Positions 1 through 64,000 of a stretch of DNA of 64,000 nucleotides are shown piece by piece. The notes beneath the pieces were generated by a model. The model was not told the origin of the DNA. It searched no databases and saw only the letters and a list, made by a program, of their open reading frames with translations. The stretch is from Patescibacteria group bacterium (lineage in GTDB: Bacteria; Patescibacteriota; Patescibacteriia; UBA1558; UBA10009), in NCBI GenBank assembly GCA_041662565.1, contig JBAZSE010000003.1:108636-172635 (forward strand), in the 5' to 3' direction. The position numbers and the translations under genes are program-made. How positions within the stretch are numbered: position 1 is the stretch's first letter; each line of letters opens with the position of its first letter.

Positions 1-912
1 TACAAAAACAGGTCCGGAGGAAGTAAGTTTAACCAAGATAGCCAAAACCAAAAAAATCGGGGATAAAATTATCAAACCCGCAACGGATAACAGCAAATCA
101 ACCAATCTTTTTAAAATCCTGCCCCAACCGTCAAGCCGAGTGGGCCTGACTTCAATTAAAGGGATTCCCGAAATCGTGCTTAAATCAAAATTAATCAATT
201 TGGTATCCAATAAAGAAGCAACATATTTGTAATTAAGTTGGTGCTCGGTGCAAAAATTAACCAAATCATTTTTTTGGATATTATCAAGCCCCGGATCTGC
301 CAAAATCAGATCATCCAACTTCTCTTGTTTGGCTAAAACCTCCAATGACATTTTGGTTTCCTGGTCAAAAAAAGGATAGCTGGCCATTATTTTAAAACCG
401 TGGCCGGGATTATCCGTAAACGACTTGTTGATTTCGGCCGCGTTTTTATTAGCTCCGATAATAACCACTTGCCTTAAGCCCAATCCTTTTTTATAAAAAA
501 GTTTTTTAACGTAAAAAACAATCAAGCGTTCCGCAGTCACAATCACTACACTTAACAGCCAGCTAGTGATAATAATCAATCTGGAAGAAAAAAGCTGGAA
601 ATTAAAAAAGAAAGCCACCACAATAATCAGGGTCGCTGCGCTACAGGCAATAAAAATTTTAAAGAAATTGGCGAAAAAACTTTGTCGTTTAATGGAATAA
701 AGACCGGAAACGGCAAAAACTGCCAGCCAAGCCAAAGCCGCTACTGCTAAAATCTTAAAAAAACTTTCGTAGGAAAGTTCAAAAACTACCGGTCTAATTT
801 CGGTTACAAAGGATTCAAATCGCAATAAATAGGCCAACGTTCCAGCCAGCAATAAAGCCAAATAATCCAATGGCACCAGTATGGCCGCAAAAGCCAATTC
901 CAACTTTTTCAT
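1..912 (-). CDS. Polyprenyl-phosphate sugar phosphotransferase (bacterial sugar transferase family), partial. The C-terminus runs off the window start.
   Basis: Manual minus-strand translation from the ATG at 910-912 gives MKKLELAFAAILVPLDYLALLLAGTLAYLLRF... and later ...RLVDLLLSVAGLIILSPIFLVLAILVKLTSSGPVF. These are hallmark WbaP/bacterial-sugar-transferase motifs. It is not in the ORF track because there is no stop inside the window. Confidence 0.7.
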   Translation of the reverse strand, partial: MKKLELAFAAILVPLDYLALLLAGTLAYLLRFESFVTEIRPVVFELSYESFFKILAVAALAWLAVFAVSGLYSIKRQSFFANFFKIFIACSAATLIIVVAFFFNFQLFSSRLIIITSWLLSVVIVTAERLIVFYVKKLFYKKGLGLRQVVIIGANKNAAEINKSFTDNPGHGFKIMASYPFFDQETKMSLEVLAKQEKLDDLILADPGLDNIQKNDLVNFCTEHQLNYKYVASLLDTKLINFDLSTISGIPLIEVRPTRLDGWGRILKRLVDLLLSVAGLIILSPIFLVLAILVKLTSSGPVFV

Positions 913-930
913 AAACGACGTTAGGCGAGC

Positions 931-959
931 GAAATACCAAGGCAAAGAATTGGTATTTC
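931..959 (-). promoter_or_regulatory. 9-bp stem hairpin (gaaatacca / tggtatttc) in the 5' leader of the sugar-transferase gene. A putative sigma70 promoter lies upstream (-35 TTGTTA at 1018-1023, -10 TAATAT at 995-1000).
   Basis: Perfect inverted repeat at 931-939 and 951-959. The -35 and -10 boxes are separated by 17 nt on the minus strand. Confidence 0.35.
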
Positions 960-1035
960 CGAGCCGAGGAGTTTGTATTTAATTATATGATTGTATATTA
1001 GCAACTTATCCAACTTTTAACAACCTATTAACATA

Positions 1036-1065
1036 CAAAAAAGGCGGGCTATTAACCCACCTTCT
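1036..1065 (-). terminator. Intrinsic terminator following rnpB
   Basis: Minus strand reads aaggtgggTTAATAGcccgcctt followed by TTTTGTAT. The stem is 8 bp with one mismatch. Confidence 0.5.
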
Positions 1066-1067
1066 CT

Positions 1068-1468
1068 GATGCTTACTTAAGTTAATAAGCCGAATTCTGT
1101 ATCCAGACTTTTACATCTGGACAGCGATCATCTATCTAGAGCCGTAAATTGCTCTACGGCTTCGAGCTCTCAACCCGTCGAGCTTAGCTCGACCTATGCG
1201 AGATTGCACCGGATAGAGTTTGCCTCTTTTTCCTTGTCGCCAAGGAAACGAGCCAAGTCATTACTTAGCTATTTCACCCTTATTCTAAAACCTTGCGGTT
1301 TTAGAAAGGAATATTTTCTGTTGCGCTTGTCCTGATTCGGCGGTTACCCGCCTAATCGGTTGGCGTTACCAATTATCCTCCGAGTTAAACTCGGAAAAAC
1401 GGTGTTCGGACTTTCCTCCCCGATTTTGCAAAGCAAACACCGGGGCGATCACCTAAACTCAAATAAGT
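1068..1468 (-). ncRNA. rnpB: RNase P RNA, bacterial type A
   Basis: The minus strand contains GGAGGAAAGTCCGAACACC (P4 region consensus GGAAAGTCCGGGC), AAGGGTGAAATAGCTAAGTAATG (consensus GGGTGAAAnGGTGcGGTAAGAGC) and ACAGAATTCGGCTTAT (consensus ACAGAACCCGGCTTA). A P1 helix forms between 1456-1467 and 1072-1083. It lies in a ~590-nt ORF-free gap. A sigma70 promoter (-35 TTGACA 1498-1503, 17-nt spacer, -10 TATTAT 1475-1480) and a downstream hairpin with a T-tract (1036-1065) fit an independent transcript. Confidence 0.85.
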
Positions 1469-1499
1469 AAAATGATAATAACAGATATTAAACAAATTG

Positions 1500-2606
1500 T
1501 CAACTATTTAAAATTGAAAGGGTTTCTGTGGCGCATTTTTCCCAAGAAAAATCTTGAACCCGACGCATACCTTTGGCAATTAAATCATCGCGCCAGACCT
1601 GATCTTCGTTGATTTTAATCATGCTTTTGGCAAAGGCCTCGACATCATGGGTATTATGCATCACGCCCGCATTACCGATAATTTCGGGTAATGAACCGGC
1701 ATTGCTGGCAATTACCGGTACTCCGCAAGCCATAGCTTCCAAGGCCGGCAAGCCAAATCCTTCATAAATTGAGGGAAACAAAAATGCCCTAGCACCAGAC
1801 ATTAAAACCGGCAACTGCTCTAAATCCAGCCAACCGATTTTTTTAATTTCATCACGATAAGGTGAAGCTTGAATTTCGGCATCAATATCCTGTTGTCCGG
1901 GCTCGGGAGAGCCGGCTAAAACCAAGTTAAAAGGCCGTTTTTGCTTTTCTCTAAAACAATTATAAATCCTAATCAAACCGACGATATTTTTCCTTAATGC
2001 CAAGCGACCGATAAAAACAAAATAAGGATAATGTATTTTTAACGTTTGCAGTAATTCGGCCACTGCTTCTTTAGGCGCCGGGCGCCAACGCTGATTGTTA
2101 ATGCCCAAGTGCACCACTTTAATCAAATCCGGCTTAAGACCGTAGTATTCCACTAATTCATTTTTAGTGAATTGAGAAACGGCAATAATTGTATCGGCCA
2201 TTTTAATCATGCGCCCGGCGCCTTGCTTAAGAGATTGCAGATCCCAGGCAGTATAAGTTTCGGGATATTTTTCATAACCGATATCGTGCCAGGTAATAAT
2301 ATTTTTATGTCCGCCGATAAAAGGAAAAGTATGCGATGGCACGAATAAAACATCCGGTTTGTGAGTAACCATTTCCCAAGTTAGGCGGCCTAGAGTCCAC
2401 AATTTTTTAAACGGCCACTCCAAAACTTTTTCCTTAAAATTAGACGATCGTGGAATTAATGCACCTGTTAATTTTTGCGGGGTATATAAAAGATATTGGT
2501 TTTTTTTATCCAATTTGAAAAACTGATCCAGCAAATGGTAAGCGTACCATTCTACTCCGCTTTTATGAGTTAAGTTTGCTCTGGAAACGTCGATGCCGAT
2601 AAGCAT
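1500..2606 (-). CDS. Glycosyltransferase family 4 (GT1 fold)
   Basis: Motif EGFGLPALEAMACGVPVIASNAGSLPEII is typical of retaining GT4 enzymes. 368 aa. Confidence 0.75.
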   Translation of the reverse strand: MLIGIDVSRANLTHKSGVEWYAYHLLDQFFKLDKKNQYLLYTPQKLTGALIPRSSNFKEKVLEWPFKKLWTLGRLTWEMVTHKPDVLFVPSHTFPFIGGHKNIITWHDIGYEKYPETYTAWDLQSLKQGAGRMIKMADTIIAVSQFTKNELVEYYGLKPDLIKVVHLGINNQRWRPAPKEAVAELLQTLKIHYPYFVFIGRLALRKNIVGLIRIYNCFREKQKRPFNLVLAGSPEPGQQDIDAEIQASPYRDEIKKIGWLDLEQLPVLMSGARAFLFPSIYEGFGLPALEAMACGVPVIASNAGSLPEIIGNAGVMHNTHDVEAFAKSMIKINEDQVWRDDLIAKGMRRVQDFSWEKCATETLSILNS

Positions 2607-2681
2607 AAATATGCAAATGACAATTCACAAGTGACAATCAAAAAACATGGGATCTTTTTTGTGAATTGTTTTTGTTGATTG

Positions 2682-3695
2682 TTACTTAGTAAATAAAATA
2701 CTGCGCTTATATGACTCTAAGTTATCCAAAGCAATCCCGGTACCCTTGGCCACGCAGAGCAAAGCATCATCAGCCACGTAGGCGGGAACGCCTGTGGCTT
2801 GCGAAAGCAAGTTGGCCATATTTCTTAAAAGAGAAGAGCCACCTGTTAAAACCATGCCTTTATCCATTACATCGGCCGAAAGTTCGGGCGGGGTTTTAAA
2901 AAGCACGGATTTAACGGCTGCAATAATACCTTGAAGTTCGTTTTGCAGGGCCTCGGTTACATCGTCGGAATTAACTTCAATCGTCCTGGGCAAACCGGAA
3001 ATCATATCCCGGCCCCTGATATTCATTTTTAATTTTTCTTCATCATCCAAATACATCGCGGAACCGATCTGGATTTTTATCTGTTCGGCCGTGCTTTCGC
3101 CAATAGCTAAACCGTATTTTTTTCGGATAAATTCACCAATCGCCGCATCAAACTTGGTGCCGCCGATTCTTATGGAAGTATTAGCCACAATGCCGCCTAA
3201 AGAAATAACGGCAATTTCGGAAGTACCGCCACCCATATCCACAATCATATGCCCGGAAGCCGAACCAATAGGGATATTAGCGCCAATGGCTGCAGCAATC
3301 GGTTCTTTAATGATATAGGCCGCTTTGGCTCCAGCCGCTACCGTAGCATCAATAACCGCTCTTTTTTCGGTGGAAGTTATGCCAGCCGGAACAGCAATCA
3401 TTACTTCGGGCCTAAATAGTTTAACTCCCCCAATGGCCTTGTTAATAAAATATCTTAACATGCTTTCGGTGGTTTTATAATCGGCAATCACGCCATCCCT
3501 TAACGGCCTTAAAGCAATTATAGTATCTGGGGTTCGGCCCAGCATTTCTTTAGCTTCTTCACCCACGGCTAAAACTTTTTTATCAATAACCGAAATAGCC
3601 ACAACCGAGGGTTCATTAATAATAATGCCCCTTTTGGGTATATGGACCAGGGTATAAGTAGTACCTAAATCAATGCCTATTTTCTTGGTAAACAT
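2682..3695 (-). CDS. mreB: MreB/Mbl-like actin homologue (second paralog)
   Basis: N-terminal IGIDLGTTYTLV phosphate-1 motif and DMGGGTSEIAVIS phosphate-2 motif. 337 aa. Paralog of the gene at 7573-8616. Confidence 0.8.
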   Translation of the reverse strand: MFTKKIGIDLGTTYTLVHIPKRGIIINEPSVVAISVIDKKVLAVGEEAKEMLGRTPDTIIALRPLRDGVIADYKTTESMLRYFINKAIGGVKLFRPEVMIAVPAGITSTEKRAVIDATVAAGAKAAYIIKEPIAAAIGANIPIGSASGHMIVDMGGGTSEIAVISLGGIVANTSIRIGGTKFDAAIGEFIRKKYGLAIGESTAEQIKIQIGSAMYLDDEEKLKMNIRGRDMISGLPRTIEVNSDDVTEALQNELQGIIAAVKSVLFKTPPELSADVMDKGMVLTGGSSLLRNMANLLSQATGVPAYVADDALLCVAKGTGIALDNLESYKRSILFTK

Positions 3696-3838
3696 AAGGT
3701 ATTAAGCCAATTTATCCTAACATAAAATTTCTGACCCCACAATACTAAAATTCCTTAAAAATAAGGGGTTTTACAGGCCATTAAACAAAAAAAACCGTCT
3801 TTTAGCGCTAAAAAGAGGGCCTCGAATCAAGTCAATTG

Positions 3839-4297
3839 TTAATTTATGGACTTAATAAGATAGGTGGCCAGGCCTCGGGGAGTTTCTACTGGAACGCGTT
3901 CTCCGGCTTTTTTGCCCAAGACCGCTTCGCCAATAGGAGAATCGCAGGATAATAATCCCAAATCAGGATCGCCTTCATGCGAACCTACGATGCTAAATTT
4001 AAAATCCTTGCCATTAATCTCTAAAATAATTTCGGAACCGACTTGAACTTTGCTATTGCCTTCGTTTTGGGCAACTACGGCATTTTTTAAAATATTTTCT
4101 ATTTCAATAATCCGACCCTCGGCAAAGGCCTGCTCTTCCCGGGCATCATGGTATTCGGCATTTTCTCTTAAATCACCGTGCTCTTTGGCCAGTTCGATTC
4201 TTTCCACGATCTCCTTGCGTTTAACTGTTTTTAATTCAGCCAACTCTTGCTCTAATTTTTTTTTGCCCTCTGGGGTTAAAATTGAATAATCACTCAT
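3839..4297 (-). CDS. greA: Transcription elongation factor GreA
   Basis: N-terminal coiled coil with LTPEGKKKLEQELAELK...EHGDLRENAEYHDAREEQ. FKBP-like C-terminal domain. 152 aa. Confidence 0.85.
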   Translation of the reverse strand: MSDYSILTPEGKKKLEQELAELKTVKRKEIVERIELAKEHGDLRENAEYHDAREEQAFAEGRIIEIENILKNAVVAQNEGNSKVQVGSEIILEINGKDFKFSIVGSHEGDPDLGLLSCDSPIGEAVLGKKAGERVPVETPRGLATYLIKSIN

Positions 4298-4356
4298 GGG
4301 GATATGATAAATAATATTAAGTATTCTGTCAAACCGTAAAAAGTTTGCCTCATGGG

Positions 4357-6270
4357 CTATTTTCGCCTATTGGTAATATACCAGTTTAAGACATCATAGG
4401 CAATAGGCACGGCAATATCGGTGCCATCGCCACCATGCTCGATTAAAACAGTTAACACCAGTTCGGGATTATTGGCAGGCAAATATGCGGTAAACCAAGA
4501 GTGAGGATTGCCGTTTGAGACCTCGGCAGTACCGGTTTTTCCCGCCACAGGCACGCTTAAAGTTGCCAAACGTCTTCCGCTGCCTCTTTCCACTGTGGCC
4601 CGCAAACCTTCATTAACTATGGTAAAAGAGGTTTGATCGGCCTTAATCTGGGTGATAATTTTTGGCTCAATTACGGTTTGGGCGCCTGTTTCAGGATTAA
4701 TGATTTTTTCTACCAAGGAGGGCTGATATAAAGTTCCGCCATTGGCAATGGCGCTGGTGTATAAAGAAACCTGCAAAGGTGTGGCCAACAAATCCCCCTG
4801 GCCGATAGCTAAATGCAAAGTATCGCCTGGGTACCAGGCCTCTTCTTTTGTTTTTAATTTCCATTCCTTGCTAGGTAAAAAGCCGGGCCGCTCGCCGGCT
4901 ATATCAATGCCGGTAATTTTACCTAAGCCAAAAGAAGAAAAATATGAAAGTATTTTATCCAAACCCAAACCGCGGTGCCCGTCAAAATTTTCTAATGCCA
5001 AATAATAAAAAAAGGTGTTAACTGATTCGGCTAAGGCCTTAATAACATTGGTTTGACCGTGCCCGCCCGCTTTCCAATCCGGAAAAAACCATTTATCATA
5101 CCAAACCCCGCCCGTACTGCTAACTTGGGTATTTTTATCAATCACCCTTTCAGCCAAGCCGGCTAAACTCATTATCAGCTTAATGGTGGAACCGGTAGGA
5201 TATTCGCCGGTAATAACTCTGTTAAATAAAGGATTAAGCGGATTATTAAGCAATTGCTGATAACTTTCTTGGCTTATGCCTCGGCTAAATTGATTGCTAT
5301 CATAAGTTGGCCACGAAACAAATGCCCGAATTTTACCCGATCTTGGATCAAGTGCAACTACTGCCCCGGATTTAACCGGAGCCAAACGATTTAAAGCTAA
5401 AGTAATGCTTTGCTGTAAACCCAAATCCAGCCCTAAAATCAAATTACTTCCGTTTTGGGGCGCTTCTTTGGCAATAACTTTTTTTTCCCTACCAAAAGCA
5501 TCAACCTCAATTTGCCGTTTGCCAAATACTCCACGCAAAAATTCCTGATAACTTTCTTCCAAACCCAATCTACCAATTTTTTCGGTTAGTTGGTAACCCA
5601 AGGCCAGATATTTGTCTTTTTCTTCTTTAGTAATTCTACTGGTAAAACCCAATAAGTGGGCCAAAGAACTGTTTTCGAGATATTTTCTTTGAGGGTCTAT
5701 GATGATTTTTAATGAATTAATGCCATTTAACTGCAACATCAAACTAATGGCCTCATCGTATAATAAATTTTCCTTAACCAACACGGGCACATAACCGCCT
5801 GTTTTAAGCAATTTGGTTATTTCGATTTCAGCCAAACCGATATTTTGAAAAATTTTTTCTATTTTTTCTTTTTCAGTCGAACTTATTTGGCTGACTGCCG
5901 GCTGGAAAAACAATGAAAAAGTGCCTACATTTTCCACCAACGGAACCCCGAAGCGATCAAAAATAATGCCTCTGGAAGGCGGGATTAATTCCAAACGCAA
6001 ACGGTTGCCTTCGGCAATCGCCCTAAATTCCCCTCCTTTGATAAATTGTAAATAAAACAAGCGCCCGAACAAGCTTAAAAAAAGAAAACAAAAAATTATA
6101 AAAAAAAGATTTAACTTGCTTTGGGTTACAATCCTGCCAAGCCACAAAGAACTTTCGCCGACCAAAAAACTTTCGCTAACTTCTTTGGCGTTGCTAAAAT
6201 TTTCCATGCGGCCGATCTTTTTATCGCTTGCCCGGCCAGGAATAACAAATGGATCATGAGATTTCCACAT
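4357..6270 (-). CDS. mrdA: Penicillin-binding protein 2 (peptidoglycan D,D-transpeptidase)
   Basis: N-terminal TM segment. Transpeptidase motifs STIK (SxxK) and KTGTAE (KTG). Sits downstream of mreBCD. Confidence 0.8.
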   Translation of the reverse strand: MWKSHDPFVIPGRASDKKIGRMENFSNAKEVSESFLVGESSLWLGRIVTQSKLNLFFIIFCFLFLSLFGRLFYLQFIKGGEFRAIAEGNRLRLELIPPSRGIIFDRFGVPLVENVGTFSLFFQPAVSQISSTEKEKIEKIFQNIGLAEIEITKLLKTGGYVPVLVKENLLYDEAISLMLQLNGINSLKIIIDPQRKYLENSSLAHLLGFTSRITKEEKDKYLALGYQLTEKIGRLGLEESYQEFLRGVFGKRQIEVDAFGREKKVIAKEAPQNGSNLILGLDLGLQQSITLALNRLAPVKSGAVVALDPRSGKIRAFVSWPTYDSNQFSRGISQESYQQLLNNPLNPLFNRVITGEYPTGSTIKLIMSLAGLAERVIDKNTQVSSTGGVWYDKWFFPDWKAGGHGQTNVIKALAESVNTFFYYLALENFDGHRGLGLDKILSYFSSFGLGKITGIDIAGERPGFLPSKEWKLKTKEEAWYPGDTLHLAIGQGDLLATPLQVSLYTSAIANGGTLYQPSLVEKIINPETGAQTVIEPKIITQIKADQTSFTIVNEGLRATVERGSGRRLATLSVPVAGKTGTAEVSNGNPHSWFTAYLPANNPELVLTVLIEHGGDGTDIAVPIAYDVLNWYITNRRK

Positions 6271-6757
6271 ACTTACTTCTGATGATTTTGTTAAACGGCG
6301 GTGTTAACGCAAAAATAAACAAAGCATTAAGGCCTAAATATACCAAAATAGAAAAATCAGCGGGCATAAACAAACTTAAATAATAAGTTTTATCGGTCAA
6401 CTCAAAACTTAAGCGGGTAATTAAAAATAAACCCAGCAAATTAATAAACAAGCTTCCTAAAATGGTTAAAAATTTGGCAAAATAGCTGTTTAAAGAAACC
6501 AAAGAAAAAACCACTTTAACTGTCAAAAAAACCAATAAAAAACCAAATAAAAAAAATCCCGGTGTTCCCCAAAAAATATCCGCCATTACTCCTCCGGCAA
6601 CAGCTGCCAGCAATCTGCCCGGCAACTGATAAAGGTTAAGAAAAATAACAAACGAACAGAGTAAATCCAAAGGCAGGCGCAAACCGATAAAAAATTGCTG
6701 TAGCAAAAAAAACAGCCAAGTTAAAAAAACAATCAATAGAATTTTTGTCCACTTCAT
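6254..6757 (-). CDS. mreD: Rod shape-determining protein MreD (polytopic membrane protein)
   Basis: 167-aa multi-TM protein immediately after mreC, and overlapping the PBP2 start by 17 nt. Confidence 0.6.
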   Translation of the reverse strand: MKWTKILLIVFLTWLFFLLQQFFIGLRLPLDLLCSFVIFLNLYQLPGRLLAAVAGGVMADIFWGTPGFFLFGFLLVFLTVKVVFSLVSLNSYFAKFLTILGSLFINLLGLFLITRLSFELTDKTYYLSLFMPADFSILVYLGLNALFIFALTPPFNKIIRSKYVEIS

Positions 6758-6759
6758 GT

Positions 6760-7548
6760 TTATTTTTGCAGAACCTTAATCACTGTTAAATTGCGCAAGT
6801 TTTGGTAGCTAAAAGGAGGTTCGATTCTGGCTTGCTTAAAAATCTGCCCGACTTTTTGGTCGGTTTTGGAAACATTGCCTACCAAAAGGCCTCGCGGCAC
6901 CATTTCTTCCAAACCGGAGGTAATAACTATTTCCCCATCCGTAACAACTTGATCCTGAGAAATTAAATCAATCACCAGGCTGTTGCCGGCCTGTCCGGTT
7001 AATAAGCCATTGGTGTTATTGGATTCTCCAAAACTAATAGCTAATTGGCTCGCTGTATCGGTTAATAATCTGCCATAAGAGCGATTTTCTTCCACTTGGG
7101 CTATCTTGCCTATAACTATCCCCTGGTTGACAGTCAGTGGCATGCCTATTTGCAAACCCACATTAGCCCCGGCATTTAAAATGACCATATTGTCGTTTAA
7201 CGGCAAACGGCCGATGATGCCGACAATCTGGTAATCAAATTTTGATAGTTGTAAAAAATTCAGTTCTTTCCTTAAAGCGTCATTTTCCGCGGCCAAGCCG
7301 GCTAATTTGATATAATCCACGCTTAAGCGGGAAAGTTCTTCTTTTAATCTTAAATTTTCTTTGGCTTGAAATTGATAATTTTTTAAATTGCCCAAATATT
7401 CGCCTTGCTGATAAAATTTCTCAGCCACCGGTGAAAATAATCTTTGCAGCCAAATTTTGGGATACTTTAACCAACCAAAATAATTAAAAAAAATCAGGAG
7501 TAAAATAACTCCCCCGAATAACCAAGCATGTGGTCGGCTCTTTTTCAT
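6760..7548 (-). CDS. mreC: Rod shape-determining protein MreC
   Basis: N-terminal TM, a coiled-coil segment (LKEELSRLSVDYIKLAGLAAENDALRKEL), then a beta-rich C-terminus. Lies between mreB and mreD. Confidence 0.75.
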   Translation of the reverse strand: MKKSRPHAWLFGGVILLLIFFNYFGWLKYPKIWLQRLFSPVAEKFYQQGEYLGNLKNYQFQAKENLRLKEELSRLSVDYIKLAGLAAENDALRKELNFLQLSKFDYQIVGIIGRLPLNDNMVILNAGANVGLQIGMPLTVNQGIVIGKIAQVEENRSYGRLLTDTASQLAISFGESNNTNGLLTGQAGNSLVIDLISQDQVVTDGEIVITSGLEEMVPRGLLVGNVSKTDQKVGQIFKQARIEPPFSYQNLRNLTVIKVLQK

Positions 7549-7572
7549 ATTAAATATCTAAATTTGAAAAAA

Positions 7573-8616
7573 TCAATCCGTAGCCGAAGGCAATAAAACT
7601 TCCTGCAGATTATCCATATCTTCCAAAATAATGCCCGTGCCTCTTACCACCGCGGTTAAAGGATCATCAACAATATGCACCGGCACTCGGGTTTCTTGAG
7701 CAATTAAGGCATCCAAACCTTTTAAATTAGCGCCACCGCCCGAAAGCAACATTCCCCTGGTATAAATATCAGCTACCAATTCCGGCGGGGTTTTTTCCAA
7801 AGTATCCCTAACTGCTTCTACAATCTGCCTTACCGATCTGATAATCGCCTCTCTGATCTGCAAACTGTTAACCGCCACTTCTTTAGGCAAACCGGAAATC
7901 AAATCACGACCCCGCATGACTGTTTCTTCTTTTTCGTTAGTAAAGCCGGAAACCGAACCGATCTTTATTTTAATTTCTTCAGCAGTTTTTTGCCCTAACA
8001 AAAGATTAAAATTCTCGCGGGCATACTGAATAATATTATCATCAAGCTCCTGGCCGGCAATGGTTAATGAATTAAAGGTCACCACACCGCCCAAAGAAAT
8101 AACCGCCACCTCGGTAGTGCCGCCACCCAGATCCACCATCATAAAACCACTGGGCTCTTGGATAGGAACTCGAGAGCCAATGGCAGCTGCTAAGGGCTGT
8201 TCCACTAAATAAACCTCCTTGGCTCCAGCAGATCTAGTTGCATCTTCCACGGCCTTTCTTTCCACTTCGGTAACGTTTAACGGTATGCCAATCACCACTC
8301 GCGGTCTGGGCGATAAGCTAAAATTTTCTTGATGGATTTTTTTTAAAAAATGACTGATCATTTTTTCGGTTATTTCAAAATCCGAAATAACGCCATTGGT
8401 TAAGGGCTTGGAAATTAAAATATGACCGGGAGTTTTACCCACCATGCGCTTGGCATCTTCGCCAATGGATATAATTTGGTTATTGCGGGTATTAATGGCT
8501 ACCACCGAGGGTTCATTAATAACAATACCCTTATCTTTAACGTAAACCAAAGTATTGGTGGTTCCTAAATCAATACCGATATCCTGCGAAAATTTTCCAA
8601 AAAATTTATTAAACAT
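7573..8616 (-). CDS. mreB: Rod shape-determining protein MreB
   Basis: [14 protein letters not shown] and MMVDLGGGTTEVAVISLGG actin-fold ATPase motifs. 347 aa. Confidence 0.9.
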   Translation of the reverse strand: MFNKFFGKFSQDIGIDLGTTNTLVYVKDKGIVINEPSVVAINTRNNQIISIGEDAKRMVGKTPGHILISKPLTNGVISDFEITEKMISHFLKKIHQENFSLSPRPRVVIGIPLNVTEVERKAVEDATRSAGAKEVYLVEQPLAAAIGSRVPIQEPSGFMMVDLGGGTTEVAVISLGGVVTFNSLTIAGQELDDNIIQYARENFNLLLGQKTAEEIKIKIGSVSGFTNEKEETVMRGRDLISGLPKEVAVNSLQIREAIIRSVRQIVEAVRDTLEKTPPELVADIYTRGMLLSGGGANLKGLDALIAQETRVPVHIVDDPLTAVVRGTGIILEDMDNLQEVLLPSATD

Positions 8617-8628
8617 AAAAAATGATTA

Positions 8629-9870
8629 CTAAGAATGCGGATAAGTTTGAGTTAATAAATTTTCCACTTCATTAATTTTTACTAATCCTTTTTTACTGCC
8701 ATTGCGCAGGCAATATTCCACGCTGCCTTGGGTGTTTTTACCGATAATCAACTGTAAGCTTATACCCATTAAATCAGCGTCTTTAAGCTTGCTACCTGCG
8801 GATTCCTGGCGATCGTCATAAAGAATTTCCCAACCCGTTCTTGTTAAATCACCATACAATTCGTTGGCTACATCTTTTTGGCTTTGATCCAAAAGAACTA
8901 AATGAGCATGAAACGGAGTTAAATTTATGGGCCAGCATAAGCCCTTATCGTCATGATGTATTTCCGCCACCGTGCCCATAATCCTGGATGGCCCAATGCC
9001 ATAACAGCCCATTAAAACCGGTTGTTGTTTACCTTGCTCATTAATATACTTATACTCAAAGGGTTCGGTAAATTTAGTCATTAATTTAAAGATATTGCCC
9101 ACCTCAATGGCCTTAACCAACACTACTCCTTGAGAACACTTAGGACAAGCTTGATCGGATTTAAGCGAACAAATTTCGGTGTTTTGCGCAAAATCGCAAT
9201 GATTACAAACAACAATATTATCCTCACCCGACTCTGTTAATACCTGAAATTCATGGGAGTATTTGGAAAAAGTACCGCCGCTCGCTTCCACCAATCTGCT
9301 GTCCAGGCCGCACCTGTTAAAAACACTAAAGTAGGCCTGAATCGCTTTTTGATAAAATTCTTCCAAATCCGCTTCGGTAGCGTGAAAGCTGTACAAATCT
9401 TTCATGCTAAATTCCCTACCCCTAAGCAAACCGGATTTAGCGCGCGGTTCATTGCGGAACTTATCCTGAATTTGATAAACGGATACGGGTAAATCTTTGT
9501 ACGAAGCGGCAAATTTTTTAACCAGAGGCGTAACCACTTCTTCGTGAGTTGAACCTAAGGCAAATTCTTTTTCGCCAGCACCAACTAATTTAAAAAGGAC
9601 ATCAATTTCATCCCATCTTCCGGTGGTTTGCCAATTTTCCTTGGGCGTTAAAGCCGGCATTAAAATTTCTTGGGCGCCAAGAAAATTCATTTCTTGCCTA
9701 ATGATATTTTTTATTTTATTTAAAACTCTAAGACCTAAGGGTAAATAAGAATAAACCCCGGCCATTAATTTATCAACATAACCTGCTCTGGTAAGCAAAA
9801 TGGCATTTTGGGAAACTTCGTCTTTGGGCGCTTCCCGCAGAGTTTTGGCAACAAGCTGTGATTGCAACAT
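8629..9870 (-). CDS. proS: Prolyl-tRNA synthetase (short form without editing insertion)
   Basis: Class II aaRS motifs. 413 aa. N-terminal LTRAGYVDKLMAGVYSYLPLGLRVLNKIKNIIRQEM is typical of ProS. Confidence 0.8.
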   Translation of the reverse strand: MLQSQLVAKTLREAPKDEVSQNAILLTRAGYVDKLMAGVYSYLPLGLRVLNKIKNIIRQEMNFLGAQEILMPALTPKENWQTTGRWDEIDVLFKLVGAGEKEFALGSTHEEVVTPLVKKFAASYKDLPVSVYQIQDKFRNEPRAKSGLLRGREFSMKDLYSFHATEADLEEFYQKAIQAYFSVFNRCGLDSRLVEASGGTFSKYSHEFQVLTESGEDNIVVCNHCDFAQNTEICSLKSDQACPKCSQGVVLVKAIEVGNIFKLMTKFTEPFEYKYINEQGKQQPVLMGCYGIGPSRIMGTVAEIHHDDKGLCWPINLTPFHAHLVLLDQSQKDVANELYGDLTRTGWEILYDDRQESAGSKLKDADLMGISLQLIIGKNTQGSVEYCLRNGSKKGLVKINEVENLLTQTYPHS

Positions 9871-9888
9871 AATTTTATTTGGTTACTT

Positions 9889-10044
9889 AATTCCGTCAAG
9901 GTTAAATTTTTGAAAGCCGAGGACCGTTTAAGCCTTACCTAACATGACCTGGAAAAATTCAGAACGGCGGGCATAACATAAAGGAAAAAATCTCAAGGGT
10001 CTGGCGCGTTCCGCAGGCCGAAAAAATTTGACCTTGACGGAATT
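9889..10044 (-). ncRNA. Candidate structured RNA or leader element closed by a ~27-bp long-range stem
   Basis: aattccgtcaaggttaaatttttgaaagcc (9889-9918) is complementary to ggccgaaaaaatttgaccttgacggaatt (10015-10044) with 2-3 mismatches. The stem encloses ~100 nt and lies 18 nt upstream of the proS start. Confidence 0.35.
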
Positions 10045-10058
10045 TTGACAAAAAATTC

Positions 10059-10370
10059 TTATAAACTCTCAAAAATATTTATAACTCTGGCTGCTTCAAT
10101 GTGAACTACTTCATCATCATATTCGGCATTATGGGCTTTAGCGCCCTGATAAATTGGTTTTTTTTGATCCAAATGCAAGCTGAAAACGTACGATTCATCG
10201 GTTTCCTGATTTAAGTAAATATGAAACCTGGGATAATGCTGGTTTAAAGATAAGCGCCTAACATAGCCAACCTTGCCGTTAAAACTATTATCTATCCCGA
10301 AGTAACCGCATTTTCTTAAGGCGTCCCGCAAATTATTCCGCAGTCCGTGTTTGCTGATTTTAAATACCAT
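10059..10370 (-). CDS. Hypothetical protein (103 aa)
   Basis: ORF with protein-like composition. No motif recognised. Confidence 0.4.
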   Translation of the reverse strand: MVFKISKHGLRNNLRDALRKCGYFGIDNSFNGKVGYVRRLSLNQHYPRFHIYLNQETDESYVFSLHLDQKKPIYQGAKAHNAEYDDEVVHIEAARVINIFESL

Positions 10371-10378
10371 GGCCGCAG

Positions 10379-11491
10379 TTAGAATAAATTCTTTATTTTA
10401 TCAACAAAACCGGTTAACATGTTTATATCACGGTAAGTGATTAAAACAATCAAAATCATTAAAACGCTAAAACCAAGATTATGGACGATGTTTTCCATAT
10501 TTTGATTATTGGGCTTGCGTCTAATTTTTTCTATGACGGCAAATAGGAAACGCCCGCCATCCAGCGCCGGAAAAGGAAAAAAATTAATCACCGCCAAATT
10601 CAAGGAAAGCATGGCGGCAAATTGCAAAACATAGCTAAAGCCCAAATTAACGGCTTGGCCGGTAAGCATAGCCACTCCCACTGGTCCGGATAATTCCGCG
10701 GACATACCGGAACCGATAAACAAACCCGCCAACAAACCGTAAAAAGCCATCACAATTCTGGCCAGTAAATTACCCGTTGAAAGCAAACCATGATACCAGC
10801 TGGCAAAAAAACCATAGCGCACCAGACCTGTCTGCAAAACATTAACGCCCAAAATTTTATTCTCGCCGGAATCTTTGGTTAAGGCCGGTTGCAGCTGCAA
10901 ATCCAACACATCTCCTGCCAGTTTTTGTATTTTAAGCGAGATTAGCTGATCCTGATGGTTTTTAATGTACTCGGAAAATTCATCTTGCCTAAAAAAATTA
11001 TTCCCGTCAACCCCTAAAATCACATCACCTTCAGTAAGAGATGCCGCCTGAGCGACTGATCCATCTTTAACGCCAACAATCCTTAATTGAACATTGCTGA
11101 CATTAGGACTGTTTAAATCTTCTGAAGCCAAGCCCGTAGGCAAGCCCACCATATAACCGATTGATAATAAAACATAAGCCAAAATAACATTCATAATAAC
11201 GCCAGCAGCCAAAACCAGACCTTTAACGTAAAACGGCTGATGCCCAAAGCTATCGGGTTCTTCGCGGAGTGAACCGTCTTCACCTTTAATCCTAACAAAG
11301 CCACCCAAGGGAATTAAATTAACGGAATACAAGGTTTCACCCTTTTTAATGCCAAATAACCGCGGAGGAAAACCCAAACCGAATTCTTCCACCTTAATCC
11401 CCGCTTTTCGAGCAGTTAAAAAATGACCCAGCTCATGAACAAAAACCAAAACACCTAAAATGAGAATAAAAATTATTATTGTAAATAGCAT
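10379..11491 (-). CDS. rseP: Site-2 protease RseP (M50 zinc metalloprotease with PDZ domain)
   Basis: HELGHFLTARKAG (HExxH) in a TM helix, a PDZ-like middle domain, and C-terminal TM helices with an LDGG motif. Confidence 0.85.
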   Translation of the reverse strand: MLFTIIIFILILGVLVFVHELGHFLTARKAGIKVEEFGLGFPPRLFGIKKGETLYSVNLIPLGGFVRIKGEDGSLREEPDSFGHQPFYVKGLVLAAGVIMNVILAYVLLSIGYMVGLPTGLASEDLNSPNVSNVQLRIVGVKDGSVAQAASLTEGDVILGVDGNNFFRQDEFSEYIKNHQDQLISLKIQKLAGDVLDLQLQPALTKDSGENKILGVNVLQTGLVRYGFFASWYHGLLSTGNLLARIVMAFYGLLAGLFIGSGMSAELSGPVGVAMLTGQAVNLGFSYVLQFAAMLSLNLAVINFFPFPALDGGRFLFAVIEKIRRKPNNQNMENIVHNLGFSVLMILIVLITYRDINMLTGFVDKIKNLF

Positions 11492-11524
11492 GTATTAAAT
11501 TAGTTATTGATTATGGCTTTAGGC

Positions 11525-12079
11525 CTAAATTTTCATAATCTCTTCTTCTTTTTTATCGCCTAATGACCTGATTTTTTCGTTATAGCTTTTTACCAATTCT
11601 TCCAATTCATCCAAATTCCTGAATTTTTCATCTTCCGTAATTTCTTTATCTTTTTCTTGAGCTAAAGTTTTTTCCTTAATTTTTTCTCGTACGCTTCTAA
11701 TGGCCACTTTGGCTTCTTCCAATCTGTGATGAAGTTTTTTAACCACTTCTTTGCGAGTTTCTTCGGTTAGAGAAGGAACGTTTAATATTACCACGCTTTC
11801 CCTAACCACCGGATTAATGCCCAAATCGGCTTTGATTAGGGCTTTTTCAATTTCTTTTAATAAAGCTTTATCCCAGGGCTGAATGGTTAAGGTTTTAGGA
11901 TCGGTAGCTGTGATGCTGGCCAAATGGGGCAAGGGAGTTAAAACGCTGTAAGCATCAACCAAAACATTTTCAACCAAGGATGGACTGGAACGGCCCAAGC
12001 GCAAAGTGCCAATTTCTTTATCCAAAAAAACCAAAATTTTATTAAATTCATCCTTATAGCTGTTAACAAAATCGCTCAT
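11525..12079 (-). CDS. frr: Ribosome recycling factor
   Basis: 184 aa. The architecture and conserved stretches (LRLGRSSPSLVENVLVDAY, ITATDPKTLTIQPWDK) are typical of RRF. Confidence 0.85.
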   Translation of the reverse strand: MSDFVNSYKDEFNKILVFLDKEIGTLRLGRSSPSLVENVLVDAYSVLTPLPHLASITATDPKTLTIQPWDKALLKEIEKALIKADLGINPVVRESVVILNVPSLTEETRKEVVKKLHHRLEEAKVAIRSVREKIKEKTLAQEKDKEITEDEKFRNLDELEELVKSYNEKIRSLGDKKEEEIMKI

Positions 12080-12114
12080 AAATTTAAGATTATAAAATAA
12101 AGTTTATCTAATGA

Positions 12115-13173
12115 TTATTTTGCCGTTGATTTAACTCCTAAATATAAAATTTTCGGATTTTGATAATCCAGCAGCATGAACTTGGGTGCGCGGGCCGTGG
12201 GAATGCTCCGGGTAATCCAATTTTTTCCGTTATCTTGGCTACGATACAAGGTTTTGGCCACGCCGTAAAAAATTTCCTGGCCGTTTTTTGGATTAATGCC
12301 AATGGAATAAATTTGGGAGGTTTTGGGCGGAGTTAGTAATTTTAATTCCTGCCAACTTGCCCCGCCGTCTGTTGAGCGAATTAAGCCGTAATCGGAAGCG
12401 TAAAGCAGGCCATCATCTGTTGTTGGATCAATAACCAAATCTCGATAAACAAATATGTCTCCGCTGTTTTTAAATTTTTCGGCTGTAAACAAATTATGCC
12501 AGGTTTTTCCCTGATCCGTTGATTTATACGTTCCCTTACTGGCTGTAACAACATAAATTATGTTGGAATTTTTTGGGCTGATTAAAATCTTAACTATCCG
12601 ATCATCAAAATAATCAACTACGTGCCAGGAAAAAGCCGCGTCTTCGCTAACAAACAGGCCTTTGCCTGAAGTGCCTGTATAAATTAGCCTGGAATTATTA
12701 GGATCAACGGCAATAGTGGTTATTTGATTATTAGGATTATCTCTGGTTTCAATAAGCTGATAATCCCAATGCCGGCTACAATCGGCTGTTTTATAAACCC
12801 GATTACCGATAGCCGTGTAAACTACGCAACGATCGGCATGGTCAATGGCAATGGCATTGATCTTACCCGATGTAGCCAATGACTGCTGCCAGCCATTGCC
12901 TCCATTATAGCTGTAAAACAAGCCGTCGGTTTCGGTGCCCACATAAATGGCCTGGCGATCGGTGGGATCCATGATCATGGCGCTAACATCCACTGTGCCG
13001 AAATTTTTAGCAACCTCGCCGACCCGATAAATGGCTGCTGTTTGCTGCCAATGATCGCCCGCGTCTTCAGTTTTAAAAACTCCGCCATCAACGGATTTTG
13101 TGGTTTTTATAGCAATAGCGCAACCGGTTAAAACCAAAATCATTAAAGGCAAAAGGTATAGGATTTTTTTCAT
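12115..13173 (-). CDS. Lipoprotein with BNR/Ycf48-like beta-propeller repeats
   Basis: Lipobox (LVLTGCAIA). Repeated S/TxDxGxxW BNR motifs (GDHW, GNGW, SRHW, AFSW, GKTW, GASW, GKNW). Confidence 0.65.
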   Translation of the reverse strand: MKKILYLLPLMILVLTGCAIAIKTTKSVDGGVFKTEDAGDHWQQTAAIYRVGEVAKNFGTVDVSAMIMDPTDRQAIYVGTETDGLFYSYNGGNGWQQSLATSGKINAIAIDHADRCVVYTAIGNRVYKTADCSRHWDYQLIETRDNPNNQITTIAVDPNNSRLIYTGTSGKGLFVSEDAAFSWHVVDYFDDRIVKILISPKNSNIIYVVTASKGTYKSTDQGKTWHNLFTAEKFKNSGDIFVYRDLVIDPTTDDGLLYASDYGLIRSTDGGASWQELKLLTPPKTSQIYSIGINPKNGQEIFYGVAKTLYRSQDNGKNWITRSIPTARAPKFMLLDYQNPKILYLGVKSTAK

Positions 13174-14093
13174 ATATTTATAAAGATATTTTCTAAAATC
13201 AGCCGCGGGCTGACATTAAAGGACAATTGTTCTTTTGATTTTTTTAATAAAGCCAATAAATCCAAAACTTTAGACACCCCCAAATTAGGCGGAGTAAAAC
13301 TTAAATGAGCTAAATGGCTTAACTGATAGTTGTTTAACAATAAAAACCTGAATAAAATTTCGGCTTGGGCAATTAATAAACGCGCCGATTCCAATTTAGC
13401 CGGTGCCTCTTCGTGCTTGGCTAAAAAACTTTCCAAATACCTAATTCGGCCGTTTAAATCCAAATTGAACATTTCACCCAAAGCCGTTTGCTGATCAAGA
13501 TATTCCTTTAACAAATCTTCGTCTTCGCACATTTGTACTGCCAAACCCGTTCGCCCCCCGCTTAAGCCGATAATTTGTTTGGCTTTAGCAGGATCTCCGG
13601 TTTTTTGAACGATGAATTTATAAAGATCCGGCAATGGTAATGGCGCAAATTTTATCAACTGGCTTCTGGAAGCAATAGTGCTAAGTAAAGCTTGGCGATC
13701 GGAAGTTAAAATGATGATAACTGTTTTAGACGTTGGCTCTTCCAAGGTTTTTAACAAAGCGCTTGAGGATTCGTTATTAAGCCGTTCAGCTTCGTAAATT
13801 ATGCCGACTTTAATAGCATCATTAAATCCTTTTAACGTAAGCGATCTACGCCAATCCCTTACCTGCTCTATGCTGATATCTTTTTTATCGGGCAAGCACT
13901 CCAGCTTATAAAAATCCACGGCTTGCATCAGGCCTTGCCCCAGCAAGCGTTCGGCAAAGGCCTCGGCTACCTTAGTTTTGCCTAAATTTGGCGGACCGTA
14001 AAATAAATAGGCCTGGGCCAATTTATGGCTATCCAAGCTTTGCTGTAAAAATTTGATTATTTGATTGTGCCCGGTAACTCCCCAATTATCCAT
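13170..14093 (-). CDS. holB: DNA polymerase III delta' subunit
   Basis: AAA+ clamp-loader fold. Walker A-like GPPNLGKTKVAEAF. SRS/sensor region TIASRSQLIKF. Confidence 0.7.
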   Translation of the reverse strand: MDNWGVTGHNQIIKFLQQSLDSHKLAQAYLFYGPPNLGKTKVAEAFAERLLGQGLMQAVDFYKLECLPDKKDISIEQVRDWRRSLTLKGFNDAIKVGIIYEAERLNNESSSALLKTLEEPTSKTVIIILTSDRQALLSTIASRSQLIKFAPLPLPDLYKFIVQKTGDPAKAKQIIGLSGGRTGLAVQMCEDEDLLKEYLDQQTALGEMFNLDLNGRIRYLESFLAKHEEAPAKLESARLLIAQAEILFRFLLLNNYQLSHLAHLSFTPPNLGVSKVLDLLALLKKSKEQLSFNVSPRLILENIFINI

Positions 14094-14146
14094 AAATCGT
14101 TTAAATTATAGCAATTTTAAAGGTTTTTTGTCAATCAAAATACAAA

Positions 14147-14569
14147 CTATTGTTTAGCTTGTTTATCCAGCTCTAAATTAACCATTTTGTCCGCTGCTTT
14201 GTTTTGCTCTCTGGGAATATGGGTATAAGTAATTTTTTTAAAAGTTTTGCTTAAATTCCAGGCCTTTAAAAATAAAACTTGTAGCCCGGCCTCTTTGACT
14301 TTGTATTCCAAACTTAATTGCTTAACCACTAATAAGCTATCCAAATAAAAATCTATTTCCAAAACTCCCAATTTTTGAGCTTCGGCAAAAGCCAATAAAA
14401 CTCCTTCATACTCGGCCTGATTATTGGTAGCTACGCCCAAATATTTGGAATGTTGGCTAATAACTTTTCCTGTCTCATCTTTGATAACCACTCCACAAGC
14501 GGCCGGCCCTGGATTGCCGCGAGCTCCGCCATCAGTATAGATTTTAAGTTTTGCGTATTTAATATTCAT
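14147..14569 (-). CDS. rnhA: Ribonuclease HI
   Basis: YTDGGARGNPGPAACGVVI and NNQAEYEGVLLAFAEA match the RNase H catalytic core. 140 aa. Confidence 0.85.
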   Translation of the reverse strand: MNIKYAKLKIYTDGGARGNPGPAACGVVIKDETGKVISQHSKYLGVATNNQAEYEGVLLAFAEAQKLGVLEIDFYLDSLLVVKQLSLEYKVKEAGLQVLFLKAWNLSKTFKKITYTHIPREQNKAADKMVNLELDKQAKQ

Positions 14570-14593
14570 AAAAAATTAATCAAATGAAACATA

Positions 14594-16312
14594 TTACATA
14601 GATATTTTTATATCAAGCAATGAAAGCTGTATCTCCCTATTGCCGTTCCATTCATTAATACTAAGCTCACAAACAATATCGACTTTTTCTCCGGGCTTAA
14701 TTTGTTTGGCAATTAAGCCAAAGCCAAAGCAGATAATTTTCCTTTTGATTTGGCCATCTGATACCAACATCCGTAAATGGCTTTTATCCGAGCCGATAAT
14801 TTCGGCGGAAATAACGGTTAAATTTTTGATTAAAAACCTGGGTTTAAAATTACTCTCGCCGTAGGGGCTAAAAGCTTCCAAAAATTCCACCAATTGCCAG
14901 TCGGCTTGCGCCAAAGTAATTTCTTGATCAATTAAAATTGATGGAACAAAGGTGAAACCGGCTAATTTTTCCGCGCCGTAAGCCAAAAATTTTTCCTTAA
15001 AATCAGCCAGTTGATCTTTGCTCATGCTGAATCCGGCCGCACCACTATGCCCGCCATAACGCAAAAAATATTGGCTAAACTTATCCATGCCTTCGATTAA
15101 ATCAAACTCCTTAATACTCCGGCCCGAAGCCACATAGCGATTGCCGTCATCGGATAGCACAAAAGATGGCCTGGCAAAATCCTGAGTTAGCTTGGAGGCC
15201 ACCAGCCCGATTAAACCGGGATTCCAATTCTCTCCAACCGCAAACAAAATCGGTTTATCAGCGCCAACCTCCCCTAACTGCTCTTTGGCCTCATTAACCA
15301 GCTTTTCGGTTAATGATTGGCGTTCCAGATTTCGCTTATTTAATTGAGTGGCTATGGTAATAGCTTCTTCAATATTTTCGGTAGTAACCAGCTGATAGGC
15401 ATTGTTAGCATGGCTCATGCGGCCGGCAGCATTGATTCTGGGCGCAATTTGAAAACTAATGGAATGGGTATCCAATTTTTCACGGTTAACTGTGGCTACC
15501 TGCATCAGCTTATCCAAGCCCAAATTTTTGGTTTTAGCCAAAACAATCAAACCGTATTTAACCAATGTCCTGTTTTCTCCCAGCAAAGGCACCATATCCG
15601 CTACCGTACTAATGGCAACCAAATCCAAAAGCCATTTGGCAAAACTCTCACCTTCCGAAGCGTTAAAACCGGACCTGGTATCCAAAATTAATCCTTGAGC
15701 CAGTTTAAAAGCCACACCGCCACCGGATAATTTTTTAAAAGGATAAGTTTTATCCCAAGCGGGATGAATAATGGCCAAGGCCTCAGGCGTTTGCTCGGGC
15801 ACATGGTGATGATCCGTTAAAATAACATCAACGCCCAAGCTATTGGCCAGCGCCACTTCCGCGTTATTAGAAATCCCACAGTCAACGGTAATTATCAGCT
15901 TAACTCCTTGATCAGCTAACTCGCCAACCGCTTTATTATTTAAACCATAGCCGTCTTTTTCCCGATCAGGCAGATAGGTGACAAAATCAAAATTTAATTT
16001 GGTAAAAATTTTATGCAAAATAGCCGAACCGCAAACGCCATCGGCATCATAATCCCCGTAAATGGCGATTTTTTCCTTTTTATCCCGTGCTTGATATAAT
16101 CTTTCAACCGCTTGCTTCATTTGGCTGAATAAGAAAGGATCATGGATATCCTGCGAATAATCGGGATGCAAAAACTCATCAATGTTGGCTTGAGTGGTTA
16201 AACCGCGATCAAAAAGCAATTGCAAAATTGAAAGAGGCACCTCGGGAAACTGCTGTTTTGCCGACTCATTAATCGCCTCTTTTAAAATCCATTTATACTT
16301 ATTCATACTCAT
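14594..16312 (-). CDS. recJ: Single-stranded-DNA-specific exonuclease RecJ
   Basis: DHH phosphoesterase motifs (YGDYDADGVCGSA, TVDCG, ILTDHHH) and a DHHA1 C-terminal region. Confidence 0.85.
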   Translation of the reverse strand: MSMNKYKWILKEAINESAKQQFPEVPLSILQLLFDRGLTTQANIDEFLHPDYSQDIHDPFLFSQMKQAVERLYQARDKKEKIAIYGDYDADGVCGSAILHKIFTKLNFDFVTYLPDREKDGYGLNNKAVGELADQGVKLIITVDCGISNNAEVALANSLGVDVILTDHHHVPEQTPEALAIIHPAWDKTYPFKKLSGGGVAFKLAQGLILDTRSGFNASEGESFAKWLLDLVAISTVADMVPLLGENRTLVKYGLIVLAKTKNLGLDKLMQVATVNREKLDTHSISFQIAPRINAAGRMSHANNAYQLVTTENIEEAITIATQLNKRNLERQSLTEKLVNEAKEQLGEVGADKPILFAVGENWNPGLIGLVASKLTQDFARPSFVLSDDGNRYVASGRSIKEFDLIEGMDKFSQYFLRYGGHSGAAGFSMSKDQLADFKEKFLAYGAEKLAGFTFVPSILIDQEITLAQADWQLVEFLEAFSPYGESNFKPRFLIKNLTVISAEIIGSDKSHLRMLVSDGQIKRKIICFGFGLIAKQIKPGEKVDIVCELSINEWNGNREIQLSLLDIKISM

Positions 16313-16320
16313 CTATAATA

Positions 16321-16384
16321 CACATTTACGGTGTTTTTGACAACCAAAAAAACCGTGCATGCATCTGGCAATAAACACGGTTTT
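16321..16384 (-). terminator. Hairpin terminator after the TSP3 surface-protein gene, overlapping a putative recJ promoter (-35 TTGTCA, 17-nt spacer, -10 TATTAT ending 2 nt before the ATG)
   Basis: Minus strand reads aaaaaccgtg-N18-cacggttttttt, a 10-bp perfect stem followed by a T-tract. Then ttgtcaaaaacaccgtaaatgtgTATTATagATGagtATG. Confidence 0.5.
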
Positions 16385-17662
16385 TTACTTCTTTTTCATC
16401 ATTTCCTTTAAATTGATGACATTGTTGGGCAAATCTTGCTTTTTAACTTCAGGTCTTACTGACAATGGTTTAACGAGGCCAACTGGGGTTTGATTTTTTG
16501 GCCGAGGCGCAAGAGAAACAAAACTTTTTTCTGGCATCAAAGAGTTTAGCTCACTTGGTTCTTTATCTTTGTATTTTAAATATAAAGCTACTAAAACCGC
16601 AATTGCCGAAAATATCGCTACTAAAAGCCATAGCCAAAAATTATTCGGGCTAAAAAAACTTTTGCCTTGGCCCGAAACCTTTTCCACCATATCATCCAAT
16701 TTAGCTAAAGGTTGATCGTTAATCTTATCCGCGGCCGCTTCGCTGGCAGTTAGATTATTAAGCTGATTCTGTAAATCCTGCAAACTTTGCTCGCTGCCGG
16801 GATTTTGCCCTGCGGCCGCGGCCTCATTATCTGTAGAATTTCCTTGATTGGGTTGGTTAGAATTAGCAACCGGCGGCTGAAAAATATTCCTTTCTTTTTC
16901 TTGAATGGTTTTTGAAGAATCCAAGGGATAAAAATCCTGCGGGTCATTGGTGCCATCGCCATCGGTATCTTTACGCAACGGATCTGTTCCCTTGGCTTTT
17001 TCCTGCTCATCAGACCAGCCGTCATTATCATCATCAACATCGGCATTATTGCCGATCCCATCATTATCACTATCCAACCACTCTTTGGAATCTAAAGGAA
17101 AAACATCCGCCTTATCGTTATAACTGTCACCGTCGGTATCGGCTTTTAAAGGATTGGTGCCCAGCTTGGCTTCATCAACATCGCTAACACCATCATTGTC
17201 ATCATCGGCGTCCAAACGGTCAACAGTATTATCGCCATCAGTATCTTTATCGGGTACGATTAATTTTGTTTGATTGGAATCATTGGCCGCATTCTGGTCT
17301 GCAGGTTCCGCGCCACCTATTTTGGCCTGAATGTTAAACGAATCATCCGGTACGGTAAAATCCACAAAAACATCAGCATAGCCCGTTGGCCTAACCGAAA
17401 TGGACCTGGAATTGCCGATTAAAGTATTGCCTCTTAAAAAAGAAACATAAGCAGTCATGTCTTTATTGCCCACGTTCCTAACTCGGGCGTAAATGCGCAC
17501 ACTTTGTCCGCTGATTAAAACAGTGTTAGAAAATTCCAAATCTTCAGCCGAAAGAGACAAATCATAATCGTACTTGGCGGCTTGAATTTTACTTGTTGCA
17601 AAAAAACCCAAAGTTAAAAAAATAAAACCAGCCAGCAGAATAAAATATTTTTTATTGAACAT
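16385..17662 (-). CDS. Secreted, C-terminally membrane-anchored protein with thrombospondin type-3 Ca-binding repeats
   Basis: Signal peptide. An N-terminal beta-rich domain. A run of DxDxDGxxDxxD repeats (DTDGDNTVDRLDADDDNDGVSDVDE...DTDGDGTNDPQD). A Q/N-rich linker. A single C-terminal TM (FWLWLLVAIFSAIAVLVALYL). Confidence 0.7.
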   Translation of the reverse strand: MFNKKYFILLAGFIFLTLGFFATSKIQAAKYDYDLSLSAEDLEFSNTVLISGQSVRIYARVRNVGNKDMTAYVSFLRGNTLIGNSRSISVRPTGYADVFVDFTVPDDSFNIQAKIGGAEPADQNAANDSNQTKLIVPDKDTDGDNTVDRLDADDDNDGVSDVDEAKLGTNPLKADTDGDSYNDKADVFPLDSKEWLDSDNDGIGNNADVDDDNDGWSDEQEKAKGTDPLRKDTDGDGTNDPQDFYPLDSSKTIQEKERNIFQPPVANSNQPNQGNSTDNEAAAAGQNPGSEQSLQDLQNQLNNLTASEAAADKINDQPLAKLDDMVEKVSGQGKSFFSPNNFWLWLLVAIFSAIAVLVALYLKYKDKEPSELNSLMPEKSFVSLAPRPKNQTPVGLVKPLSVRPEVKKQDLPNNVINLKEMMKKK

Positions 17663-18644
17663 AATTCAAATCTTTAGCTTCTTTTAAAGTCAACAAACCG
17701 TTTTGCGCGCCGATTTTTCGGACCACGAAATTGCTCCTAATAATAGCCAAATGCAAGGATTTTTCCACATCACCTTGATAAAGAATTAAACCGCCAATCA
17801 AGCTGGATCCAAAGGCGTCACCGGCGCCGGTGGTATTAACGGCTTTAAAAGGCAGGGCTTTTTTAAAATAAACTTGTTTTTGGGAGTAAACATATGCTCC
17901 TCTGGGCCCATCGGAAATACTAACAATACTGGGCCCGAGTGAAGCCAAGATTTCCAAAAGTTCGGGCACTTTAGAAACTTTTTTGCCAAAACTAGAAACC
18001 AATTCCATGGCTTCCTGTTTATTTAAAATTAAAACATCGCATTTCCGCAGATATTTTTTTAACCATTGGTATCCTTTGGCTAATTGAATCCCGCCGGGAT
18101 TCCAAGCAACTTTAATTTTTCTTTTTTCGGCCGAATCAAAAATTATCTGCAAATTATCCTGCCAAAATTCGCCAGACAAGGAAGTAACATAATACCACTG
18201 TGTTTTAAATGATAACAGATTGCTTATCGATAGTTGAAATCGGTCATTGGCGGCGCGATGAGTAAAAATAACATGATCATTGCCTTGGCCGGCCGTAATA
18301 ACAAATGATAAACCGGTCCAATAATGAGCAATTTGCTGCAAACCCTTAACATTTATGCCTTCTTTTTTAAAATGCTGGATAATTTTTAAGGAAGAAGGAT
18401 CAGCTCCAAGAGCGCCAACTAAAGCAACTTTTAGATCCAATCGGGCAAAACCAACAGCACTGTTTCCTCCTCCACCGCCAAAAGTGTAAACAACTTCTTT
18501 ATCGCTAACAATTTTATCACCGGCTTCAAAAGCAAACAGCTTGTTCGCTCCACCTGTTTGAGGATTTTTTAAAACCTGAAGATCATCCGTGTGGAACATG
18601 ATATCTTCGGTAATTCCGCCAATTGAGATAACATCGTATTTCAT
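17652..18644 (-). CDS. PfkB-family carbohydrate kinase (ribokinase-like)
   Basis: N-terminal GG motif (TFGGGGGNSAVGFARL). C-terminal NTTGAGDAFGSSLIGG anion-hole/catalytic Asp motif. Confidence 0.8.
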   Translation of the reverse strand: MKYDVISIGGITEDIMFHTDDLQVLKNPQTGGANKLFAFEAGDKIVSDKEVVYTFGGGGGNSAVGFARLDLKVALVGALGADPSSLKIIQHFKKEGINVKGLQQIAHYWTGLSFVITAGQGNDHVIFTHRAANDRFQLSISNLLSFKTQWYYVTSLSGEFWQDNLQIIFDSAEKRKIKVAWNPGGIQLAKGYQWLKKYLRKCDVLILNKQEAMELVSSFGKKVSKVPELLEILASLGPSIVSISDGPRGAYVYSQKQVYFKKALPFKAVNTTGAGDAFGSSLIGGLILYQGDVEKSLHLAIIRSNFVVRKIGAQNGLLTLKEAKDLNYVQ

Positions 18645-18652
18645 AAATACTG

Positions 18653-18772
18653 TGTCATTCCGACCGAGCGCAGGCCAGCTGAGCTGGTCGAAGCGAGCAG
18701 AGGAATCCCTTATACCTTAGCTTAACCGATAAGGGATTTCTCGACTCGCCCTGCGGACTTGCTCGAAATGAC
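18653..18772. repeat. Palindromic extragenic element, copy A of a two-copy family
   Basis: gtcattccgaccgagcgc...gctcgaaatgac outer inverted arms with nested inverted repeats (ccagctgagctgg; gaggaatccc...gggatttctc). It shares arm sequence with the element at 34029-34148. It abuts the PfkB start codon. Confidence 0.6.
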
Positions 18773-18779
18773 AATAAAA

Positions 18780-20411
18780 TTATTCTTTTGAATACATTTC
18801 ATCTTTCTTTTCTTTCAAAAAAGCGATCCATTCTTCAATAACTTCCAAAAATATCTTTAATGGCGCTTCAATGATGAAATCCAAGATAAAAACAAAAACG
18901 TTGATTTTGGAAAACTTTTCCGAAAGCCAATGACCGGCTTTTAAAAAAGGCAAAGCAAAAAGGTTGACCAAAAAAACCAAAGGATTTTCTTTTTTATCAA
19001 TGACGGTTAAATCCTTAACTTTCATTCTCATTTTAATGCCAAAAAAGCTGACTAATGATAAAAACAACAAAAAGATCAGCTTACTAAAAATATTAAATTT
19101 CAATAAATTCAACAAATACAACAAAACGCTAAATGACAAATAAAATAAAGCCAAATAAAGAGCGTAAAATACAATTACAAAAAATTTACTTCGCTTGATT
19201 ACCCCGCCAATGGTAGTTTTAACCGATGTTGCCAAGGGCTGTTCCACCACTTCCTGAGCCAAAGCCACTACCCGATTGGTATTTTTTTTGGAAGGAATCC
19301 TGATAAATATTCCCAGCAAAAAAATCAAAAAAGGCGGGAACAGGGCGTTAATGGCCAAAGGCAAATACATAACTTTATGGGCAATGTAATAATCATAAGG
19401 AAATTCCAAGATCAAAGCCAAAACCATTTTAGTTAAAAACAGATAAATTACCACCCGCACAATGCTGCGCCTAAGCTTTGTCCTGGTGTTTTTATACATT
19501 TTATCGCAAGCGGAACGAATGGCCAGCTCCAGTTGAGCGGGATTTTTAAACAACCGATCCGCGTCATCAGGATTTTCGGAAATAATATCCCGCAGGACAT
19601 AAAAAACAAAAGCGGATTTTTTAAAGAAACGATAAAGCTTTTCGGCCAAATAATATTTTCTTCTTTTTTCAATTTCCTTCTTTAAATTGTTGATTTTTTT
19701 GGCTACCGGCAATAAATCAACGGGCTGAACGTTTTTCCAATCGGGATAAAAATAACGCAACAACTTATAATCCATCATTACTTCGTCGGATTTTACCAAG
19801 GCCCGATAAATTGCCAGATAAATATACAAATCCTTTTCCAAATCGCTTGAGCTAGGATCATTAATTGCCACTACCGGGCGCATCACCTTAAACATGTACT
19901 CGACCAATGCCTGATTGGCCAGCGGTGGCATTAAGCATTCTTCAATTTCGCAAGAACAAAGCCCGAGTAGCCATTTAAACAATTTAGCCCCGTTATCACT
20001 GCTTTTTTTGGAACCGCTTAAATTATACAGGGTTAAATATTTGGTAATGATCTTATCAACTTCTTCGGTTTTGCTAAAAGGAATAAGATTGTTTTCCAAA
20101 TAACCGGCACGGATCAGTTCTTTAACCAGGCCAAGCGATAAATCTTCAGTCGTTACCTTAATCATCAAGCGCCTTTGCAAAATCCTAAAGATCGCCGCCT
20201 TTCTCATTAAGTGATCCTCTTTATAATCAATGGCGTTGCGGATTTTCTCGTAAATAAAAGCAACCCTAGAGACAAAACTGTCTACTTGGATTCTGGAGAT
20301 TTCTTCTGTTGAGGAGTAAAAAACTTTCGGATCGGACCGTTTAATTTGCTCAATAAACCTTCTGGCTGATGAAGTTATGGGCATAATATTATGTTCTACA
20401 TTATACAACAA
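18780..20411 (-). CDS. Hypothetical polytopic membrane protein (soluble N-terminal half, multi-TM C-terminal half)
   Basis: 543-aa ORF with several hydrophobic helices in the C-terminal 250 aa. No recognised motif. Confidence 0.45.
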   Translation of the reverse strand: MLYNVEHNIMPITSSARRFIEQIKRSDPKVFYSSTEEISRIQVDSFVSRVAFIYEKIRNAIDYKEDHLMRKAAIFRILQRRLMIKVTTEDLSLGLVKELIRAGYLENNLIPFSKTEEVDKIITKYLTLYNLSGSKKSSDNGAKLFKWLLGLCSCEIEECLMPPLANQALVEYMFKVMRPVVAINDPSSSDLEKDLYIYLAIYRALVKSDEVMMDYKLLRYFYPDWKNVQPVDLLPVAKKINNLKKEIEKRRKYYLAEKLYRFFKKSAFVFYVLRDIISENPDDADRLFKNPAQLELAIRSACDKMYKNTRTKLRRSIVRVVIYLFLTKMVLALILEFPYDYYIAHKVMYLPLAINALFPPFLIFLLGIFIRIPSKKNTNRVVALAQEVVEQPLATSVKTTIGGVIKRSKFFVIVFYALYLALFYLSFSVLLYLLNLLKFNIFSKLIFLLFLSLVSFFGIKMRMKVKDLTVIDKKENPLVFLVNLFALPFLKAGHWLSEKFSKINVFVFILDFIIEAPLKIFLEVIEEWIAFLKEKKDEMYSKE

Positions 20412-20435
20412 ATATCACGATTTGGCAAAAATAAT

Positions 20436-22703
20436 CTATCCAGATTTATTGTCAAAAAGTTCCGACCAACTTTTCCAACCTTTATCTTTATACGTTCTGT
20501 TAGGATGAGTGGGCCAGTTTAGTTCAGGATTAGCTTTTAAATATGCTTTATAGGAAAGCACGTTTTTAAAACTCATTTTTTTTACCTCTATTTCAAATTG
20601 TGAAAAACTCAAAAAAATTTTACTTTCTCTTTTAAATAATTTCGGCCAACCTTGCCAACCTTTGTCATGATAATAAATTTCTGGTTGAGACGGCCAACTA
20701 CTTTTTGAATTTTCTTTTCTATACCTATAATAATCCTTTTCGCTATCCAATTTCCTACCATCTGGAAAAGTAGTAGCACCCACTTCTAATTGAAATTCAT
20801 CATAATTAAGTAATTTTTCTCTACCAAATAATTTATACCAATCTTCCCAGCCCTTATTTTTATAAAATTGATTTGGATTCGAAGGCCAATTCAGCTCAGG
20901 ATGGTTAATTAAATATTCAGCATATTCTTCCAAACTTTTTAAACCAGCATCTCTGACTGCGATTTCAAAATCCGAATAGATTAAAAATTTTTTCCTTTCT
21001 TTATTAAAAAGCTTTAACCAGCTTTCCCAACCTTTGAATTTATAATGTAAGTCAGGCCTTACTGGCCAGTTTAACTCAGAGTGATTTTTAACGTAATTTT
21101 TGTAATCATCTACTGTTAATAAACCAGCAAATCTTACAGATTGCACGAAGTCATTAAATGTCAATTCCTTTTTTAGATCACTATCTATTCTTCCTTTTTC
21201 AATAAATTGCGATAAAGACCAGACCTCTTGAGGATCCACAATTACTCGCAAATTTTCTATCTGAATATCTGGATTAGAAACGTAACCATGACCAGCGCCC
21301 TTCTTCTCAAAATCTGACCTAACTTCTTTTGGCTCAAGCTCACTAGCCCTCGCGATTTCCGAAAAAGTTATACCCGGCTGACTAGCTTTTTCGTCCACAA
21401 AATCAACAATGTAAGACCATTTTTCTTGGTTATTGGGGTCAAGGCGCAAAACCCGTCCAGCCCGCTGTTCCGCAACCACCCTGGAAAGAGTTGGTTGTAA
21501 ATTTAAGGCCACGCTGGCTTTTGGTTCGTCAAAACCTTCTACCAAAATACGCACATTGCATAAAACCTTTATTTTACCTGATCTAAAATCTTCAATTATC
21601 TCTTTTCTTCTCTCCGGAGAAGTATTTGCTAATAAAACAGCCGAGGAAATGTTTTGCGCCATAAACATTTGTTCCATTTCCTTAGCATGATCTGTTCCAC
21701 CGCAATAAACAATGGCGCTTTGCCCTTCAAACATTTGTTGATACAGCTGGACGGCGGATAAATTACGAGCATGATTATTAACGACCTGCTTCAAAGATGC
21801 TTCGTCGTAATCATCCCCTTTTATTTTGACTTCGGAAAGATCGGTTGAGGTATAAGCCAAAATCGCCTTAAAGCGATTTAGCAGACCTTCTTCCACAGCT
21901 TCTTTAATAGACATCTCATGGATTTTATTGCTCAAAACCTCGCTCACGCCTTTTTCATAGGAATATTGAGGCGTAGCCGTAAAACCCAATTTAACGCAAT
22001 CAAAAGAAGCTAAAGCGTTTTGAGTTTTTTCGCCAATGGCTTTATGGGCTTCATCTAAAATAAGCAATTTAAAATCTTCGGGCTTAAAAGTGCCGTCAGC
22101 CACTCTTTGAACTAATGATTGATAAGTGGTAATTGTAACCTGCTTAGCTAAATCTTTATTTTCTTGAAAATAACTGCCATGTTCCAAATCCGTAAACTCA
22201 TCCAGTTTTGATCCTGTTTGGCCAACTAAAACTTTGGACGGCACAACAATCAAAGTTTTTACACCCATTGCATCTACCACCTGGGAAAATAAAACGGTTT
22301 TACCTACGCCGGTGGGCAATTTAACATAGCCCTCTTTTTGGCCTTCTTCTAAAGAATCCCTAATATCCTCAAAAACCGTAAATTGCCTATCGCGTAAAAC
22401 CCGGTTATCTTCTTGGCTTTTATGTTTTTCAATGTAAACATCTAGGTTATTTAAAACCCCTATCCACTCTTGCATATCATCCAATTCTTCATTGTTAATT
22501 TCAGCAGAGCCCCTATTATATCTTAATAGCTTTAAATAAATCTGATAACGCTCCGGAAATCTGGTTTTAATTTCTTCAATTGGTAACTTAAAAAGATCCT
22601 CTTGTTCCAAAGAGGGCTGCAATTTTTCACCTAAAAGTTCGCTGGAATCAGATACTTGCTGTTCAAGCTGTTCGGGCTGTTTTGGTTGAAACCATTTTTC
22701 CAT
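20436..22703 (-). CDS. SF2 DEAD/DEAH-box helicase (type III restriction Res-subunit-like core) with four C-terminal ~60-aa tandem repeats
   Basis: Motif I LPTGVGKTVL. Motif II ILDEAHKAIG. Motif VI QRAGRVLR. The C-terminus carries four repeats of the form NWPxxPxxxYKxKGWxxWxxLF. Confidence 0.75.
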   Translation of the reverse strand: MEKWFQPKQPEQLEQQVSDSSELLGEKLQPSLEQEDLFKLPIEEIKTRFPERYQIYLKLLRYNRGSAEINNEELDDMQEWIGVLNNLDVYIEKHKSQEDNRVLRDRQFTVFEDIRDSLEEGQKEGYVKLPTGVGKTVLFSQVVDAMGVKTLIVVPSKVLVGQTGSKLDEFTDLEHGSYFQENKDLAKQVTITTYQSLVQRVADGTFKPEDFKLLILDEAHKAIGEKTQNALASFDCVKLGFTATPQYSYEKGVSEVLSNKIHEMSIKEAVEEGLLNRFKAILAYTSTDLSEVKIKGDDYDEASLKQVVNNHARNLSAVQLYQQMFEGQSAIVYCGGTDHAKEMEQMFMAQNISSAVLLANTSPERRKEIIEDFRSGKIKVLCNVRILVEGFDEPKASVALNLQPTLSRVVAEQRAGRVLRLDPNNQEKWSYIVDFVDEKASQPGITFSEIARASELEPKEVRSDFEKKGAGHGYVSNPDIQIENLRVIVDPQEVWSLSQFIEKGRIDSDLKKELTFNDFVQSVRFAGLLTVDDYKNYVKNHSELNWPVRPDLHYKFKGWESWLKLFNKERKKFLIYSDFEIAVRDAGLKSLEEYAEYLINHPELNWPSNPNQFYKNKGWEDWYKLFGREKLLNYDEFQLEVGATTFPDGRKLDSEKDYYRYRKENSKSSWPSQPEIYYHDKGWQGWPKLFKRESKIFLSFSQFEIEVKKMSFKNVLSYKAYLKANPELNWPTHPNRTYKDKGWKSWSELFDNKSG

Positions 22704-22713
22704 AGATTATTTT

Positions 22714-24141
22714 TTATTTAATCCACACCGTTTTAACATTAACAAATTCCCTAATGCCAAAGGATGAAAGCTCGCGGCCATAACCGGAATTTTTAATACC
22801 GCCAAAAGGCAACCTGGGATCGGATTTGACCATACCATTTATAAATACGCTACCCGATTCGATTAAAGTTGCCAGTTGCTTAGCCTTAACTATATCCTTA
22901 GTCCACAATGAAGCCCCTAGCCCAAATGGAGTGTCGTTGGCCACCCGAATTGCCTCTTGCTCATCTTTAACAATAATTACAGCCGCCACCGGTCCAAAAA
23001 CTTCTTCATTATAAACAGGCATATTTGACGAAATATTTGACAAGATAGTAGGCTCATAAAAATACCCTACTCTGTCCAGCTTCCTGCCTCCAACTTCCAC
23101 TTTTGCACCTAATTTGACCGATTCATCAACTTGCCTAATGACATCGTTAAGAATTTGCTCGGTAGCCAGTGGACCCATTTCGGTTTTTAGATCCAACGGA
23201 TCACCTGTAATGGTATTTTTGAATTCAACAGACATGGCCGTGATGAATTTATCGGCAATTTCTTTAACCACAATAAAACGTTTAGCGGCAATACAACTTT
23301 GACCGGAGTTTTGCAGACGCGCGATTTTGGCTATTTTGGCCGCATTTTGAATATCAGCGTCAGCCAAAACTATAAACGGATCACTGCCACCCAGTTCCAA
23401 AACGGTTTTTTTAATTTGCGAACCGGCTTTTGAAGCTACTTGTCGTCCGGCGTTTTCCGAACCGGTTAAAGTAACAGCGCTCACGCTTGGATGTTTAATA
23501 ACTTCAGACACTCGACTGGAACCTATTAAAAGGGTTTGGAAAACGCCGGCCGGAAAACCTACTTGTAAAAAGGCCCGTTCAATGGCTAAAGCGCATTGCG
23601 GCACATTGGAAGCATGCTTAAGCAAACCAACATTGCCGGCCATGATGGCCGGAGCGGCAAAACGAAACACCTGCCAAAATGGAAAATTCCAGGGCATAAT
23701 GGCTAAAACCCCGCCTAACGGTTCAAAAGACACATAGCTTTCGGAAGCTTCGGTTGCGACTTTTTCATCGGCTAAAATTTTTTCGGCGTTATCAGCGTAA
23801 TAATCACAAACCAAAGCGCATTTTTCAATTCCAGATATTGTTCCACTCATTGGTTTACCCATTTCCAAAGAGCACAAACGGCCTAAATAATTTTTATTTT
23901 CCCTTAAATTATTGGCCAGCATTTTCATTAACACTGATTTTTCGGCAAAGCTAACAAAACGCCAACGTTTAAAAACCTCGGCTGACAAAATCAGTTTTTG
24001 CTGAAGCTCAGCATTGGTCAATTCTGGAAATTCCTGCATTACTTCCAGAGTCGCGGGATTTTTAGAAATATAGGGCATATATAGATTTAAGCTAGAAAAT
24101 AGGGCGAGGGCAAAAAAATTTTTACTTGGCCGAGCCCGCAA
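22714..24141 (-). CDS. NAD(P)-dependent aldehyde dehydrogenase
   Basis: ELGGSDP catalytic Glu motif and GQSCIAAKR catalytic Cys motif. 475 aa. Confidence 0.85.
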   Translation of the reverse strand: MRARPSKNFFALALFSSLNLYMPYISKNPATLEVMQEFPELTNAELQQKLILSAEVFKRWRFVSFAEKSVLMKMLANNLRENKNYLGRLCSLEMGKPMSGTISGIEKCALVCDYYADNAEKILADEKVATEASESYVSFEPLGGVLAIMPWNFPFWQVFRFAAPAIMAGNVGLLKHASNVPQCALAIERAFLQVGFPAGVFQTLLIGSSRVSEVIKHPSVSAVTLTGSENAGRQVASKAGSQIKKTVLELGGSDPFIVLADADIQNAAKIAKIARLQNSGQSCIAAKRFIVVKEIADKFITAMSVEFKNTITGDPLDLKTEMGPLATEQILNDVIRQVDESVKLGAKVEVGGRKLDRVGYFYEPTILSNISSNMPVYNEEVFGPVAAVIIVKDEQEAIRVANDTPFGLGASLWTKDIVKAKQLATLIESGSVFINGMVKSDPRLPFGGIKNSGYGRELSSFGIREFVNVKTVWIK

Positions 24142-24146
24142 TTAAA

Positions 24147-25790
24147 TTACAAATCACAAGTTTTCTTCTTTAATTCTTCATTAAACACCAAAATATTTTC
24201 CGAATAATCAATAGGGCAATCAATTATCTTAACTCCTGGCATTTTCATCACTTTTACCAGCAAAGGTTTAAAATCTTCGGACCTTTCCAATCTAAAACCT
24301 TGAGCACCATAGCTTTCGGCGTATTTTACAAAATCCGGATTACCGAAAGACAAGCCAAAATCCTGATAATTGGCTGCCGCCTGTTTCCATTTAATCATAC
24401 CAAAACCGTTATCATTTAAAATAACCACTGTTAAGTTGAGCTTTAACCTTACGGCTGTTTCCATTTCCTGCGAATTCATCATAAATCCTCCATCGCCCAC
24501 CAAAGCCAAAACTTCGATTTCAGGATTAAGCAGTTTAGCGGCAATTGCCGATGGCAAACCTCCGCCCATTGTAGCCAAAGCATTATCCAATAAAACAGTA
24601 TTTTGTTCTTTAGCCGGATAAGCACGGGCGATCCATAATTTATACATGCCGTTATCCAAAGATAAAATGCCATCACTTGGCATAACTTCCCGTAATTCCT
24701 TAACCATTCTTTGGGGTTTAAGAGGAAAACCGGAATCTTTGGTTTTTTCCGACAAATGGTCCAATAATTTTTTTCGCAAACGCTGGTAATACGAAAAATC
24801 CCAATGCGCAGAGGGTTGAATTTTTTCTGTCATTGCCCAAATAGAATGAGCTACATCCCCAATCACCTCACAAACAGGCAAATAAACATCATCAACTTCC
24901 GCTTCAGAAAAGTTTACATGAATCACTTGATGTTGGTCGGGCGTTAAAATAACCGGCGGTTTTTCGGTAATATCATGACCTACGGCAATTACCAAATCGG
25001 CCTTGGCAAAAGCGCAATGGATATAATCGCCCGAGCTTAAAGCGGTATTGCCCAAGTAATATTCGGAAGTTTCATCAATTACCCCCTTGCCCATTTGAGT
25101 GGTAGCAAAAGGAATTTTGGTTTTAGCAATAAATTTTTCCAAATGTTTGCGAATTCGTTTGCGGTTGGCACCCGAACCAATCAAAATTAGCGGATGCTTG
25201 GCCTTTGAAATTAACTCAACGGCTTGATCTATGGCTTCCGGATCAGGCCCGGCGCGCCTAACCAAAATTGGTTGATAGGGCTGTAAATCGGTAAGTTCTC
25301 CTGCAATATCTTCGGGCAATTCCAAATGTACCGCGCCGGGCCGCTCGGCTTCAGCGCTTTTAAAGGCCTGCCTAATTAATGATGGTATGCGGTCAACCGA
25401 GGCAATGCTTTGGGAAAATTTGGTTAAAGGCGCCATCATTTTTACCACATCAATTATCTGAAAACGGCCCTGTTTGCTTTTTTTAAGGGGTTTTTGCCCG
25501 GTAATAACTACGATCGGCATACCGCCAAGCTGGGCATGGGCAATGGCCGTAACCATATTGGTAGCGCCAGGCCCTAAGGTGGATAAGGCCACTCCGGCCT
25601 TGCCTGTTAAACGCCCTATTGTTGCAGCCATAAAAACCGCGGCTTGTTCGTGACGGGTAGCAACAAATCTTATCTTTGACTTGCGGATTGCTTCCAATAA
25701 ATCCAAATTTTCTTCGCCAGGTACGCCAAAAATATATTTAACACCTTCAAGTTCTAAAGCGGCAATAAATAAATCAGCAGCAGTTTTCAT
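24147..25790 (-). CDS. Thiamine-pyrophosphate-dependent enzyme, acetolactate-synthase large-subunit family
   Basis: N-terminal Pyr domain (GVPGEENLDLLEA). C-terminal TPP-binding GDGGFMMNSQEMETAV...NDNGFGMI motif. Confidence 0.75.
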   Translation of the reverse strand: MKTAADLFIAALELEGVKYIFGVPGEENLDLLEAIRKSKIRFVATRHEQAAVFMAATIGRLTGKAGVALSTLGPGATNMVTAIAHAQLGGMPIVVITGQKPLKKSKQGRFQIIDVVKMMAPLTKFSQSIASVDRIPSLIRQAFKSAEAERPGAVHLELPEDIAGELTDLQPYQPILVRRAGPDPEAIDQAVELISKAKHPLILIGSGANRKRIRKHLEKFIAKTKIPFATTQMGKGVIDETSEYYLGNTALSSGDYIHCAFAKADLVIAVGHDITEKPPVILTPDQHQVIHVNFSEAEVDDVYLPVCEVIGDVAHSIWAMTEKIQPSAHWDFSYYQRLRKKLLDHLSEKTKDSGFPLKPQRMVKELREVMPSDGILSLDNGMYKLWIARAYPAKEQNTVLLDNALATMGGGLPSAIAAKLLNPEIEVLALVGDGGFMMNSQEMETAVRLKLNLTVVILNDNGFGMIKWKQAAANYQDFGLSFGNPDFVKYAESYGAQGFRLERSEDFKPLLVKVMKMPGVKIIDCPIDYSENILVFNEELKKKTCDL

Positions 25791-25820
25791 TTGATAAATT
25801 AGAATTAGTTGCTTACTTAA

Positions 25821-27080
25821 TTATAAAAATAAACTCACAATAAATGCCATCCCCGCCATAGCCATTAAACCTAAACTCATGTAGCCAAAAAAGTTTGACC
25901 AAAAGCCATTAACATTTTCACCCATGATTTTTGACTTATTAGCCACCACAATAATCATCCCTATAAATAACGGGGCAATTAAGCCATTTAACACAGCGGA
26001 ATAAATTAAGGCCTTAATCGGATTTAAATTAGCAAAATTCATTAAAATACCGGCCACAATGGATAAAGCCATAATGCCGTAAAAACCATAGGCACGGCGC
26101 CATTTAAGAGATAAGCCCTCTTTCCATTTTAACAATTCTGCCAAAGCATAGGCGGTACTGCCGGCTAAAACCGGAATTGCCAATAAGCCGGTGCCGATAA
26201 TTCCAACGGTAAACAATAAATAAGTAAAATCACCGGCTAATGGGCGTAATGCCAAGGCCGCTTCGGCCGCTGAACCAATGTTGTAAATGCCAAAACGATG
26301 CAAAGTTACTGCCGTTGTAATAATAATAAAAAAGGTGGTTAAGTTGGAAAAAAGCATACCGGAAATTACATCAAAACGCATGCGTTTTAACTCCTCTGAA
26401 GTTACTCCCTTGCGTTCTTTAATGGTTGATCGTCCTTCGGCAATTTCTTCTTCCAATTCCTGGCCGGCCTGCCAAAAAAATAAGTAAGGCGAAATGGTTG
26501 TGCCCAAAAAAGCCACCAATATCATTAAATATCCTTTAGACCATTCCCAATGAATTAAAAACAAATTGCGCCAAACTTCGGGCCAATCGGTTACCACTAA
26601 CAACGCTGTTGCCCAGTATGCCAGCAAGCTTAGGCAGAGCCATTTTAAAATATGAAAATAAACCCGGTAGCTTAAAATAATTTCCAAAAATAATGAAAGT
26701 ACGGCGATTAAAACAATTAATAAAAATGTTGGGGCGCTTGGAGCCAATAAATTTACGGCCGAAGCCATCATGCCCAAATCCCCTCCAATGTTAAAAGTGT
26801 TGGCCAAAAATAAAAGCGCTACTGCCAAACCCAAAACCTTTTGACTGTAAAAACGCTTAAAAGTGGCGGCTAATCCTTGGCCGCTAACCATGGTAATGCG
26901 GGCGCACATTTCTTGCACGGCAATCATCAATGGCAAGGTAAATAAAGCGCCCCACAACAGCTTAAAGCCGTATTGCGCGCCGGCGGATGAATAAGTGGCA
27001 ATACCCGATGGATCATCATCGGCCGAACCAGTAATCAGCCCCGGCCCCAGCTTTTTAAAAAATTTGGCAATGATTCTCAT
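25821..27080 (-). CDS. mntH: NRAMP-family divalent metal (Mn2+/Fe2+) transporter
   Basis: GPGLITGSADDDPSGIATYSSAGAQYGFKLLW is the NRAMP consensus. 11-12 TM helices. Confidence 0.85.
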   Translation of the reverse strand: MRIIAKFFKKLGPGLITGSADDDPSGIATYSSAGAQYGFKLLWGALFTLPLMIAVQEMCARITMVSGQGLAATFKRFYSQKVLGLAVALLFLANTFNIGGDLGMMASAVNLLAPSAPTFLLIVLIAVLSLFLEIILSYRVYFHILKWLCLSLLAYWATALLVVTDWPEVWRNLFLIHWEWSKGYLMILVAFLGTTISPYLFFWQAGQELEEEIAEGRSTIKERKGVTSEELKRMRFDVISGMLFSNLTTFFIIITTAVTLHRFGIYNIGSAAEAALALRPLAGDFTYLLFTVGIIGTGLLAIPVLAGSTAYALAELLKWKEGLSLKWRRAYGFYGIMALSIVAGILMNFANLNPIKALIYSAVLNGLIAPLFIGMIIVVANKSKIMGENVNGFWSNFFGYMSLGLMAMAGMAFIVSLFL

Positions 27081-27141
27081 GATGCTATTTTTAGTGCTAA
27101 TCGTTAGTTAATTTTAATGTAAAACAAGCATTTTAGCAATC

Positions 27142-27177
27142 AAAGAAAAAACCACCAAATTGCTTTGATGGTTTTTT
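27142..27177. promoter_or_regulatory. Bidirectional hairpin flanked by an A-tract and a T-tract in the divergent intergenic region (possible leader attenuator of the NRAMP gene)
   Basis: aaaaaaccaccaaaTTGCtttgatggtttttt: 13-bp stem with one mismatch, sitting ~75 nt upstream of the NRAMP ATG on the minus strand. Confidence 0.35.
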
Positions 27178-27385
27178 CAATGGCTCAACAGTCGGATTAA
27201 GAGCCACTCTTTTAAGGGTTCTTTAATCATTTATGGGGCTATTTTGGAAGCACTCGGGTTAAGGGTTAAATTAGCCAAATAAGACAAAAAAAGTAAGCTG
27301 ATTTTAAAAGATAAAAAAGTGAGGGTTTTATGGTCTGTGGATAAATTATATGGATTTTATATAGGTATCATATTATAATATATAT

Positions 27386-28474
27386 ATGCCCAATCAAAAT
27401 TTTAAAGCAATATACTTTACTGATTATAAAGAAATAAACCCTAACGGGAAAAGTTTTAATCTTGCCTTTGGAGATAGACATAAAGATTTGTATAAAAAAA
27501 TAGCGAATTTAGCCAGTAATGAAATAAGAAATTTACTGGGCACAAATTCTTTTATTGAATTAGAACAACGGGCTAAAAATGAAGGCCTACAAATCAATAC
27601 CTATTGTCTTTGGTATCTATTTAAAAATTTATACAAAGAAAATGTGGTGATTTTGCCAAAAGCTAAGAAAGAAAAAAATATTGATCAGTTTATCAATCAG
27701 GTTATTCAAGGTGATTGTCTGGAAGTAATGAAAGAAATTCCTTCAAAATCAATAGATATGATTTTATGCGATCTTCCTTATGGCACAACTCAAAATAATT
27801 GGGATAGCATTATCCCCTTGGATCAGCTTTGGAACCATTATGAACGCATAATAAAAGACAGAGGGGTAATCGTGTTAACAGCTCAAGGACTTTTCACCGC
27901 GAGTTTAATGATTTCTAATCCGAAAATTTTCAAATATAAAATTACTTGGGTTAAATCTAAGCCAACTAATTTTCTTAATGCTAAAAAACAACCTTTAAGA
28001 AAACATGAAGATGTTTGTATTTTTTATAAAAACCAACCTTTTTATAACCCGCAAATGACTCTTGGCGAACCTTATAATAAAGGTTTTCGCAAAGATCAAT
28101 TTACCGGAAGTTATGGTGAATTTAAAACCGTTGAGGTTAAAAGCAACGGCGAGAGGTATCCTACCGATGTTATTTATTTTAAAACCGCTGAAAGTGAAGG
28201 GCAAGTTTATCACCCGACCCAAAAACCAGTAGAATTAGGTAGATATTTAATTAAGACATTTACTGAAAAGGGGGATATTGTTTTAGACAATACTTGCGGT
28301 AGTGGTAGCTTCCTTGTTTCAGCAGTTTTAGAGGGTAGAAAATTTATTGGGATAGAAAAAAATGAAGAAGTATACCTTCATAAAAAACAAAAGGTGGATT
28401 ATATTGAGATCTGCAGAGAAAGAATTAAAGAGGCAGAGCGAGTTTATAAAGCTTCTTCCAGTAAACTATTTTAA
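27386..28474 (+). CDS. Site-specific DNA methyltransferase (N6-adenine or N4-cytosine), beta class
   Basis: Catalytic motif IV D-L-P-Y (ILCDLPYGTT) precedes SAM motif I (DNTCGSGSFLVSAVLEGRKFIGIE). This order defines beta-class amino-MTases. The region is AT-rich. A TATAAT lies 6 nt before the ATG. Confidence 0.8.
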   Translation: MPNQNFKAIYFTDYKEINPNGKSFNLAFGDRHKDLYKKIANLASNEIRNLLGTNSFIELEQRAKNEGLQINTYCLWYLFKNLYKENVVILPKAKKEKNIDQFINQVIQGDCLEVMKEIPSKSIDMILCDLPYGTTQNNWDSIIPLDQLWNHYERIIKDRGVIVLTAQGLFTASLMISNPKIFKYKITWVKSKPTNFLNAKKQPLRKHEDVCIFYKNQPFYNPQMTLGEPYNKGFRKDQFTGSYGEFKTVEVKSNGERYPTDVIYFKTAESEGQVYHPTQKPVELGRYLIKTFTEKGDIVLDNTCGSGSFLVSAVLEGRKFIGIEKNEEVYLHKKQKVDYIEICRERIKEAERVYKASSSKLF

Positions 28475-29409
28475 ATACCGCTATAGAGCTCCTCTTTAAG
28501 AATATCTTTAGCTCTTGCTAATTCAGCGTCTGTTAAGTGACCTTTTTCTTTGAGCCATTTTAGAAGATGAAAATATTGATTGGGGTGTAAAATTGGTTTA
28601 ACAATTTTCTCTAAACCAGTTTCATTTTTAATGAATTCCAAATGTTCTTGATTAAGAACCCCTCTACCTATAAGATCGTAGGTAATTCTTATAGCGTCAA
28701 CAAATGTTAGGTTTAAATCGCCTTGTTTTACTCTGTCTTTTTCAACATCGGGCATTTCAATACTTAGTAAATCTTCAATTCCCGATAAACCATTAAGATT
28801 GCGGTTATAAAGCTCAATTTCTTGACCTCTGTAGGTAAACCAAGTTCTGCCCTGTTCAGTTAAAGAACCGCGGGGCAAATAAACTCCTTCTCTGGCAACT
28901 CTTTCTTTAGAGACCCAACCGCAAACGTATAGAATCCATTTCCTCTGTCTTCTGGTGCCCGGCAAAGAACTTTTTTTCTTGCCGGGATTTTCTAAATGAG
29001 TTAATAAGTAAATATCGGCATCAAGCTGATCGTCGTTGATTTGACGAGCGAAAAAATTATGCTTTGCTTCTCTGGGAATACCATCGTCACTTTCATAAAG
29101 TTCTTTGAATGGGAGATTGCCACCACGACACTTAACATCAACCTTAATTCCAGAAGGCAATAAAATATCATAACCTAGCGGATGATTTTCTGGATTAATT
29201 TCCGGCATGCCTAGTTTATTTCTGACAACTATTTCTGCTAAAGCGCCAAAGCCCTGTTCCTCTATGTTTCCACGTTCAGCGCCAGTTCTATTTTGATTTT
29301 GCTCAATATATTCTGATGCTTTTTGGCGTAAGGCAAAACCTTCTTCACCTATTAATTTTATTACGATTGGTGTCGGATTCTTGTATTGATACATATCATT
29401 ATTAAACAA
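28471..29409 (-). CDS. Putative type II restriction endonuclease (PD-(D/E)xK fold), convergent with the MTase
   Basis: GYDILLPSGIKVDVKC matches the D-x(n)-(D/E)xK catalytic signature. Adjacent to and convergent with the DNA MTase. 312 aa. Confidence 0.5.
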   Translation of the reverse strand: MFNNDMYQYKNPTPIVIKLIGEEGFALRQKASEYIEQNQNRTGAERGNIEEQGFGALAEIVVRNKLGMPEINPENHPLGYDILLPSGIKVDVKCRGGNLPFKELYESDDGIPREAKHNFFARQINDDQLDADIYLLTHLENPGKKKSSLPGTRRQRKWILYVCGWVSKERVAREGVYLPRGSLTEQGRTWFTYRGQEIELYNRNLNGLSGIEDLLSIEMPDVEKDRVKQGDLNLTFVDAIRITYDLIGRGVLNQEHLEFIKNETGLEKIVKPILHPNQYFHLLKWLKEKGHLTDAELARAKDILKEELYSGI

Positions 29410-29419
29410 TTAAATAAAC

Positions 29420-30265
29420 CTATTTATTGCCATTGAGCTTGCCGTGCACTTTTTGAATCGCCTCACGGGCTTTGGTCGCTTTATCAGCCTTCTCTTTCTG
29501 TATAATTTTCTCGTCGAGAATCTGCTCAATACCTATTTTGATCGTCTCGAAATATTGTAGGCACTCATCCTCGGTAAGCTCATGTATTCCTTTGCTCAAG
29601 ATTGCATACAGCACTTTATTTTCTACGAGAAAATCAGGAAGGTTACTTTTAAGCATGCCTATTTTTTCGTCCATGCTTACTAGTTTATAATTATCCTCAT
29701 TAAATCCCTCTTCTTTTAACGAAAGCTCATGAGCCTCTTCAATAAGATTTTCAAAAACGCGACGAAGGTATACAAACGAACCAATCCCCACTCCGTGAGC
29801 AGCGACTCCTACGCCTCTTGTTAATTCTTTATATTGTTCTTCACCAAGGATCTTCCTATATTTTCCAACTTGTGGAATCTGAAAGTCTGCGACAGAAGGA
29901 AATTGTCCAACTTTTTGAAATTTATTTGTACCAGCAGCCGTAAAATAATAAGATCTATAACAATGACTATGATTATGCGCGCAATGCCAATTAAATTCTT
30001 CAAGCTTATTTTCTATTTGCGAAAGCCATTGATCAAATACCCACCTTGAGGAAGAATTAGATTTAAACACACTCTCTTTTTTACACCAGATACAATAAGC
30101 GTCAATCGTACCAGAAAAAGTTGTTAACTCATAAATTTTTTCTTTAACTTCCTTGATAAGTAAATTATAGGAACGATAAAGAGGCATTTCCAAATGAAAT
30201 ATTTTTGGTAATTCTAGGTATGGGTCATTTTGGATATTAATACTTTGTTCTTCTGAATTTTCCAT
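29420..30265 (-). CDS. Hypothetical Zn-binding protein in the R-M islet
   Basis: CxxC...NWHCAHNHSHC Cys/His cluster. Low-GC island context next to the tRNA. No confident family. Confidence 0.4.
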   Translation of the reverse strand: MENSEEQSINIQNDPYLELPKIFHLEMPLYRSYNLLIKEVKEKIYELTTFSGTIDAYCIWCKKESVFKSNSSSRWVFDQWLSQIENKLEEFNWHCAHNHSHCYRSYYFTAAGTNKFQKVGQFPSVADFQIPQVGKYRKILGEEQYKELTRGVGVAAHGVGIGSFVYLRRVFENLIEEAHELSLKEEGFNEDNYKLVSMDEKIGMLKSNLPDFLVENKVLYAILSKGIHELTEDECLQYFETIKIGIEQILDEKIIQKEKADKATKAREAIQKVHGKLNGNK

Positions 30266-30409
30266 TTAATTTACCTGGTTATCTGTGCTAAACCTTAAAA
30301 TAAAACATATAATTTATTATTACTTTACCACTTTATAGCAAAAAAATAAAGTAGTCCCAATCCCGCTTGGGATTAGGGATAATTTATTCAATTCCTTTTA
30401 AAAGTCATT

Positions 30410-30445
30410 AAACCAAAAAAGCGGAAAAATCCGCCTTTTTGGTTT
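30410..30445 (-). terminator. Intrinsic terminator downstream of tRNA-Gln
   Basis: Minus strand reads aaaccaaaaaggcgg-ATTTTTC-cgcttttttggttt. The stem is ~14 bp and ends in a T-tract. Confidence 0.6.
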
Positions 30446-30482
30446 ATTTATTCACACCAAACGATTGACCGCAGTCGGGTCG

Positions 30483-30556
30483 TTTGGGAAGATTTTTGAT
30501 GGCTCGGGGACAGGGAGTCGAACCCCGATTGACAGGACCAGAACCTGCTGTCCTAC
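30483..30556 (-). tRNA. tRNA-Gln (anticodon CTG)
   Basis: Manual cloverleaf. Acceptor stem TCGGGGA/TCCCCGA with the U1:A72 pair and G73 discriminator typical of tRNA-Gln. D-arm GTC-TAATGGTAG-GAC. Anticodon stem GCAGG/CCTGT with loop TTCTGGT (U33, CTG, purine 37). T-arm CGGGG-TTCGACT-CCCTG. CCA is encoded. Upstream promoter: -35 TTGACG 30601-30606, 17-nt spacer, -10 TATTAT 30578-30583. Confidence 0.9.
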
Positions 30557-30677
30557 CATTAGACGATCCCCGAATACAATGTTTATTGATTAGTATAATA
30601 TTACAAAAAGACCTTATCGTCAAGATAATTTCTTGTTTTTTGAATTTAATGTTATAATATATCAATCATCAACATCT

Positions 30678-32369
30678 ATGACAGTAGAAATTATTTCTCA
30701 AATAAGTTTACTTTTCGGCTTAATCATTTTGGCTGGTTTTTTAGCAAAATTAATCCGCCAACCCCTAATTATCGCCTACATTGCCGTTGGCATTTTAGCC
30801 GGACCGATTTTTTTAAACATTTTTGGCAACCATAAGGAAATATTTGAACTTTTCTCTCAACTGGGCATTATTTTGCTGTTATTTGTAGTTGGCCTAAGTT
30901 TAAACTTCAATTATCTTAAAAAAATCGGCAAGGTGGCTGTTGTTACTGGTATCGGCCAAGTGGTAATTACTGCCGGACTGGGCTTGGTAATTTTGCAATG
31001 GCTGAATTTTTCTTTAATTCCCGCCGCATATTTGGCCGTAGCCATAACTTTTTCTTCCACCATCATCATAACCAAATTGTTAAGCGATAAAAAGGCCATA
31101 GAATCGCTGTACGGCCGTTCTACCATCGGTTTAATGCTGATCCAGGATATTATTGCCATTTTTTTAATGATTCTGTTGAATTTTTTGGTTAATTCCAATG
31201 ATCTTTCTTTTTTAATCGCTTTACTGATTATTAAAGCCGGCGCTGCGGCCATTTTGATTTTTATCATCTTAAAATACTGCCTACCCTTTCTTCTAAAACA
31301 ATCAGCTAAATCAGCGGAATTTTTGTTTGTTTTTGCCTTGGCTTGGTGTTTTGGCTTAACTTATCTTTTTCACTGGCTAGGTTTTTCTTTGGAAATCGGC
31401 GCCGTTATAGCCGGCTTAACCTTGGGCTCTTCAGCTTACAGTTCCGAAATTGCTTCTCGTATAAAACCCCTACGTGATTTTTTTGTAATTATTTTTTTTA
31501 TTATTTTAGGCGCCGGACTGGGCTTGGAAAATTTAGAACACGCCATCGGGCCTGGCCTGGTTTTAAGCTTGTTTATTTTAATTGGCAATCCCATAATTTT
31601 ATATTTATTATTCCGGCTTTTAAAATACACCAGGCGCAACAGTTTTTTAGCCGGCATAACCTCGGCCCAAGTAAGCGAATTTGGCTTTGTTTTGCTGTTA
31701 ATGGGCAAAAATAACGGACAGGTGGGCGAACAAGAAATGGCGGTTTTTACCTTGGTGGCCATTGGCACTATTTTTATTTCTTCTTACTTAATCACTCATA
31801 GTGAAAAAATATTTGCCGCCCTGGATCCGCTGTTATCGTTTTTTTCCAAGGATAAAAGAATTCAGTTAGAAGATCAGCCGATCACGCATGATGTTTGGGT
31901 TGTGGGCTATCACCGCTTGGGCTGGAAAATTTGCGAGGTTTTACACGAAACAAAAACCAATTTTGGGGTAATTGATTTTAATCCCGAAGTAATTAGCCGG
32001 CTTAAACGCAAGGGCTGGCCTGCCTATTTTGGCGACATCGGTGATATGGAATTTTTGAACTCTTTGCCTTTGGGCCAAGCCAAGTTGGTTGTTTCCACGG
32101 CTTCTAATGTTGAAGATCAATTAACTTTGATAAAAAATATCCGCATTCATAGCCAAAAAACCTGCATCATTACTGATATTGCCGAAGGTAAATATCGCGA
32201 TTCTTTATACGAGGCCGGCTCTAATTACGTGATGACACCGCATATTTTAGGCGGTAACTGGCTGGGGCATATTATTAAAACCAAAGGTATAAACAAAAAA
32301 ATCCTTGAAGGTCTTAAAGCTGATCAAGAACGAGAAATCGTAGCTGGCTTACCGATCCACGATTTATAG
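30678..32369 (+). CDS. Monovalent cation:proton antiporter-2 (Kef-type K+/H+ antiporter) with a C-terminal RCK/TrkA-N domain
   Basis: ~12 TM helices, then a Rossmann-like VWVVGYHRLGWKICEVL region. The likely true start is the ATG at 30678 (MTVEIISQ...). An extended -10 box TGtTATAAT lies at 30633-30641. Confidence 0.75.
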   Translation: MTVEIISQISLLFGLIILAGFLAKLIRQPLIIAYIAVGILAGPIFLNIFGNHKEIFELFSQLGIILLLFVVGLSLNFNYLKKIGKVAVVTGIGQVVITAGLGLVILQWLNFSLIPAAYLAVAITFSSTIIITKLLSDKKAIESLYGRSTIGLMLIQDIIAIFLMILLNFLVNSNDLSFLIALLIIKAGAAAILIFIILKYCLPFLLKQSAKSAEFLFVFALAWCFGLTYLFHWLGFSLEIGAVIAGLTLGSSAYSSEIASRIKPLRDFFVIIFFIILGAGLGLENLEHAIGPGLVLSLFILIGNPIILYLLFRLLKYTRRNSFLAGITSAQVSEFGFVLLLMGKNNGQVGEQEMAVFTLVAIGTIFISSYLITHSEKIFAALDPLLSFFSKDKRIQLEDQPITHDVWVVGYHRLGWKICEVLHETKTNFGVIDFNPEVISRLKRKGWPAYFGDIGDMEFLNSLPLGQAKLVVSTASNVEDQLTLIKNIRIHSQKTCIITDIAEGKYRDSLYEAGSNYVMTPHILGGNWLGHIIKTKGINKKILEGLKADQEREIVAGLPIHDL

Positions 32370-32395
32370 AAAGATTGCACGGATTGCGCTATCTC

Positions 32396-33982
32396 TCAAC
32401 CCACCACTTCTCCGCCAAAGGCCTCTAAAACCGCTTCTAAACGATTTACTGGATTATCTTTAACTTCCTCTGCTTTGGCTCCAAATTTGCCATCAACTAA
32501 GCCGGTTAGTAATAACGTTCGGCCAAAAACCCTTTCAAAAACATTGTGGACGATTTCCAGGTACTTACTTTCTTTTATTCGTTCATAATGGAAATTAAAT
32601 TGAAAACCCACGGTAATCCTATCTCCTTCAATAGAGATGGGTTGGCCCACCTGCAAAAAAGCGGCTAGAGCATGATTGTATTCCCGCAAGGCCTCAATTA
32701 CATCGGGCCATTTATTTTTTACTTCATCAATGTTAATTGGATTGCCGGTTTTATTAACCGGTTTTTTTGTTTGGATATTTTCATCCTTTAAGGCGGGAGG
32801 AACAACGGGTGGATCCTTTTTTGAAGGTGGTTCCGGGGTAACTTCCTGTTTTGTCGTTACAGGCACAAAATCGGTAATAGCTGCGCTTTTGATAATGGCT
32901 ACTTCCAAAGGCAGCTGAATAATAGCCGCTTGCTTGATGGATGATAATGCTTCCAAGAAAATTTCCAAAACTTTTACCAAATCAGCTGATGATAAACGAG
33001 CGGTTGCTTCCACTATTTTTTTTAACCACTCTTCGCCCGCTTCCCAAACCAAATCATCCCAATGGTTGGTAACTTTGGAAAGCAAAATTTTACGCAAGGT
33101 TTCTACGGTAATTTTAGCAAAATGTTCCAAATCCAAACCTTCTTCAAATAATTGATTAACCAAAATTAAGGCCTCTTTGGTTTTGGATGATAACACCAGG
33201 GTAATTAATTCCATTACCTTTTGCCAATCATTCTTGGGCATAACCAGCGAAGCGGCTTCTTGATCGATTTCTTTTTCCCCAAGTGATAATACTTGGCCCA
33301 AAAGTGAAACCGCATCGCGCAAATAGCCATCCGAGGCGCGGGCGATATTTTCTATTACTTCACCGGTAATATTAACTTCTTCCTGCCTGGCAATACCGGA
33401 AAGATGCAAAATAGCGGCTTCATGTGGCACTTTTTTAAAATCAAACCTCTGACAGCGGGAAATAATGGTTTCGGGAATTTTATGGATTTCGGTCGTGGCT
33501 AAAATAAAAATAGCGTGAGCGGGGGGCTCTTCTAATGTTTTTAAAAGAGCATTAAAGGCCTCGTTGGTTAACATATGGACTTCATCAATTATGAAGACCT
33601 TGTATTTTTCCTTAACCGGCGTGTATTTGGTTTGCTCGCGTAATTCTCTAATTTCGTTAATACCTCGATTGGAGGCAGCATCAATTTCCACCAAATCCAA
33701 AGAACGGCCGTCTTGAATTTCTAAACAGCTGGCGCACTGGCAGCAGGGCTCAATGCCGGCGGACAAAACCGTGTCTGCTCCTTGCAGATTTTGGCAATTT
33801 AACGATTTGGCTAAAATTCTGGCAATGGTTGTTTTGCCAATCCCGCGCGGGCCAGAAAAAAGATAGGCATGGGCGATTTTGCCGGTTAAAATTTCATTTT
33901 GCAAAGTAACCTTAATGTGATTTTGACCGACTACTTCGGCAAACTTTTGCGGACGGTATTTACGATATAATGTTGTTGACAT
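32396..33982 (-). CDS. dnaX: DNA polymerase III subunit gamma/tau
   Basis: YRKYRPQKFAEVVGQ and GPRGIGKTTIARILAKSLNC (Walker A). Zn-module CQNLQG...CCQCASC. DEVHML Walker B. Confidence 0.9.
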   Translation of the reverse strand: MSTTLYRKYRPQKFAEVVGQNHIKVTLQNEILTGKIAHAYLFSGPRGIGKTTIARILAKSLNCQNLQGADTVLSAGIEPCCQCASCLEIQDGRSLDLVEIDAASNRGINEIRELREQTKYTPVKEKYKVFIIDEVHMLTNEAFNALLKTLEEPPAHAIFILATTEIHKIPETIISRCQRFDFKKVPHEAAILHLSGIARQEEVNITGEVIENIARASDGYLRDAVSLLGQVLSLGEKEIDQEAASLVMPKNDWQKVMELITLVLSSKTKEALILVNQLFEEGLDLEHFAKITVETLRKILLSKVTNHWDDLVWEAGEEWLKKIVEATARLSSADLVKVLEIFLEALSSIKQAAIIQLPLEVAIIKSAAITDFVPVTTKQEVTPEPPSKKDPPVVPPALKDENIQTKKPVNKTGNPINIDEVKNKWPDVIEALREYNHALAAFLQVGQPISIEGDRITVGFQFNFHYERIKESKYLEIVHNVFERVFGRTLLLTGLVDGKFGAKAEEVKDNPVNRLEAVLEAFGGEVVG

Positions 33983-34028
33983 AGCTGATGAATTTTAGCA
34001 AAAATGGACAAAAATGGCAAATAAAAAA

Positions 34029-34148
34029 GCTTTGCTTACAGTCGTCATTGCGAGGAGCGCTAGCGACGAAGCAATCCCGATGTGCATACCAAGTACAGCG
34101 GGATTGCCACGCCCCTTCGGGGCTCGCAATGACCGATAATGGCAAAGC
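34029..34148. repeat. Palindromic extragenic element, copy B of the same family as 18653-18772
   Basis: gtcattgcgaggagcgc...gctcgcaatgac arms. Nested inverted repeats gcaatcccg...cgggattgc and gcccc-TTCG-ggggc. Outer gctttgc/gcaaagc arms. Sits between a hypothetical gene and the dnaX start. Confidence 0.6.
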
Positions 34149-34153
34149 TTTTT

Positions 34154-34684
34154 TTATTTTTTTATCACATTTTCCACCGCGGCCCATTGGCTATCCACGC
34201 CCTTAGGCGTTAAAATAACCGCCTCATCCCCTTCTTCTCCCTTAAAATACGTAATACTAGCTAAAATTACCTTAAAAACCTTATCATCGCATAACACGCG
34301 GTAATCACCGGATTCATCTTTAATCACTTTACCCACCAACCGCTCCCTATCAACCGGCCCGATCTGCTTGTAAGTAAAATTACCAGCTTCATCGATTATC
34401 AGTTTTAAAATATCGCCCTCAACCAACTTTGATTTGGAAATATAATTGGCCGGAACCGAATATTGCTTACCATCCGGACCAATCATCTTTTGCCCGTCAA
34501 ACACGCCTTCTATCACCCGTGATTCATCGGTTTTAACCATTTCGGCCACCGTCGCGGCTTTGCTTAAATAATCCAAGCCCTGGCCTAAATTTAAACTGCC
34601 CCCGTTTAATAAAATTTTACATTTTTGGATTTGAATTTCAATATTTTCCAAAATTTGTTTTAATTCTTCAATATTATTTTCCAT
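34154..34684 (-). CDS. Hypothetical protein (N-terminal coiled coil)
   Basis: 176-aa ORF. No motif recognised. Confidence 0.4.
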   Translation of the reverse strand: MENNIEELKQILENIEIQIQKCKILLNGGSLNLGQGLDYLSKAATVAEMVKTDESRVIEGVFDGQKMIGPDGKQYSVPANYISKSKLVEGDILKLIIDEAGNFTYKQIGPVDRERLVGKVIKDESGDYRVLCDDKVFKVILASITYFKGEEGDEAVILTPKGVDSQWAAVENVIKK

Positions 34685-34792
34685 ATTTTTTATTATTATT
34701 TTTGTTATTTTTGAATTGTTTTTATTTTTGTTAACCTACATCAAATTTTTATTTTTCTCATCATCTTAAATATAACAACTGTGCCAAGTTTG

Positions 34793-35317
34793 TCAATACT
34801 GGTAAAGGTAAATCGGCTGAGAATGATTGCTTAGCCGTAAAACTTGCGCCGGCTCTTTATGCGGCAACTTAAAAGCGTACGAAACCAAGCGGGCCCCCGG
34901 TTTTAATTCTTTTTCCAATTTCGGTTCCAATTTATTCATTACTTCCGGCAAACCAAAACAATAAATTACATCCGCATCTTTTAAATCTTCAAAAAAATAA
35001 TTTTTACACAAAACGCGCAACCGCGATCTATTCGAACTGATAAAAAAATTTAATTTAGCCAACCAATAAGGCAATATGGAAATTTCATAACCAATTAATT
35101 GCCGAGCTTGGCTTAAGCTGGCTGCACGTTTAAGCCACCGGCCATCGCCGCAACCCAAATCATAAACAATTTCTCCAGGCTTAATTTTAGCCAAAGTAAT
35201 TGAAGCCAAGGTGGTTTTTTTAAAAGTCGGCACCCAGGGCGCGCCTAAAAAACCGGCCCTAATCATAGAGCCGATAACAATAATAAAAATGATGGTAAAA
35301 ATTAACGGGAGAATCAT
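34793..35317 (-). CDS. Membrane-anchored class I SAM-dependent methyltransferase
   Basis: N-terminal TM helix followed by VYDLGCGDGRWL (motif I, GxGxG). Confidence 0.65.
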   Translation of the reverse strand: MILPLIFTIIFIIVIGSMIRAGFLGAPWVPTFKKTTLASITLAKIKPGEIVYDLGCGDGRWLKRAASLSQARQLIGYEISILPYWLAKLNFFISSNRSRLRVLCKNYFFEDLKDADVIYCFGLPEVMNKLEPKLEKELKPGARLVSYAFKLPHKEPAQVLRLSNHSQPIYLYQY

Positions 35318-37888
35318 TTATTTACTGACCAATCGCATTCTGGCTAAAATTTCTGCTTCTACGGTTGCCCTATCGCGACCATATTTAAGGCGCGAAAGCT
35401 GTTTAACTTTTTCTACCATTGCTTTATCACCAGGCAACGGGGCAAACGGGGCAAAATTAAAAGCCCGAGCGTTTTGGCTATCAACCAACAGCTTAACGTA
35501 GGCATTAAAACGGGGAATATTGATTAAATCGTATTCGTTAAACACCGGCGCAAACTGCTTGGCCACCAATTCCGCATCATCAGGCCCGATACGAAAAGAG
35601 ACCATGGTGCCCACATTGCCAAAAACCGAATCTCTAATGGAAGTATCATTGCCTTTTTTTACCAATTGGCCGATGTACTGATGGGCAATAGTTAAACACA
35701 GTTTGTATTTTCTGGCTTCGGATAAAATAATGGCAATGGAATCCGTGATAAAATTCTGGAATTCATCAATATACAGATAAAAATTGGTTCGTTCGTTTTC
35801 CGGCACATCCACGCGCGAGAGCGCCGACATTAACAATTTGCCTACTACAACCATACCCAGTAAATTAGCGCTTAAATCACCAATTTTGCCTTTAGCCAGT
35901 TTAATAAGTAAAACTTTACGGCCATCCATAACTTCCCTAAAATTAAACGAAGATTTCTGTTGGGAAATAATTGGCCTAAGTAAATCCGAAGAAACAAAAG
36001 GCGTCAATTTGCTCGTTATGTAAGGCACCATATTGGCGAGTGCTGCTTCACCGCCGGCTTTTTCGGCTTCTTTTTCCCAAAAATCCTTAACCACCGGGTT
36101 AACACATTTGGATAATTTATATTTTCTAAAATTGGCATCGGCCAAAACCTTGGGCACTTCCAACAAAGTTGAACCGGATTCGGTATCTTCCATCATTAAC
36201 AGCATGGCGTTGCGCATATACTGTTCAAACATTGGGCCGCCAGTGGCTTTTAAATCATACAGTTTGTCAAAAATATTTATCATCTCGTTGATGACAAAAG
36301 TTTTTTGTTCCGGGTTGGTAAATTCCAACATATTCAAGGCAATCGGCCGCTCAATATCCGAAGGATCGAACAAAATAACATCATCAGCCCGCTCTGGCGG
36401 AATATGTTCTATAACAGCATCAACCAAATCGCCGTGCGGATCAATTACGCAAACGCCCTCGCCGTTTTTAATATCCTGAATTATCAGGTTGGCTTGAAGT
36501 ACGGATTTACCCGTACCGGATTTACCAATGATATACATGTGGCGCTGGCGATCATCGGTTTTAATGCGCACCGGAGTTTTAACTCCGCGATAAGTGTTTT
36601 CACCCAATAAAATACCTTCGGTTCCCATATTTAAAGGCGGTGCAGCTTTGCGGGCTTCTAGCCAATAAATATTCGGAGTTTCGGAAGTGGGTAGAGGTAA
36701 GTGCCATAAGCTGGCCATTTCTTCGGCATTTAAAATAACATTGTATTTGCGGATAAAAAAACGATGAATAAAATCGGAAACCAAGGTATTGATTCTGACA
36801 AATTTGGCTTTTTTAAAACCATTGCCGTATTCATAAACATTAAATTGGGAAAAACCATTTAAAATATTGGCCAAATAACTATTGGCTAAATCTTTGGTAG
36901 CCGCCGAAACAACCACTCTGATGTTAACATCCATGCCGGCTTTGCTGGTTTTTTCTTCAATACCTTTAACCGTTTCGCTTTCCATGGGCGATAAGCGATG
37001 CGCTGATTCGCTAGCGGTCAAATCATTTTTCTTTTTGGAAATAGAAATAAAAAACTTAAACACTCCACCGATAAAGGCAAAAAGCTTATCAAAAATATTG
37101 CCAAAGCCGGCTTTTCTTAAGGCCCCGGTTAATGTTTTGCCCTGTTGCATTTCGCGAGCCACGGTTACGCCCCGCCGATGCCATCTTTTATGCGAAGACC
37201 TGGCAACAAATTGAATAGCCGCTTCCCCACCGCCGGAAATATTTGCCAAAGCATTGGTTAAAGAATTAAGCGGATCGCTTTCCATTTTTTTGTAGGTTTT
37301 AATCGGAAAAATAAAATCCCTACCAAATCTTAAATATGCTCCGGTAATTACACCTTGGGGCGAAAAAATATTATAATCCTCCACTTCTTCCACTAAAGCA
37401 TAAGGCCAAGCCGAATGGATTTGCTGGGCCAAGGTTTCCTGCAAATAATCGGGTACGCTTAAATAAAAATAAATCTTGCCTTTGGATAATACAATTTCTG
37501 CCGAAAAATGATCTGTTCGGCCAAAAAGCCAATGTAATGGCCCCCGCTGGGCGCGCAGGCCGCCCAAAACCGAAAATAAATTTTCGGCCACGCCGATTTC
37601 TTGTTGCAGAGTTTGCGGAGTTTCTTCTTTATCCACTGCACCTTTGGGCTTAAATTTTTCTTTGGGCAATGAAACGATTAATATTTTTTGTGAAAGCCCT
37701 GCCGGCAAACGATTATGCCTTTCTAAAAACTTCCTGACAATCAATAAGCCAATCCAAATAATCAAAACAATACCTACGGCAATTAATAAATTTGCCAGCC
37801 AGGGATTAATTACAAAAAAATTAACTTGAGGGTTCGGCCCCAAACCGGAATCAATACTAAATTCAATAGCCAATAAATTTACCAGCAT
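35318..37888 (-). CDS. Membrane-anchored P-loop ATPase, VirD4/TraG-like coupling-protein or DUF87/AAA_10 family
   Basis: Two N-terminal TM helices. Walker A IIGKSGTGKSVL followed by VIDPHGD. Walker B LYIDEFQNF. 856 aa. Confidence 0.5.
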   Translation of the reverse strand: MLVNLLAIEFSIDSGLGPNPQVNFFVINPWLANLLIAVGIVLIIWIGLLIVRKFLERHNRLPAGLSQKILIVSLPKEKFKPKGAVDKEETPQTLQQEIGVAENLFSVLGGLRAQRGPLHWLFGRTDHFSAEIVLSKGKIYFYLSVPDYLQETLAQQIHSAWPYALVEEVEDYNIFSPQGVITGAYLRFGRDFIFPIKTYKKMESDPLNSLTNALANISGGGEAAIQFVARSSHKRWHRRGVTVAREMQQGKTLTGALRKAGFGNIFDKLFAFIGGVFKFFISISKKKNDLTASESAHRLSPMESETVKGIEEKTSKAGMDVNIRVVVSAATKDLANSYLANILNGFSQFNVYEYGNGFKKAKFVRINTLVSDFIHRFFIRKYNVILNAEEMASLWHLPLPTSETPNIYWLEARKAAPPLNMGTEGILLGENTYRGVKTPVRIKTDDRQRHMYIIGKSGTGKSVLQANLIIQDIKNGEGVCVIDPHGDLVDAVIEHIPPERADDVILFDPSDIERPIALNMLEFTNPEQKTFVINEMINIFDKLYDLKATGGPMFEQYMRNAMLLMMEDTESGSTLLEVPKVLADANFRKYKLSKCVNPVVKDFWEKEAEKAGGEAALANMVPYITSKLTPFVSSDLLRPIISQQKSSFNFREVMDGRKVLLIKLAKGKIGDLSANLLGMVVVGKLLMSALSRVDVPENERTNFYLYIDEFQNFITDSIAIILSEARKYKLCLTIAHQYIGQLVKKGNDTSIRDSVFGNVGTMVSFRIGPDDAELVAKQFAPVFNEYDLINIPRFNAYVKLLVDSQNARAFNFAPFAPLPGDKAMVEKVKQLSRLKYGRDRATVEAEILARMRLVSK

Positions 37889-37890
37889 GA

Positions 37891-38421
37891 TTATAATTTA
37901 TCCTTATCCATTTTCTTTTTAAAAGCCAAAATCCGATCGGCTTTAATTTTGGCTTCTTGTTCCAAAAAAAACTTATTTAAGCCCGGAATAATTTTAAGCC
38001 AATCCAAGATAAGGCGGAAAATCTCTTTAACTTTAACCTTGGCTGATTTAAGAAGAAGCGCTATCTTGGAGGCAGTTTCTTCTCCAACTTCTCTGAATTG
38101 CAATTGTTTTTCCGGAGTAAGTTTTAAATATTCTTGTTCCAACCCTTCGGCTAAAATGCCTTCTACCTGATAAAAAACCGGTGTTTTTACGGCGGGTGTA
38201 ATATCGTTAACTGATGGCAAGCTTTGAATAGCCGGATTGGTAAATTCGGATTTTTCCTGAACTTCGGTTGGCTTTTCTAACTGATTTGCCGGTAATTCCA
38301 CCGCCTGTTCCACAGTTTTTTCTACCTCAACTGTTTTTTTGCTTTCTGCTTGGCGATTAGGCAGATCTTTAAGTCCGGCTAAAAAACTTTCAATTTTTTT
38401 ATTAATTTGTTCCGGTTGCAT
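37891..38421 (-). CDS. Hypothetical acidic protein
   Basis: 176-aa ORF immediately upstream of, and co-directional with, the ATPase gene. Confidence 0.35.
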   Translation of the reverse strand: MQPEQINKKIESFLAGLKDLPNRQAESKKTVEVEKTVEQAVELPANQLEKPTEVQEKSEFTNPAIQSLPSVNDITPAVKTPVFYQVEGILAEGLEQEYLKLTPEKQLQFREVGEETASKIALLLKSAKVKVKEIFRLILDWLKIIPGLNKFFLEQEAKIKADRILAFKKKMDKDKL

Positions 38422-38591
38422 AGATTATATTATACCATAAAATTGAAAAAACAAAAAGATTCAATGGCAATGTTTTTACAAATGGCGGTTTTTAAAGCAG
38501 TCGCCGGGAATATTATAGATTTAACGTCGACGATACTCCTAACGGTTATATTAAGCAAAATGGTGATTATAATCATCATCATTAGATAAAA

Positions 38592-38640
38592 AAACTCCGC
38601 ACTACTTTATTATAAGATTATGCGGAGAATGAGTTATTAA
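38592..38640 (-). terminator. Intrinsic terminator (minus strand)
   Basis: Minus strand reads tctccgca-N19-tgcggag followed by TTTTTTTA. Confidence 0.5.
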
Positions 38641-38643
38641 AAA

Positions 38644-39462
38644 TCAAGGTCTTGATTCAAACCTTCGTGCGGTTATAGCAAGTGCTTCATACTGCTTCCC
38701 ACCCCAAAGGTTTTTCCAGATTCTCAATCCTTCTTTGTCGAAGAAGCCGACATAGACAAAATTTCCATTTGAATCTACTGAACTGGTTCCTATGGAAAAA
38801 GAGGAAAGCAGATAAATTCCTCTAACAGCACGGTTATAATAATAACTAAAGTTATTACAGCTTTTCGAGATAGCATTTTAATCCCTCTTATAAGTTAGAA
38901 CCTCGAGTTTATTACCTTTGAGAGTAAACTCAATGGTAATATCGGCGATAGGGTTCCAATATTGCGCTATCTTTGGAGGGTCCTCCTTGGTTATTATTCG
39001 ACGACCGAATCTGTCGGTATACCCACTTGTTCTTCTCCCCTCGTATGTTTGTTCTACCTGGCGAACATTCCAGGCGCTATACTTCGCTAGATATCCTTTT
39101 TTGGTTTTGGAAAAAATGATATCTATGAAAAACAGCCCATCTCTTTTAAAAGCGTATTCAAGGAGAGATTTAATTTTCTCGAACCCCTTTGGGTCCTTTT
39201 CATAAGGAGTAATGAGAATAGCTTTAATTATCTCATCAACCTCCTTGGAAAAGGTTTTAAAATTTTCCTGCTGATTTAATTCTTGAGAAAATTTTGGAAA
39301 ACCTTGATTTTCCGCGAAGGCCCTGCCAAGCTCGTAATATTTACCCAGCTCAATTCGCTCCATAATGTCTTGGAGCGGTTCCCCTTTTGAACCAAGCGGA
39401 TTTTGCGCGAATGCTTGGCACGCAATAATGGCTACTGCGATTATTGAGACGAACACTTTCAT
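38644..39462 (-). pseudogene. Secreted hypothetical protein interrupted by an in-frame TAA at 38878-38880. The frame stays open for 77 more codons and ends just before the terminator.
   Basis: The ORF 38878-39462 (signal peptide MKVFVSIIAVAIIACQAFA) stops at TAA. The same frame continues ...NAISKSCNNFSYYYNRAVRGIYLLSSFSIGTSSVDSNGNFVYVGFFDKEGLRIWKNLWGGKQYEALAITARRFESRP* to a TGA at 38644-38646. That is 4 nt upstream of the terminator hairpin at 38592-38640. Confidence 0.4.
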
Positions 39463-39680
39463 GACGAACTCCTTTGTGTTGTGGAAATATTTGATGGTTT
39501 AGTTATGGCCCTAAAATTGCCTAAATATGCCTCTTTAGGCCCATAACTATCATTTTTTGATTGTAATTTACAAAGAACTATTCATTAAGAAAAAATATAA
39601 GCTTTTTAAATAATATTATCAGATGATGACGGCGCAAGTTAAACGGACATCGGGGTCTTGAGTAATTAATTTATTTATTT

Positions 39681-40094
39681 TTACTGGCTGAACACCACAA
39701 TTTCTTGATTCTTGGAAAAATACCTAATGGTGTAAGATAAGCCATCACCGCTCCAATACGATAATCCACTAACCTCACTTAGGTCAATAGATAGATCGCC
39801 CAAGGCCTCAACTAAAGCATTTTGGCTGGCCAACCCATCTGTTTTAACAATAGGATAGCTTTTGCGGGCAACGTAATACTCGGCTAGCTTTTTTTGCAAA
39901 GATTCAACCTCAACTCTGCGATAATCGCCTTCTTTAATAGCTACTGACTTTTCGTGGTCTATATTAGCCATTACACCGGTTGATATTAAACCGATTGTGG
40001 CTAAGATTAGCGGAATTACTACTACAGCAAAACCTTTTTGATTAGTCATAATATTACATTTAAGTAACCCGCCTATTATACTCCTTTTGGGCAT
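39681..40094 (-). CDS. Small membrane-anchored protein with a weak prepilin-like N-terminus
   Basis: Internal start gives MTNQKGFAVVVIPLILATIGLISTGV. The KGF + hydrophobic helix resembles a class III signal but lacks Glu+5. Confidence 0.3.
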   Translation of the reverse strand: MPKRSIIGGLLKCNIMTNQKGFAVVVIPLILATIGLISTGVMANIDHEKSVAIKEGDYRRVEVESLQKKLAEYYVARKSYPIVKTDGLASQNALVEALGDLSIDLSEVSGLSYWSGDGLSYTIRYFSKNQEIVVFSQ

Positions 40095-40117
40095 TTTGTC
40101 AAGCTATAATTTGCCAA

Positions 40118-40148
40118 CAAAAAAAGACGGATAATCCGTCTTTTTTTA
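40118..40148 (-). terminator. Bidirectional intrinsic terminator after the giant gene
   Basis: AAAAAAA-gacgg-ATAAT-ccgtc-TTTTTTT. 7-bp stem with an A-tract and a T-tract on either side. Confidence 0.65.
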
Positions 40149-40168
40149 ATATGTATTTAATCTTTTTA

Positions 40169-43100
40169 TTATGCCGCCAGAGCCAAAGTTGACGTTTCTT
40201 TGTTTAAAGGTAAAACATCTATATTTTTGGCGAAATCCTGGTTATACTTAAAGTAACTGTCTAAATCTATTTCCTTGGTAACGTAACCTAGCCGCAACGA
40301 ACCATCTGTTTCCAATTTTGGTTGAACTTGATTGCCTTGGCTATCAAAAAACTTTACATTTTGTGCCAGCCATTTATCATAAAGCTTAGAGCCATCCGAC
40401 TGGCGATCAGTGATGTGATTTTTATAAGCAGCTTTAAATTCTTCCACAATTTGCCTGCCCTGATATTTATGGCCTTCTATTTCCAATGTTAACTGATGCA
40501 AGGGCACCGGCTCTTGACCGCCTTCTGGCATTAAAGAAGCGGTTGAGGCATGGAACATGATAAATTGCTTATCAGGTGTAACGGTTAAAATAGCACCGTG
40601 GCCTTCAGGGCCATAAGTGGCCGCTCCGCCGGATTCCATGTTAATTAAATATTCTCCCGGCTCTAGATTTTCTTTAACTGTTTGCCAGGAAGCGTTATTA
40701 TATTTTAATTGCTGTTCACGCAAGAAAACCGAAAACTTTAATTCTTCCGGTTTGCCGGCATGGACGCTTAAAAACCGATTATAATCATCTAAAACAGGAT
40801 ACTCTCCCTTATTTTCCTTAGCCGCTTGCCTAACCAAAGTCATGCAATCAAATCCATCCTTGCCAACACTGTACGGCTTACCCACTTCATCCATCAAACT
40901 ATTGGCAATCTTATAACTTTCCGGCAAAATTGCGCTAATTGGTCCACCGGCCATAATTGATTCAATCTTTGCCCTATTAAAAACCTCATGTCCGAATTTT
41001 TTTTCTAAACTGTTTAATTCTTTTAAAATTTCCGCTTTAACTGCTTCGGCCTGGGCCTTATAACCGCCTTTAATTAAAGATTGATAAACATCAATATCTT
41101 GCATTAAATCTTTACCTTGTTCACGAGCATCGGTAATACTACCAATTAATTTATCGCTCTTGCCAGCTAAAATGCTCCGATAGCCTTCCTTTAAAATTTC
41201 ATCTCCGGTAATATTTCCGGTTCGCTGATGCAATATTTCCACTCCGATAACGCCCGAGCCCCGATTGCCATATCTAAAAGTTACCTTGGAAGAACCTGGT
41301 AAATCTGGATTGTGGGAAGTAAAAACAAAATCCCGACCTTCATTGCTGATTTGTATGCCCGCAACCTCATTATTAACATCATTGGGCTTTAATTCCTGCA
41401 ACGGGGCTTGAGCCGCTAATTTTGGGTCAGCACCCGATGTAGGCGCAACCTCTGCCTCATTAACACTGGTTGATCCGGTAACAGGAGCATTGGCGGGATT
41501 GGCGATTATCTCTTGAATTGGCGGTTTTTCGCCACGCAAATAATAAGGGATGTTTTCAAGCTCTTGATTAGTCAAAGTTCCGATATGCACTTCTTGGCCA
41601 TTTTGATCAAGAATGGAAAAATTATTTTGTTTTAGATTAAGTTTAATTACAAAATTATTAAAGTTATTTTTATCTAAAATCATTCCTCTTTCCCAAGAAA
41701 CCCATTTTTTTACCTTAAAAACAAGTTCGCTAGATAAACCACGAGTAAAATAAACTTCTTTAACATCAAAGTTTTTACCATACCATGATTTTTCAGATTC
41801 AAAACTTTCACCAAACAACAACTCGGTTGCCTTGGCCATTTGATCATCAGACATACTTGATAAACCATCTCTGTACTGCGCTAAGCCGGCAATAACAACA
41901 TCTTTTTCAAAACTTAAATTTTTGGTGTAAGAAGTAGCTTCAAAAGCCCTGGCAAGGCCTTCATTAATTTTAGTGCCAAATTCATAATTCAAACTATTGG
42001 CAATGGGCATAAATTCCGCCACCTGCGCGCGCTCGGCTTGAATATGGTAATCTTTAAACAAGGCCTCGGTCATGCGGTTTAAATTTTGGCTGGCACGGCT
42101 AATGCCACCGGCTAATTCCGCCAATTCCGGCTGTTCAAATTCTTTTGGTAAAGCAATGGTATAATAGGGTTTATTGCCTTTAACCGCTACGCCCACCATA
42201 TCTGCCACGCCATCGTCATTACTATCCTGATAAACCAATTCATCGGCCTTATTAACAAGTTCGCCAACTTTGTTGGCCTGCGCTTGAACTGCCTCAACAA
42301 TCAATTTATTTTGAGCTTCAATACTGCTAGCGTCTACCACTTTTTCTACTGGCGGATTAACCGTGTTTTGGACTGGTAATTCCGGGCTTGCTTTAACATC
42401 CGATGGCACTTCTTTAATCAATGGAAAACCCTTGATATCCCCATGATCCAAACCATCGGGTTTTAAATAAAAAACCTGTTCCGGCTGACCATCGCCGATA
42501 TTATCAACGGTAATTTTTAAATTATTACCTTCTGCCAAAAATTCTATATTATTAACCGTGCCATCAATCACATACTGTTTGCCCCCGGCTTCAATTATAT
42601 TTCCATCTTTAAGAACATAACCCCTCTCAGTCATAAATTGACTGACTTTGGAACTTAAGCTGCTGGCGGTTAAAGGAGTTTCCGGGGAAATAATAATCGT
42701 CGATAGTTCCTCCGGCATATGCTTTAAATCATAACCGACATTGGCAATTTGAAAATCCGTTAACTCAAAACCGTCTTTTTGTATATCAGGAATAAATAAT
42801 TTATTCTGTATGGTATGGAAAAGTACATCGTGAGGTGCGCTGCCCTTAAAAGACAGGCCTACAAAAGTTATCTGATTCGTGCCATCAAAAAATTTAATAT
42901 CAGAAGCGGAAAAATCATTATTCGCAAACAAGTCTCGAGCAAACATAGTTGCCTCGTCTTTACTAAAAGTTTCATGTTGCTTCATGGCCAAAATGCCAAG
43001 CCACAACTCATGTTTATAAGACAAAGATAAGCGCTCGGTTAAAGCAAGAGCTTCTTTAACTGAAAGATATGAGGCATCATTAACTTTTAAAAAGGCCTCG

Positions 43101-46100
43101 GAAGTCAATCGCAATTGCTGTTGATCTTTAGCTGCTTCTAAAATTTCCTTTATCTCCCCCATTGCCCATCCTCGATCCATCATTTTAGTGGCAATATCAA
43201 ATTTTGCCAAAGAATAAACATTTTCCAATTTAAGCAAATCCAGATTTTCCTTACCCAATTTGCCAACAAAATTATCAACCAAGGCAAAATCCGGTTTGGT
43301 TTCAAATAATTGGGTGGTATTACTACCTTGCCCGTAAACTTTGTAAAACTTGGCCGCTTCCAAACGATCGCCCGTTAAATGAGTGGCTAATTGGTTTAAA
43401 TTATCGCTAGTTGTTCGCGCCTGAGAAACAAGCTCTATGGCTTTATCATGGCTTAATTTTTCATCAAATTCTATTGTTTGATAAGCCAAGTTTGATTCAT
43501 CTCTAATTTCTAAATGATCAGGTATATTATCGCTATCAGCATCAATTAAATGCAAAGTATCACCATTGGGCAATTTAACATCCAGCCCATCCCATGGCCC
43601 AATTAAGCCCGTTTCTGTTGACGGAGGGTTAATGTGTTCGGCGGGAGTAACGGGATCGACTTCTGGAGTCACAATTACCCCGCCGGCGGTTCTTATACTT
43701 AACGCTTCATCCAACTTGGCCTTGGATGCGCCGTGTAATTCCTCATGCGCATCCCAATATTCGCGCGCTGCCTTGGCTTCATTGTAATTTAACTGTTCAT
43801 GCAAACCGCCTTCGGCTTTATCCAAATTAAATTCATTTTTAACTTCTTCCGGAATTTCATTTAATTTAAATTCTTTGCTGATTTGATCATAACGACCGGT
43901 TAAGCTTTCACCCGCCTCAACTTTAACTTCAGATGTTTTATATACAATAATTTCGCCCGACTTGGTTTCAATTACTGTATCACCTTCGTGCACCAAATTG
44001 GCATCAAAATCCTTAATTTCGGAACCACCAATGGTAATCACGGTAACTTTGGCATCCGGCGCCATGGCCTTATCCAGGGCTTCGGAAACACTTCCTTTGG
44101 CTGAAACAGTTCCACCGGCCATATAATCCTGATCAGCTGGCAAATGATCTTTAAAAGCCGGGATTTTTTCCAAATCAGCCAGCATATGAAATTTATGAGT
44201 CAATGGAACAGTTGGAGTTATTGCATCTACGGAAGGTTCTATTGGATCTTTTTCAGTTACTACTGACGAATCAATAACTTCCGTAATTCTTGAACCGGCC
44301 GGTAAATCAGGAGGTAATTCTAAATCCGCTTGATCTATTGATGGTAACTCAAGATTAGTTGTATCAGTAGATGGTAATTCCAAATCAACTTGATTTGTAT
44401 CAGGTAAAGCAACAGCGTTATGCGCAACAGATGTATCTGCAGGCAAAGATAGGTCTTTTAAGGGTTCATCAGTTAATTCGCTAGCAGTAGAATCAACCAT
44501 CGCCGCATCACCTTCGGCTACGGTTTGATTAATACTAGCCACATCAGCAGAAATGTCCTGATGAAATAGCCAATCCCTAACAACCGCACCGGCGCTGGCA
44601 AAGGCCGCGCCATAAAAAGCGCCCCATAACATTTTCTTGGTAACATACCTATCCCTAGCCTTATAAATTTTACCCTCGCGATAACTTAAAAATTTTTCCA
44701 ATCTTTTGGTAATTTCATTTTCAGAAGCAAAGCCTCCGGCTAAAGTTTCTCCGAAATTCAAAACATCAATCAATTCCTGCTGATTTATTAACCTCTCTCC
44801 GGCTTCACCAAAATTAACCAAGCCCTTATCCAATTTATCCTTAGTATATTCTAAACGTGCTCGCAAAGAATCTAAAACTTTTTGTATTTTTTGCTGAATT
44901 TCCGGATCATCATCCGAGAAAAAATCATCAATCTCATTAAATTCAATAATCAATTTATCCAATTTGGCAGTTAAACCCTCGGCCTTAACAAAATTTTTAT
45001 CAGCCGATAAAAGCTTGGCACGCTCTGTTTCCAATTTATCTCTTTCTTGCTCTAATTCTTTTCTTACACCAAATGGCATTATGTACTTATACACTTTGCC
45101 ATCCCTAATAGTAAAATCCTTATTTGTTTCTAAACTTCTTGTTAGCTCGCCTTTTAGCTTGGCTAAATCAATTTTTTCATTATCTGACAATTTATCTGAT
45201 TGCTGTTTTTTATTTAAGAAGATTATTTTGCTTATAATTTCATTTTGCTGTTGCAAATTATCTTTAATATTGCCAACTTCCGTTACCTCTCCCTGCCTAT
45301 AAATTGATGAATCCAAAGATCTTATTTTGGTTAATAACTCACTGGCTTTTTTATCATTAGTACTTTGGGCCAAACCTCTTCTGGTTTCAACATCTTTTTC
45401 TTCTAAACCCGCTTGAGCCCTTTTTCTGCCCAACCAGCCACCCATAACCGCAGCAACCACAGGCGCGCCAATCACTCCCCAGGCACCTATTGCAGCTGTT
45501 CTGGCAATAAAACCGGCAGCAAAATAACCGCCTCTTTCTTGAACCGTGCTGATTAAAGCCGAGCGCCAAATTTTATCCGAACCAATCCGGCCAAGCTCCT
45601 TTTCCACTTCCGGATTGGTATTTAAAAATTGCTGAAGCCGTAATTTATTTTCAATTTGAACTAATTCCAAAAGAGCTTCACTGTCAGCATGAGCGCGTTT
45701 AAATGATTCATCATTAACCAAAAATCGCTTGTAAACTGCGTAATTATCTCTTGCTTCACTGTACTGTTTCTGTTGTTTTTTTGTGGCAGTTGGTAAAGAC
45801 CATTCATACGGCAGACGACTTAACTCGTTAATGGCTTTATTAAACCCAATTAAAACATTTTGCCCATCTTTATCAATACCTTCCCAAGCACTTAGATAGC
45901 CCACTTCCAAACGGCCTTTTTCATCTTGGGCAATTTCCAATTGCGCGGTTTGCTTGACCAAATCCGCTAAAAGTTTTTTATGTTGTTCAAAATCGGCAGA
46001 AAATACTTTTTTAGCGCCGGCTGTTTCGGTTTTAGCAACGTAATACTGTTTAAATAGATTTTTCCAAAGCTTACCCGCCAAATTACTTTGACCAAGTTCT

Positions 46101-47944
46101 TGCTTATATTCCGCCTTACCCTGATCTTGCGCCCTACCCAACATTATTTGCTTAAAATTTTCCAGCAAAAAGGCCTGCTGTTCTGGCGTTAACTCGGCAA
46201 AACCTTCCACAGAACTAAGTTGTTCGGGTGAAATATTAAATTTGGCAAAATCATTAACTATGAATTGGGCAATTTCTGGAGATAATTTTTTGGGCTCAGA
46301 CGAATCCTGCGCTTTAATCGGTTTTGAAGATTCTGGTAATTTATCCGGAACAGTGGTTTTTACAATTGACTCCATTTGAAGCCGTTTTTTTAATTCTTCA
46401 AGCAAAACTTTTGGTTTGGCCGTATCAATCAGAGCTTCTTTAATGCCATAAGCCCTAAATACATCTTCGTCAGAAAGATTAATACTTGCCGGAATTACAC
46501 CGGCTTCAAAATTCTTCAGCATTTCCTGTGCTCTTGTTTGAATAGCAGAATCAATAACTTTTTCCTTTGGTTTTATAGGTTTAGTGACGGGAATTTCCTC
46601 AACATCAATGACTTCAGAATCTTTAATTTTTGGTTCAGCAGAAACAACCGGCTCATTAGGGTCAATTTCTTTTACTTCGGCTAATTTTCTGGATGGCCTT
46701 TTGTAAAGCCCGCCCCAATCCAAGGACTCTTCCTTATCCTCATTACCTGTTTCAGCCAGTTCTGGTAATTTTTTGGATGATCTATCTAAACTTGCCCAAT
46801 CCAATGGTTTGCCTTCAATATCAACGGTTTCGGACACTTTTGGTAATGCTTCAATATCTTTAGGTGGTGATTCTGGCACAATAGCATCTTGACCTACATC
46901 AGCTAATGGAGTAATCTCTGGTGCTGTCTTTTTTAAGTTTACTTCGGTTTGTGCGCCAACGGGTTTAACTAATTCTTTTTCACGCCTTTTATATAATGAC
47001 CCCGGCGCGGGCCTGGATCCTTTCCTTAATAGCTTTGTATACATACTTTTTTCTAACCTGTACAAATCCCCTTCGCCAAGTGGCGTAAATATACCCGGCC
47101 TAACTTGCTCAAAACCAGTGTGCACCTCCTCCGTTCCTCCCAACCCGTCTGCAAATTGAACTAATACTGCAAGACCAGCCGAGCTAAACCGTTCGGCCTG
47201 AAAAGGCACTAATACTAAATTACCATTATCTCTTTCAAAGCCCACAAACGATCCGTCCGATCTCTTTACAAACTTATATTTACGATATGACATATTGGTT
47301 AATATGGCCTCCATATTAACCATTTCATAGAAATCAGAATCCAACCCTGCCTCTGCTAGCATTTTTTTTAAAGTTCCCCACTTTTTATCGCCAATTCTAG
47401 ACCATTCGTTAACAACATCAACAAGCGTTTTTTCCTTTTGTTCGTCAAAAGTCAATTCACTTTCTATTGAATTTTCTGGTGTTTTAGGAGCTTCCGGAAC
47501 CTTAACCGAATTAATAGGTTCTTTGATCGTTTGATCGGGATCCTTAAAACGATTTTTAAAATCTCTAAGCAAATCTTCCGCTTTACCATTTTGTATCTCT
47601 TCTTCACCAAATTCATAGGCCTTAAATACCGCAACTCCACGAGGAGTTAATTCTCTTTTTGAATTATTCAAACAAACTAATGGAGAATACGCCATTATTG
47701 ATTCCAAATCATTCTTAATAATACTTTTTGCGTCTGCTTGAATTTTAGGATCAATTTCTGGAGATTTTGGTATTTTGGGCGCTTCAACAACTGGCGTAAC
47801 CACTGGTTTTGACTCATTCCTATTCTTCCAAATGGCTTCTTCATCTTCAGTGAGCGGTAATTCATGTGCAATCTTTTTTATAATACTAAAAGGAGTAGGT
47901 TTTTTGAGCTCCCTATTTCCTTCTGATGATTTATCTATATTCAT
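40169..47944 (-). CDS. Giant (2591 aa) membrane protein with a C-terminal NlpC/P60 peptidoglycan-endopeptidase domain
   Basis: Uninterrupted 7.8-kb ORF with no signal peptide. Hydrophobic segments at ~aa 830 (YFAAGFIARTAAIGAWGVIGAPVVAAVMGGWLG) and ~aa 1090 (MLWGAFYGAAFASAGAVV). The C-terminus reads GKPYSVGKDGFDCMTLV...EPGEYLINMESGG...GHGAILTVTPDKQFIMFHASTAS. This is an NlpC/P60 Cys-His core (compare Spr: GIDCSGFV...GDLVLF...HVGIYIGNNQFVHASTS). Confidence 0.7.
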   Translation of the reverse strand: MNIDKSSEGNRELKKPTPFSIIKKIAHELPLTEDEEAIWKNRNESKPVVTPVVEAPKIPKSPEIDPKIQADAKSIIKNDLESIMAYSPLVCLNNSKRELTPRGVAVFKAYEFGEEEIQNGKAEDLLRDFKNRFKDPDQTIKEPINSVKVPEAPKTPENSIESELTFDEQKEKTLVDVVNEWSRIGDKKWGTLKKMLAEAGLDSDFYEMVNMEAILTNMSYRKYKFVKRSDGSFVGFERDNGNLVLVPFQAERFSSAGLAVLVQFADGLGGTEEVHTGFEQVRPGIFTPLGEGDLYRLEKSMYTKLLRKGSRPAPGSLYKRREKELVKPVGAQTEVNLKKTAPEITPLADVGQDAIVPESPPKDIEALPKVSETVDIEGKPLDWASLDRSSKKLPELAETGNEDKEESLDWGGLYKRPSRKLAEVKEIDPNEPVVSAEPKIKDSEVIDVEEIPVTKPIKPKEKVIDSAIQTRAQEMLKNFEAGVIPASINLSDEDVFRAYGIKEALIDTAKPKVLLEELKKRLQMESIVKTTVPDKLPESSKPIKAQDSSEPKKLSPEIAQFIVNDFAKFNISPEQLSSVEGFAELTPEQQAFLLENFKQIMLGRAQDQGKAEYKQELGQSNLAGKLWKNLFKQYYVAKTETAGAKKVFSADFEQHKKLLADLVKQTAQLEIAQDEKGRLEVGYLSAWEGIDKDGQNVLIGFNKAINELSRLPYEWSLPTATKKQQKQYSEARDNYAVYKRFLVNDESFKRAHADSEALLELVQIENKLRLQQFLNTNPEVEKELGRIGSDKIWRSALISTVQERGGYFAAGFIARTAAIGAWGVIGAPVVAAVMGGWLGRKRAQAGLEEKDVETRRGLAQSTNDKKASELLTKIRSLDSSIYRQGEVTEVGNIKDNLQQQNEIISKIIFLNKKQQSDKLSDNEKIDLAKLKGELTRSLETNKDFTIRDGKVYKYIMPFGVRKELEQERDKLETERAKLLSADKNFVKAEGLTAKLDKLIIEFNEIDDFFSDDDPEIQQKIQKVLDSLRARLEYTKDKLDKGLVNFGEAGERLINQQELIDVLNFGETLAGGFASENEITKRLEKFLSYREGKIYKARDRYVTKKMLWGAFYGAAFASAGAVVRDWLFHQDISADVASINQTVAEGDAAMVDSTASELTDEPLKDLSLPADTSVAHNAVALPDTNQVDLELPSTDTTNLELPSIDQADLELPPDLPAGSRITEVIDSSVVTEKDPIEPSVDAITPTVPLTHKFHMLADLEKIPAFKDHLPADQDYMAGGTVSAKGSVSEALDKAMAPDAKVTVITIGGSEIKDFDANLVHEGDTVIETKSGEIIVYKTSEVKVEAGESLTGRYDQISKEFKLNEIPEEVKNEFNLDKAEGGLHEQLNYNEAKAAREYWDAHEELHGASKAKLDEALSIRTAGGVIVTPEVDPVTPAEHINPPSTETGLIGPWDGLDVKLPNGDTLHLIDADSDNIPDHLEIRDESNLAYQTIEFDEKLSHDKAIELVSQARTTSDNLNQLATHLTGDRLEAAKFYKVYGQGSNTTQLFETKPDFALVDNFVGKLGKENLDLLKLENVYSLAKFDIATKMMDRGWAMGEIKEILEAAKDQQQLRLTSEAFLKVNDASYLSVKEALALTERLSLSYKHELWLGILAMKQHETFSKDEATMFARDLFANNDFSASDIKFFDGTNQITFVGLSFKGSAPHDVLFHTIQNKLFIPDIQKDGFELTDFQIANVGYDLKHMPEELSTIIISPETPLTASSLSSKVSQFMTERGYVLKDGNIIEAGGKQYVIDGTVNNIEFLAEGNNLKITVDNIGDGQPEQVFYLKPDGLDHGDIKGFPLIKEVPSDVKASPELPVQNTVNPPVEKVVDASSIEAQNKLIVEAVQAQANKVGELVNKADELVYQDSNDDGVADMVGVAVKGNKPYYTIALPKEFEQPELAELAGGISRASQNLNRMTEALFKDYHIQAERAQVAEFMPIANSLNYEFGTKINEGLARAFEATSYTKNLSFEKDVVIAGLAQYRDGLSSMSDDQMAKATELLFGESFESEKSWYGKNFDVKEVYFTRGLSSELVFKVKKWVSWERGMILDKNNFNNFVIKLNLKQNNFSILDQNGQEVHIGTLTNQELENIPYYLRGEKPPIQEIIANPANAPVTGSTSVNEAEVAPTSGADPKLAAQAPLQELKPNDVNNEVAGIQISNEGRDFVFTSHNPDLPGSSKVTFRYGNRGSGVIGVEILHQRTGNITGDEILKEGYRSILAGKSDKLIGSITDAREQGKDLMQDIDVYQSLIKGGYKAQAEAVKAEILKELNSLEKKFGHEVFNRAKIESIMAGGPISAILPESYKIANSLMDEVGKPYSVGKDGFDCMTLVRQAAKENKGEYPVLDDYNRFLSVHAGKPEELKFSVFLREQQLKYNNASWQTVKENLEPGEYLINMESGGAATYGPEGHGAILTVTPDKQFIMFHASTASLMPEGGQEPVPLHQLTLEIEGHKYQGRQIVEEFKAAYKNHITDRQSDGSKLYDKWLAQNVKFFDSQGNQVQPKLETDGSLRLGYVTKEIDLDSYFKYNQDFAKNIDVLPLNKETSTLALAA

Positions 47945-47994
47945 ATTATATCAAATTATATCAAATAAAAGCGAATTTACTTTAATCTTATCTT

Positions 47995-50748
47995 CTAAAA
48001 TTTAAATTTAATTCCTAATTCACTAATAGATTTTTCAATCTCTTCAAACATTTGATGCGCTAATTCTACTTTTTGACTAAAAACATTACCAGATTGTTCC
48101 AAATCATCTTGGCCTTTTTTAAATTCTTTACCTAATTCTAAGGCCCGTGCCTGCAAGTAATCCACCAATTCATTCAAATCCTTAAATTTATTAAATAGAT
48201 CCGCGGTTTTCTGTTCTTTAGATAAGCCCTTGGTTTGTTCTAACAGCCAAGAATATTGATCATCCAAAAAATTAAACGGTTTGATTATCGTTTCGTTATA
48301 CCATTTTGTAGGATTAAATTTTTCTTGCTCCAGCCCTTTAGACGTGCTAACAAGAGATTCTTGGTCAGGATTTTCGGTTTGTTGCTTTTTAGCCGCCTCA
48401 ACTAAAAGATCTTTTAAATCGTCTTGTGGGATGGTAGGTTCGCCCTTTCCTTTCGTATTACCAAATTTTTCTTGCAAAGCATCAACATCAACTGAAGTTA
48501 ATGGTGTTTTAGGACCTGTTGATGGTTTAATAATTCTTGGTTCACTGGCTTGTTTCGGATCTTCAGCTTCAACAGACTTGCCATCGGGCTGATGTCTTTG
48601 AATTTCCGGATCTGTTACTGGCACTTGAGCTACTTCTTCCGCTTGGTTATCCAGCATCCTTTCTAGCTCTAAAATTTTATTTTGGGCTGGATGAAACACC
48701 TCCTCTATCATTGAGTCAGTCAAATCATTAAAGATTTTTGAATCAAAAACGCCTTGTTTAAGTTGATCTTGATAATGATCTTCAACATGATTTTTAATTA
48801 CTTGTAAACGTTCTGCTAATCCATCATAAAAACTTTGAATTTCACCTATCTTTTCCGGCGGTAAAGATGAAATTAAAGTTTTAAATTTGACCAATGAATC
48901 AGAGACTATTGGAACTATATTCGTTTTAAAATCTTGAACCATTCCTTCTATATCCTCTTGAACTTCTACTGTTGTTGGTAAAACCTGTTCCACCCCAGGA
49001 ATAGCACTTACTTTTGCATCAGCCACTAATGTTTTCTTTTCAGCTATTGGTTCGCTAACCGTTAAAATTTCGGTCGGTTCTGATAGCGGCTTAACCAACT
49101 CACCCCTTAATTGTTCAGCATGGTCTTTGGTTATTGCATCGCTTTGCAATTCCCTATCGATAGAATCACTAATAAGAGCCGCTGAAACTCTTTTTAATAA
49201 TTTTCGTTTTTCTCCTTCTGATTGTTGACTGATTAATTCATCGTGTAGTAATTCATCCGCCTGCTCTTTAGATATTTTACCTTTTTCAAGGAGTTCATTG
49301 ATTTTATCAGTTACCACCGAAGGTTCAGGTTGGACCAAACTAGCATCATTTGGTTTAATGACTTTTTCTTCAATAACAACCCCCAGCTTTGATGGATCAG
49401 TCACCAATGTTTCATCAATTTGTGAAGCAAGTTGGTCTAATCTGCGGTCAGCATCAGCTTGATCCACCACTTGAGCTGGCTTTAGCGCCGCTTCAGCGGG
49501 TTGAATGTTTGCTTTTGGTCCTATTGCTTGATCTATTTCTTCAAATATTGTCCGAGCCCTTGCGTCATCTTCACTAATATTATTTGGTTCGCTAACCGTT
49601 AAAACTTGGTCTTTATTTTTGTTTTGAGGAATTAATACCGGCTCTAAAACAAGTTCATTAGGTGGTTCTGCTATTGATTCTGGTTGTAAAATTTGACTAT
49701 CAATCTGCACAACCGGCTCAACTGTTTTAAACTTTATAGGCGCTTCAGTTTTTTCCTGTAAATAATTCCGCAAATCCTTTAAGAATGTCTCAAAACCGCT
49801 AAGATATTCTCGATCCAACATCTTTTGATCATACTCCTTCTTGAAAATAGCTGCCGAAAGGTTGTTCTTCATTAAATTAAATTTTTCAATCAGCAATTTT
49901 TCGGTATTATTGTTATCATCATTAATAAGTTGATTAATAAATTCTTGAATTTGGATAATAACTGATTTTAGTTCTGGGCTCTGTTTTGCATCTAAAACTT
50001 CAGGTAAACTTTGTTGCAAATCATCTAGTAAATCCTCAAATCTCGAAATTCTAAATTCAGCTAATGTGTCCGGATCCTCGGTCCAAACTTTTTCAAGTTT
50101 ATTATAACTTTCTTGCAAATACTGAAATTCATGAATCTGTTTTTTCTTGGCAGGATTATCATCATGGACCTGTGGAATCAGTAATTGAATTTGATCAATA
50201 ACTGATTTAAGATGGACGCTTGGTTTTTCAGTTTGAACTTCAGCGCCTTTTTCAACCGGCTTGGATTCTTTAATCTGCTTTAGTATTGCTTTACTCTCTT
50301 CATTATAATATTCTTCAAACTTTTGCATTAAATTACGCAAACAGCCGATAAACGATTGAAAGGTTTCGGGGTTTGAAGGATTTTCTACCAACTCTTTGGC
50401 ACGAATGTATATAGCACCATAATCAATATTAAATTCTGACGAAGGTAAAGCATGACCTATACAATCCTTACCGATTTCAAAATTTTTAAATGCCTCGTTA
50501 ACATCATCGTCATTCTGATTTTTTAAAATCGCGTCAATAATCTCATTAACCTCCTGAGTCATTTCATCATGCCAAAACATTCTTTCTTCAAATTGATAAT
50601 CTTTCCAATCATTTCTTATTTCAAATGATTCTTTTCTATTGAATTCTAATAAGTCGGCAAAATCATTAGGAACAGCCACTTGTTCATTTGTATTGGTTGA
50701 ATTAACCTGATCATTTGGTGGGATTTGATCAATTATTGGTTCGGCCAT
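47995..50748 (-). CDS. Large (917 aa) acidic repeat-containing hypothetical protein, probably co-transcribed with the giant gene
   Basis: No TM or signal peptide. Internal repeats (LKSVIDQIQLLIPQVHDD and LKSVIIQIQEFINQLINDD). 50-nt gap to the giant ORF on the same strand. Confidence 0.5.
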   Translation of the reverse strand: MAEPIIDQIPPNDQVNSTNTNEQVAVPNDFADLLEFNRKESFEIRNDWKDYQFEERMFWHDEMTQEVNEIIDAILKNQNDDDVNEAFKNFEIGKDCIGHALPSSEFNIDYGAIYIRAKELVENPSNPETFQSFIGCLRNLMQKFEEYYNEESKAILKQIKESKPVEKGAEVQTEKPSVHLKSVIDQIQLLIPQVHDDNPAKKKQIHEFQYLQESYNKLEKVWTEDPDTLAEFRISRFEDLLDDLQQSLPEVLDAKQSPELKSVIIQIQEFINQLINDDNNNTEKLLIEKFNLMKNNLSAAIFKKEYDQKMLDREYLSGFETFLKDLRNYLQEKTEAPIKFKTVEPVVQIDSQILQPESIAEPPNELVLEPVLIPQNKNKDQVLTVSEPNNISEDDARARTIFEEIDQAIGPKANIQPAEAALKPAQVVDQADADRRLDQLASQIDETLVTDPSKLGVVIEEKVIKPNDASLVQPEPSVVTDKINELLEKGKISKEQADELLHDELISQQSEGEKRKLLKRVSAALISDSIDRELQSDAITKDHAEQLRGELVKPLSEPTEILTVSEPIAEKKTLVADAKVSAIPGVEQVLPTTVEVQEDIEGMVQDFKTNIVPIVSDSLVKFKTLISSLPPEKIGEIQSFYDGLAERLQVIKNHVEDHYQDQLKQGVFDSKIFNDLTDSMIEEVFHPAQNKILELERMLDNQAEEVAQVPVTDPEIQRHQPDGKSVEAEDPKQASEPRIIKPSTGPKTPLTSVDVDALQEKFGNTKGKGEPTIPQDDLKDLLVEAAKKQQTENPDQESLVSTSKGLEQEKFNPTKWYNETIIKPFNFLDDQYSWLLEQTKGLSKEQKTADLFNKFKDLNELVDYLQARALELGKEFKKGQDDLEQSGNVFSQKVELAHQMFEEIEKSISELGIKFKF

Positions 50749-50889
50749 ATATTTATTTAGCTAATTAACTGCCTTTATTTTACTCCACTTTAAGCAACTT
50801 ATCAAACAAAATTTGATATTTATTTAACAAATAAACGTACCATAATAGTAGAATACTGTCAATATTTGTAAAACCATATCTGTGGATAA

Positions 50890-50916
50890 CAAAAAACGGG
50901 GTTAAAGCCCGTTTTA
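50890..50916 (-). terminator. Intrinsic terminator after dnaJ
   Basis: Minus strand reads aaaacgggc-TTTAAC-cccgtttttt followed by gtt. Confidence 0.55.
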
Positions 50917-50959
50917 TAAATACATCTGTGAAATCCGTGATAATCCGTGTAATCTTATT

Positions 50960-52081
50960 TTATAACCCTTCGCGTTGTAGTTTTTCCAAAAGATCCTTTT
51001 GGCTGGAAGATAAATGCTTTGGCACAACCACCTTAACCTTTACATATAAATTACCTGTGCCATGCTTTTGTAAATGAGGCAGGCCTTTACCTTTGATAAT
51101 AAATTCCTGGCCTGGGCTTGTGCCAGCAGGAATTTTTAATTTAACTTCACCATCAAAGGTCTTAACCATAATTTTATCACCCAACACTGCTTGAGAAAAA
51201 CTTATTGATTCATCAAGATGCAAATCATCGCCGTTTCTGCCAAAACGCGCATCAGGCAAAACTTTCACATTTACAAATAAATCACCGGATCTAGTACCTT
51301 TGGGGCCTGCTTGCCCCTGACCTGACATTTTTAAAGTTTGCCCGGTATTAATACCGGCCGGAATATTTATTTTTAGCGAAACGCGTTCTTTAACAACACC
51401 CTGCCCTTGGCAAGTGCTGCACTTTTTTTCGGGAATTTTGCCTTCGCCTTGGCAATTAGGGCAAACCGTAACTGTTCTAAAAGCCCCAAAAAATGTTTGC
51501 TGATTAGCGGTTACCTGGCCCGATCCGTTACAGGTTTTACAAGTATTTACTTTGGCACCTGGCTCTACTCCGGTTGAAGAACAGTGCAAGCAAGGCGCAT
51601 CTTTATTAATATCAAAAAGCTTTTCTACTCCAAAATAGGCGTTTTCTAAAGTAATTGTTACATTAATTTCCAAATCAGCGCCATGAGTCGGCCTGCCGGA
51701 ACTTCTGGAGGAACGCTGATGAGAACCTCCGCCAAAAAAATCTCCGAAAATATCGCCTAAATCTGAAAAATCAAAATTAGCGTTACTGTATTGCTGGCCA
51801 CCGCCCTGGCGCGCAAAATCGGACCAGTTAAAACCACCCTGACCAGCTCCGCCGCCTCCGCCAAAACCAGAAAAATCGCTGGAACCAAACTGGTCATAGC
51901 GTTGTTTTTTTTCGGCATTGCCTAAAACCTGATAGGCCTCATTGATTTCCTTAAACTTGGCTTCGTTACCGCCGCCTTTATCAGGATGATGTTCGTGGGC
52001 CTTTTTACGAAAGGCCTTTTTAATTTCATCCTGGGTAGCGTTTTTATTTACGCCTAAGGTCTGATAATAATCTTTAGACAT
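50960..52081 (-). CDS. dnaJ: Chaperone DnaJ
   Basis: J domain (YYQTLGVNKNATQDEIKKAFRKKAHEHHPDK). G/F-rich region. Four CxxCxGxG zinc-finger repeats. Confidence 0.9.
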   Translation of the reverse strand: MSKDYYQTLGVNKNATQDEIKKAFRKKAHEHHPDKGGGNEAKFKEINEAYQVLGNAEKKQRYDQFGSSDFSGFGGGGGAGQGGFNWSDFARQGGGQQYSNANFDFSDLGDIFGDFFGGGSHQRSSRSSGRPTHGADLEINVTITLENAYFGVEKLFDINKDAPCLHCSSTGVEPGAKVNTCKTCNGSGQVTANQQTFFGAFRTVTVCPNCQGEGKIPEKKCSTCQGQGVVKERVSLKINIPAGINTGQTLKMSGQGQAGPKGTRSGDLFVNVKVLPDARFGRNGDDLHLDESISFSQAVLGDKIMVKTFDGEVKLKIPAGTSPGQEFIIKGKGLPHLQKHGTGNLYVKVKVVVPKHLSSSQKDLLEKLQREGL

Positions 52082-52099
52082 TTATTATAAGCAACGGAT

Positions 52100-52200
52100 A
52101 AAGATCCGTCTCAATTTTATTAAAGCGAGCTAGGGCAAGAAAAATTTACCCGCTTTCACGAGTAACCGAGTGTCCCGCGGGTAAATTTTTGCTTGACCGA
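52100..52200 (-). promoter_or_regulatory. dnaK-dnaJ intergenic structured region: 14-bp perfect inverted repeat (aaaaatttacccgc...gcgggtaaattttt) and a second hairpin (acggat-AAAG-atccgt) next to a TATAAT 2 nt before the dnaJ ATG
   Basis: Inverted repeats read directly in the 132-nt spacer. A T-rich run follows the long hairpin on the minus strand. Confidence 0.45.
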
Positions 52201-52213
52201 GCTTGCGTCAAAA

Positions 52214-54154
52214 TTATTTCTTAACTTCCTCGTAATCAGCTTCAACCGGACCTTCTTTTTTGGGTTCTTCCGGGCTAGCTTGCTCTGTTGAACCAGCTTC
52301 TGCTTGACCCTCGGTTGCACCGGCTTGACCATTAGCACCGGCTCCGGCTTGTTGATTAGCGGCATACATTGCTTGGCCCATTTTTTGAGCGGATTGATTC
52401 ATATCTTCCAAGGCCTTTTTAATCTCTTCAACATCGGTGCCATCCTTAACTTTCCTTAATGCTTCCATTTTTTCCTCTACTTCTTTCTTAACTTCAGCTG
52501 GAACTTTATCGCCCGATTCTTTTAAGAATTTTTCGGTTTGGAAAATAACCGATTCGGCGTTATTTTTGCTATCCACCATTTCTCTTTTCTTTTTATCTTC
52601 ATCAGCATGCAATTCGGCTTCTTTTTTCATTTTTTCCACCTCATCTTTGGATAAGCCGGAAGAAGCAGTGATAGTAATTGATTGCTCGGTATTGGTGGCT
52701 TTATCCTTGGCTTTAACATTTAATATGCCGTTGGCGTCCAAATCAAAAGTTACTTCCACTTGAGGAATGCCCCGAGGAGCCGGCGGAATGCCTGATAAAA
52801 TAAATCTGCCTAAAGTTTTATTATCTTCGGCCATTTGCCTTTCACCTTGCAACACATGAATTTCTACGCTGGTTTGGCCATCGGAAGCAGTAGAAAAAAT
52901 TTGGCTTTTTCCGGCTGGAATTGTGGTATTTCTTTCAATTAAAGGAGTCATTACTCCACCCATGGTTTCTATGCCTAAAGTTAACGGGGTAACATCCAAC
53001 AGTAACACATCTTTAATATCACCCTGTAATACACCGGCTTGAACAGCAGCGCCTAAAGCCACAACTTCATCCGGGTTAACCGTTACGTTGGGTTTTTTAC
53101 CGAAAAATTCTTCTACCTTTTTTAACACCAAAGGCATTCTGGTCATGCCGCCAACCATAACCACTTCATTAATTTCTTCTTTTTTATAACCGGAATCCTT
53201 AATGGCTTTTTCTACAGCAACAAAGGTTTTATCAACCAAATCCATAACCAATTCTTCCATTTTGGCCCTGGTTAATTTCATCACCAAGTGTTTGGGGCCG
53301 GATGAATCGGTAGTAATAAAGGGCTGGTTGATTTCGGTTTCCGCTGATGTGGAAAGTTCAATCTTGGCTTTTTCGGCCGCTTCTTTAACCCGTTGCATAG
53401 CCATGGGGTCGCCGGCTAAATCCAAACCCTGATCTTTTTTAAATTCGGTAATAATCCAATTGATTAATCTTTGGTCAAAATCATCGCCGCCAAGATGCGT
53501 ATCGCCATTGGTTGATTTAACTTCCACGGTATCGCTAGATACTTCCAAAATAGAAATATCAAAAGTTCCGCCGCCCAAATCATAAACAGCGATTTTTTGG
53601 TCTTTTTTCTTATCAAAACCGTATGCTAAGGCGGCTGCTGTGGGCTCATTAATAATGCGCCTAACCTTAAAACCGGCGATTTCTCCGGCATCTTTGGTTG
53701 CTTGGCGCTGAGAATCGTCAAAATAAGCCGGTACGGTAATTATGGCTTCTTCAATTTTTTCACCCAGCTTTTCTTCGGCATCGGCTTTTAGCTTGGATAA
53801 AATCATAGCCGAAATTTCCTGCGGAGAATAATCCTTATCGCCCATCTTGATTTTAACACCTTCGCCCGATTTAACGATTTTAAAAGGCATGGTTTTTAAA
53901 TCCCTTTGCACTTCTTCATCTTCAAACCTTCGGCCGATAAGACGTTTAATGGAAAACAAAGTATTAGCCGGATTGGTTACAGCTTGCCTTTTGGCAAGCA
54001 TACCCACCAAGCGTTCGCCGGTTTTGGACATGGCAAGCATGGAGGGCGTAGTGCGGTTGCCTTCTTTATTTTCTAAAATCTTGGGCTGTCCGCCTTCCAT
54101 AACCGCCATGGCGGAATTGGTTGTTCCAAGATCAATACCTAATATTTTTGACAT
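52214..54154 (-). CDS. dnaK: Chaperone DnaK (Hsp70)
   Basis: [27 protein letters not shown] and a substrate-binding domain. Acidic C-terminus. 646 aa. Confidence 0.95.
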
Positions 54155-54192
54155 AATTTTTTTGAATTATTAATTTTTCAATTTTAATTATT

Positions 54193-54534
54193 TTAATTAT
54201 TTCTTATTTTTTCCATAAACATACCCGAATCTTCCAGATTAATCATTTCGTGAAAAGCCAACACCTGATCTCCGGCTACCGGTATGGTGGAACCGTAAGA
54301 TAACACTTCGGTGTTGTTTAAATCCGTTAAAATGGCATTGCCCACCAAACCATGGGGCAAAGTTAACACCCGCACGATAATACTGGAAGCGCAAAACCCG
54401 CAGGACATGTAGGCCAAAAATCCTTGATCCGCTTCGGTTAAAATCTCTATTCGCCCGCCCGAATAATCGTGGTTGCACACCGGGCACTTTTGAATAAGTT
54501 TTAAGCTGAATTGTCCTCGCTGGTCTGGGTTCAT
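54193..54534 (-). CDS. Hypothetical Zn-ribbon protein embedded in the heat-shock operon
   Basis: CPVCNH...CGFC four-Cys arrangement. Lies between dnaK and hsp20. Preferred over the overlapping alternative-frame ORF at 54239-54598. Confidence 0.4.
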   Translation of the reverse strand: MNPDQRGQFSLKLIQKCPVCNHDYSGGRIEILTEADQGFLAYMSCGFCASSIIVRVLTLPHGLVGNAILTDLNNTEVLSYGSTIPVAGDQVLAFHEMINLEDSGMFMEKIRNN

Positions 54535-54584
54535 AGAGCTTTAGTTGCCAAGGCAAAATAATCTTGCCTTTATCAGCCGCATTA

Positions 54585-55001
54585 TTATTTAATCTCAATT
54601 TTTACATTTTTTGCTTTAAGCTGTTCCTGTTTTGGCACGGTAATCTTTAAAATGCCGTCTTGATATTCGGCTTTAGCCAAATCGCCATTAACCCCCACCG
54701 GTAAAGCCACGCTGCGGTGAAAAGATCCGGAACGGATTTCTTTGCGATAGTAATTTTTGTCGTCAATTTCGCTTTTCTTTTCGGCTTTGCCTTCTATGGT
54801 TAAAACATCGTTTTCAATAACAATATTTACGTCATTGGGCTTAATACCGGCTAAAGGCGCCTCCACAATCACGTTATTGTTATCCTGATAAATATCCAAA
54901 CTCGGTACAAAGGCATTACTTGATAAAGCCGGAACCCCGCTGAACATTTTATCCATGTCCTCAAAGGGTTCCCAAAATGGCGTCCATTTTATAAGAGTCA
55001 T
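54585..55001 (-). CDS. Small heat-shock protein (Hsp20/alpha-crystallin family)
   Basis: Alpha-crystallin domain (PSLDIYQDNNNVIVEAPLAGIKPNDVNIVIENDVLTIEGK...SFHRSVALP). The start is taken at the internal Met (MTLIKW) to avoid overlap with grpE. Confidence 0.8.
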   Translation of the reverse strand: MTLIKWTPFWEPFEDMDKMFSGVPALSSNAFVPSLDIYQDNNNVIVEAPLAGIKPNDVNIVIENDVLTIEGKAEKKSEIDDKNYYRKEIRSGSFHRSVALPVGVNGDLAKAEYQDGILKITVPKQEQLKAKNVKIEIK

Positions 55002-55005
55002 ATAT

Positions 55006-55536
55006 TTACTCCTCCATTTCGGGCTGGCCGTTATTAATCTGGCCGCCCTGGTTAATAATAGTTGATTTATTTTCCGCCACAATTACTTGGGCGGGATAAA
55101 TTACTTTATCTTTTAATTTATAACCGGTTTTGACTTCTTTTATAATTCTATGATCCGGCTCTTCTGATTCTTGGCTGCCTACGGATTCATGATATTCCGG
55201 ATTAAATGTTTCTCCTGTGGTAGCAATTTCTTCAACTTCCAAATTGCGCAAAACATCGCCAAATCCCTTATTAATGTGCATTACTCCCTGCACCCAATCA
55301 AGCTTTTTCATCTCTTCCGGAATATGAGTTAAAGCCATTTTAAAATAATCGTATAACGGTAAAATTTCGATTAAAATCCCAGCTTTGGTAAAATCAGCGG
55401 TTTCTCTAACTTTGCTAGCCAGTTCTTTTTGCAGATTTTCGTAATCTGCCCGTGCCCTTTGCCAACCGGATAGATATTCGGCGCATTTGGCTTGTAACTC
55501 GGCTATTTGATTGTCGTCATTTTCTTGATTAGGCAT
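55006..55536 (-). CDS. grpE: Nucleotide exchange factor GrpE
   Basis: Coiled-coil N-terminus plus ...[16 protein letters not shown]... and a C-terminal beta domain. 176 aa. Confidence 0.85.
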
Positions 55537-56215
55537 AATTCCTAATAAAATTCATTAATCCTAAATTTTTTTCATAATCCATTCTCATTGGCCCTAAAAT
55601 ACCCATAATGCCACTTTTGTTTTTAAACTGCCAAGGGGCAAACACCACGCTACAATGGTTGGAAAAAGGATTTTTAGAACCGATTAAAACCCTGGTGCAA
55701 TCGATTGAAGCAAAAATTTCGCCCATTGCCTGATCCAAATGGTCTATCACCAAGCTGATATCGTAAACCAATTCGGGATTTTGAAACTCCGGCTGGGAAA
55801 ATAAATTGGATAAGCCGGTATAATAAAGGTTATTGTCGCTAAAACCGATAACCACGGCATTATTGGAAAATTCGGCAATTTTTTTGGCCAACTGTTTTAA
55901 TTGAATTTCCAAATCATCTTTAAAGGATTTTTTTAACATCTCCTGCAATTCTTTGAATTCACGGCTGGCCAATTTGCCTTCTTTAAGATGAGAGAGAAAA
56001 AAACCATAACCCTTTTCGGTTGGGATTCTGCCGGCTGAAGTATGGGGTTGAGCAATATAACCCTCCATTTCTAATTCAGCCATTTCATTCCTAATGGTGG
56101 CCGAAGAAACGCCCAAACGGGACTTTTCCTCCAAACACCTGGAACCGACCGGGCAGGCGGTTTTAATATATTCTTTTATAATTTGGGCTAAAAGCGCCCT
56201 TTTTCTATCTTCCAT
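55529..56215 (-). CDS. hrcA: Heat-inducible transcription repressor HrcA
   Basis: Winged-helix N-terminus ([24 protein letters not shown]...[34 protein letters not shown]). The start is taken at the ATG at 56215. The track's longer start runs into the CIRCE element. Confidence 0.85.
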
Positions 56216-56222
56216 AACCAAC

Positions 56223-56249
56223 TGATTAACTTTTAGCACTCTCACCCTT
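56223..56249 (-). promoter_or_regulatory. CIRCE operator (HrcA binding site)
   Basis: Perfect TTAGCACTC-N9-GAGTGCTAA at 56223-56249, 8 nt upstream of the hrcA start. Confidence 0.9.
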
Positions 56250-56251
56250 AG

Positions 56252-56291
56252 AGTGCTAAAATCATTATAGCAAATAAAAAAATGGCGTCAA
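56252..56291 (-). promoter_or_regulatory. Sigma70-type promoter of the hrcA-grpE-hsp20-dnaK-dnaJ operon
   Basis: Minus strand has TTGACG (56286-56291), a 16-nt spacer, and TATAAT (56252-56257) directly abutting CIRCE. Confidence 0.7.
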
Positions 56292-56329
56292 GCCCGCTAA
56301 AACCAACACCAAGATGATTCTGGTGATGT

Positions 56330-57565
56330 TTATTCAAATCTTAAGGCCTCAATCGGATCCAACTTAGCCGCTTTGCGGGCAGGATACAAGCCAAACACCA
56401 AACCGATCAAAACCGAAACGCCCACTGCCCAAACCAACGACATGGGCTTAACCACAAAAACCCAATTAAAGCCCTGTGAATTGGCCGCCAAGGAAACAAC
56501 AAAAGATAAACCAATACCGAAAATAATCCCAATGATTCCGCCGGTAAAGGTTAAAAATACCGCTTCCCATAAAAATTGCAGCATGATTTTGTTTTGGCCG
56601 GCACCCACGGCCTTGCGTAGGCCGATTTCACTGGTGCGCTCGGTTACCGAAACAAGCATGATATTCATAATACCCACTCCCCCGACAATTAAAGAAACTG
56701 CCGCGATGGCAATCAGCAAAAGCGAAATCCCACCCAAAATTTTATTTAAATTATCAATGGCATCAACCATTGTGGTTACGGCAAAATCTTCTTTATCAAC
56801 ATCGGTAATATTATGACGATCTCGCATTAGCAAATTAATGTCATCAGCCGTAGCGGCGGTTAAAGCGGGATTTTTTAATTTAGCCACGATAAAAGAAACA
56901 TGATCTATGCCCATGATTAATTTTTGCAAAGAATTGAGGGGCAGATAAATAAACTCATCCATGTTCATGTACATAATGGCGCCCTTAGAAGCCATAACGC
57001 CCACCACTTTAAAATTGTGTTTGCCGATTTTAATGCTTTTGCCCAGCGGATCGCTATCGCCAAAAAATTTGGTTTTGGCTTCTGATCCCAAAACCGCCAC
57101 TCTGGCTAAACTTTTATCTTCTTCATTGGTAAAAAACCGCCCCACAGCCACTTTGCCGGAATCAATATTTAAAAAGCTGGCCGTTGTACCCCATAACTGG
57201 ATAACATCGGAATCCTGATCAGTAACGGCTACGGCTTGACCCATAACCGTTGAATAAACATCTTTAATGTTTGGCGCCTTGGCCACAGCTTCGGCATCTT
57301 GGTTTTTTAAGGTGGTAATACTGGCCTGGCCCATAGCATTAGCCGAAGAGGCCTGGGCGGCCGAGGGCACTTTGGCTTCCACTTCAATAAAATCCGAACC
57401 CCAGCTTTCCACTTGCGACATAATTAAGCCCCTTAATCCTTCGCCAGCCGAAAAAACAATAATTACCGCCATAATACCAATAACAATACCAGCAATTGTT
57501 AAAAAACTTCGCAAGCGATTGCGCCACAAGGAAGATAAGGAAATTTTTATTATACTGAAATCCAT
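56330..57565 (-). CDS. ABC transporter permease, MacB/FtsX family (paralog 2)
   Basis: N-terminal TM, a large extracytoplasmic loop (MacB_PCD-like), and C-terminal FtsX 3-TM bundle. 411 aa. Paralog of 57698-58933. Confidence 0.8.
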   Translation of the reverse strand: MDFSIIKISLSSLWRNRLRSFLTIAGIVIGIMAVIIVFSAGEGLRGLIMSQVESWGSDFIEVEAKVPSAAQASSANAMGQASITTLKNQDAEAVAKAPNIKDVYSTVMGQAVAVTDQDSDVIQLWGTTASFLNIDSGKVAVGRFFTNEEDKSLARVAVLGSEAKTKFFGDSDPLGKSIKIGKHNFKVVGVMASKGAIMYMNMDEFIYLPLNSLQKLIMGIDHVSFIVAKLKNPALTAATADDINLLMRDRHNITDVDKEDFAVTTMVDAIDNLNKILGGISLLLIAIAAVSLIVGGVGIMNIMLVSVTERTSEIGLRKAVGAGQNKIMLQFLWEAVFLTFTGGIIGIIFGIGLSFVVSLAANSQGFNWVFVVKPMSLVWAVGVSVLIGLVFGLYPARKAAKLDPIEALRFE

Positions 57566-57600
57566 ATAGATTTATCTTCAGAAAATGACTAAACAGTGTA

Positions 57601-57675
57601 GGCGAGCCAGATAAAAATTTATTAGCGGGACGCTCGAGTACTCACGAAAGCTAATAAATTTTCATCTGGCTCGCC
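57601..57675. repeat. 26-bp near-perfect inverted repeat between the two permease paralogs
   Basis: ggcgagccagataaaaatttattagc (57601-57626) pairs with gctaataaattttcatctggctcgcc (57650-57675) with one mismatch. The loop contains the palindrome gagtactc. Confidence 0.6.
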
Positions 57676-57697
57676 AAACTTATTTGATATTTAAAAA

Positions 57698-58933
57698 CTA
57701 CTCATATCTTAGGGCCTCAATGGGATCCAAATGAGCTGCCCGCTTGGCCGGAAAATATCCGAAAATTATGCCAATGCCTGCCGAAACAGCCACACTAACA
57801 GCAATAGACAAAGGCGAAACAATAAATTCCCAAGCATAACCCAAATAACCGGCAACTAAAGCCACAAGGCCTGCCACGCCTGCGCCCAGCAAAACTCCGA
57901 TAATACCGGCTAAAGAAGTTAAAATCATGGCCTCAACCAAGAATTGCTTTAAAATACTACCCTCCTGGGCGCCCACTGCTTTGCGCAAACCTATTTCTCT
58001 AGTGCGTTCGGTTACCGCCACATACATAATGTTCATAATACCCACTCCGCCCACCAATAAAGAGATGGCAGCAATGGCTGCCAAAAAAAACTTTAAAGCA
58101 TTGGTAATTGTAGAAAGAGCCGCTAAAGCTTCGGCCTGATCTCTAACATCAAAATCGTCATTATTGGCTTTTTGGATATTATGCCGCGCTCGCAACACTT
58201 CTTTGATGCCAACAATGGCTTGAGGCACTTCTTCGGAACTGCGAATTTTAGCCCTGATTAAATGAAGATAATTAATGCCTAACAACAATTTTTGTCCGGA
58301 GGAAATAGGTAAAAAAACTTGGCTATCCGGGCTTTGAAAACCAACCGATCCCCTTTCCTTAATAACGCCGATAACTTCAAAACTTTCCCGCTTGATTTTT
58401 AAATGTTGACCCAAAGGATCCTGATCACCAAATAAATCATGAGCCGCTTTGGAACCAAGCACTACCACTCTGGCAACTCCCTTTTCTTCCGATTCACTAA
58501 AAAACCGGCCTTGAACCAAAGTAACATCTTCGACCGAAGTATAACTGGCCATCGTGCCCAAAAAAGTTGCGGAAATTTTTTGATTCTGCCAGGTGATTGT
58601 TTCGTTACCTTGAACAAAAGCAGCCACGGCTAACACTTCCGGTACTTGTTTTAAAATCGCCTCGGCATCGGCGGTTTTTAAGGTAGTAACCGTAATGCCA
58701 TAAGCAATGGCGGGTGGACCGTCTTTATCGGCTGCTCCAGGCATAATGCCAACTAAATTGGAACCGACTTTTTCTATTTGGGAAAAAATCAAACTTTGTG
58801 CTCCGGCGCCAACCGACATTATGATAATAACCGAAGAAATGCCGATGATAATACCCAGCATGGTTAAAAAACTGCGGGTTTTATTGGACCGCAAGCTGAT
58901 AAACGAAAGCTTAATGATGCTTGAAAGATTCAT
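57698..58933 (-). CDS. ABC transporter permease, MacB/FtsX family (paralog 1)
   Basis: Same architecture as 56330-57565, with a similar N-terminus (SLRSNKTRSFLTMLGIIIGISSVI). Confidence 0.8.
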   Translation of the reverse strand: MNLSSIIKLSFISLRSNKTRSFLTMLGIIIGISSVIIIMSVGAGAQSLIFSQIEKVGSNLVGIMPGAADKDGPPAIAYGITVTTLKTADAEAILKQVPEVLAVAAFVQGNETITWQNQKISATFLGTMASYTSVEDVTLVQGRFFSESEEKGVARVVVLGSKAAHDLFGDQDPLGQHLKIKRESFEVIGVIKERGSVGFQSPDSQVFLPISSGQKLLLGINYLHLIRAKIRSSEEVPQAIVGIKEVLRARHNIQKANNDDFDVRDQAEALAALSTITNALKFFLAAIAAISLLVGGVGIMNIMYVAVTERTREIGLRKAVGAQEGSILKQFLVEAMILTSLAGIIGVLLGAGVAGLVALVAGYLGYAWEFIVSPLSIAVSVAVSAGIGIIFGYFPAKRAAHLDPIEALRYE

Positions 58934-58938
58934 AAACG

Positions 58939-59010
58939 TGTATCGCGTATCGTGTATCCTGTATCGCGTAACGCATCAACAATAAAACTGGATACAGGTT
59001 ACACGATACA
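58939..59010. repeat. Tandem GTATCNN heptamer repeats (x4) with complementary distal arms, in the ABC-ATPase/permease intergenic spacer
   Basis: gtatcgc gtatcgt gtatcct gtatcgc at 58939-58966. Complementary ggatacagg / tacacgatacacg at 58990-59010. Confidence 0.5.
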
Positions 59011-59013
59011 CGA

Positions 59014-59727
59014 CTATTTAACCAATTCGCCATCTTTGGTTGAACGCCGTTTTTCTACCTGGTAATCCTGAACAATGGCGCCATCGTATAATTTAATGAT
59101 TCTTTGGGCATGGTTGGCGGTATCCTGTTCGTGAGTTACCAAGATAATTGTTTTTCCTTGAGAATTTAATTTTTCTAAAATTTCCATGATTTGGTTGCCG
59201 GATTTGGAATCCAAATTACCGGTTGGTTCATCGGCAAAAATCACGCTGGGATTGTTAACCAACGCCCTGGCAATAGCCACCCTTTGTTTTTCACCGCCCG
59301 AAAGCTGAGAAGGAACATGATTAATCCGATGGGTCAAACCCACGGCCTCAATGGCCTCTTTGGCGATTTTTTCCTTATGAGGAATGTTATTATAAATCAA
59401 AGGAAGTTTAACGTTTTCCAAAACAGTGGTTTTAGGCAGTAAAAAAAACGATTGAAACACAAAACCGACCTCATTATTCCTAATCAAAGCAAGTTTTAAA
59501 TCGTCAAAATCTTTGGTTTCTTGGCCTTTAAACAAATAACTACCTTCGGTGAGATGGTCTAAAAACCCCAAAATGTGCATTAAGGTGGATTTGCCGGAAC
59601 CAGATGGGCCCATAATGGCCACAAACTCGCCCTGTTTAATTTCAAAATTAAGGCCGCCTAAAACAGAAGTCACAACTTCATCATTAACGTAATTTTTGGT
59701 TAAATTGGCAACCTTAATTAAATCCAT
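59014..59727 (-). CDS. ABC transporter ATP-binding protein (MacB/LolD-type NBD)
   Basis: Walker [10 protein letters not shown]. Signature [15 protein letters not shown]. Walker [13 protein letters not shown]. Confidence 0.9.
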
Positions 59728-59733
59728 CTGGGT

Positions 59734-61401
59734 TTATTTAGTTTCTTTAACAAAAGTGATAATTGTTTCGCCTTCGGTTAAGCCCGATAAAATTTCAATC
59801 AAACCGTCATCTGCCCGCAAACCCGTCATCACTTCTTTTTCCTGGGGCAAATTATTGGCTAAAACCTTAACCAAGCGAGTAGCACCTTTTTCCACTACTG
59901 CCCTCTGAGGAATATACAAAACATCCTGACGTTGATTGGTTAAGATAATGATATTGGCGGTCATGCCGGATTTAATATCGGTTTCTTTTTGGTCAAAGGT
60001 AACTTTGACTTTGTAATAGACAACATCGTTTATAATAGTTTCGGCAGGATCAATAAAAGTCACGTGGCTGGGGAAAACCCGATCTTCGTCAAAAGCATCC
60101 AAAGTTACCGAAGCCAAATCCCCAACTTTTATTTTGGCGATATCCGATTCCGGCACATCAACTTTGATTTCAAAATTACTAACCCCGATCAAAGAAGCTG
60201 CCACCTGGTTAACCCCCACGTATTCGCCTTTTTCGTAATTGATTTTGGTAATCAAACCATCAACCGGGGCTCGCAAACTGTAATCGGATAAATCAGCCAA
60301 GGCCTTTTGCAAATTGGCTTTGGCCTGGGCCACTTTAGCTTGAGCCAAATCCAGTTGAAAATCCCTAGGCCCGGCCTTTTTAAGATCCAATTGGGCTAAA
60401 GCAATATCCCAAGCCGCCCGAGAGGCGATTAAATTATTTTCCGCGTCTTTTAAGCCGTTTTCATATTCCACTGATTTGGTTTGCAAACTGGATTTAGCCG
60501 TTTGGCCTGCGGAAATTTTAGTTGCCAAAGCGGTTTGGTCGGTGGTAACAGTGCTCTTAAAGGTATCGATTTGGGTTTGGCTTAAATTGCCGCCCGGTGC
60601 GGCCTTACTTAACAAATCATAAGTAATGTCCAAAATTTCATCAACCGCTTTAAGCGAGCCATCCACCACATCCAATAACGCCACTAAATCGCCAATGGAA
60701 CTATTGACCGAATATTGATTGATGATACTTTCCAAATTATTTCTTTTAAGGATGGCTTGGTCATAACTATTTGAAGCTTTGGTGTAAGTAAAACCGAAAA
60801 CCTTAAAATAGTCCTTATAATCGGCGCTGTTGATAATATAATTAACATCTTCCAAAGATGATTTAGCCAAAAACAAACTTTCATTGGCCTTATTTAAGGC
60901 CTGTTCTTTTAAAGAATTTAAATTTTGCTCATTTTCCGCCTTGGTCTGGCTTAAATTTGCTTCAGCGGTAACAAAATTTGCCCTAGCTTGATCCAATTGA
61001 GCCTGAGTAACACTTAATTCTTCCTGGCTGGAACCCGCCTTAACGCTGGCTAAATCGGCATTGGCTTGAGCGAGCGAGGCCTGGGCAGCCGAAACAATGC
61101 TTGAGGCCTGGCCTGAACCCAAACTCATTATTAATTGTCCTGCCTTTACTTCGGTGCCGGCTAAGACATAAATTTTTTGCACCTGGCCGCCGATTTGGAA
61201 ATTTAGGTTTGTTTCCGAGGTTGATTCCACTTTGCCGGTAGCCGAAACGGTTTGAATTAAGTTGCCCCGTTTAACAACTTCGGTTAAATAATTGCCGGTT
61301 AGGTCTTTATTTTTATTCTTTAAAAACAAGACCGAACCAACAGCTAAAAGCGCAATAATCAGCCAAAATGTTTTTGATTTGATAATTTTTTTAAACCACA
61401 T
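59734..61401 (-). CDS. HlyD/MacA-family periplasmic adaptor (membrane fusion protein)
   Basis: N-terminal TM anchor, biotin-lipoyl-like and long coiled-coil hairpin regions, beta-barrel C-terminus. 555 aa. Confidence 0.75.
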   Translation of the reverse strand: MWFKKIIKSKTFWLIIALLAVGSVLFLKNKNKDLTGNYLTEVVKRGNLIQTVSATGKVESTSETNLNFQIGGQVQKIYVLAGTEVKAGQLIMSLGSGQASSIVSAAQASLAQANADLASVKAGSSQEELSVTQAQLDQARANFVTAEANLSQTKAENEQNLNSLKEQALNKANESLFLAKSSLEDVNYIINSADYKDYFKVFGFTYTKASNSYDQAILKRNNLESIINQYSVNSSIGDLVALLDVVDGSLKAVDEILDITYDLLSKAAPGGNLSQTQIDTFKSTVTTDQTALATKISAGQTAKSSLQTKSVEYENGLKDAENNLIASRAAWDIALAQLDLKKAGPRDFQLDLAQAKVAQAKANLQKALADLSDYSLRAPVDGLITKINYEKGEYVGVNQVAASLIGVSNFEIKVDVPESDIAKIKVGDLASVTLDAFDEDRVFPSHVTFIDPAETIINDVVYYKVKVTFDQKETDIKSGMTANIIILTNQRQDVLYIPQRAVVEKGATRLVKVLANNLPQEKEVMTGLRADDGLIEILSGLTEGETIITFVKETK

Positions 61402-61510
61402 ATGAAATTATTTTTCTTTGATTAATTAAGCCATTATAGCCCCAAAAAGCCAATTTGTCAACAAAAAAATTTGCCCAAAAAATAAGACAAATTTTTAAAT
61501 AATCCTTAAA

Positions 61511-62668
61511 TTACAAAAACCACAAAGTGTAGGCAATGCCCCCGATAAAAAGCAGAGAAAGTAAAACGACAATTAAAGGATTTTTAGATAACTGATATTC
61601 CGGCACACGCTTGGCTTGCGATCTAAGTTTTAAAAAAATGATGCCAATAATTATACCCTCAATGCCTCCGGCTAAAGAACCGGCCACCGACATAACCTTG
61701 GTAAAGCTGGTAATACCGAAAATAAGCAAAACCAAGGGCAAACTGACTGTTAACAACCAGCTTTTCTTGGCTGAAAAATTAAAATCCAATTGAAAAGTGG
61801 ATTTTAAAGCAAAGCCCAAGGTTAAAAAACCGGTGGCCATGGCAAAAAAAGCAAATAAGTTGCCAAAGACCAGCATCGGTCGCCCTAAAATTTTGCCCAA
61901 ACCAACCGTGGCCACTTCGGTAATATGAACGCCGGATACCCCAAGGGCGATAAAGGTAAATAAAATATAAACCGCCAAAGGAATTAAAGTGCCGATAATA
62001 ATGCTTTTTTTAACTTCTTTTTCCCGACCTTTTAAAACCTGCCTTAAAGCCGGCATGGCCGAAAGTCCGCCCATGGAGAAAAAGATTACTCCATAAGGAA
62101 ATAAAATTTTACTTAAATCAAAAGTTTGTAAATTGGCCAAATGCAAATTACCAAAACTTAGCCAAGCGATTAAAAAAATTACCAGAATTAATAATGAAGT
62201 TAAAATCAGTTCAATTTCTTTTATCACATTAAGGCCCAAATAAAGCAAAGAACTTCCAAAAACAAAAAATATCAAACTGTAAACCATGGGATTACCACCT
62301 GCCAAAGCTGCTAAAACCTGGCCTTCACCGATTAAATACACCAACAAAGCTCCGTAAAAACCCAATAAGACGGGAATAAAAGTTACGTATTTACCAATCT
62401 TGCCCAAATATTTTTCGGCATAGCCGGTTAATTGATGTGAAGATGGGGTGCTTAAGATTATTTCGCCGAATTGCAAATTTACCAACAAAACAGCCAAAGC
62501 CACCACTACCATTAAAATAACCCCGCTTAAAAAGCCGGTTTGGTAAATAGCATAGGGTATACCCAAAACTCCGGCCCCAATGATGGTTCCGACTAAAATG
62601 GCTATGCCCTGAAAAACAGGTTGTTCATTTTTCATAAAATTTAAATTACAATTTAAAATTGTTTCCAA
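61511..62668 (-). CDS. Amino-acid permease (Trp/Tyr-permease/Aa_trans-like)
   Basis: 11 TM helices. N-terminal GIAILVGTIIGAGVLGIPYAIYQTGF motif is typical of the aromatic amino-acid/HAAAP permease family. Confidence 0.6.
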   Translation of the reverse strand: METILNCNLNFMKNEQPVFQGIAILVGTIIGAGVLGIPYAIYQTGFLSGVILMVVVALAVLLVNLQFGEIILSTPSSHQLTGYAEKYLGKIGKYVTFIPVLLGFYGALLVYLIGEGQVLAALAGGNPMVYSLIFFVFGSSLLYLGLNVIKEIELILTSLLILVIFLIAWLSFGNLHLANLQTFDLSKILFPYGVIFFSMGGLSAMPALRQVLKGREKEVKKSIIIGTLIPLAVYILFTFIALGVSGVHITEVATVGLGKILGRPMLVFGNLFAFFAMATGFLTLGFALKSTFQLDFNFSAKKSWLLTVSLPLVLLIFGITSFTKVMSVAGSLAGGIEGIIIGIIFLKLRSQAKRVPEYQLSKNPLIVVLLSLLFIGGIAYTLWFL

Positions 62669-63651
62669 ATATCCAAAGCTTCATTCCAAATACTACTATC
62701 ACCTTGCTCGCGCAGCCAATACCACCACTCTGCGCCCCACAAATAAACAGGGCTTAAGCCGGTTCTTTTTATATAAGCCAAATTATTCTTAAATTTATCC
62801 AAATTCATAGAATGCATCTGATCGCTTAGCGGAACATTTAAAATAGGCATGCTTAACCAGGGCTCCATTTGCATTTCCGAAACAAAAACCTTATCCACGC
62901 CGGTGATAAACTTAACCAGCTCGCCTTTAAGATAGTAATAGGCCGGTGGCAAGGGATAATAAAAATAACCAAACAACTTATTCCAGGTAATGCGGTAAAC
63001 ACTTACTCCCAGCCAATCGGACCACTTCCCTCCTCTTAACCAAGTAGAAAGCTCGCCTGATTCGGTAATTATCACCGGTCGGGCATCCAAAGATTTAATT
63101 AAAGCGATTTCCTTTTTATAAAATGACAAATCGGATTTAGGGCACTCGCCGAAGATTTTTAAAAATGGTTCATTTTCTACCTGCCAAGCAATTATCCCCG
63201 GTCTGGTTTGATAACGAGAAACAATAGTATTCAATAAAGTTAATATTTGGTTCTGCCTATCGACCTCGTTGTATTGATAAGCCCAAGAAGGCCAATGGCA
63301 TTCGGGCCATCTGGGCACCCTGTTCCCCATGGCTAAAACCACTTGTCCGCCTCTTTGCTCTATTTGGCTTATCTGCCAATCCAAATCGGTAAAATCATAA
63401 TTGTTGGGTTGTTGTTCCAATAGATCCCAATAAGCCACAACTCTAAATTGCCTAACACCTAATTCATCCAATAAACCAGTTAAAACTTTGCGCCAATCCA
63501 AATTTAATGACGTTGCGTATTTTTGGCTGAATGTTATCCCAAAAACAGCGCTTTGTTTTTTGCCAAAATCAGCCAGATACAACCATAAAATAATCAAACC
63601 CAAAAAAAGCAAAAGAATTACATCAATGGTCCATTTAGTTCGCTTAAACAT
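62653..63651 (-). CDS. Membrane-anchored putative glycoside hydrolase (TIM-barrel, NEP acid/base motif)
   Basis: N-terminal TM helix. WQVENEPF resembles the GH clan-A catalytic NEP motif. 332 aa. Confidence 0.4.
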   Translation of the reverse strand: MFKRTKWTIDVILLLFLGLIILWLYLADFGKKQSAVFGITFSQKYATSLNLDWRKVLTGLLDELGVRQFRVVAYWDLLEQQPNNYDFTDLDWQISQIEQRGGQVVLAMGNRVPRWPECHWPSWAYQYNEVDRQNQILTLLNTIVSRYQTRPGIIAWQVENEPFLKIFGECPKSDLSFYKKEIALIKSLDARPVIITESGELSTWLRGGKWSDWLGVSVYRITWNKLFGYFYYPLPPAYYYLKGELVKFITGVDKVFVSEMQMEPWLSMPILNVPLSDQMHSMNLDKFKNNLAYIKRTGLSPVYLWGAEWWYWLREQGDSSIWNEALDIWKQF

Positions 63652-63658
63652 TGCTTAT

Positions 63659-63961
63659 TTAAATTAGAATCAAAATTACCCCAACAACCAAAAACAAGCT
63701 CCAAAAAACTTTTTGTAAAACGGCTTTTTGATCGAGCGGCTCGTTTATTAAGCGTGGATAAAATTTGGAAAAAAAATAAATCAACAAAAGAATGAAAAGA
63801 AATTGCAGACCGTTTAAAGCTGTTACCACAATAACGTTGCCCAGTTTAACGGCGTATTGCATTAAAATAACTCCCAAACTGCCAACTACTTGTCCAAAAA
63901 TAAAAATACCCAAAGCCGCTTTAACTTTAACCTCTTCTTTTCGTTTGCTTTTGTTTGCCAA
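63659..63961 (-). CDS. Small 3-4 TM membrane protein (EamA/DMT half-domain-like)
   Basis: 100-aa ORF with consecutive hydrophobic helices. Bounded upstream by an in-frame stop at 63989-63991. Confidence 0.4.
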   Translation of the reverse strand: MANKSKRKEEVKVKAALGIFIFGQVVGSLGVILMQYAVKLGNVIVVTALNGLQFLFILLLIYFFSKFYPRLINEPLDQKAVLQKVFWSLFLVVGVILILI

Positions 63962-64000
63962 TAAAACTTCACGCCACTGATTAGCCAGGGTTACATAAAG

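Follow-up and report, generated by a model that had tools for sequence, protein, structure and literature searches.

A conserved VirD4/TrwB-type ATPase block and a rare giant membrane protein, probably independent neighbors in a Patescibacteria chromosome

INTRODUCTION

Orphan coupling-protein homologues have already been published for Patescibacteria, where VirD4-like T4CPs occur at about two copies per genome and have a possibly exapted function (Quinonero-Coronel et al. 2025, PMC12102498). The same work reports 5,713 VirD4-like homologues in 2,918 Patescibacteria genomes, only 148 of them near virB4, and in S. epibionticum the T4CP homologue is dispensable and the T4SS genes are essential (PMC12102498). 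Giant surface proteins are also known from CPR and predatory bacteria, and have been proposed to act in degrading cell walls or in contact with a host (PMC8080830; bioRxiv 10.1101/2023.11.21.568195).

Here we analyzed a 64-kb window, by which we mean the whole stretch of DNA under study, in which an initial annotation had joined seven ORFs within 16 kb into a single T4SS-like envelope system. We found that the ATPase in this stretch is a membrane-anchored VirD4/TrwB-type coupling-protein homologue of the FtsK/HerA superfamily, and that its conserved neighbors are the small proteins p176a and p176b and the gene dnaX. Beyond the published homologues our additions are modest and consist of the linkage to dnaX, a coupled partner protein, and a giant protein family.

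RESULTS

Genomic setting of the locus

The window belongs to a Patescibacteria (CPR) chromosome, nearest to Komeilibacteria, with housekeeping gene content throughout, and proteins identical to its own are encoded on an 809-kb contig of a Patescibacteria MAG. The initial annotation was correct in suggesting an ultra-small bacterium as the source. It had also taken the locus to be chromosomal and resident, which agrees with flanks formed by hrcA-grpE-dnaK-dnaJ and dnaX. All seven ORFs exist on the minus strand (Table 1); that they share one strand is true but uninformative, because nearly the whole 64-kb window is on the minus strand, the only two plus-strand genes being at 27386-28474 and 30633-32369. 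A Pfam scan that took in the two plus-strand genes and every minus-strand ORF with a minimum length of 100 aa, except those lying inside a longer one, gave no match to VirB4, VirB6, relaxase, or integrase, confirming the lack of VirB4, VirB6, and relaxase that had been noted in the window. VirB3 and VirB8 were also missing from the window, VirB4, VirB6, VirB3, VirB8, and relaxase were likewise absent from 83 ATPase loci, and no T4SS channel gene or relaxase was among the recurrent neighbors in the 80 species-level representative ATPase loci of relatives that made up our synteny sample. One criterion for a T4CP is a genetic link to VirB4/VirB6 or a relaxase, and the ATPase has no such link in the window or in these 80 loci. 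A Gram-positive (MPF-FATA-like) T4SS locus would be marked by a VirB4 ATPase together with a VirB6-like polytopic membrane protein, and none of the ORFs scanned matched either family.

Table 1. Features of the locus, with positions in the window
Feature	Coordinates	Strand	Basis or remark
Terminator-like hairpin and T-run after dnaJ	50893..50915	-	Would end the hrcA-grpE-dnaK-dnaJ unit
Promoter-like site TTGATA-17-TAAAAT, ahead of p917	50777..50805	-	Consensus match
p917, 917 aa	47995..50748	-	ORF just upstream of the giant
Giant membrane protein, 2591 aa	40169..47944	-	ORF, hydrophobicity
Giant C-terminal domain, ~245 aa, NlpC/P60 fold	40172..40912	-	Fold and catalytic residues
Strong palindromic intrinsic terminator, A7-GACGGAT-TAT-CCGTC-T7	40119..40147	.	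Consensus match
Sigma-70 promoter TTGACA-16-TATAAT, 12/12 consensus	40075..40102	-	Would start the downstream unit
p137, 122 aa after correction of the start (N-terminus MTNQKGF)	39681..40049	-	True start ATG 40049
p194, 194 aa	38878..39462	-	ORF, signal-peptide features
p176a, conserved small ATPase partner	37891..38421	-	tblastn, alignment
T4CP-like ATPase, 856 aa	35318..37888	-	Pfam, PDB profile matches, Foldseek, hhalign, structure model
Membrane-anchored class-I SAM methyltransferase, 174 aa	34793..35317	-	Profile match
p176b, 176 aa	34154..34684	-	Alignment; between ATPase and dnaX
dnaX, DNA polymerase III tau/gamma	32396..33982	-	Pfam

The ATPase is a coupling-protein homologue

The ATPase has one strong N-terminal TM helix (aa 29-58), followed by a DUF8128 domain of ~340 aa with an alpha/beta fold (aa ~67-400) and by a VirD4/TrwB-type nucleotide-binding domain (aa 425-850) into which a helical domain is inserted (helices at aa 526-655 in the structure model). 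Walker A (GKSGTGKS, aa 455) and Walker B (YLYIDEF, aa 704) are both present, and their cores, G455, G458, and G460-K461-S462 in the first and Y704 and Y706-I707-D708-E709-F710 in the second, are invariant in 20 homologues. Pfam matches were to TrwB_AAD_bind, T4SS-DNA_transf, TraG-D_C, and DUF87, and TrwB and DotL were the only PDB matches by sequence profile. Foldseek aligned the ATPase with TrwB at a TM-score of 0.64-0.68, at 17-19% sequence identity, and also matched it to HerA and DndH, while hhalign favored TraD (Prob 71, E-value 3.6e-5) over TraC/VirB4 (Prob 6). FtsK/SpoIIIE was rejected as an identity, since there was no FtsK_SpoIIIE match in Pfam and none among the PDB matches or the Foldseek top 50; the initial description of the protein as coupling-protein-like and not FtsK thus held. 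The ATPase is near-universal in CPR, lies in a housekeeping context, and is very highly conserved, with 47-60% identity across classes. No DNA-binding domain was identified in it.

A conserved block links the ATPase to dnaX

Relatives have in common a block with the same order and strand, p176a–ATPase–(methyltransferase)–p176b–dnaX. Its p176a partner and the position upstream of dnaX recur in many of the CPR loci examined, from Komeilibacteria, Falkowbacteria, Magasanikbacteria, Uhrbacteria, Kerfeldbacteria, and other clades. By tblastn, p176a was found in 61/80 loci, and it occupies position -1 to the ATPase in 57 of 75. It had been described as a small acidic protein, which does not hold for the whole (overall pI 7.8), as only the variable, Pro-rich N-terminal half is acidic; the C-terminal half is a conserved helical domain with the motif WLKxIPGVNKFFLEQEAKIK. 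Translation of p176a is coupled to that of the ATPase. Its stop codon is 2 nt ahead of the ATPase start, the spacing across loci is mostly -4 to +18 nt, and in one genome (L044) the two genes are fused in frame. The protein p176b, conserved in 45/80 loci, begins with a coiled coil and ends in a beta-rich domain, matches no Pfam entry or known family, and appears to have a promoter-like site of its own (consensus match at 34796-34769). Its best PDB profile match, at a non-significant E of 0.07, is to the DotY subunit of the coupling complex in Legionella. Downstream, dnaX follows on the same strand in 60/80 loci.

The methyltransferase is an accessory gene, next to the ATPase in some lineages only. 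It is present in 7/80 loci, and in just 4 of these does it directly follow the ATPase. As initially described, it is a membrane protein, with an N-terminal TM helix and a class-I SAM-methyltransferase domain, and its best profile is an archaeal protein-lysine N-methyltransferase model (85 bits, below the model cut-off).

Two small ORFs lie between p176a and the giant. A class III prepilin signal has the pattern G|F(T/S)L(I/L)E, in which position +5 is Glu, ahead of a hydrophobic helix. The small protein p137 does have an N-terminal hydrophobic anchor, but it reads QKG|FAVVVIPL and its homologues QKG|VVVVLIPL or QKG|IVVVLIPL, with no Glu at +5, and no pilin or N-methylation profile matched it in Pfam (E <= 10) or NCBIfam. 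The prepilin identity that had been proposed for it is thus unsupported, as is the pilin leg of the supposed triad of ATPase, pilin, and hydrolase. p137 is conserved only in the close relatives L081, L082, and L085 (48-52% identity). The second ORF, p194, had been called secreted and possibly disrupted; its Sec signal peptide, perhaps followed by a lipobox (IIAC), agrees with the former, whereas the ORF is intact with no sign of disruption. No homologue of p194 was found in any fetched locus.

The giant protein and p917

The giant is predicted, solely by hydrophobicity and the positive-inside rule, to have a cytoplasmic region (aa 1-804), a hydrophobic hairpin (aa 805-839), a cytoplasmic coiled region, a TM helix (aa 1105-1127), and ~1460 aa outside. 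Its orthologues are those of L085/L086 (2933 aa) and L081 (2281 aa). The C-terminal domain combines a papain-like alpha+beta fold with a following beta-rich subdomain of ~100 aa, and the predicted catalytic residues follow the Cys-His-His (or polar) order of C40 peptidases: Cys2367 (DCMTL), His2449 (GHG), and His2465 (HAS), none of which varies among 9 members of the family. This Cys-His-His set and the fold support the NlpC/P60 assignment given initially, and yet the domain had no Pfam or NCBIfam match even at E <= 10 and no PDB sequence match, and Foldseek by itself gave no significant result. Searched exhaustively, 1.84 billion representative proteins yielded only 8 strong matches to the C-terminal region (E < 1e-30); in six, the domain ends a protein of 796-2933 aa, and the remaining two are a stand-alone protein of 239 aa and a fragment of 253 aa. 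In the L085 orthologue, a YkuD (L,D-transpeptidase) domain adjoins the NlpC/P60 domain, as would suit a protein acting on peptidoglycan outside the cell. The giant showed neither adhesion-type repeats nor any known interaction domain.

Just upstream, p917 is acidic as had been noted (pI 4.6) and has no TM helix or signal peptide. It is a fast-evolving protein, and its similarity to the 1005-aa protein encoded in the corresponding place in L085 is confined to the last ~100 aa (30% identity).

Giant, p917, p194, and p137 occur in 0/80 ATPase loci of species-level relatives. Among family relatives, the giant adjoins the ATPase only in L081 and L085/L086, and the family is found away from the ATPase in unrelated contexts in L083/L084, L087, L088, and L089. 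L082, with an ATPase 70% identical, has the same flanks as the window without the giant, in the order MacBx2-hrcA-grpE-hsp20-dnaK-dnaJ ... p137-like-p176a-ATPase-MTase-p176b-dnaX.

Promoters and terminators were called as consensus matches in the sequence. A terminator 22 nt past the giant stop codon, followed by a promoter ahead of p137, would split the giant from the ATPase operon.

DISCUSSION

We consider it probable that two independent units make up the 16-kb stretch and came to adjoin by a lineage-specific accident. Unit A, at about 40102-32396, would be a vertically inherited Patescibacteria housekeeping operon around the orphan VirD4/TrwB-like ATPase, with the methyltransferase and p137 as clade-restricted additions. 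The ATPase would be held in the membrane by its N-terminal helix, with the DUF8128 and motor domains facing the cytoplasm, and by analogy with TrwB it is most likely a hexameric NTP-driven translocase. p176a most likely works with it as an adaptor or regulator, and p176b probably works with it as well. Such an ATPase might pass substrates, either DNA or protein, to a membrane channel whose genes lie elsewhere, or its direct target might be DNA that is being replicated or taken in, with dnaX as its constant neighbor.

The first of these options would make p176a-ATPase-p176b the missing coupling complex of a Patescibacteria T4SS encoded elsewhere, recruiting protein or DNA substrates for export into host cells. 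We regard this as possible, though on the unlikely side. The ATPase has the features of the T4CP family, Patescibacteria T4SS clusters usually lack a T4CP of their own and T4CP genes are commonly far from virB4 (PMC12102498, PMC10633639), and the weak DotY match of p176b points the same way, although it is not significant. However, the dispensability of the T4CP homologue in S. epibionticum, where T4SS genes are essential, argues against a simple role as coupling protein for the T4SS (PMC12102498), and the unusual 340-aa N-terminal domain, the single TM helix, the high identity across classes, a dnaX synteny of the housekeeping kind, and homologues in Firmicute phages that have no T4SS all fit this role poorly.

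The second option, a stand-alone membrane-anchored DNA translocase for replication, segregation, recombination, or DNA uptake and not for secretion, is one we would put forward tentatively at most. It draws on the position of dnaX downstream on the same strand, on membership in the FtsK/HerA superfamily with structural matches to HerA and DndH, and on the need of CPR bacteria for imported nucleic acids (PMC10633639). In phage TP-84, the homologue lies in the early region, with RecB-like and single-strand-annealing genes ~1.4-2.5 kb and a replicative helicase ~5 kb downstream of it. Against this, dnaX adjacency may be mere conserved gene order and the ATPase has no identified DNA-binding domain. 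The transcriptome papers on Saccharibacterium TM7x reportedly mention ftsK, and if that gene is real, the segregation role would already be taken there.

The block p176a-ATPase-p176b-dnaX could be an uncharacterized, phylum-wide, T4SS-independent housekeeping translocation machine with a DUF8128 motor evolutionarily shared with Firmicute phages, serving for example DNA that enters or leaves nucleotide-auxotrophic cells, and separately the giant could be a lineage-specific breacher of host walls; this is speculative, and we would sooner doubt than assert it.

The proposal that the seven genes together encode a single envelope machine, an expanded and divergent T4SS- or competence-like one, with the ATPase as motor, p137 as pilin, and the giant as a VirB1-like hydrolase, is largely refuted by synteny, and we give it little chance. 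That the ATPase is a T4CP homologue, that the arrangement recurs in L081 and L085, and that Gram-positive T4SSs use large multi-domain hydrolases (PMC12102498) speak for it. It fails because the conserved neighbors of the ATPase are p176a, p176b, and dnaX and not the giant, p917, or p194, which are missing from all 80 species loci and from L082; because members of the giant family lie in four contexts that lack the ATPase; and because a terminator and a consensus promoter would separate the two units. The missing T4SS and relaxase genes and the absent prepilin signature of p137 add to this. The initial annotation had named an FtsK identity and a lack of synteny as signs of chance adjacency; the ATPase is not FtsK, but the full set is syntenic only in two near relatives. 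The giant does occupy the same slot by the ATPase operon in three genomes (the window, L081, and L085), so a lineage-specific functional link is possible.

MADS is a multi-gene mad cluster of eight genes, and it is most improbable that the ATPase and methyltransferase are a fragment of such a methylation-associated anti-phage defense, as the PADLOC matches (ATPase to mad8, E 7e-11; methyltransferase to mad2, E 1e-12) are weak (40-45 bits) and at a generic domain level, the methyltransferase fits the protein-lysine methyltransferase model better and is rarely beside the ATPase, no further mad components were found, and a near-universal ATPase in a housekeeping context is unlike patchy defense islands.

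Unit B (50805-40119) would be a rare, fast-evolving, separately transcribed pair of the acidic, cytoplasmic p917 and the giant, which probably exposes ~1460 aa outside the cell with an NlpC/P60-type cysteine peptidase at the tip. The most likely substrate of this peptidase is the stem peptides of peptidoglycan, be it in the host wall at the contact site or in the cell's own wall.

The apparent triad of ATPase, pilin, and hydrolase is thus best read as a product of gene-dense, single-strand CPR chromosomes and not as a new secretion system. What the locus offers is a "possibly exapted" T4CP homologue with a fixed coupled partner and a position upstream of dnaX in many of the CPR loci examined, and p176a-ATPase-p176b as a concrete three-protein set for study in tractable Saccharibacteria. 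It also offers a very rare giant membrane family with a cryptic NlpC/P60 peptidase missed by sequence profiles, a candidate host-wall-cutting tool of epibionts.

Among known systems, TrwB of R388, TraD of F, and DotL of Legionella have, like the ATPase, a P-loop domain with an all-alpha insert and an N-terminal membrane anchor. Canonical T4CPs have two TM helices. Unlike TrwB, TraD, and DotL, the ATPase has one TM helix and an extra cytoplasmic alpha/beta domain of ~340 aa, has no T4SS or relaxase nearby, and is not carried on plasmids but inherited vertically, with high conservation. Its two-domain architecture is common to phrog_5156 (PHROG) and to hypothetical proteins of Bacillus and Geobacillus phages (CP-51, TP-84, phage G, and SPO1-like phages), with matches spanning aa ~107-800, that is, most of the DUF8128 region and the motor; these homologues are hypothetical proteins at only 21-25% identity, from phages that have no T4SS, and IMG/VR held no close relative of the CPR ATPase. 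The ATPase shares with the orphan VirD4-like T4CPs of Patescibacteria its VirD4 type, a chromosomal location distant from virB4, and the lack of a relaxase (PMC12102498). That study, in whose text "dnaX" appears 0 times, leaves the neighborhood undescribed; p176a, p176b, the DUF8128 domain, and the dnaX linkage are described here. Compared with the NlpC/P60 (clan CA, C40) endopeptidases LytE, CwlO, MepS, and SagA and the hydrolases of Tn916-like conjugative elements, the domain of the giant differs in having no Pfam/NCBIfam profile match and an extra beta-rich subdomain of ~100 aa, and in being carried on a 2.3-kaa membrane protein. Finally, the giant resembles those of Vampirococcus (PMC8080830) and Omnitrophota (bioRxiv 10.1101/2023.11.21.568195) in being very large, membrane-associated, and lineage-specific in an epibiotic or predatory small-genome bacterium, and differs from them in that ~1100 aa are predicted to be cytoplasmic and the C-terminal peptidase is the conserved part.

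Gene content of the dnaJ-dnaX interval

The initial annotation had grouped seven elements of the window into one undescribed T4SS-like envelope system built on an ATPase, a pilin and a hydrolase. These elements lie between dnaJ and dnaX, where we find eight ORFs, all on the minus strand (see table), and because all window genes are on that strand apart from two plus-strand genes, the shared strand of the set is uninformative. Housekeeping genes make up the remainder of the window, among them RNase P RNA, mreB (two copies), mreC, PBP2, greA, frr and recJ, together with genes for an aminoacyl-tRNA synthetase, a second clamp-loader subunit and an ABC/MacB exporter. The nearest named relatives are Candidatus Komeilibacteria. 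Searches of the window for VirB4, VirB6, relaxase, integrase and transposase found none. The two MreB paralogues (2682-3695 and 7573-8616), MreC (6760-7548) and the PBP2-type transpeptidase (4357-6270) make up a complete elongasome (rod-shape) gene set in an ultra-small bacterium.

Genes and putative transcription signals in and around the dnaJ-dnaX interval (window coordinates)
Feature	Position	Strand	Basis
hrcA, grpE, hsp20, 113-aa ORF, dnaK, dnaJ	56245-50960	-	Pfam for flanks
Hairpin and T-run after dnaJ	50915-50893	-	
Promoter-like site ahead of p917	50805-50777	-	consensus match
p917 (917-aa acidic protein)	50748-47995	-	
Giant protein, 2591 aa	47944-40169	-	
Strong palindromic terminator, 22 nt past the giant's stop codon	40147-40119		consensus match
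Perfect TTGACA-16-TATAAT	40102-40075	-	consensus match
p137 (122 aa from the revised start)	40094/40049-39681	-	
p194 (194-aa signal-peptide protein)	39462-38878	-	
p176a (176 aa, upstream of the ATPase)	38421-37891	-	
ATPase, 856 aa	37888-35318	-	
Methyltransferase, 174 aa	35317-34793	-	
Strong promoter-like site ahead of p176b	34796-34769	-	consensus match
p176b (176 aa, downstream of the ATPase)	34684-34154	-	
dnaX	33982-32396	-	Pfam for flanks

Two of the small proteins did not bear out what had been proposed for them. The putative pilin subunit, p137, has an N-terminal hydrophobic anchor, lacks a Glu at +5 and does not match a pilin profile, so that the pilin member of the triad is unsupported. 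The secreted protein p194, previously considered possibly disrupted, is an intact orphan ORF whose product carries a signal peptide and lipobox, and a search around it for remnants of CorA or of the genes that relatives have on the opposite strand found none. The methyltransferase is membrane-anchored, and its top match is an archaeal protein-lysine methyltransferase model (85 bits, under the cut-off).

A probable ATPase operon next to dnaX across Patescibacteria

Synteny was assessed with all window proteins as queries in 80 loci from species-representative GTDB genomes, each containing an ATPase homologue (47-60% identity); at least 8 kb of sequence upstream of the ATPase was available in 53 of the 80. 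p176a lies directly upstream of the ATPase in 61 loci, dnaX follows downstream on the same strand in 60, and p176b sits between the ATPase and dnaX in 45. The methyltransferase is present in 7 and dnaK or dnaJ lies upstream in about 10, and p917, the giant, p137 and p194 occur in none. Clustering of ORFs by relative position agrees with these counts and adds CorA, CysRS, L27 and SerRS as recurrent neighbours, with no secretion components among the recurrent neighbours in the fetched loci.

The distance from the p176a stop to the ATPase start is -4 to +18 nt in most loci, and in one (L044, 3694-6723) the two genes form a single in-frame ORF of 1010 aa without N bases, which may be a genuine fusion or reflect a sequencing error. 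This spacing and the single ORF argue for p176a and the ATPase being translationally coupled and physical partners. In eight loci (L051, L052, L053, L062, L069, L072, L075 and L078; two labelled Saccharibacteria, two Moranbacteria and the rest CPR), position -1 is held instead by an unrelated family of ~140-175 aa with the conserved C-terminus ...VKVARHL.DNY.LD..HD.L...L..KGL.KE. The N-terminal half of p176a is variable, acidic and proline-rich and its C-terminal helical domain is conserved, while p176b combines a coiled coil with a beta-rich domain; neither belongs to a known family in Pfam and PDB searches.

The spacer between p176b and dnaX (33983-34153) contains a near-perfect rod hairpin of ~130 nt with a U-run after it (MFE -64 kcal/mol, z = -5.9), and no SRP RNA or other Rfam family was found there. 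Similar copies lie in the same spacer of L081, a close relative (~13823-14013), and L085, a locus with a giant homologue, has two copies (24686-24786 and 26452-26578) flanking dnaX in opposite orientations. The element looks like a REP/MITE-like repeated palindrome or a conserved terminator.

The ATPase is of the coupling-protein type

Residues 425-790 of the ATPase match DUF87, TrwB_AAD_bind, T4SS-DNA_transf and TraG-D_C in Pfam, and TraD-type coupling proteins are its top NCBIfam matches, all far under cut-offs. A 20-sequence profile, whose alignment shows conserved Walker A and Walker B motifs with invariant core residues, retrieved only TrwB and DotL from all PDB sequences. The AF2 model (pLDDT 80) comprises a single TM helix near the N-terminus (aa 29-58), an alpha/beta domain of ~340 aa that precomputed annotations assign to DUF8128, and a P-loop domain into which a helical bundle is inserted. 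In Foldseek, TrwB (TM-score 0.64-0.68, 17-19% identity) was followed by Cag-beta, DotL, DndH-C, HerA and VirB4. FtsK, the assignment that would have moved the protein into chromosome segregation, was absent from the top 50. By hhalign, F TraD aligned with Prob 71 and E 3.6e-5, and F TraC (VirB4) reached Prob 6. Taken together, the Pfam, PDB profile, Foldseek and hhalign results identify the ATPase as coupling-protein-type with a non-canonical N-terminal half. A VirB4-like N-terminal domain is unproven, since the TraC alignment is confined to the ATPase domain and full-length TrwK/VirB4, although at the top in Foldseek, had TM-scores of only 0.24-0.33.

More than 3,000 homologues share 55-80% identity with the ATPase, essentially all of them from CPR. 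Outside CPR, the PHROGs family phrog_5156 (function unassigned) is a strong near-full-length match (E 1e-85, aa 124-850), and tblastn found homologues in 42 phages, 41 of Bacillus, Geobacillus or Brevibacillus and one of Microcystis, at 21-25% identity and spanning up to aa 107-800. The phrog_5156 proteins of Bacillus/Geobacillus phages have the DUF8128 plus T4CP-like ATPase architecture in common with it. In phage TP-84 the homologue (754 aa) is encoded in the early region (30542-32806, 5785-8049 of the fetched locus L091), with RecB-like and single-strand-annealing genes ~1.4-2.5 kb and a replicative helicase ~5 kb downstream; a small membrane protein gene precedes it. A viral origin of the CPR ATPase was rejected, as IMG/VR holds no close relative and yields just two distant matches, and the gene is therefore not viral cargo. 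PADLOC gave weak matches to the MADS defence system (ATPase to mad8, methyltransferase to mad2), which we judge to be generic domain similarity; a defence role was rejected because the ATPase is universally conserved in a housekeeping context and the methyltransferase is patchy.

The giant protein occupies a variable slot and ends in a cryptic NlpC/P60-type domain

In L082, a close relative whose ATPase is 70% identical and whose flanks are exactly those of the window, the order is MacB (two copies)-hrcA-grpE-hsp20-113aa-dnaK-dnaJ, a 116-aa p137 homologue, CorA, p176a, ATPase, methyltransferase, p176b and dnaX, and the giant, p917 and p194 are all absent. By contrast, the interval between dnaJ and p176a carries a 2281-aa giant in L081 (ATPase 81% identical) and, in L085/L086, a 2933-aa giant with a 1005-aa protein upstream. 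The dnaJ-p176a interval is thus a variable slot, which other lineages fill with unrelated genes, including some large ones. Jackhmmer searches of every ORF in the fetched loci with p917 and the N-terminal and middle parts of the giant detected no homology with other large ORFs beside the ATPase, and self-BLAST of both proteins revealed no internal repeats.

Beyond dnaX, the genes for pfkB, a TSP3-repeat protein and recJ lie within ~3 kb in L082 and are separated from it by ~14 kb in the window (18780-32369). This stretch forms a second variable island, in part restriction-modification-like, with genes for a Na+/H+ exchanger, Nramp, an N4/N6 DNA methylase, a ResIII/SNF2 helicase, a TPP enzyme, an aldehyde dehydrogenase, tRNA-Gln and three unknown proteins, one of them of 543 aa.

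Pfam and NCBIfam gave no match to the whole giant or to five pieces of it (E <= 10), and phmmer of its last 300 aa against the PDB gave none; the lack of a PHROGs match speaks against a phage origin, as a tape-measure protein or otherwise. Its relatives required an exhaustive search: a word-indexed search retrieved only the giant itself at full length and two matches for the last 310 aa. Exhaustive HMMER over 1.84 billion representatives, with the last 1200 aa as query, returned 12 proteins at E <= 0.001, eight of them below 1e-30. A ~245-aa domain is C-terminal in six of these eight (proteins of 796-2933 aa), the remaining two being a stand-alone protein of 239 aa and a fragment of 253 aa. 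The family adjoins the ATPase operon in two contexts (L081 and L085/L086), and in four others no such ATPase lies within 10 kb: between a Band_7 gene and rplT-rpmI-infC (L087 and L088), after mraZ-rsmH-PBP (L089), and near Dus, CorA, DivIC and FtsEX (L083/L084). In those four, the giant is preceded by small companions of its own, one of ~109 aa (DUF5663 in two cases) and one of 57-72 aa. The window lacks both companions, and a six-frame HMM search of 37-52 kb found no DUF5663-like small genes there. In L087 (GCA_048538235.1, 21464-26504), a gene predicted to encode 10,379 aa, extremely large for a CPR genome of less than 1 Mb, starts ~5 kb downstream of the family member.

The earlier motif-based call of an NlpC/P60 tail was right. 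In a nine-sequence alignment the DCMTL Cys, the GHG His and the HAS His are invariant (Cys2367, His2449 and His2465 in the window's giant), and the AF2 model of the domain is confident (pLDDT 85, pTM 0.84). Foldseek against the PDB was not significant, with Tse1 alone reaching probability 0.66. The tail is a cryptic, divergent NlpC/P60 member. The L085 orthologue (P0124, 10001-18802, 2933 aa) has, directly before this domain, a ~340-aa insertion with the YkuD L,D-transpeptidase motif HGCVRM, a feature that the window's giant lacks, and the two domains side by side fit an extracellular, peptidoglycan-directed role. Hydrophobicity and flanking charges (aa 805-839 as a hydrophobic hairpin, aa 1105-1127 as a TM helix) suggest a topology in which aa 1-804 would be cytoplasmic, followed by the hairpin, a cytoplasmic coiled region, the TM helix and ~1460 aa outside.

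Two probable units rather than one envelope system

At the level of genes the initial annotation was largely correct, but synteny and transcription signals do not support its reading of a single envelope system. The consensus promoter and terminator matches agree with synteny and would make p917 and the giant one unit and p137 through the methyltransferase another; ATG 40049, which follows the TTGACA-16-TATAAT sequence, agrees with the start of the p137 homologues. Two independent units are the best account. One would be a Patescibacteria-wide operon of an orphan coupling-protein-type translocase and a dedicated small partner, constantly adjoining dnaX, and the other a rare, lineage-specific giant membrane protein with an NlpC/P60 peptidase as its external tip, which probably acts on peptidoglycan. 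For the translocase, coupling to a T4SS in trans and a stand-alone DNA-handling role weigh about equally.

The top PDB match of the p176b family profile (alignment A3) was DotY (Lpg0294; E 0.07 over ~95 residues, not significant). DotY is one of the subunits of Legionella's type IV coupling complex and p176b adjoins the gene of a T4CP-like ATPase, a resemblance that may serve as a lead only. Operon anatomy, phage relatives and a cryptic peptidase family are incremental additions, and newness is modest, as the ATPase class is already described in Patescibacteria. A survey of 2,918 Patescibacteria genomes found 5,713 VirD4-like homologues, only 148 of them near virB4, and noted that S. epibionticum requires its T4SS genes but not its VirD4-like copy, so that exaptation of the protein is possible (Quinonero-Coronel et al. 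2025, PMC12102498). The essential T4SS cluster of S. epibionticum itself has no recognisable coupling and relaxase proteins (Wang et al. 2023, PMC10633639). In light of these published orphans, the ATPase as such is not a new kind of protein but an orphan of a known kind.
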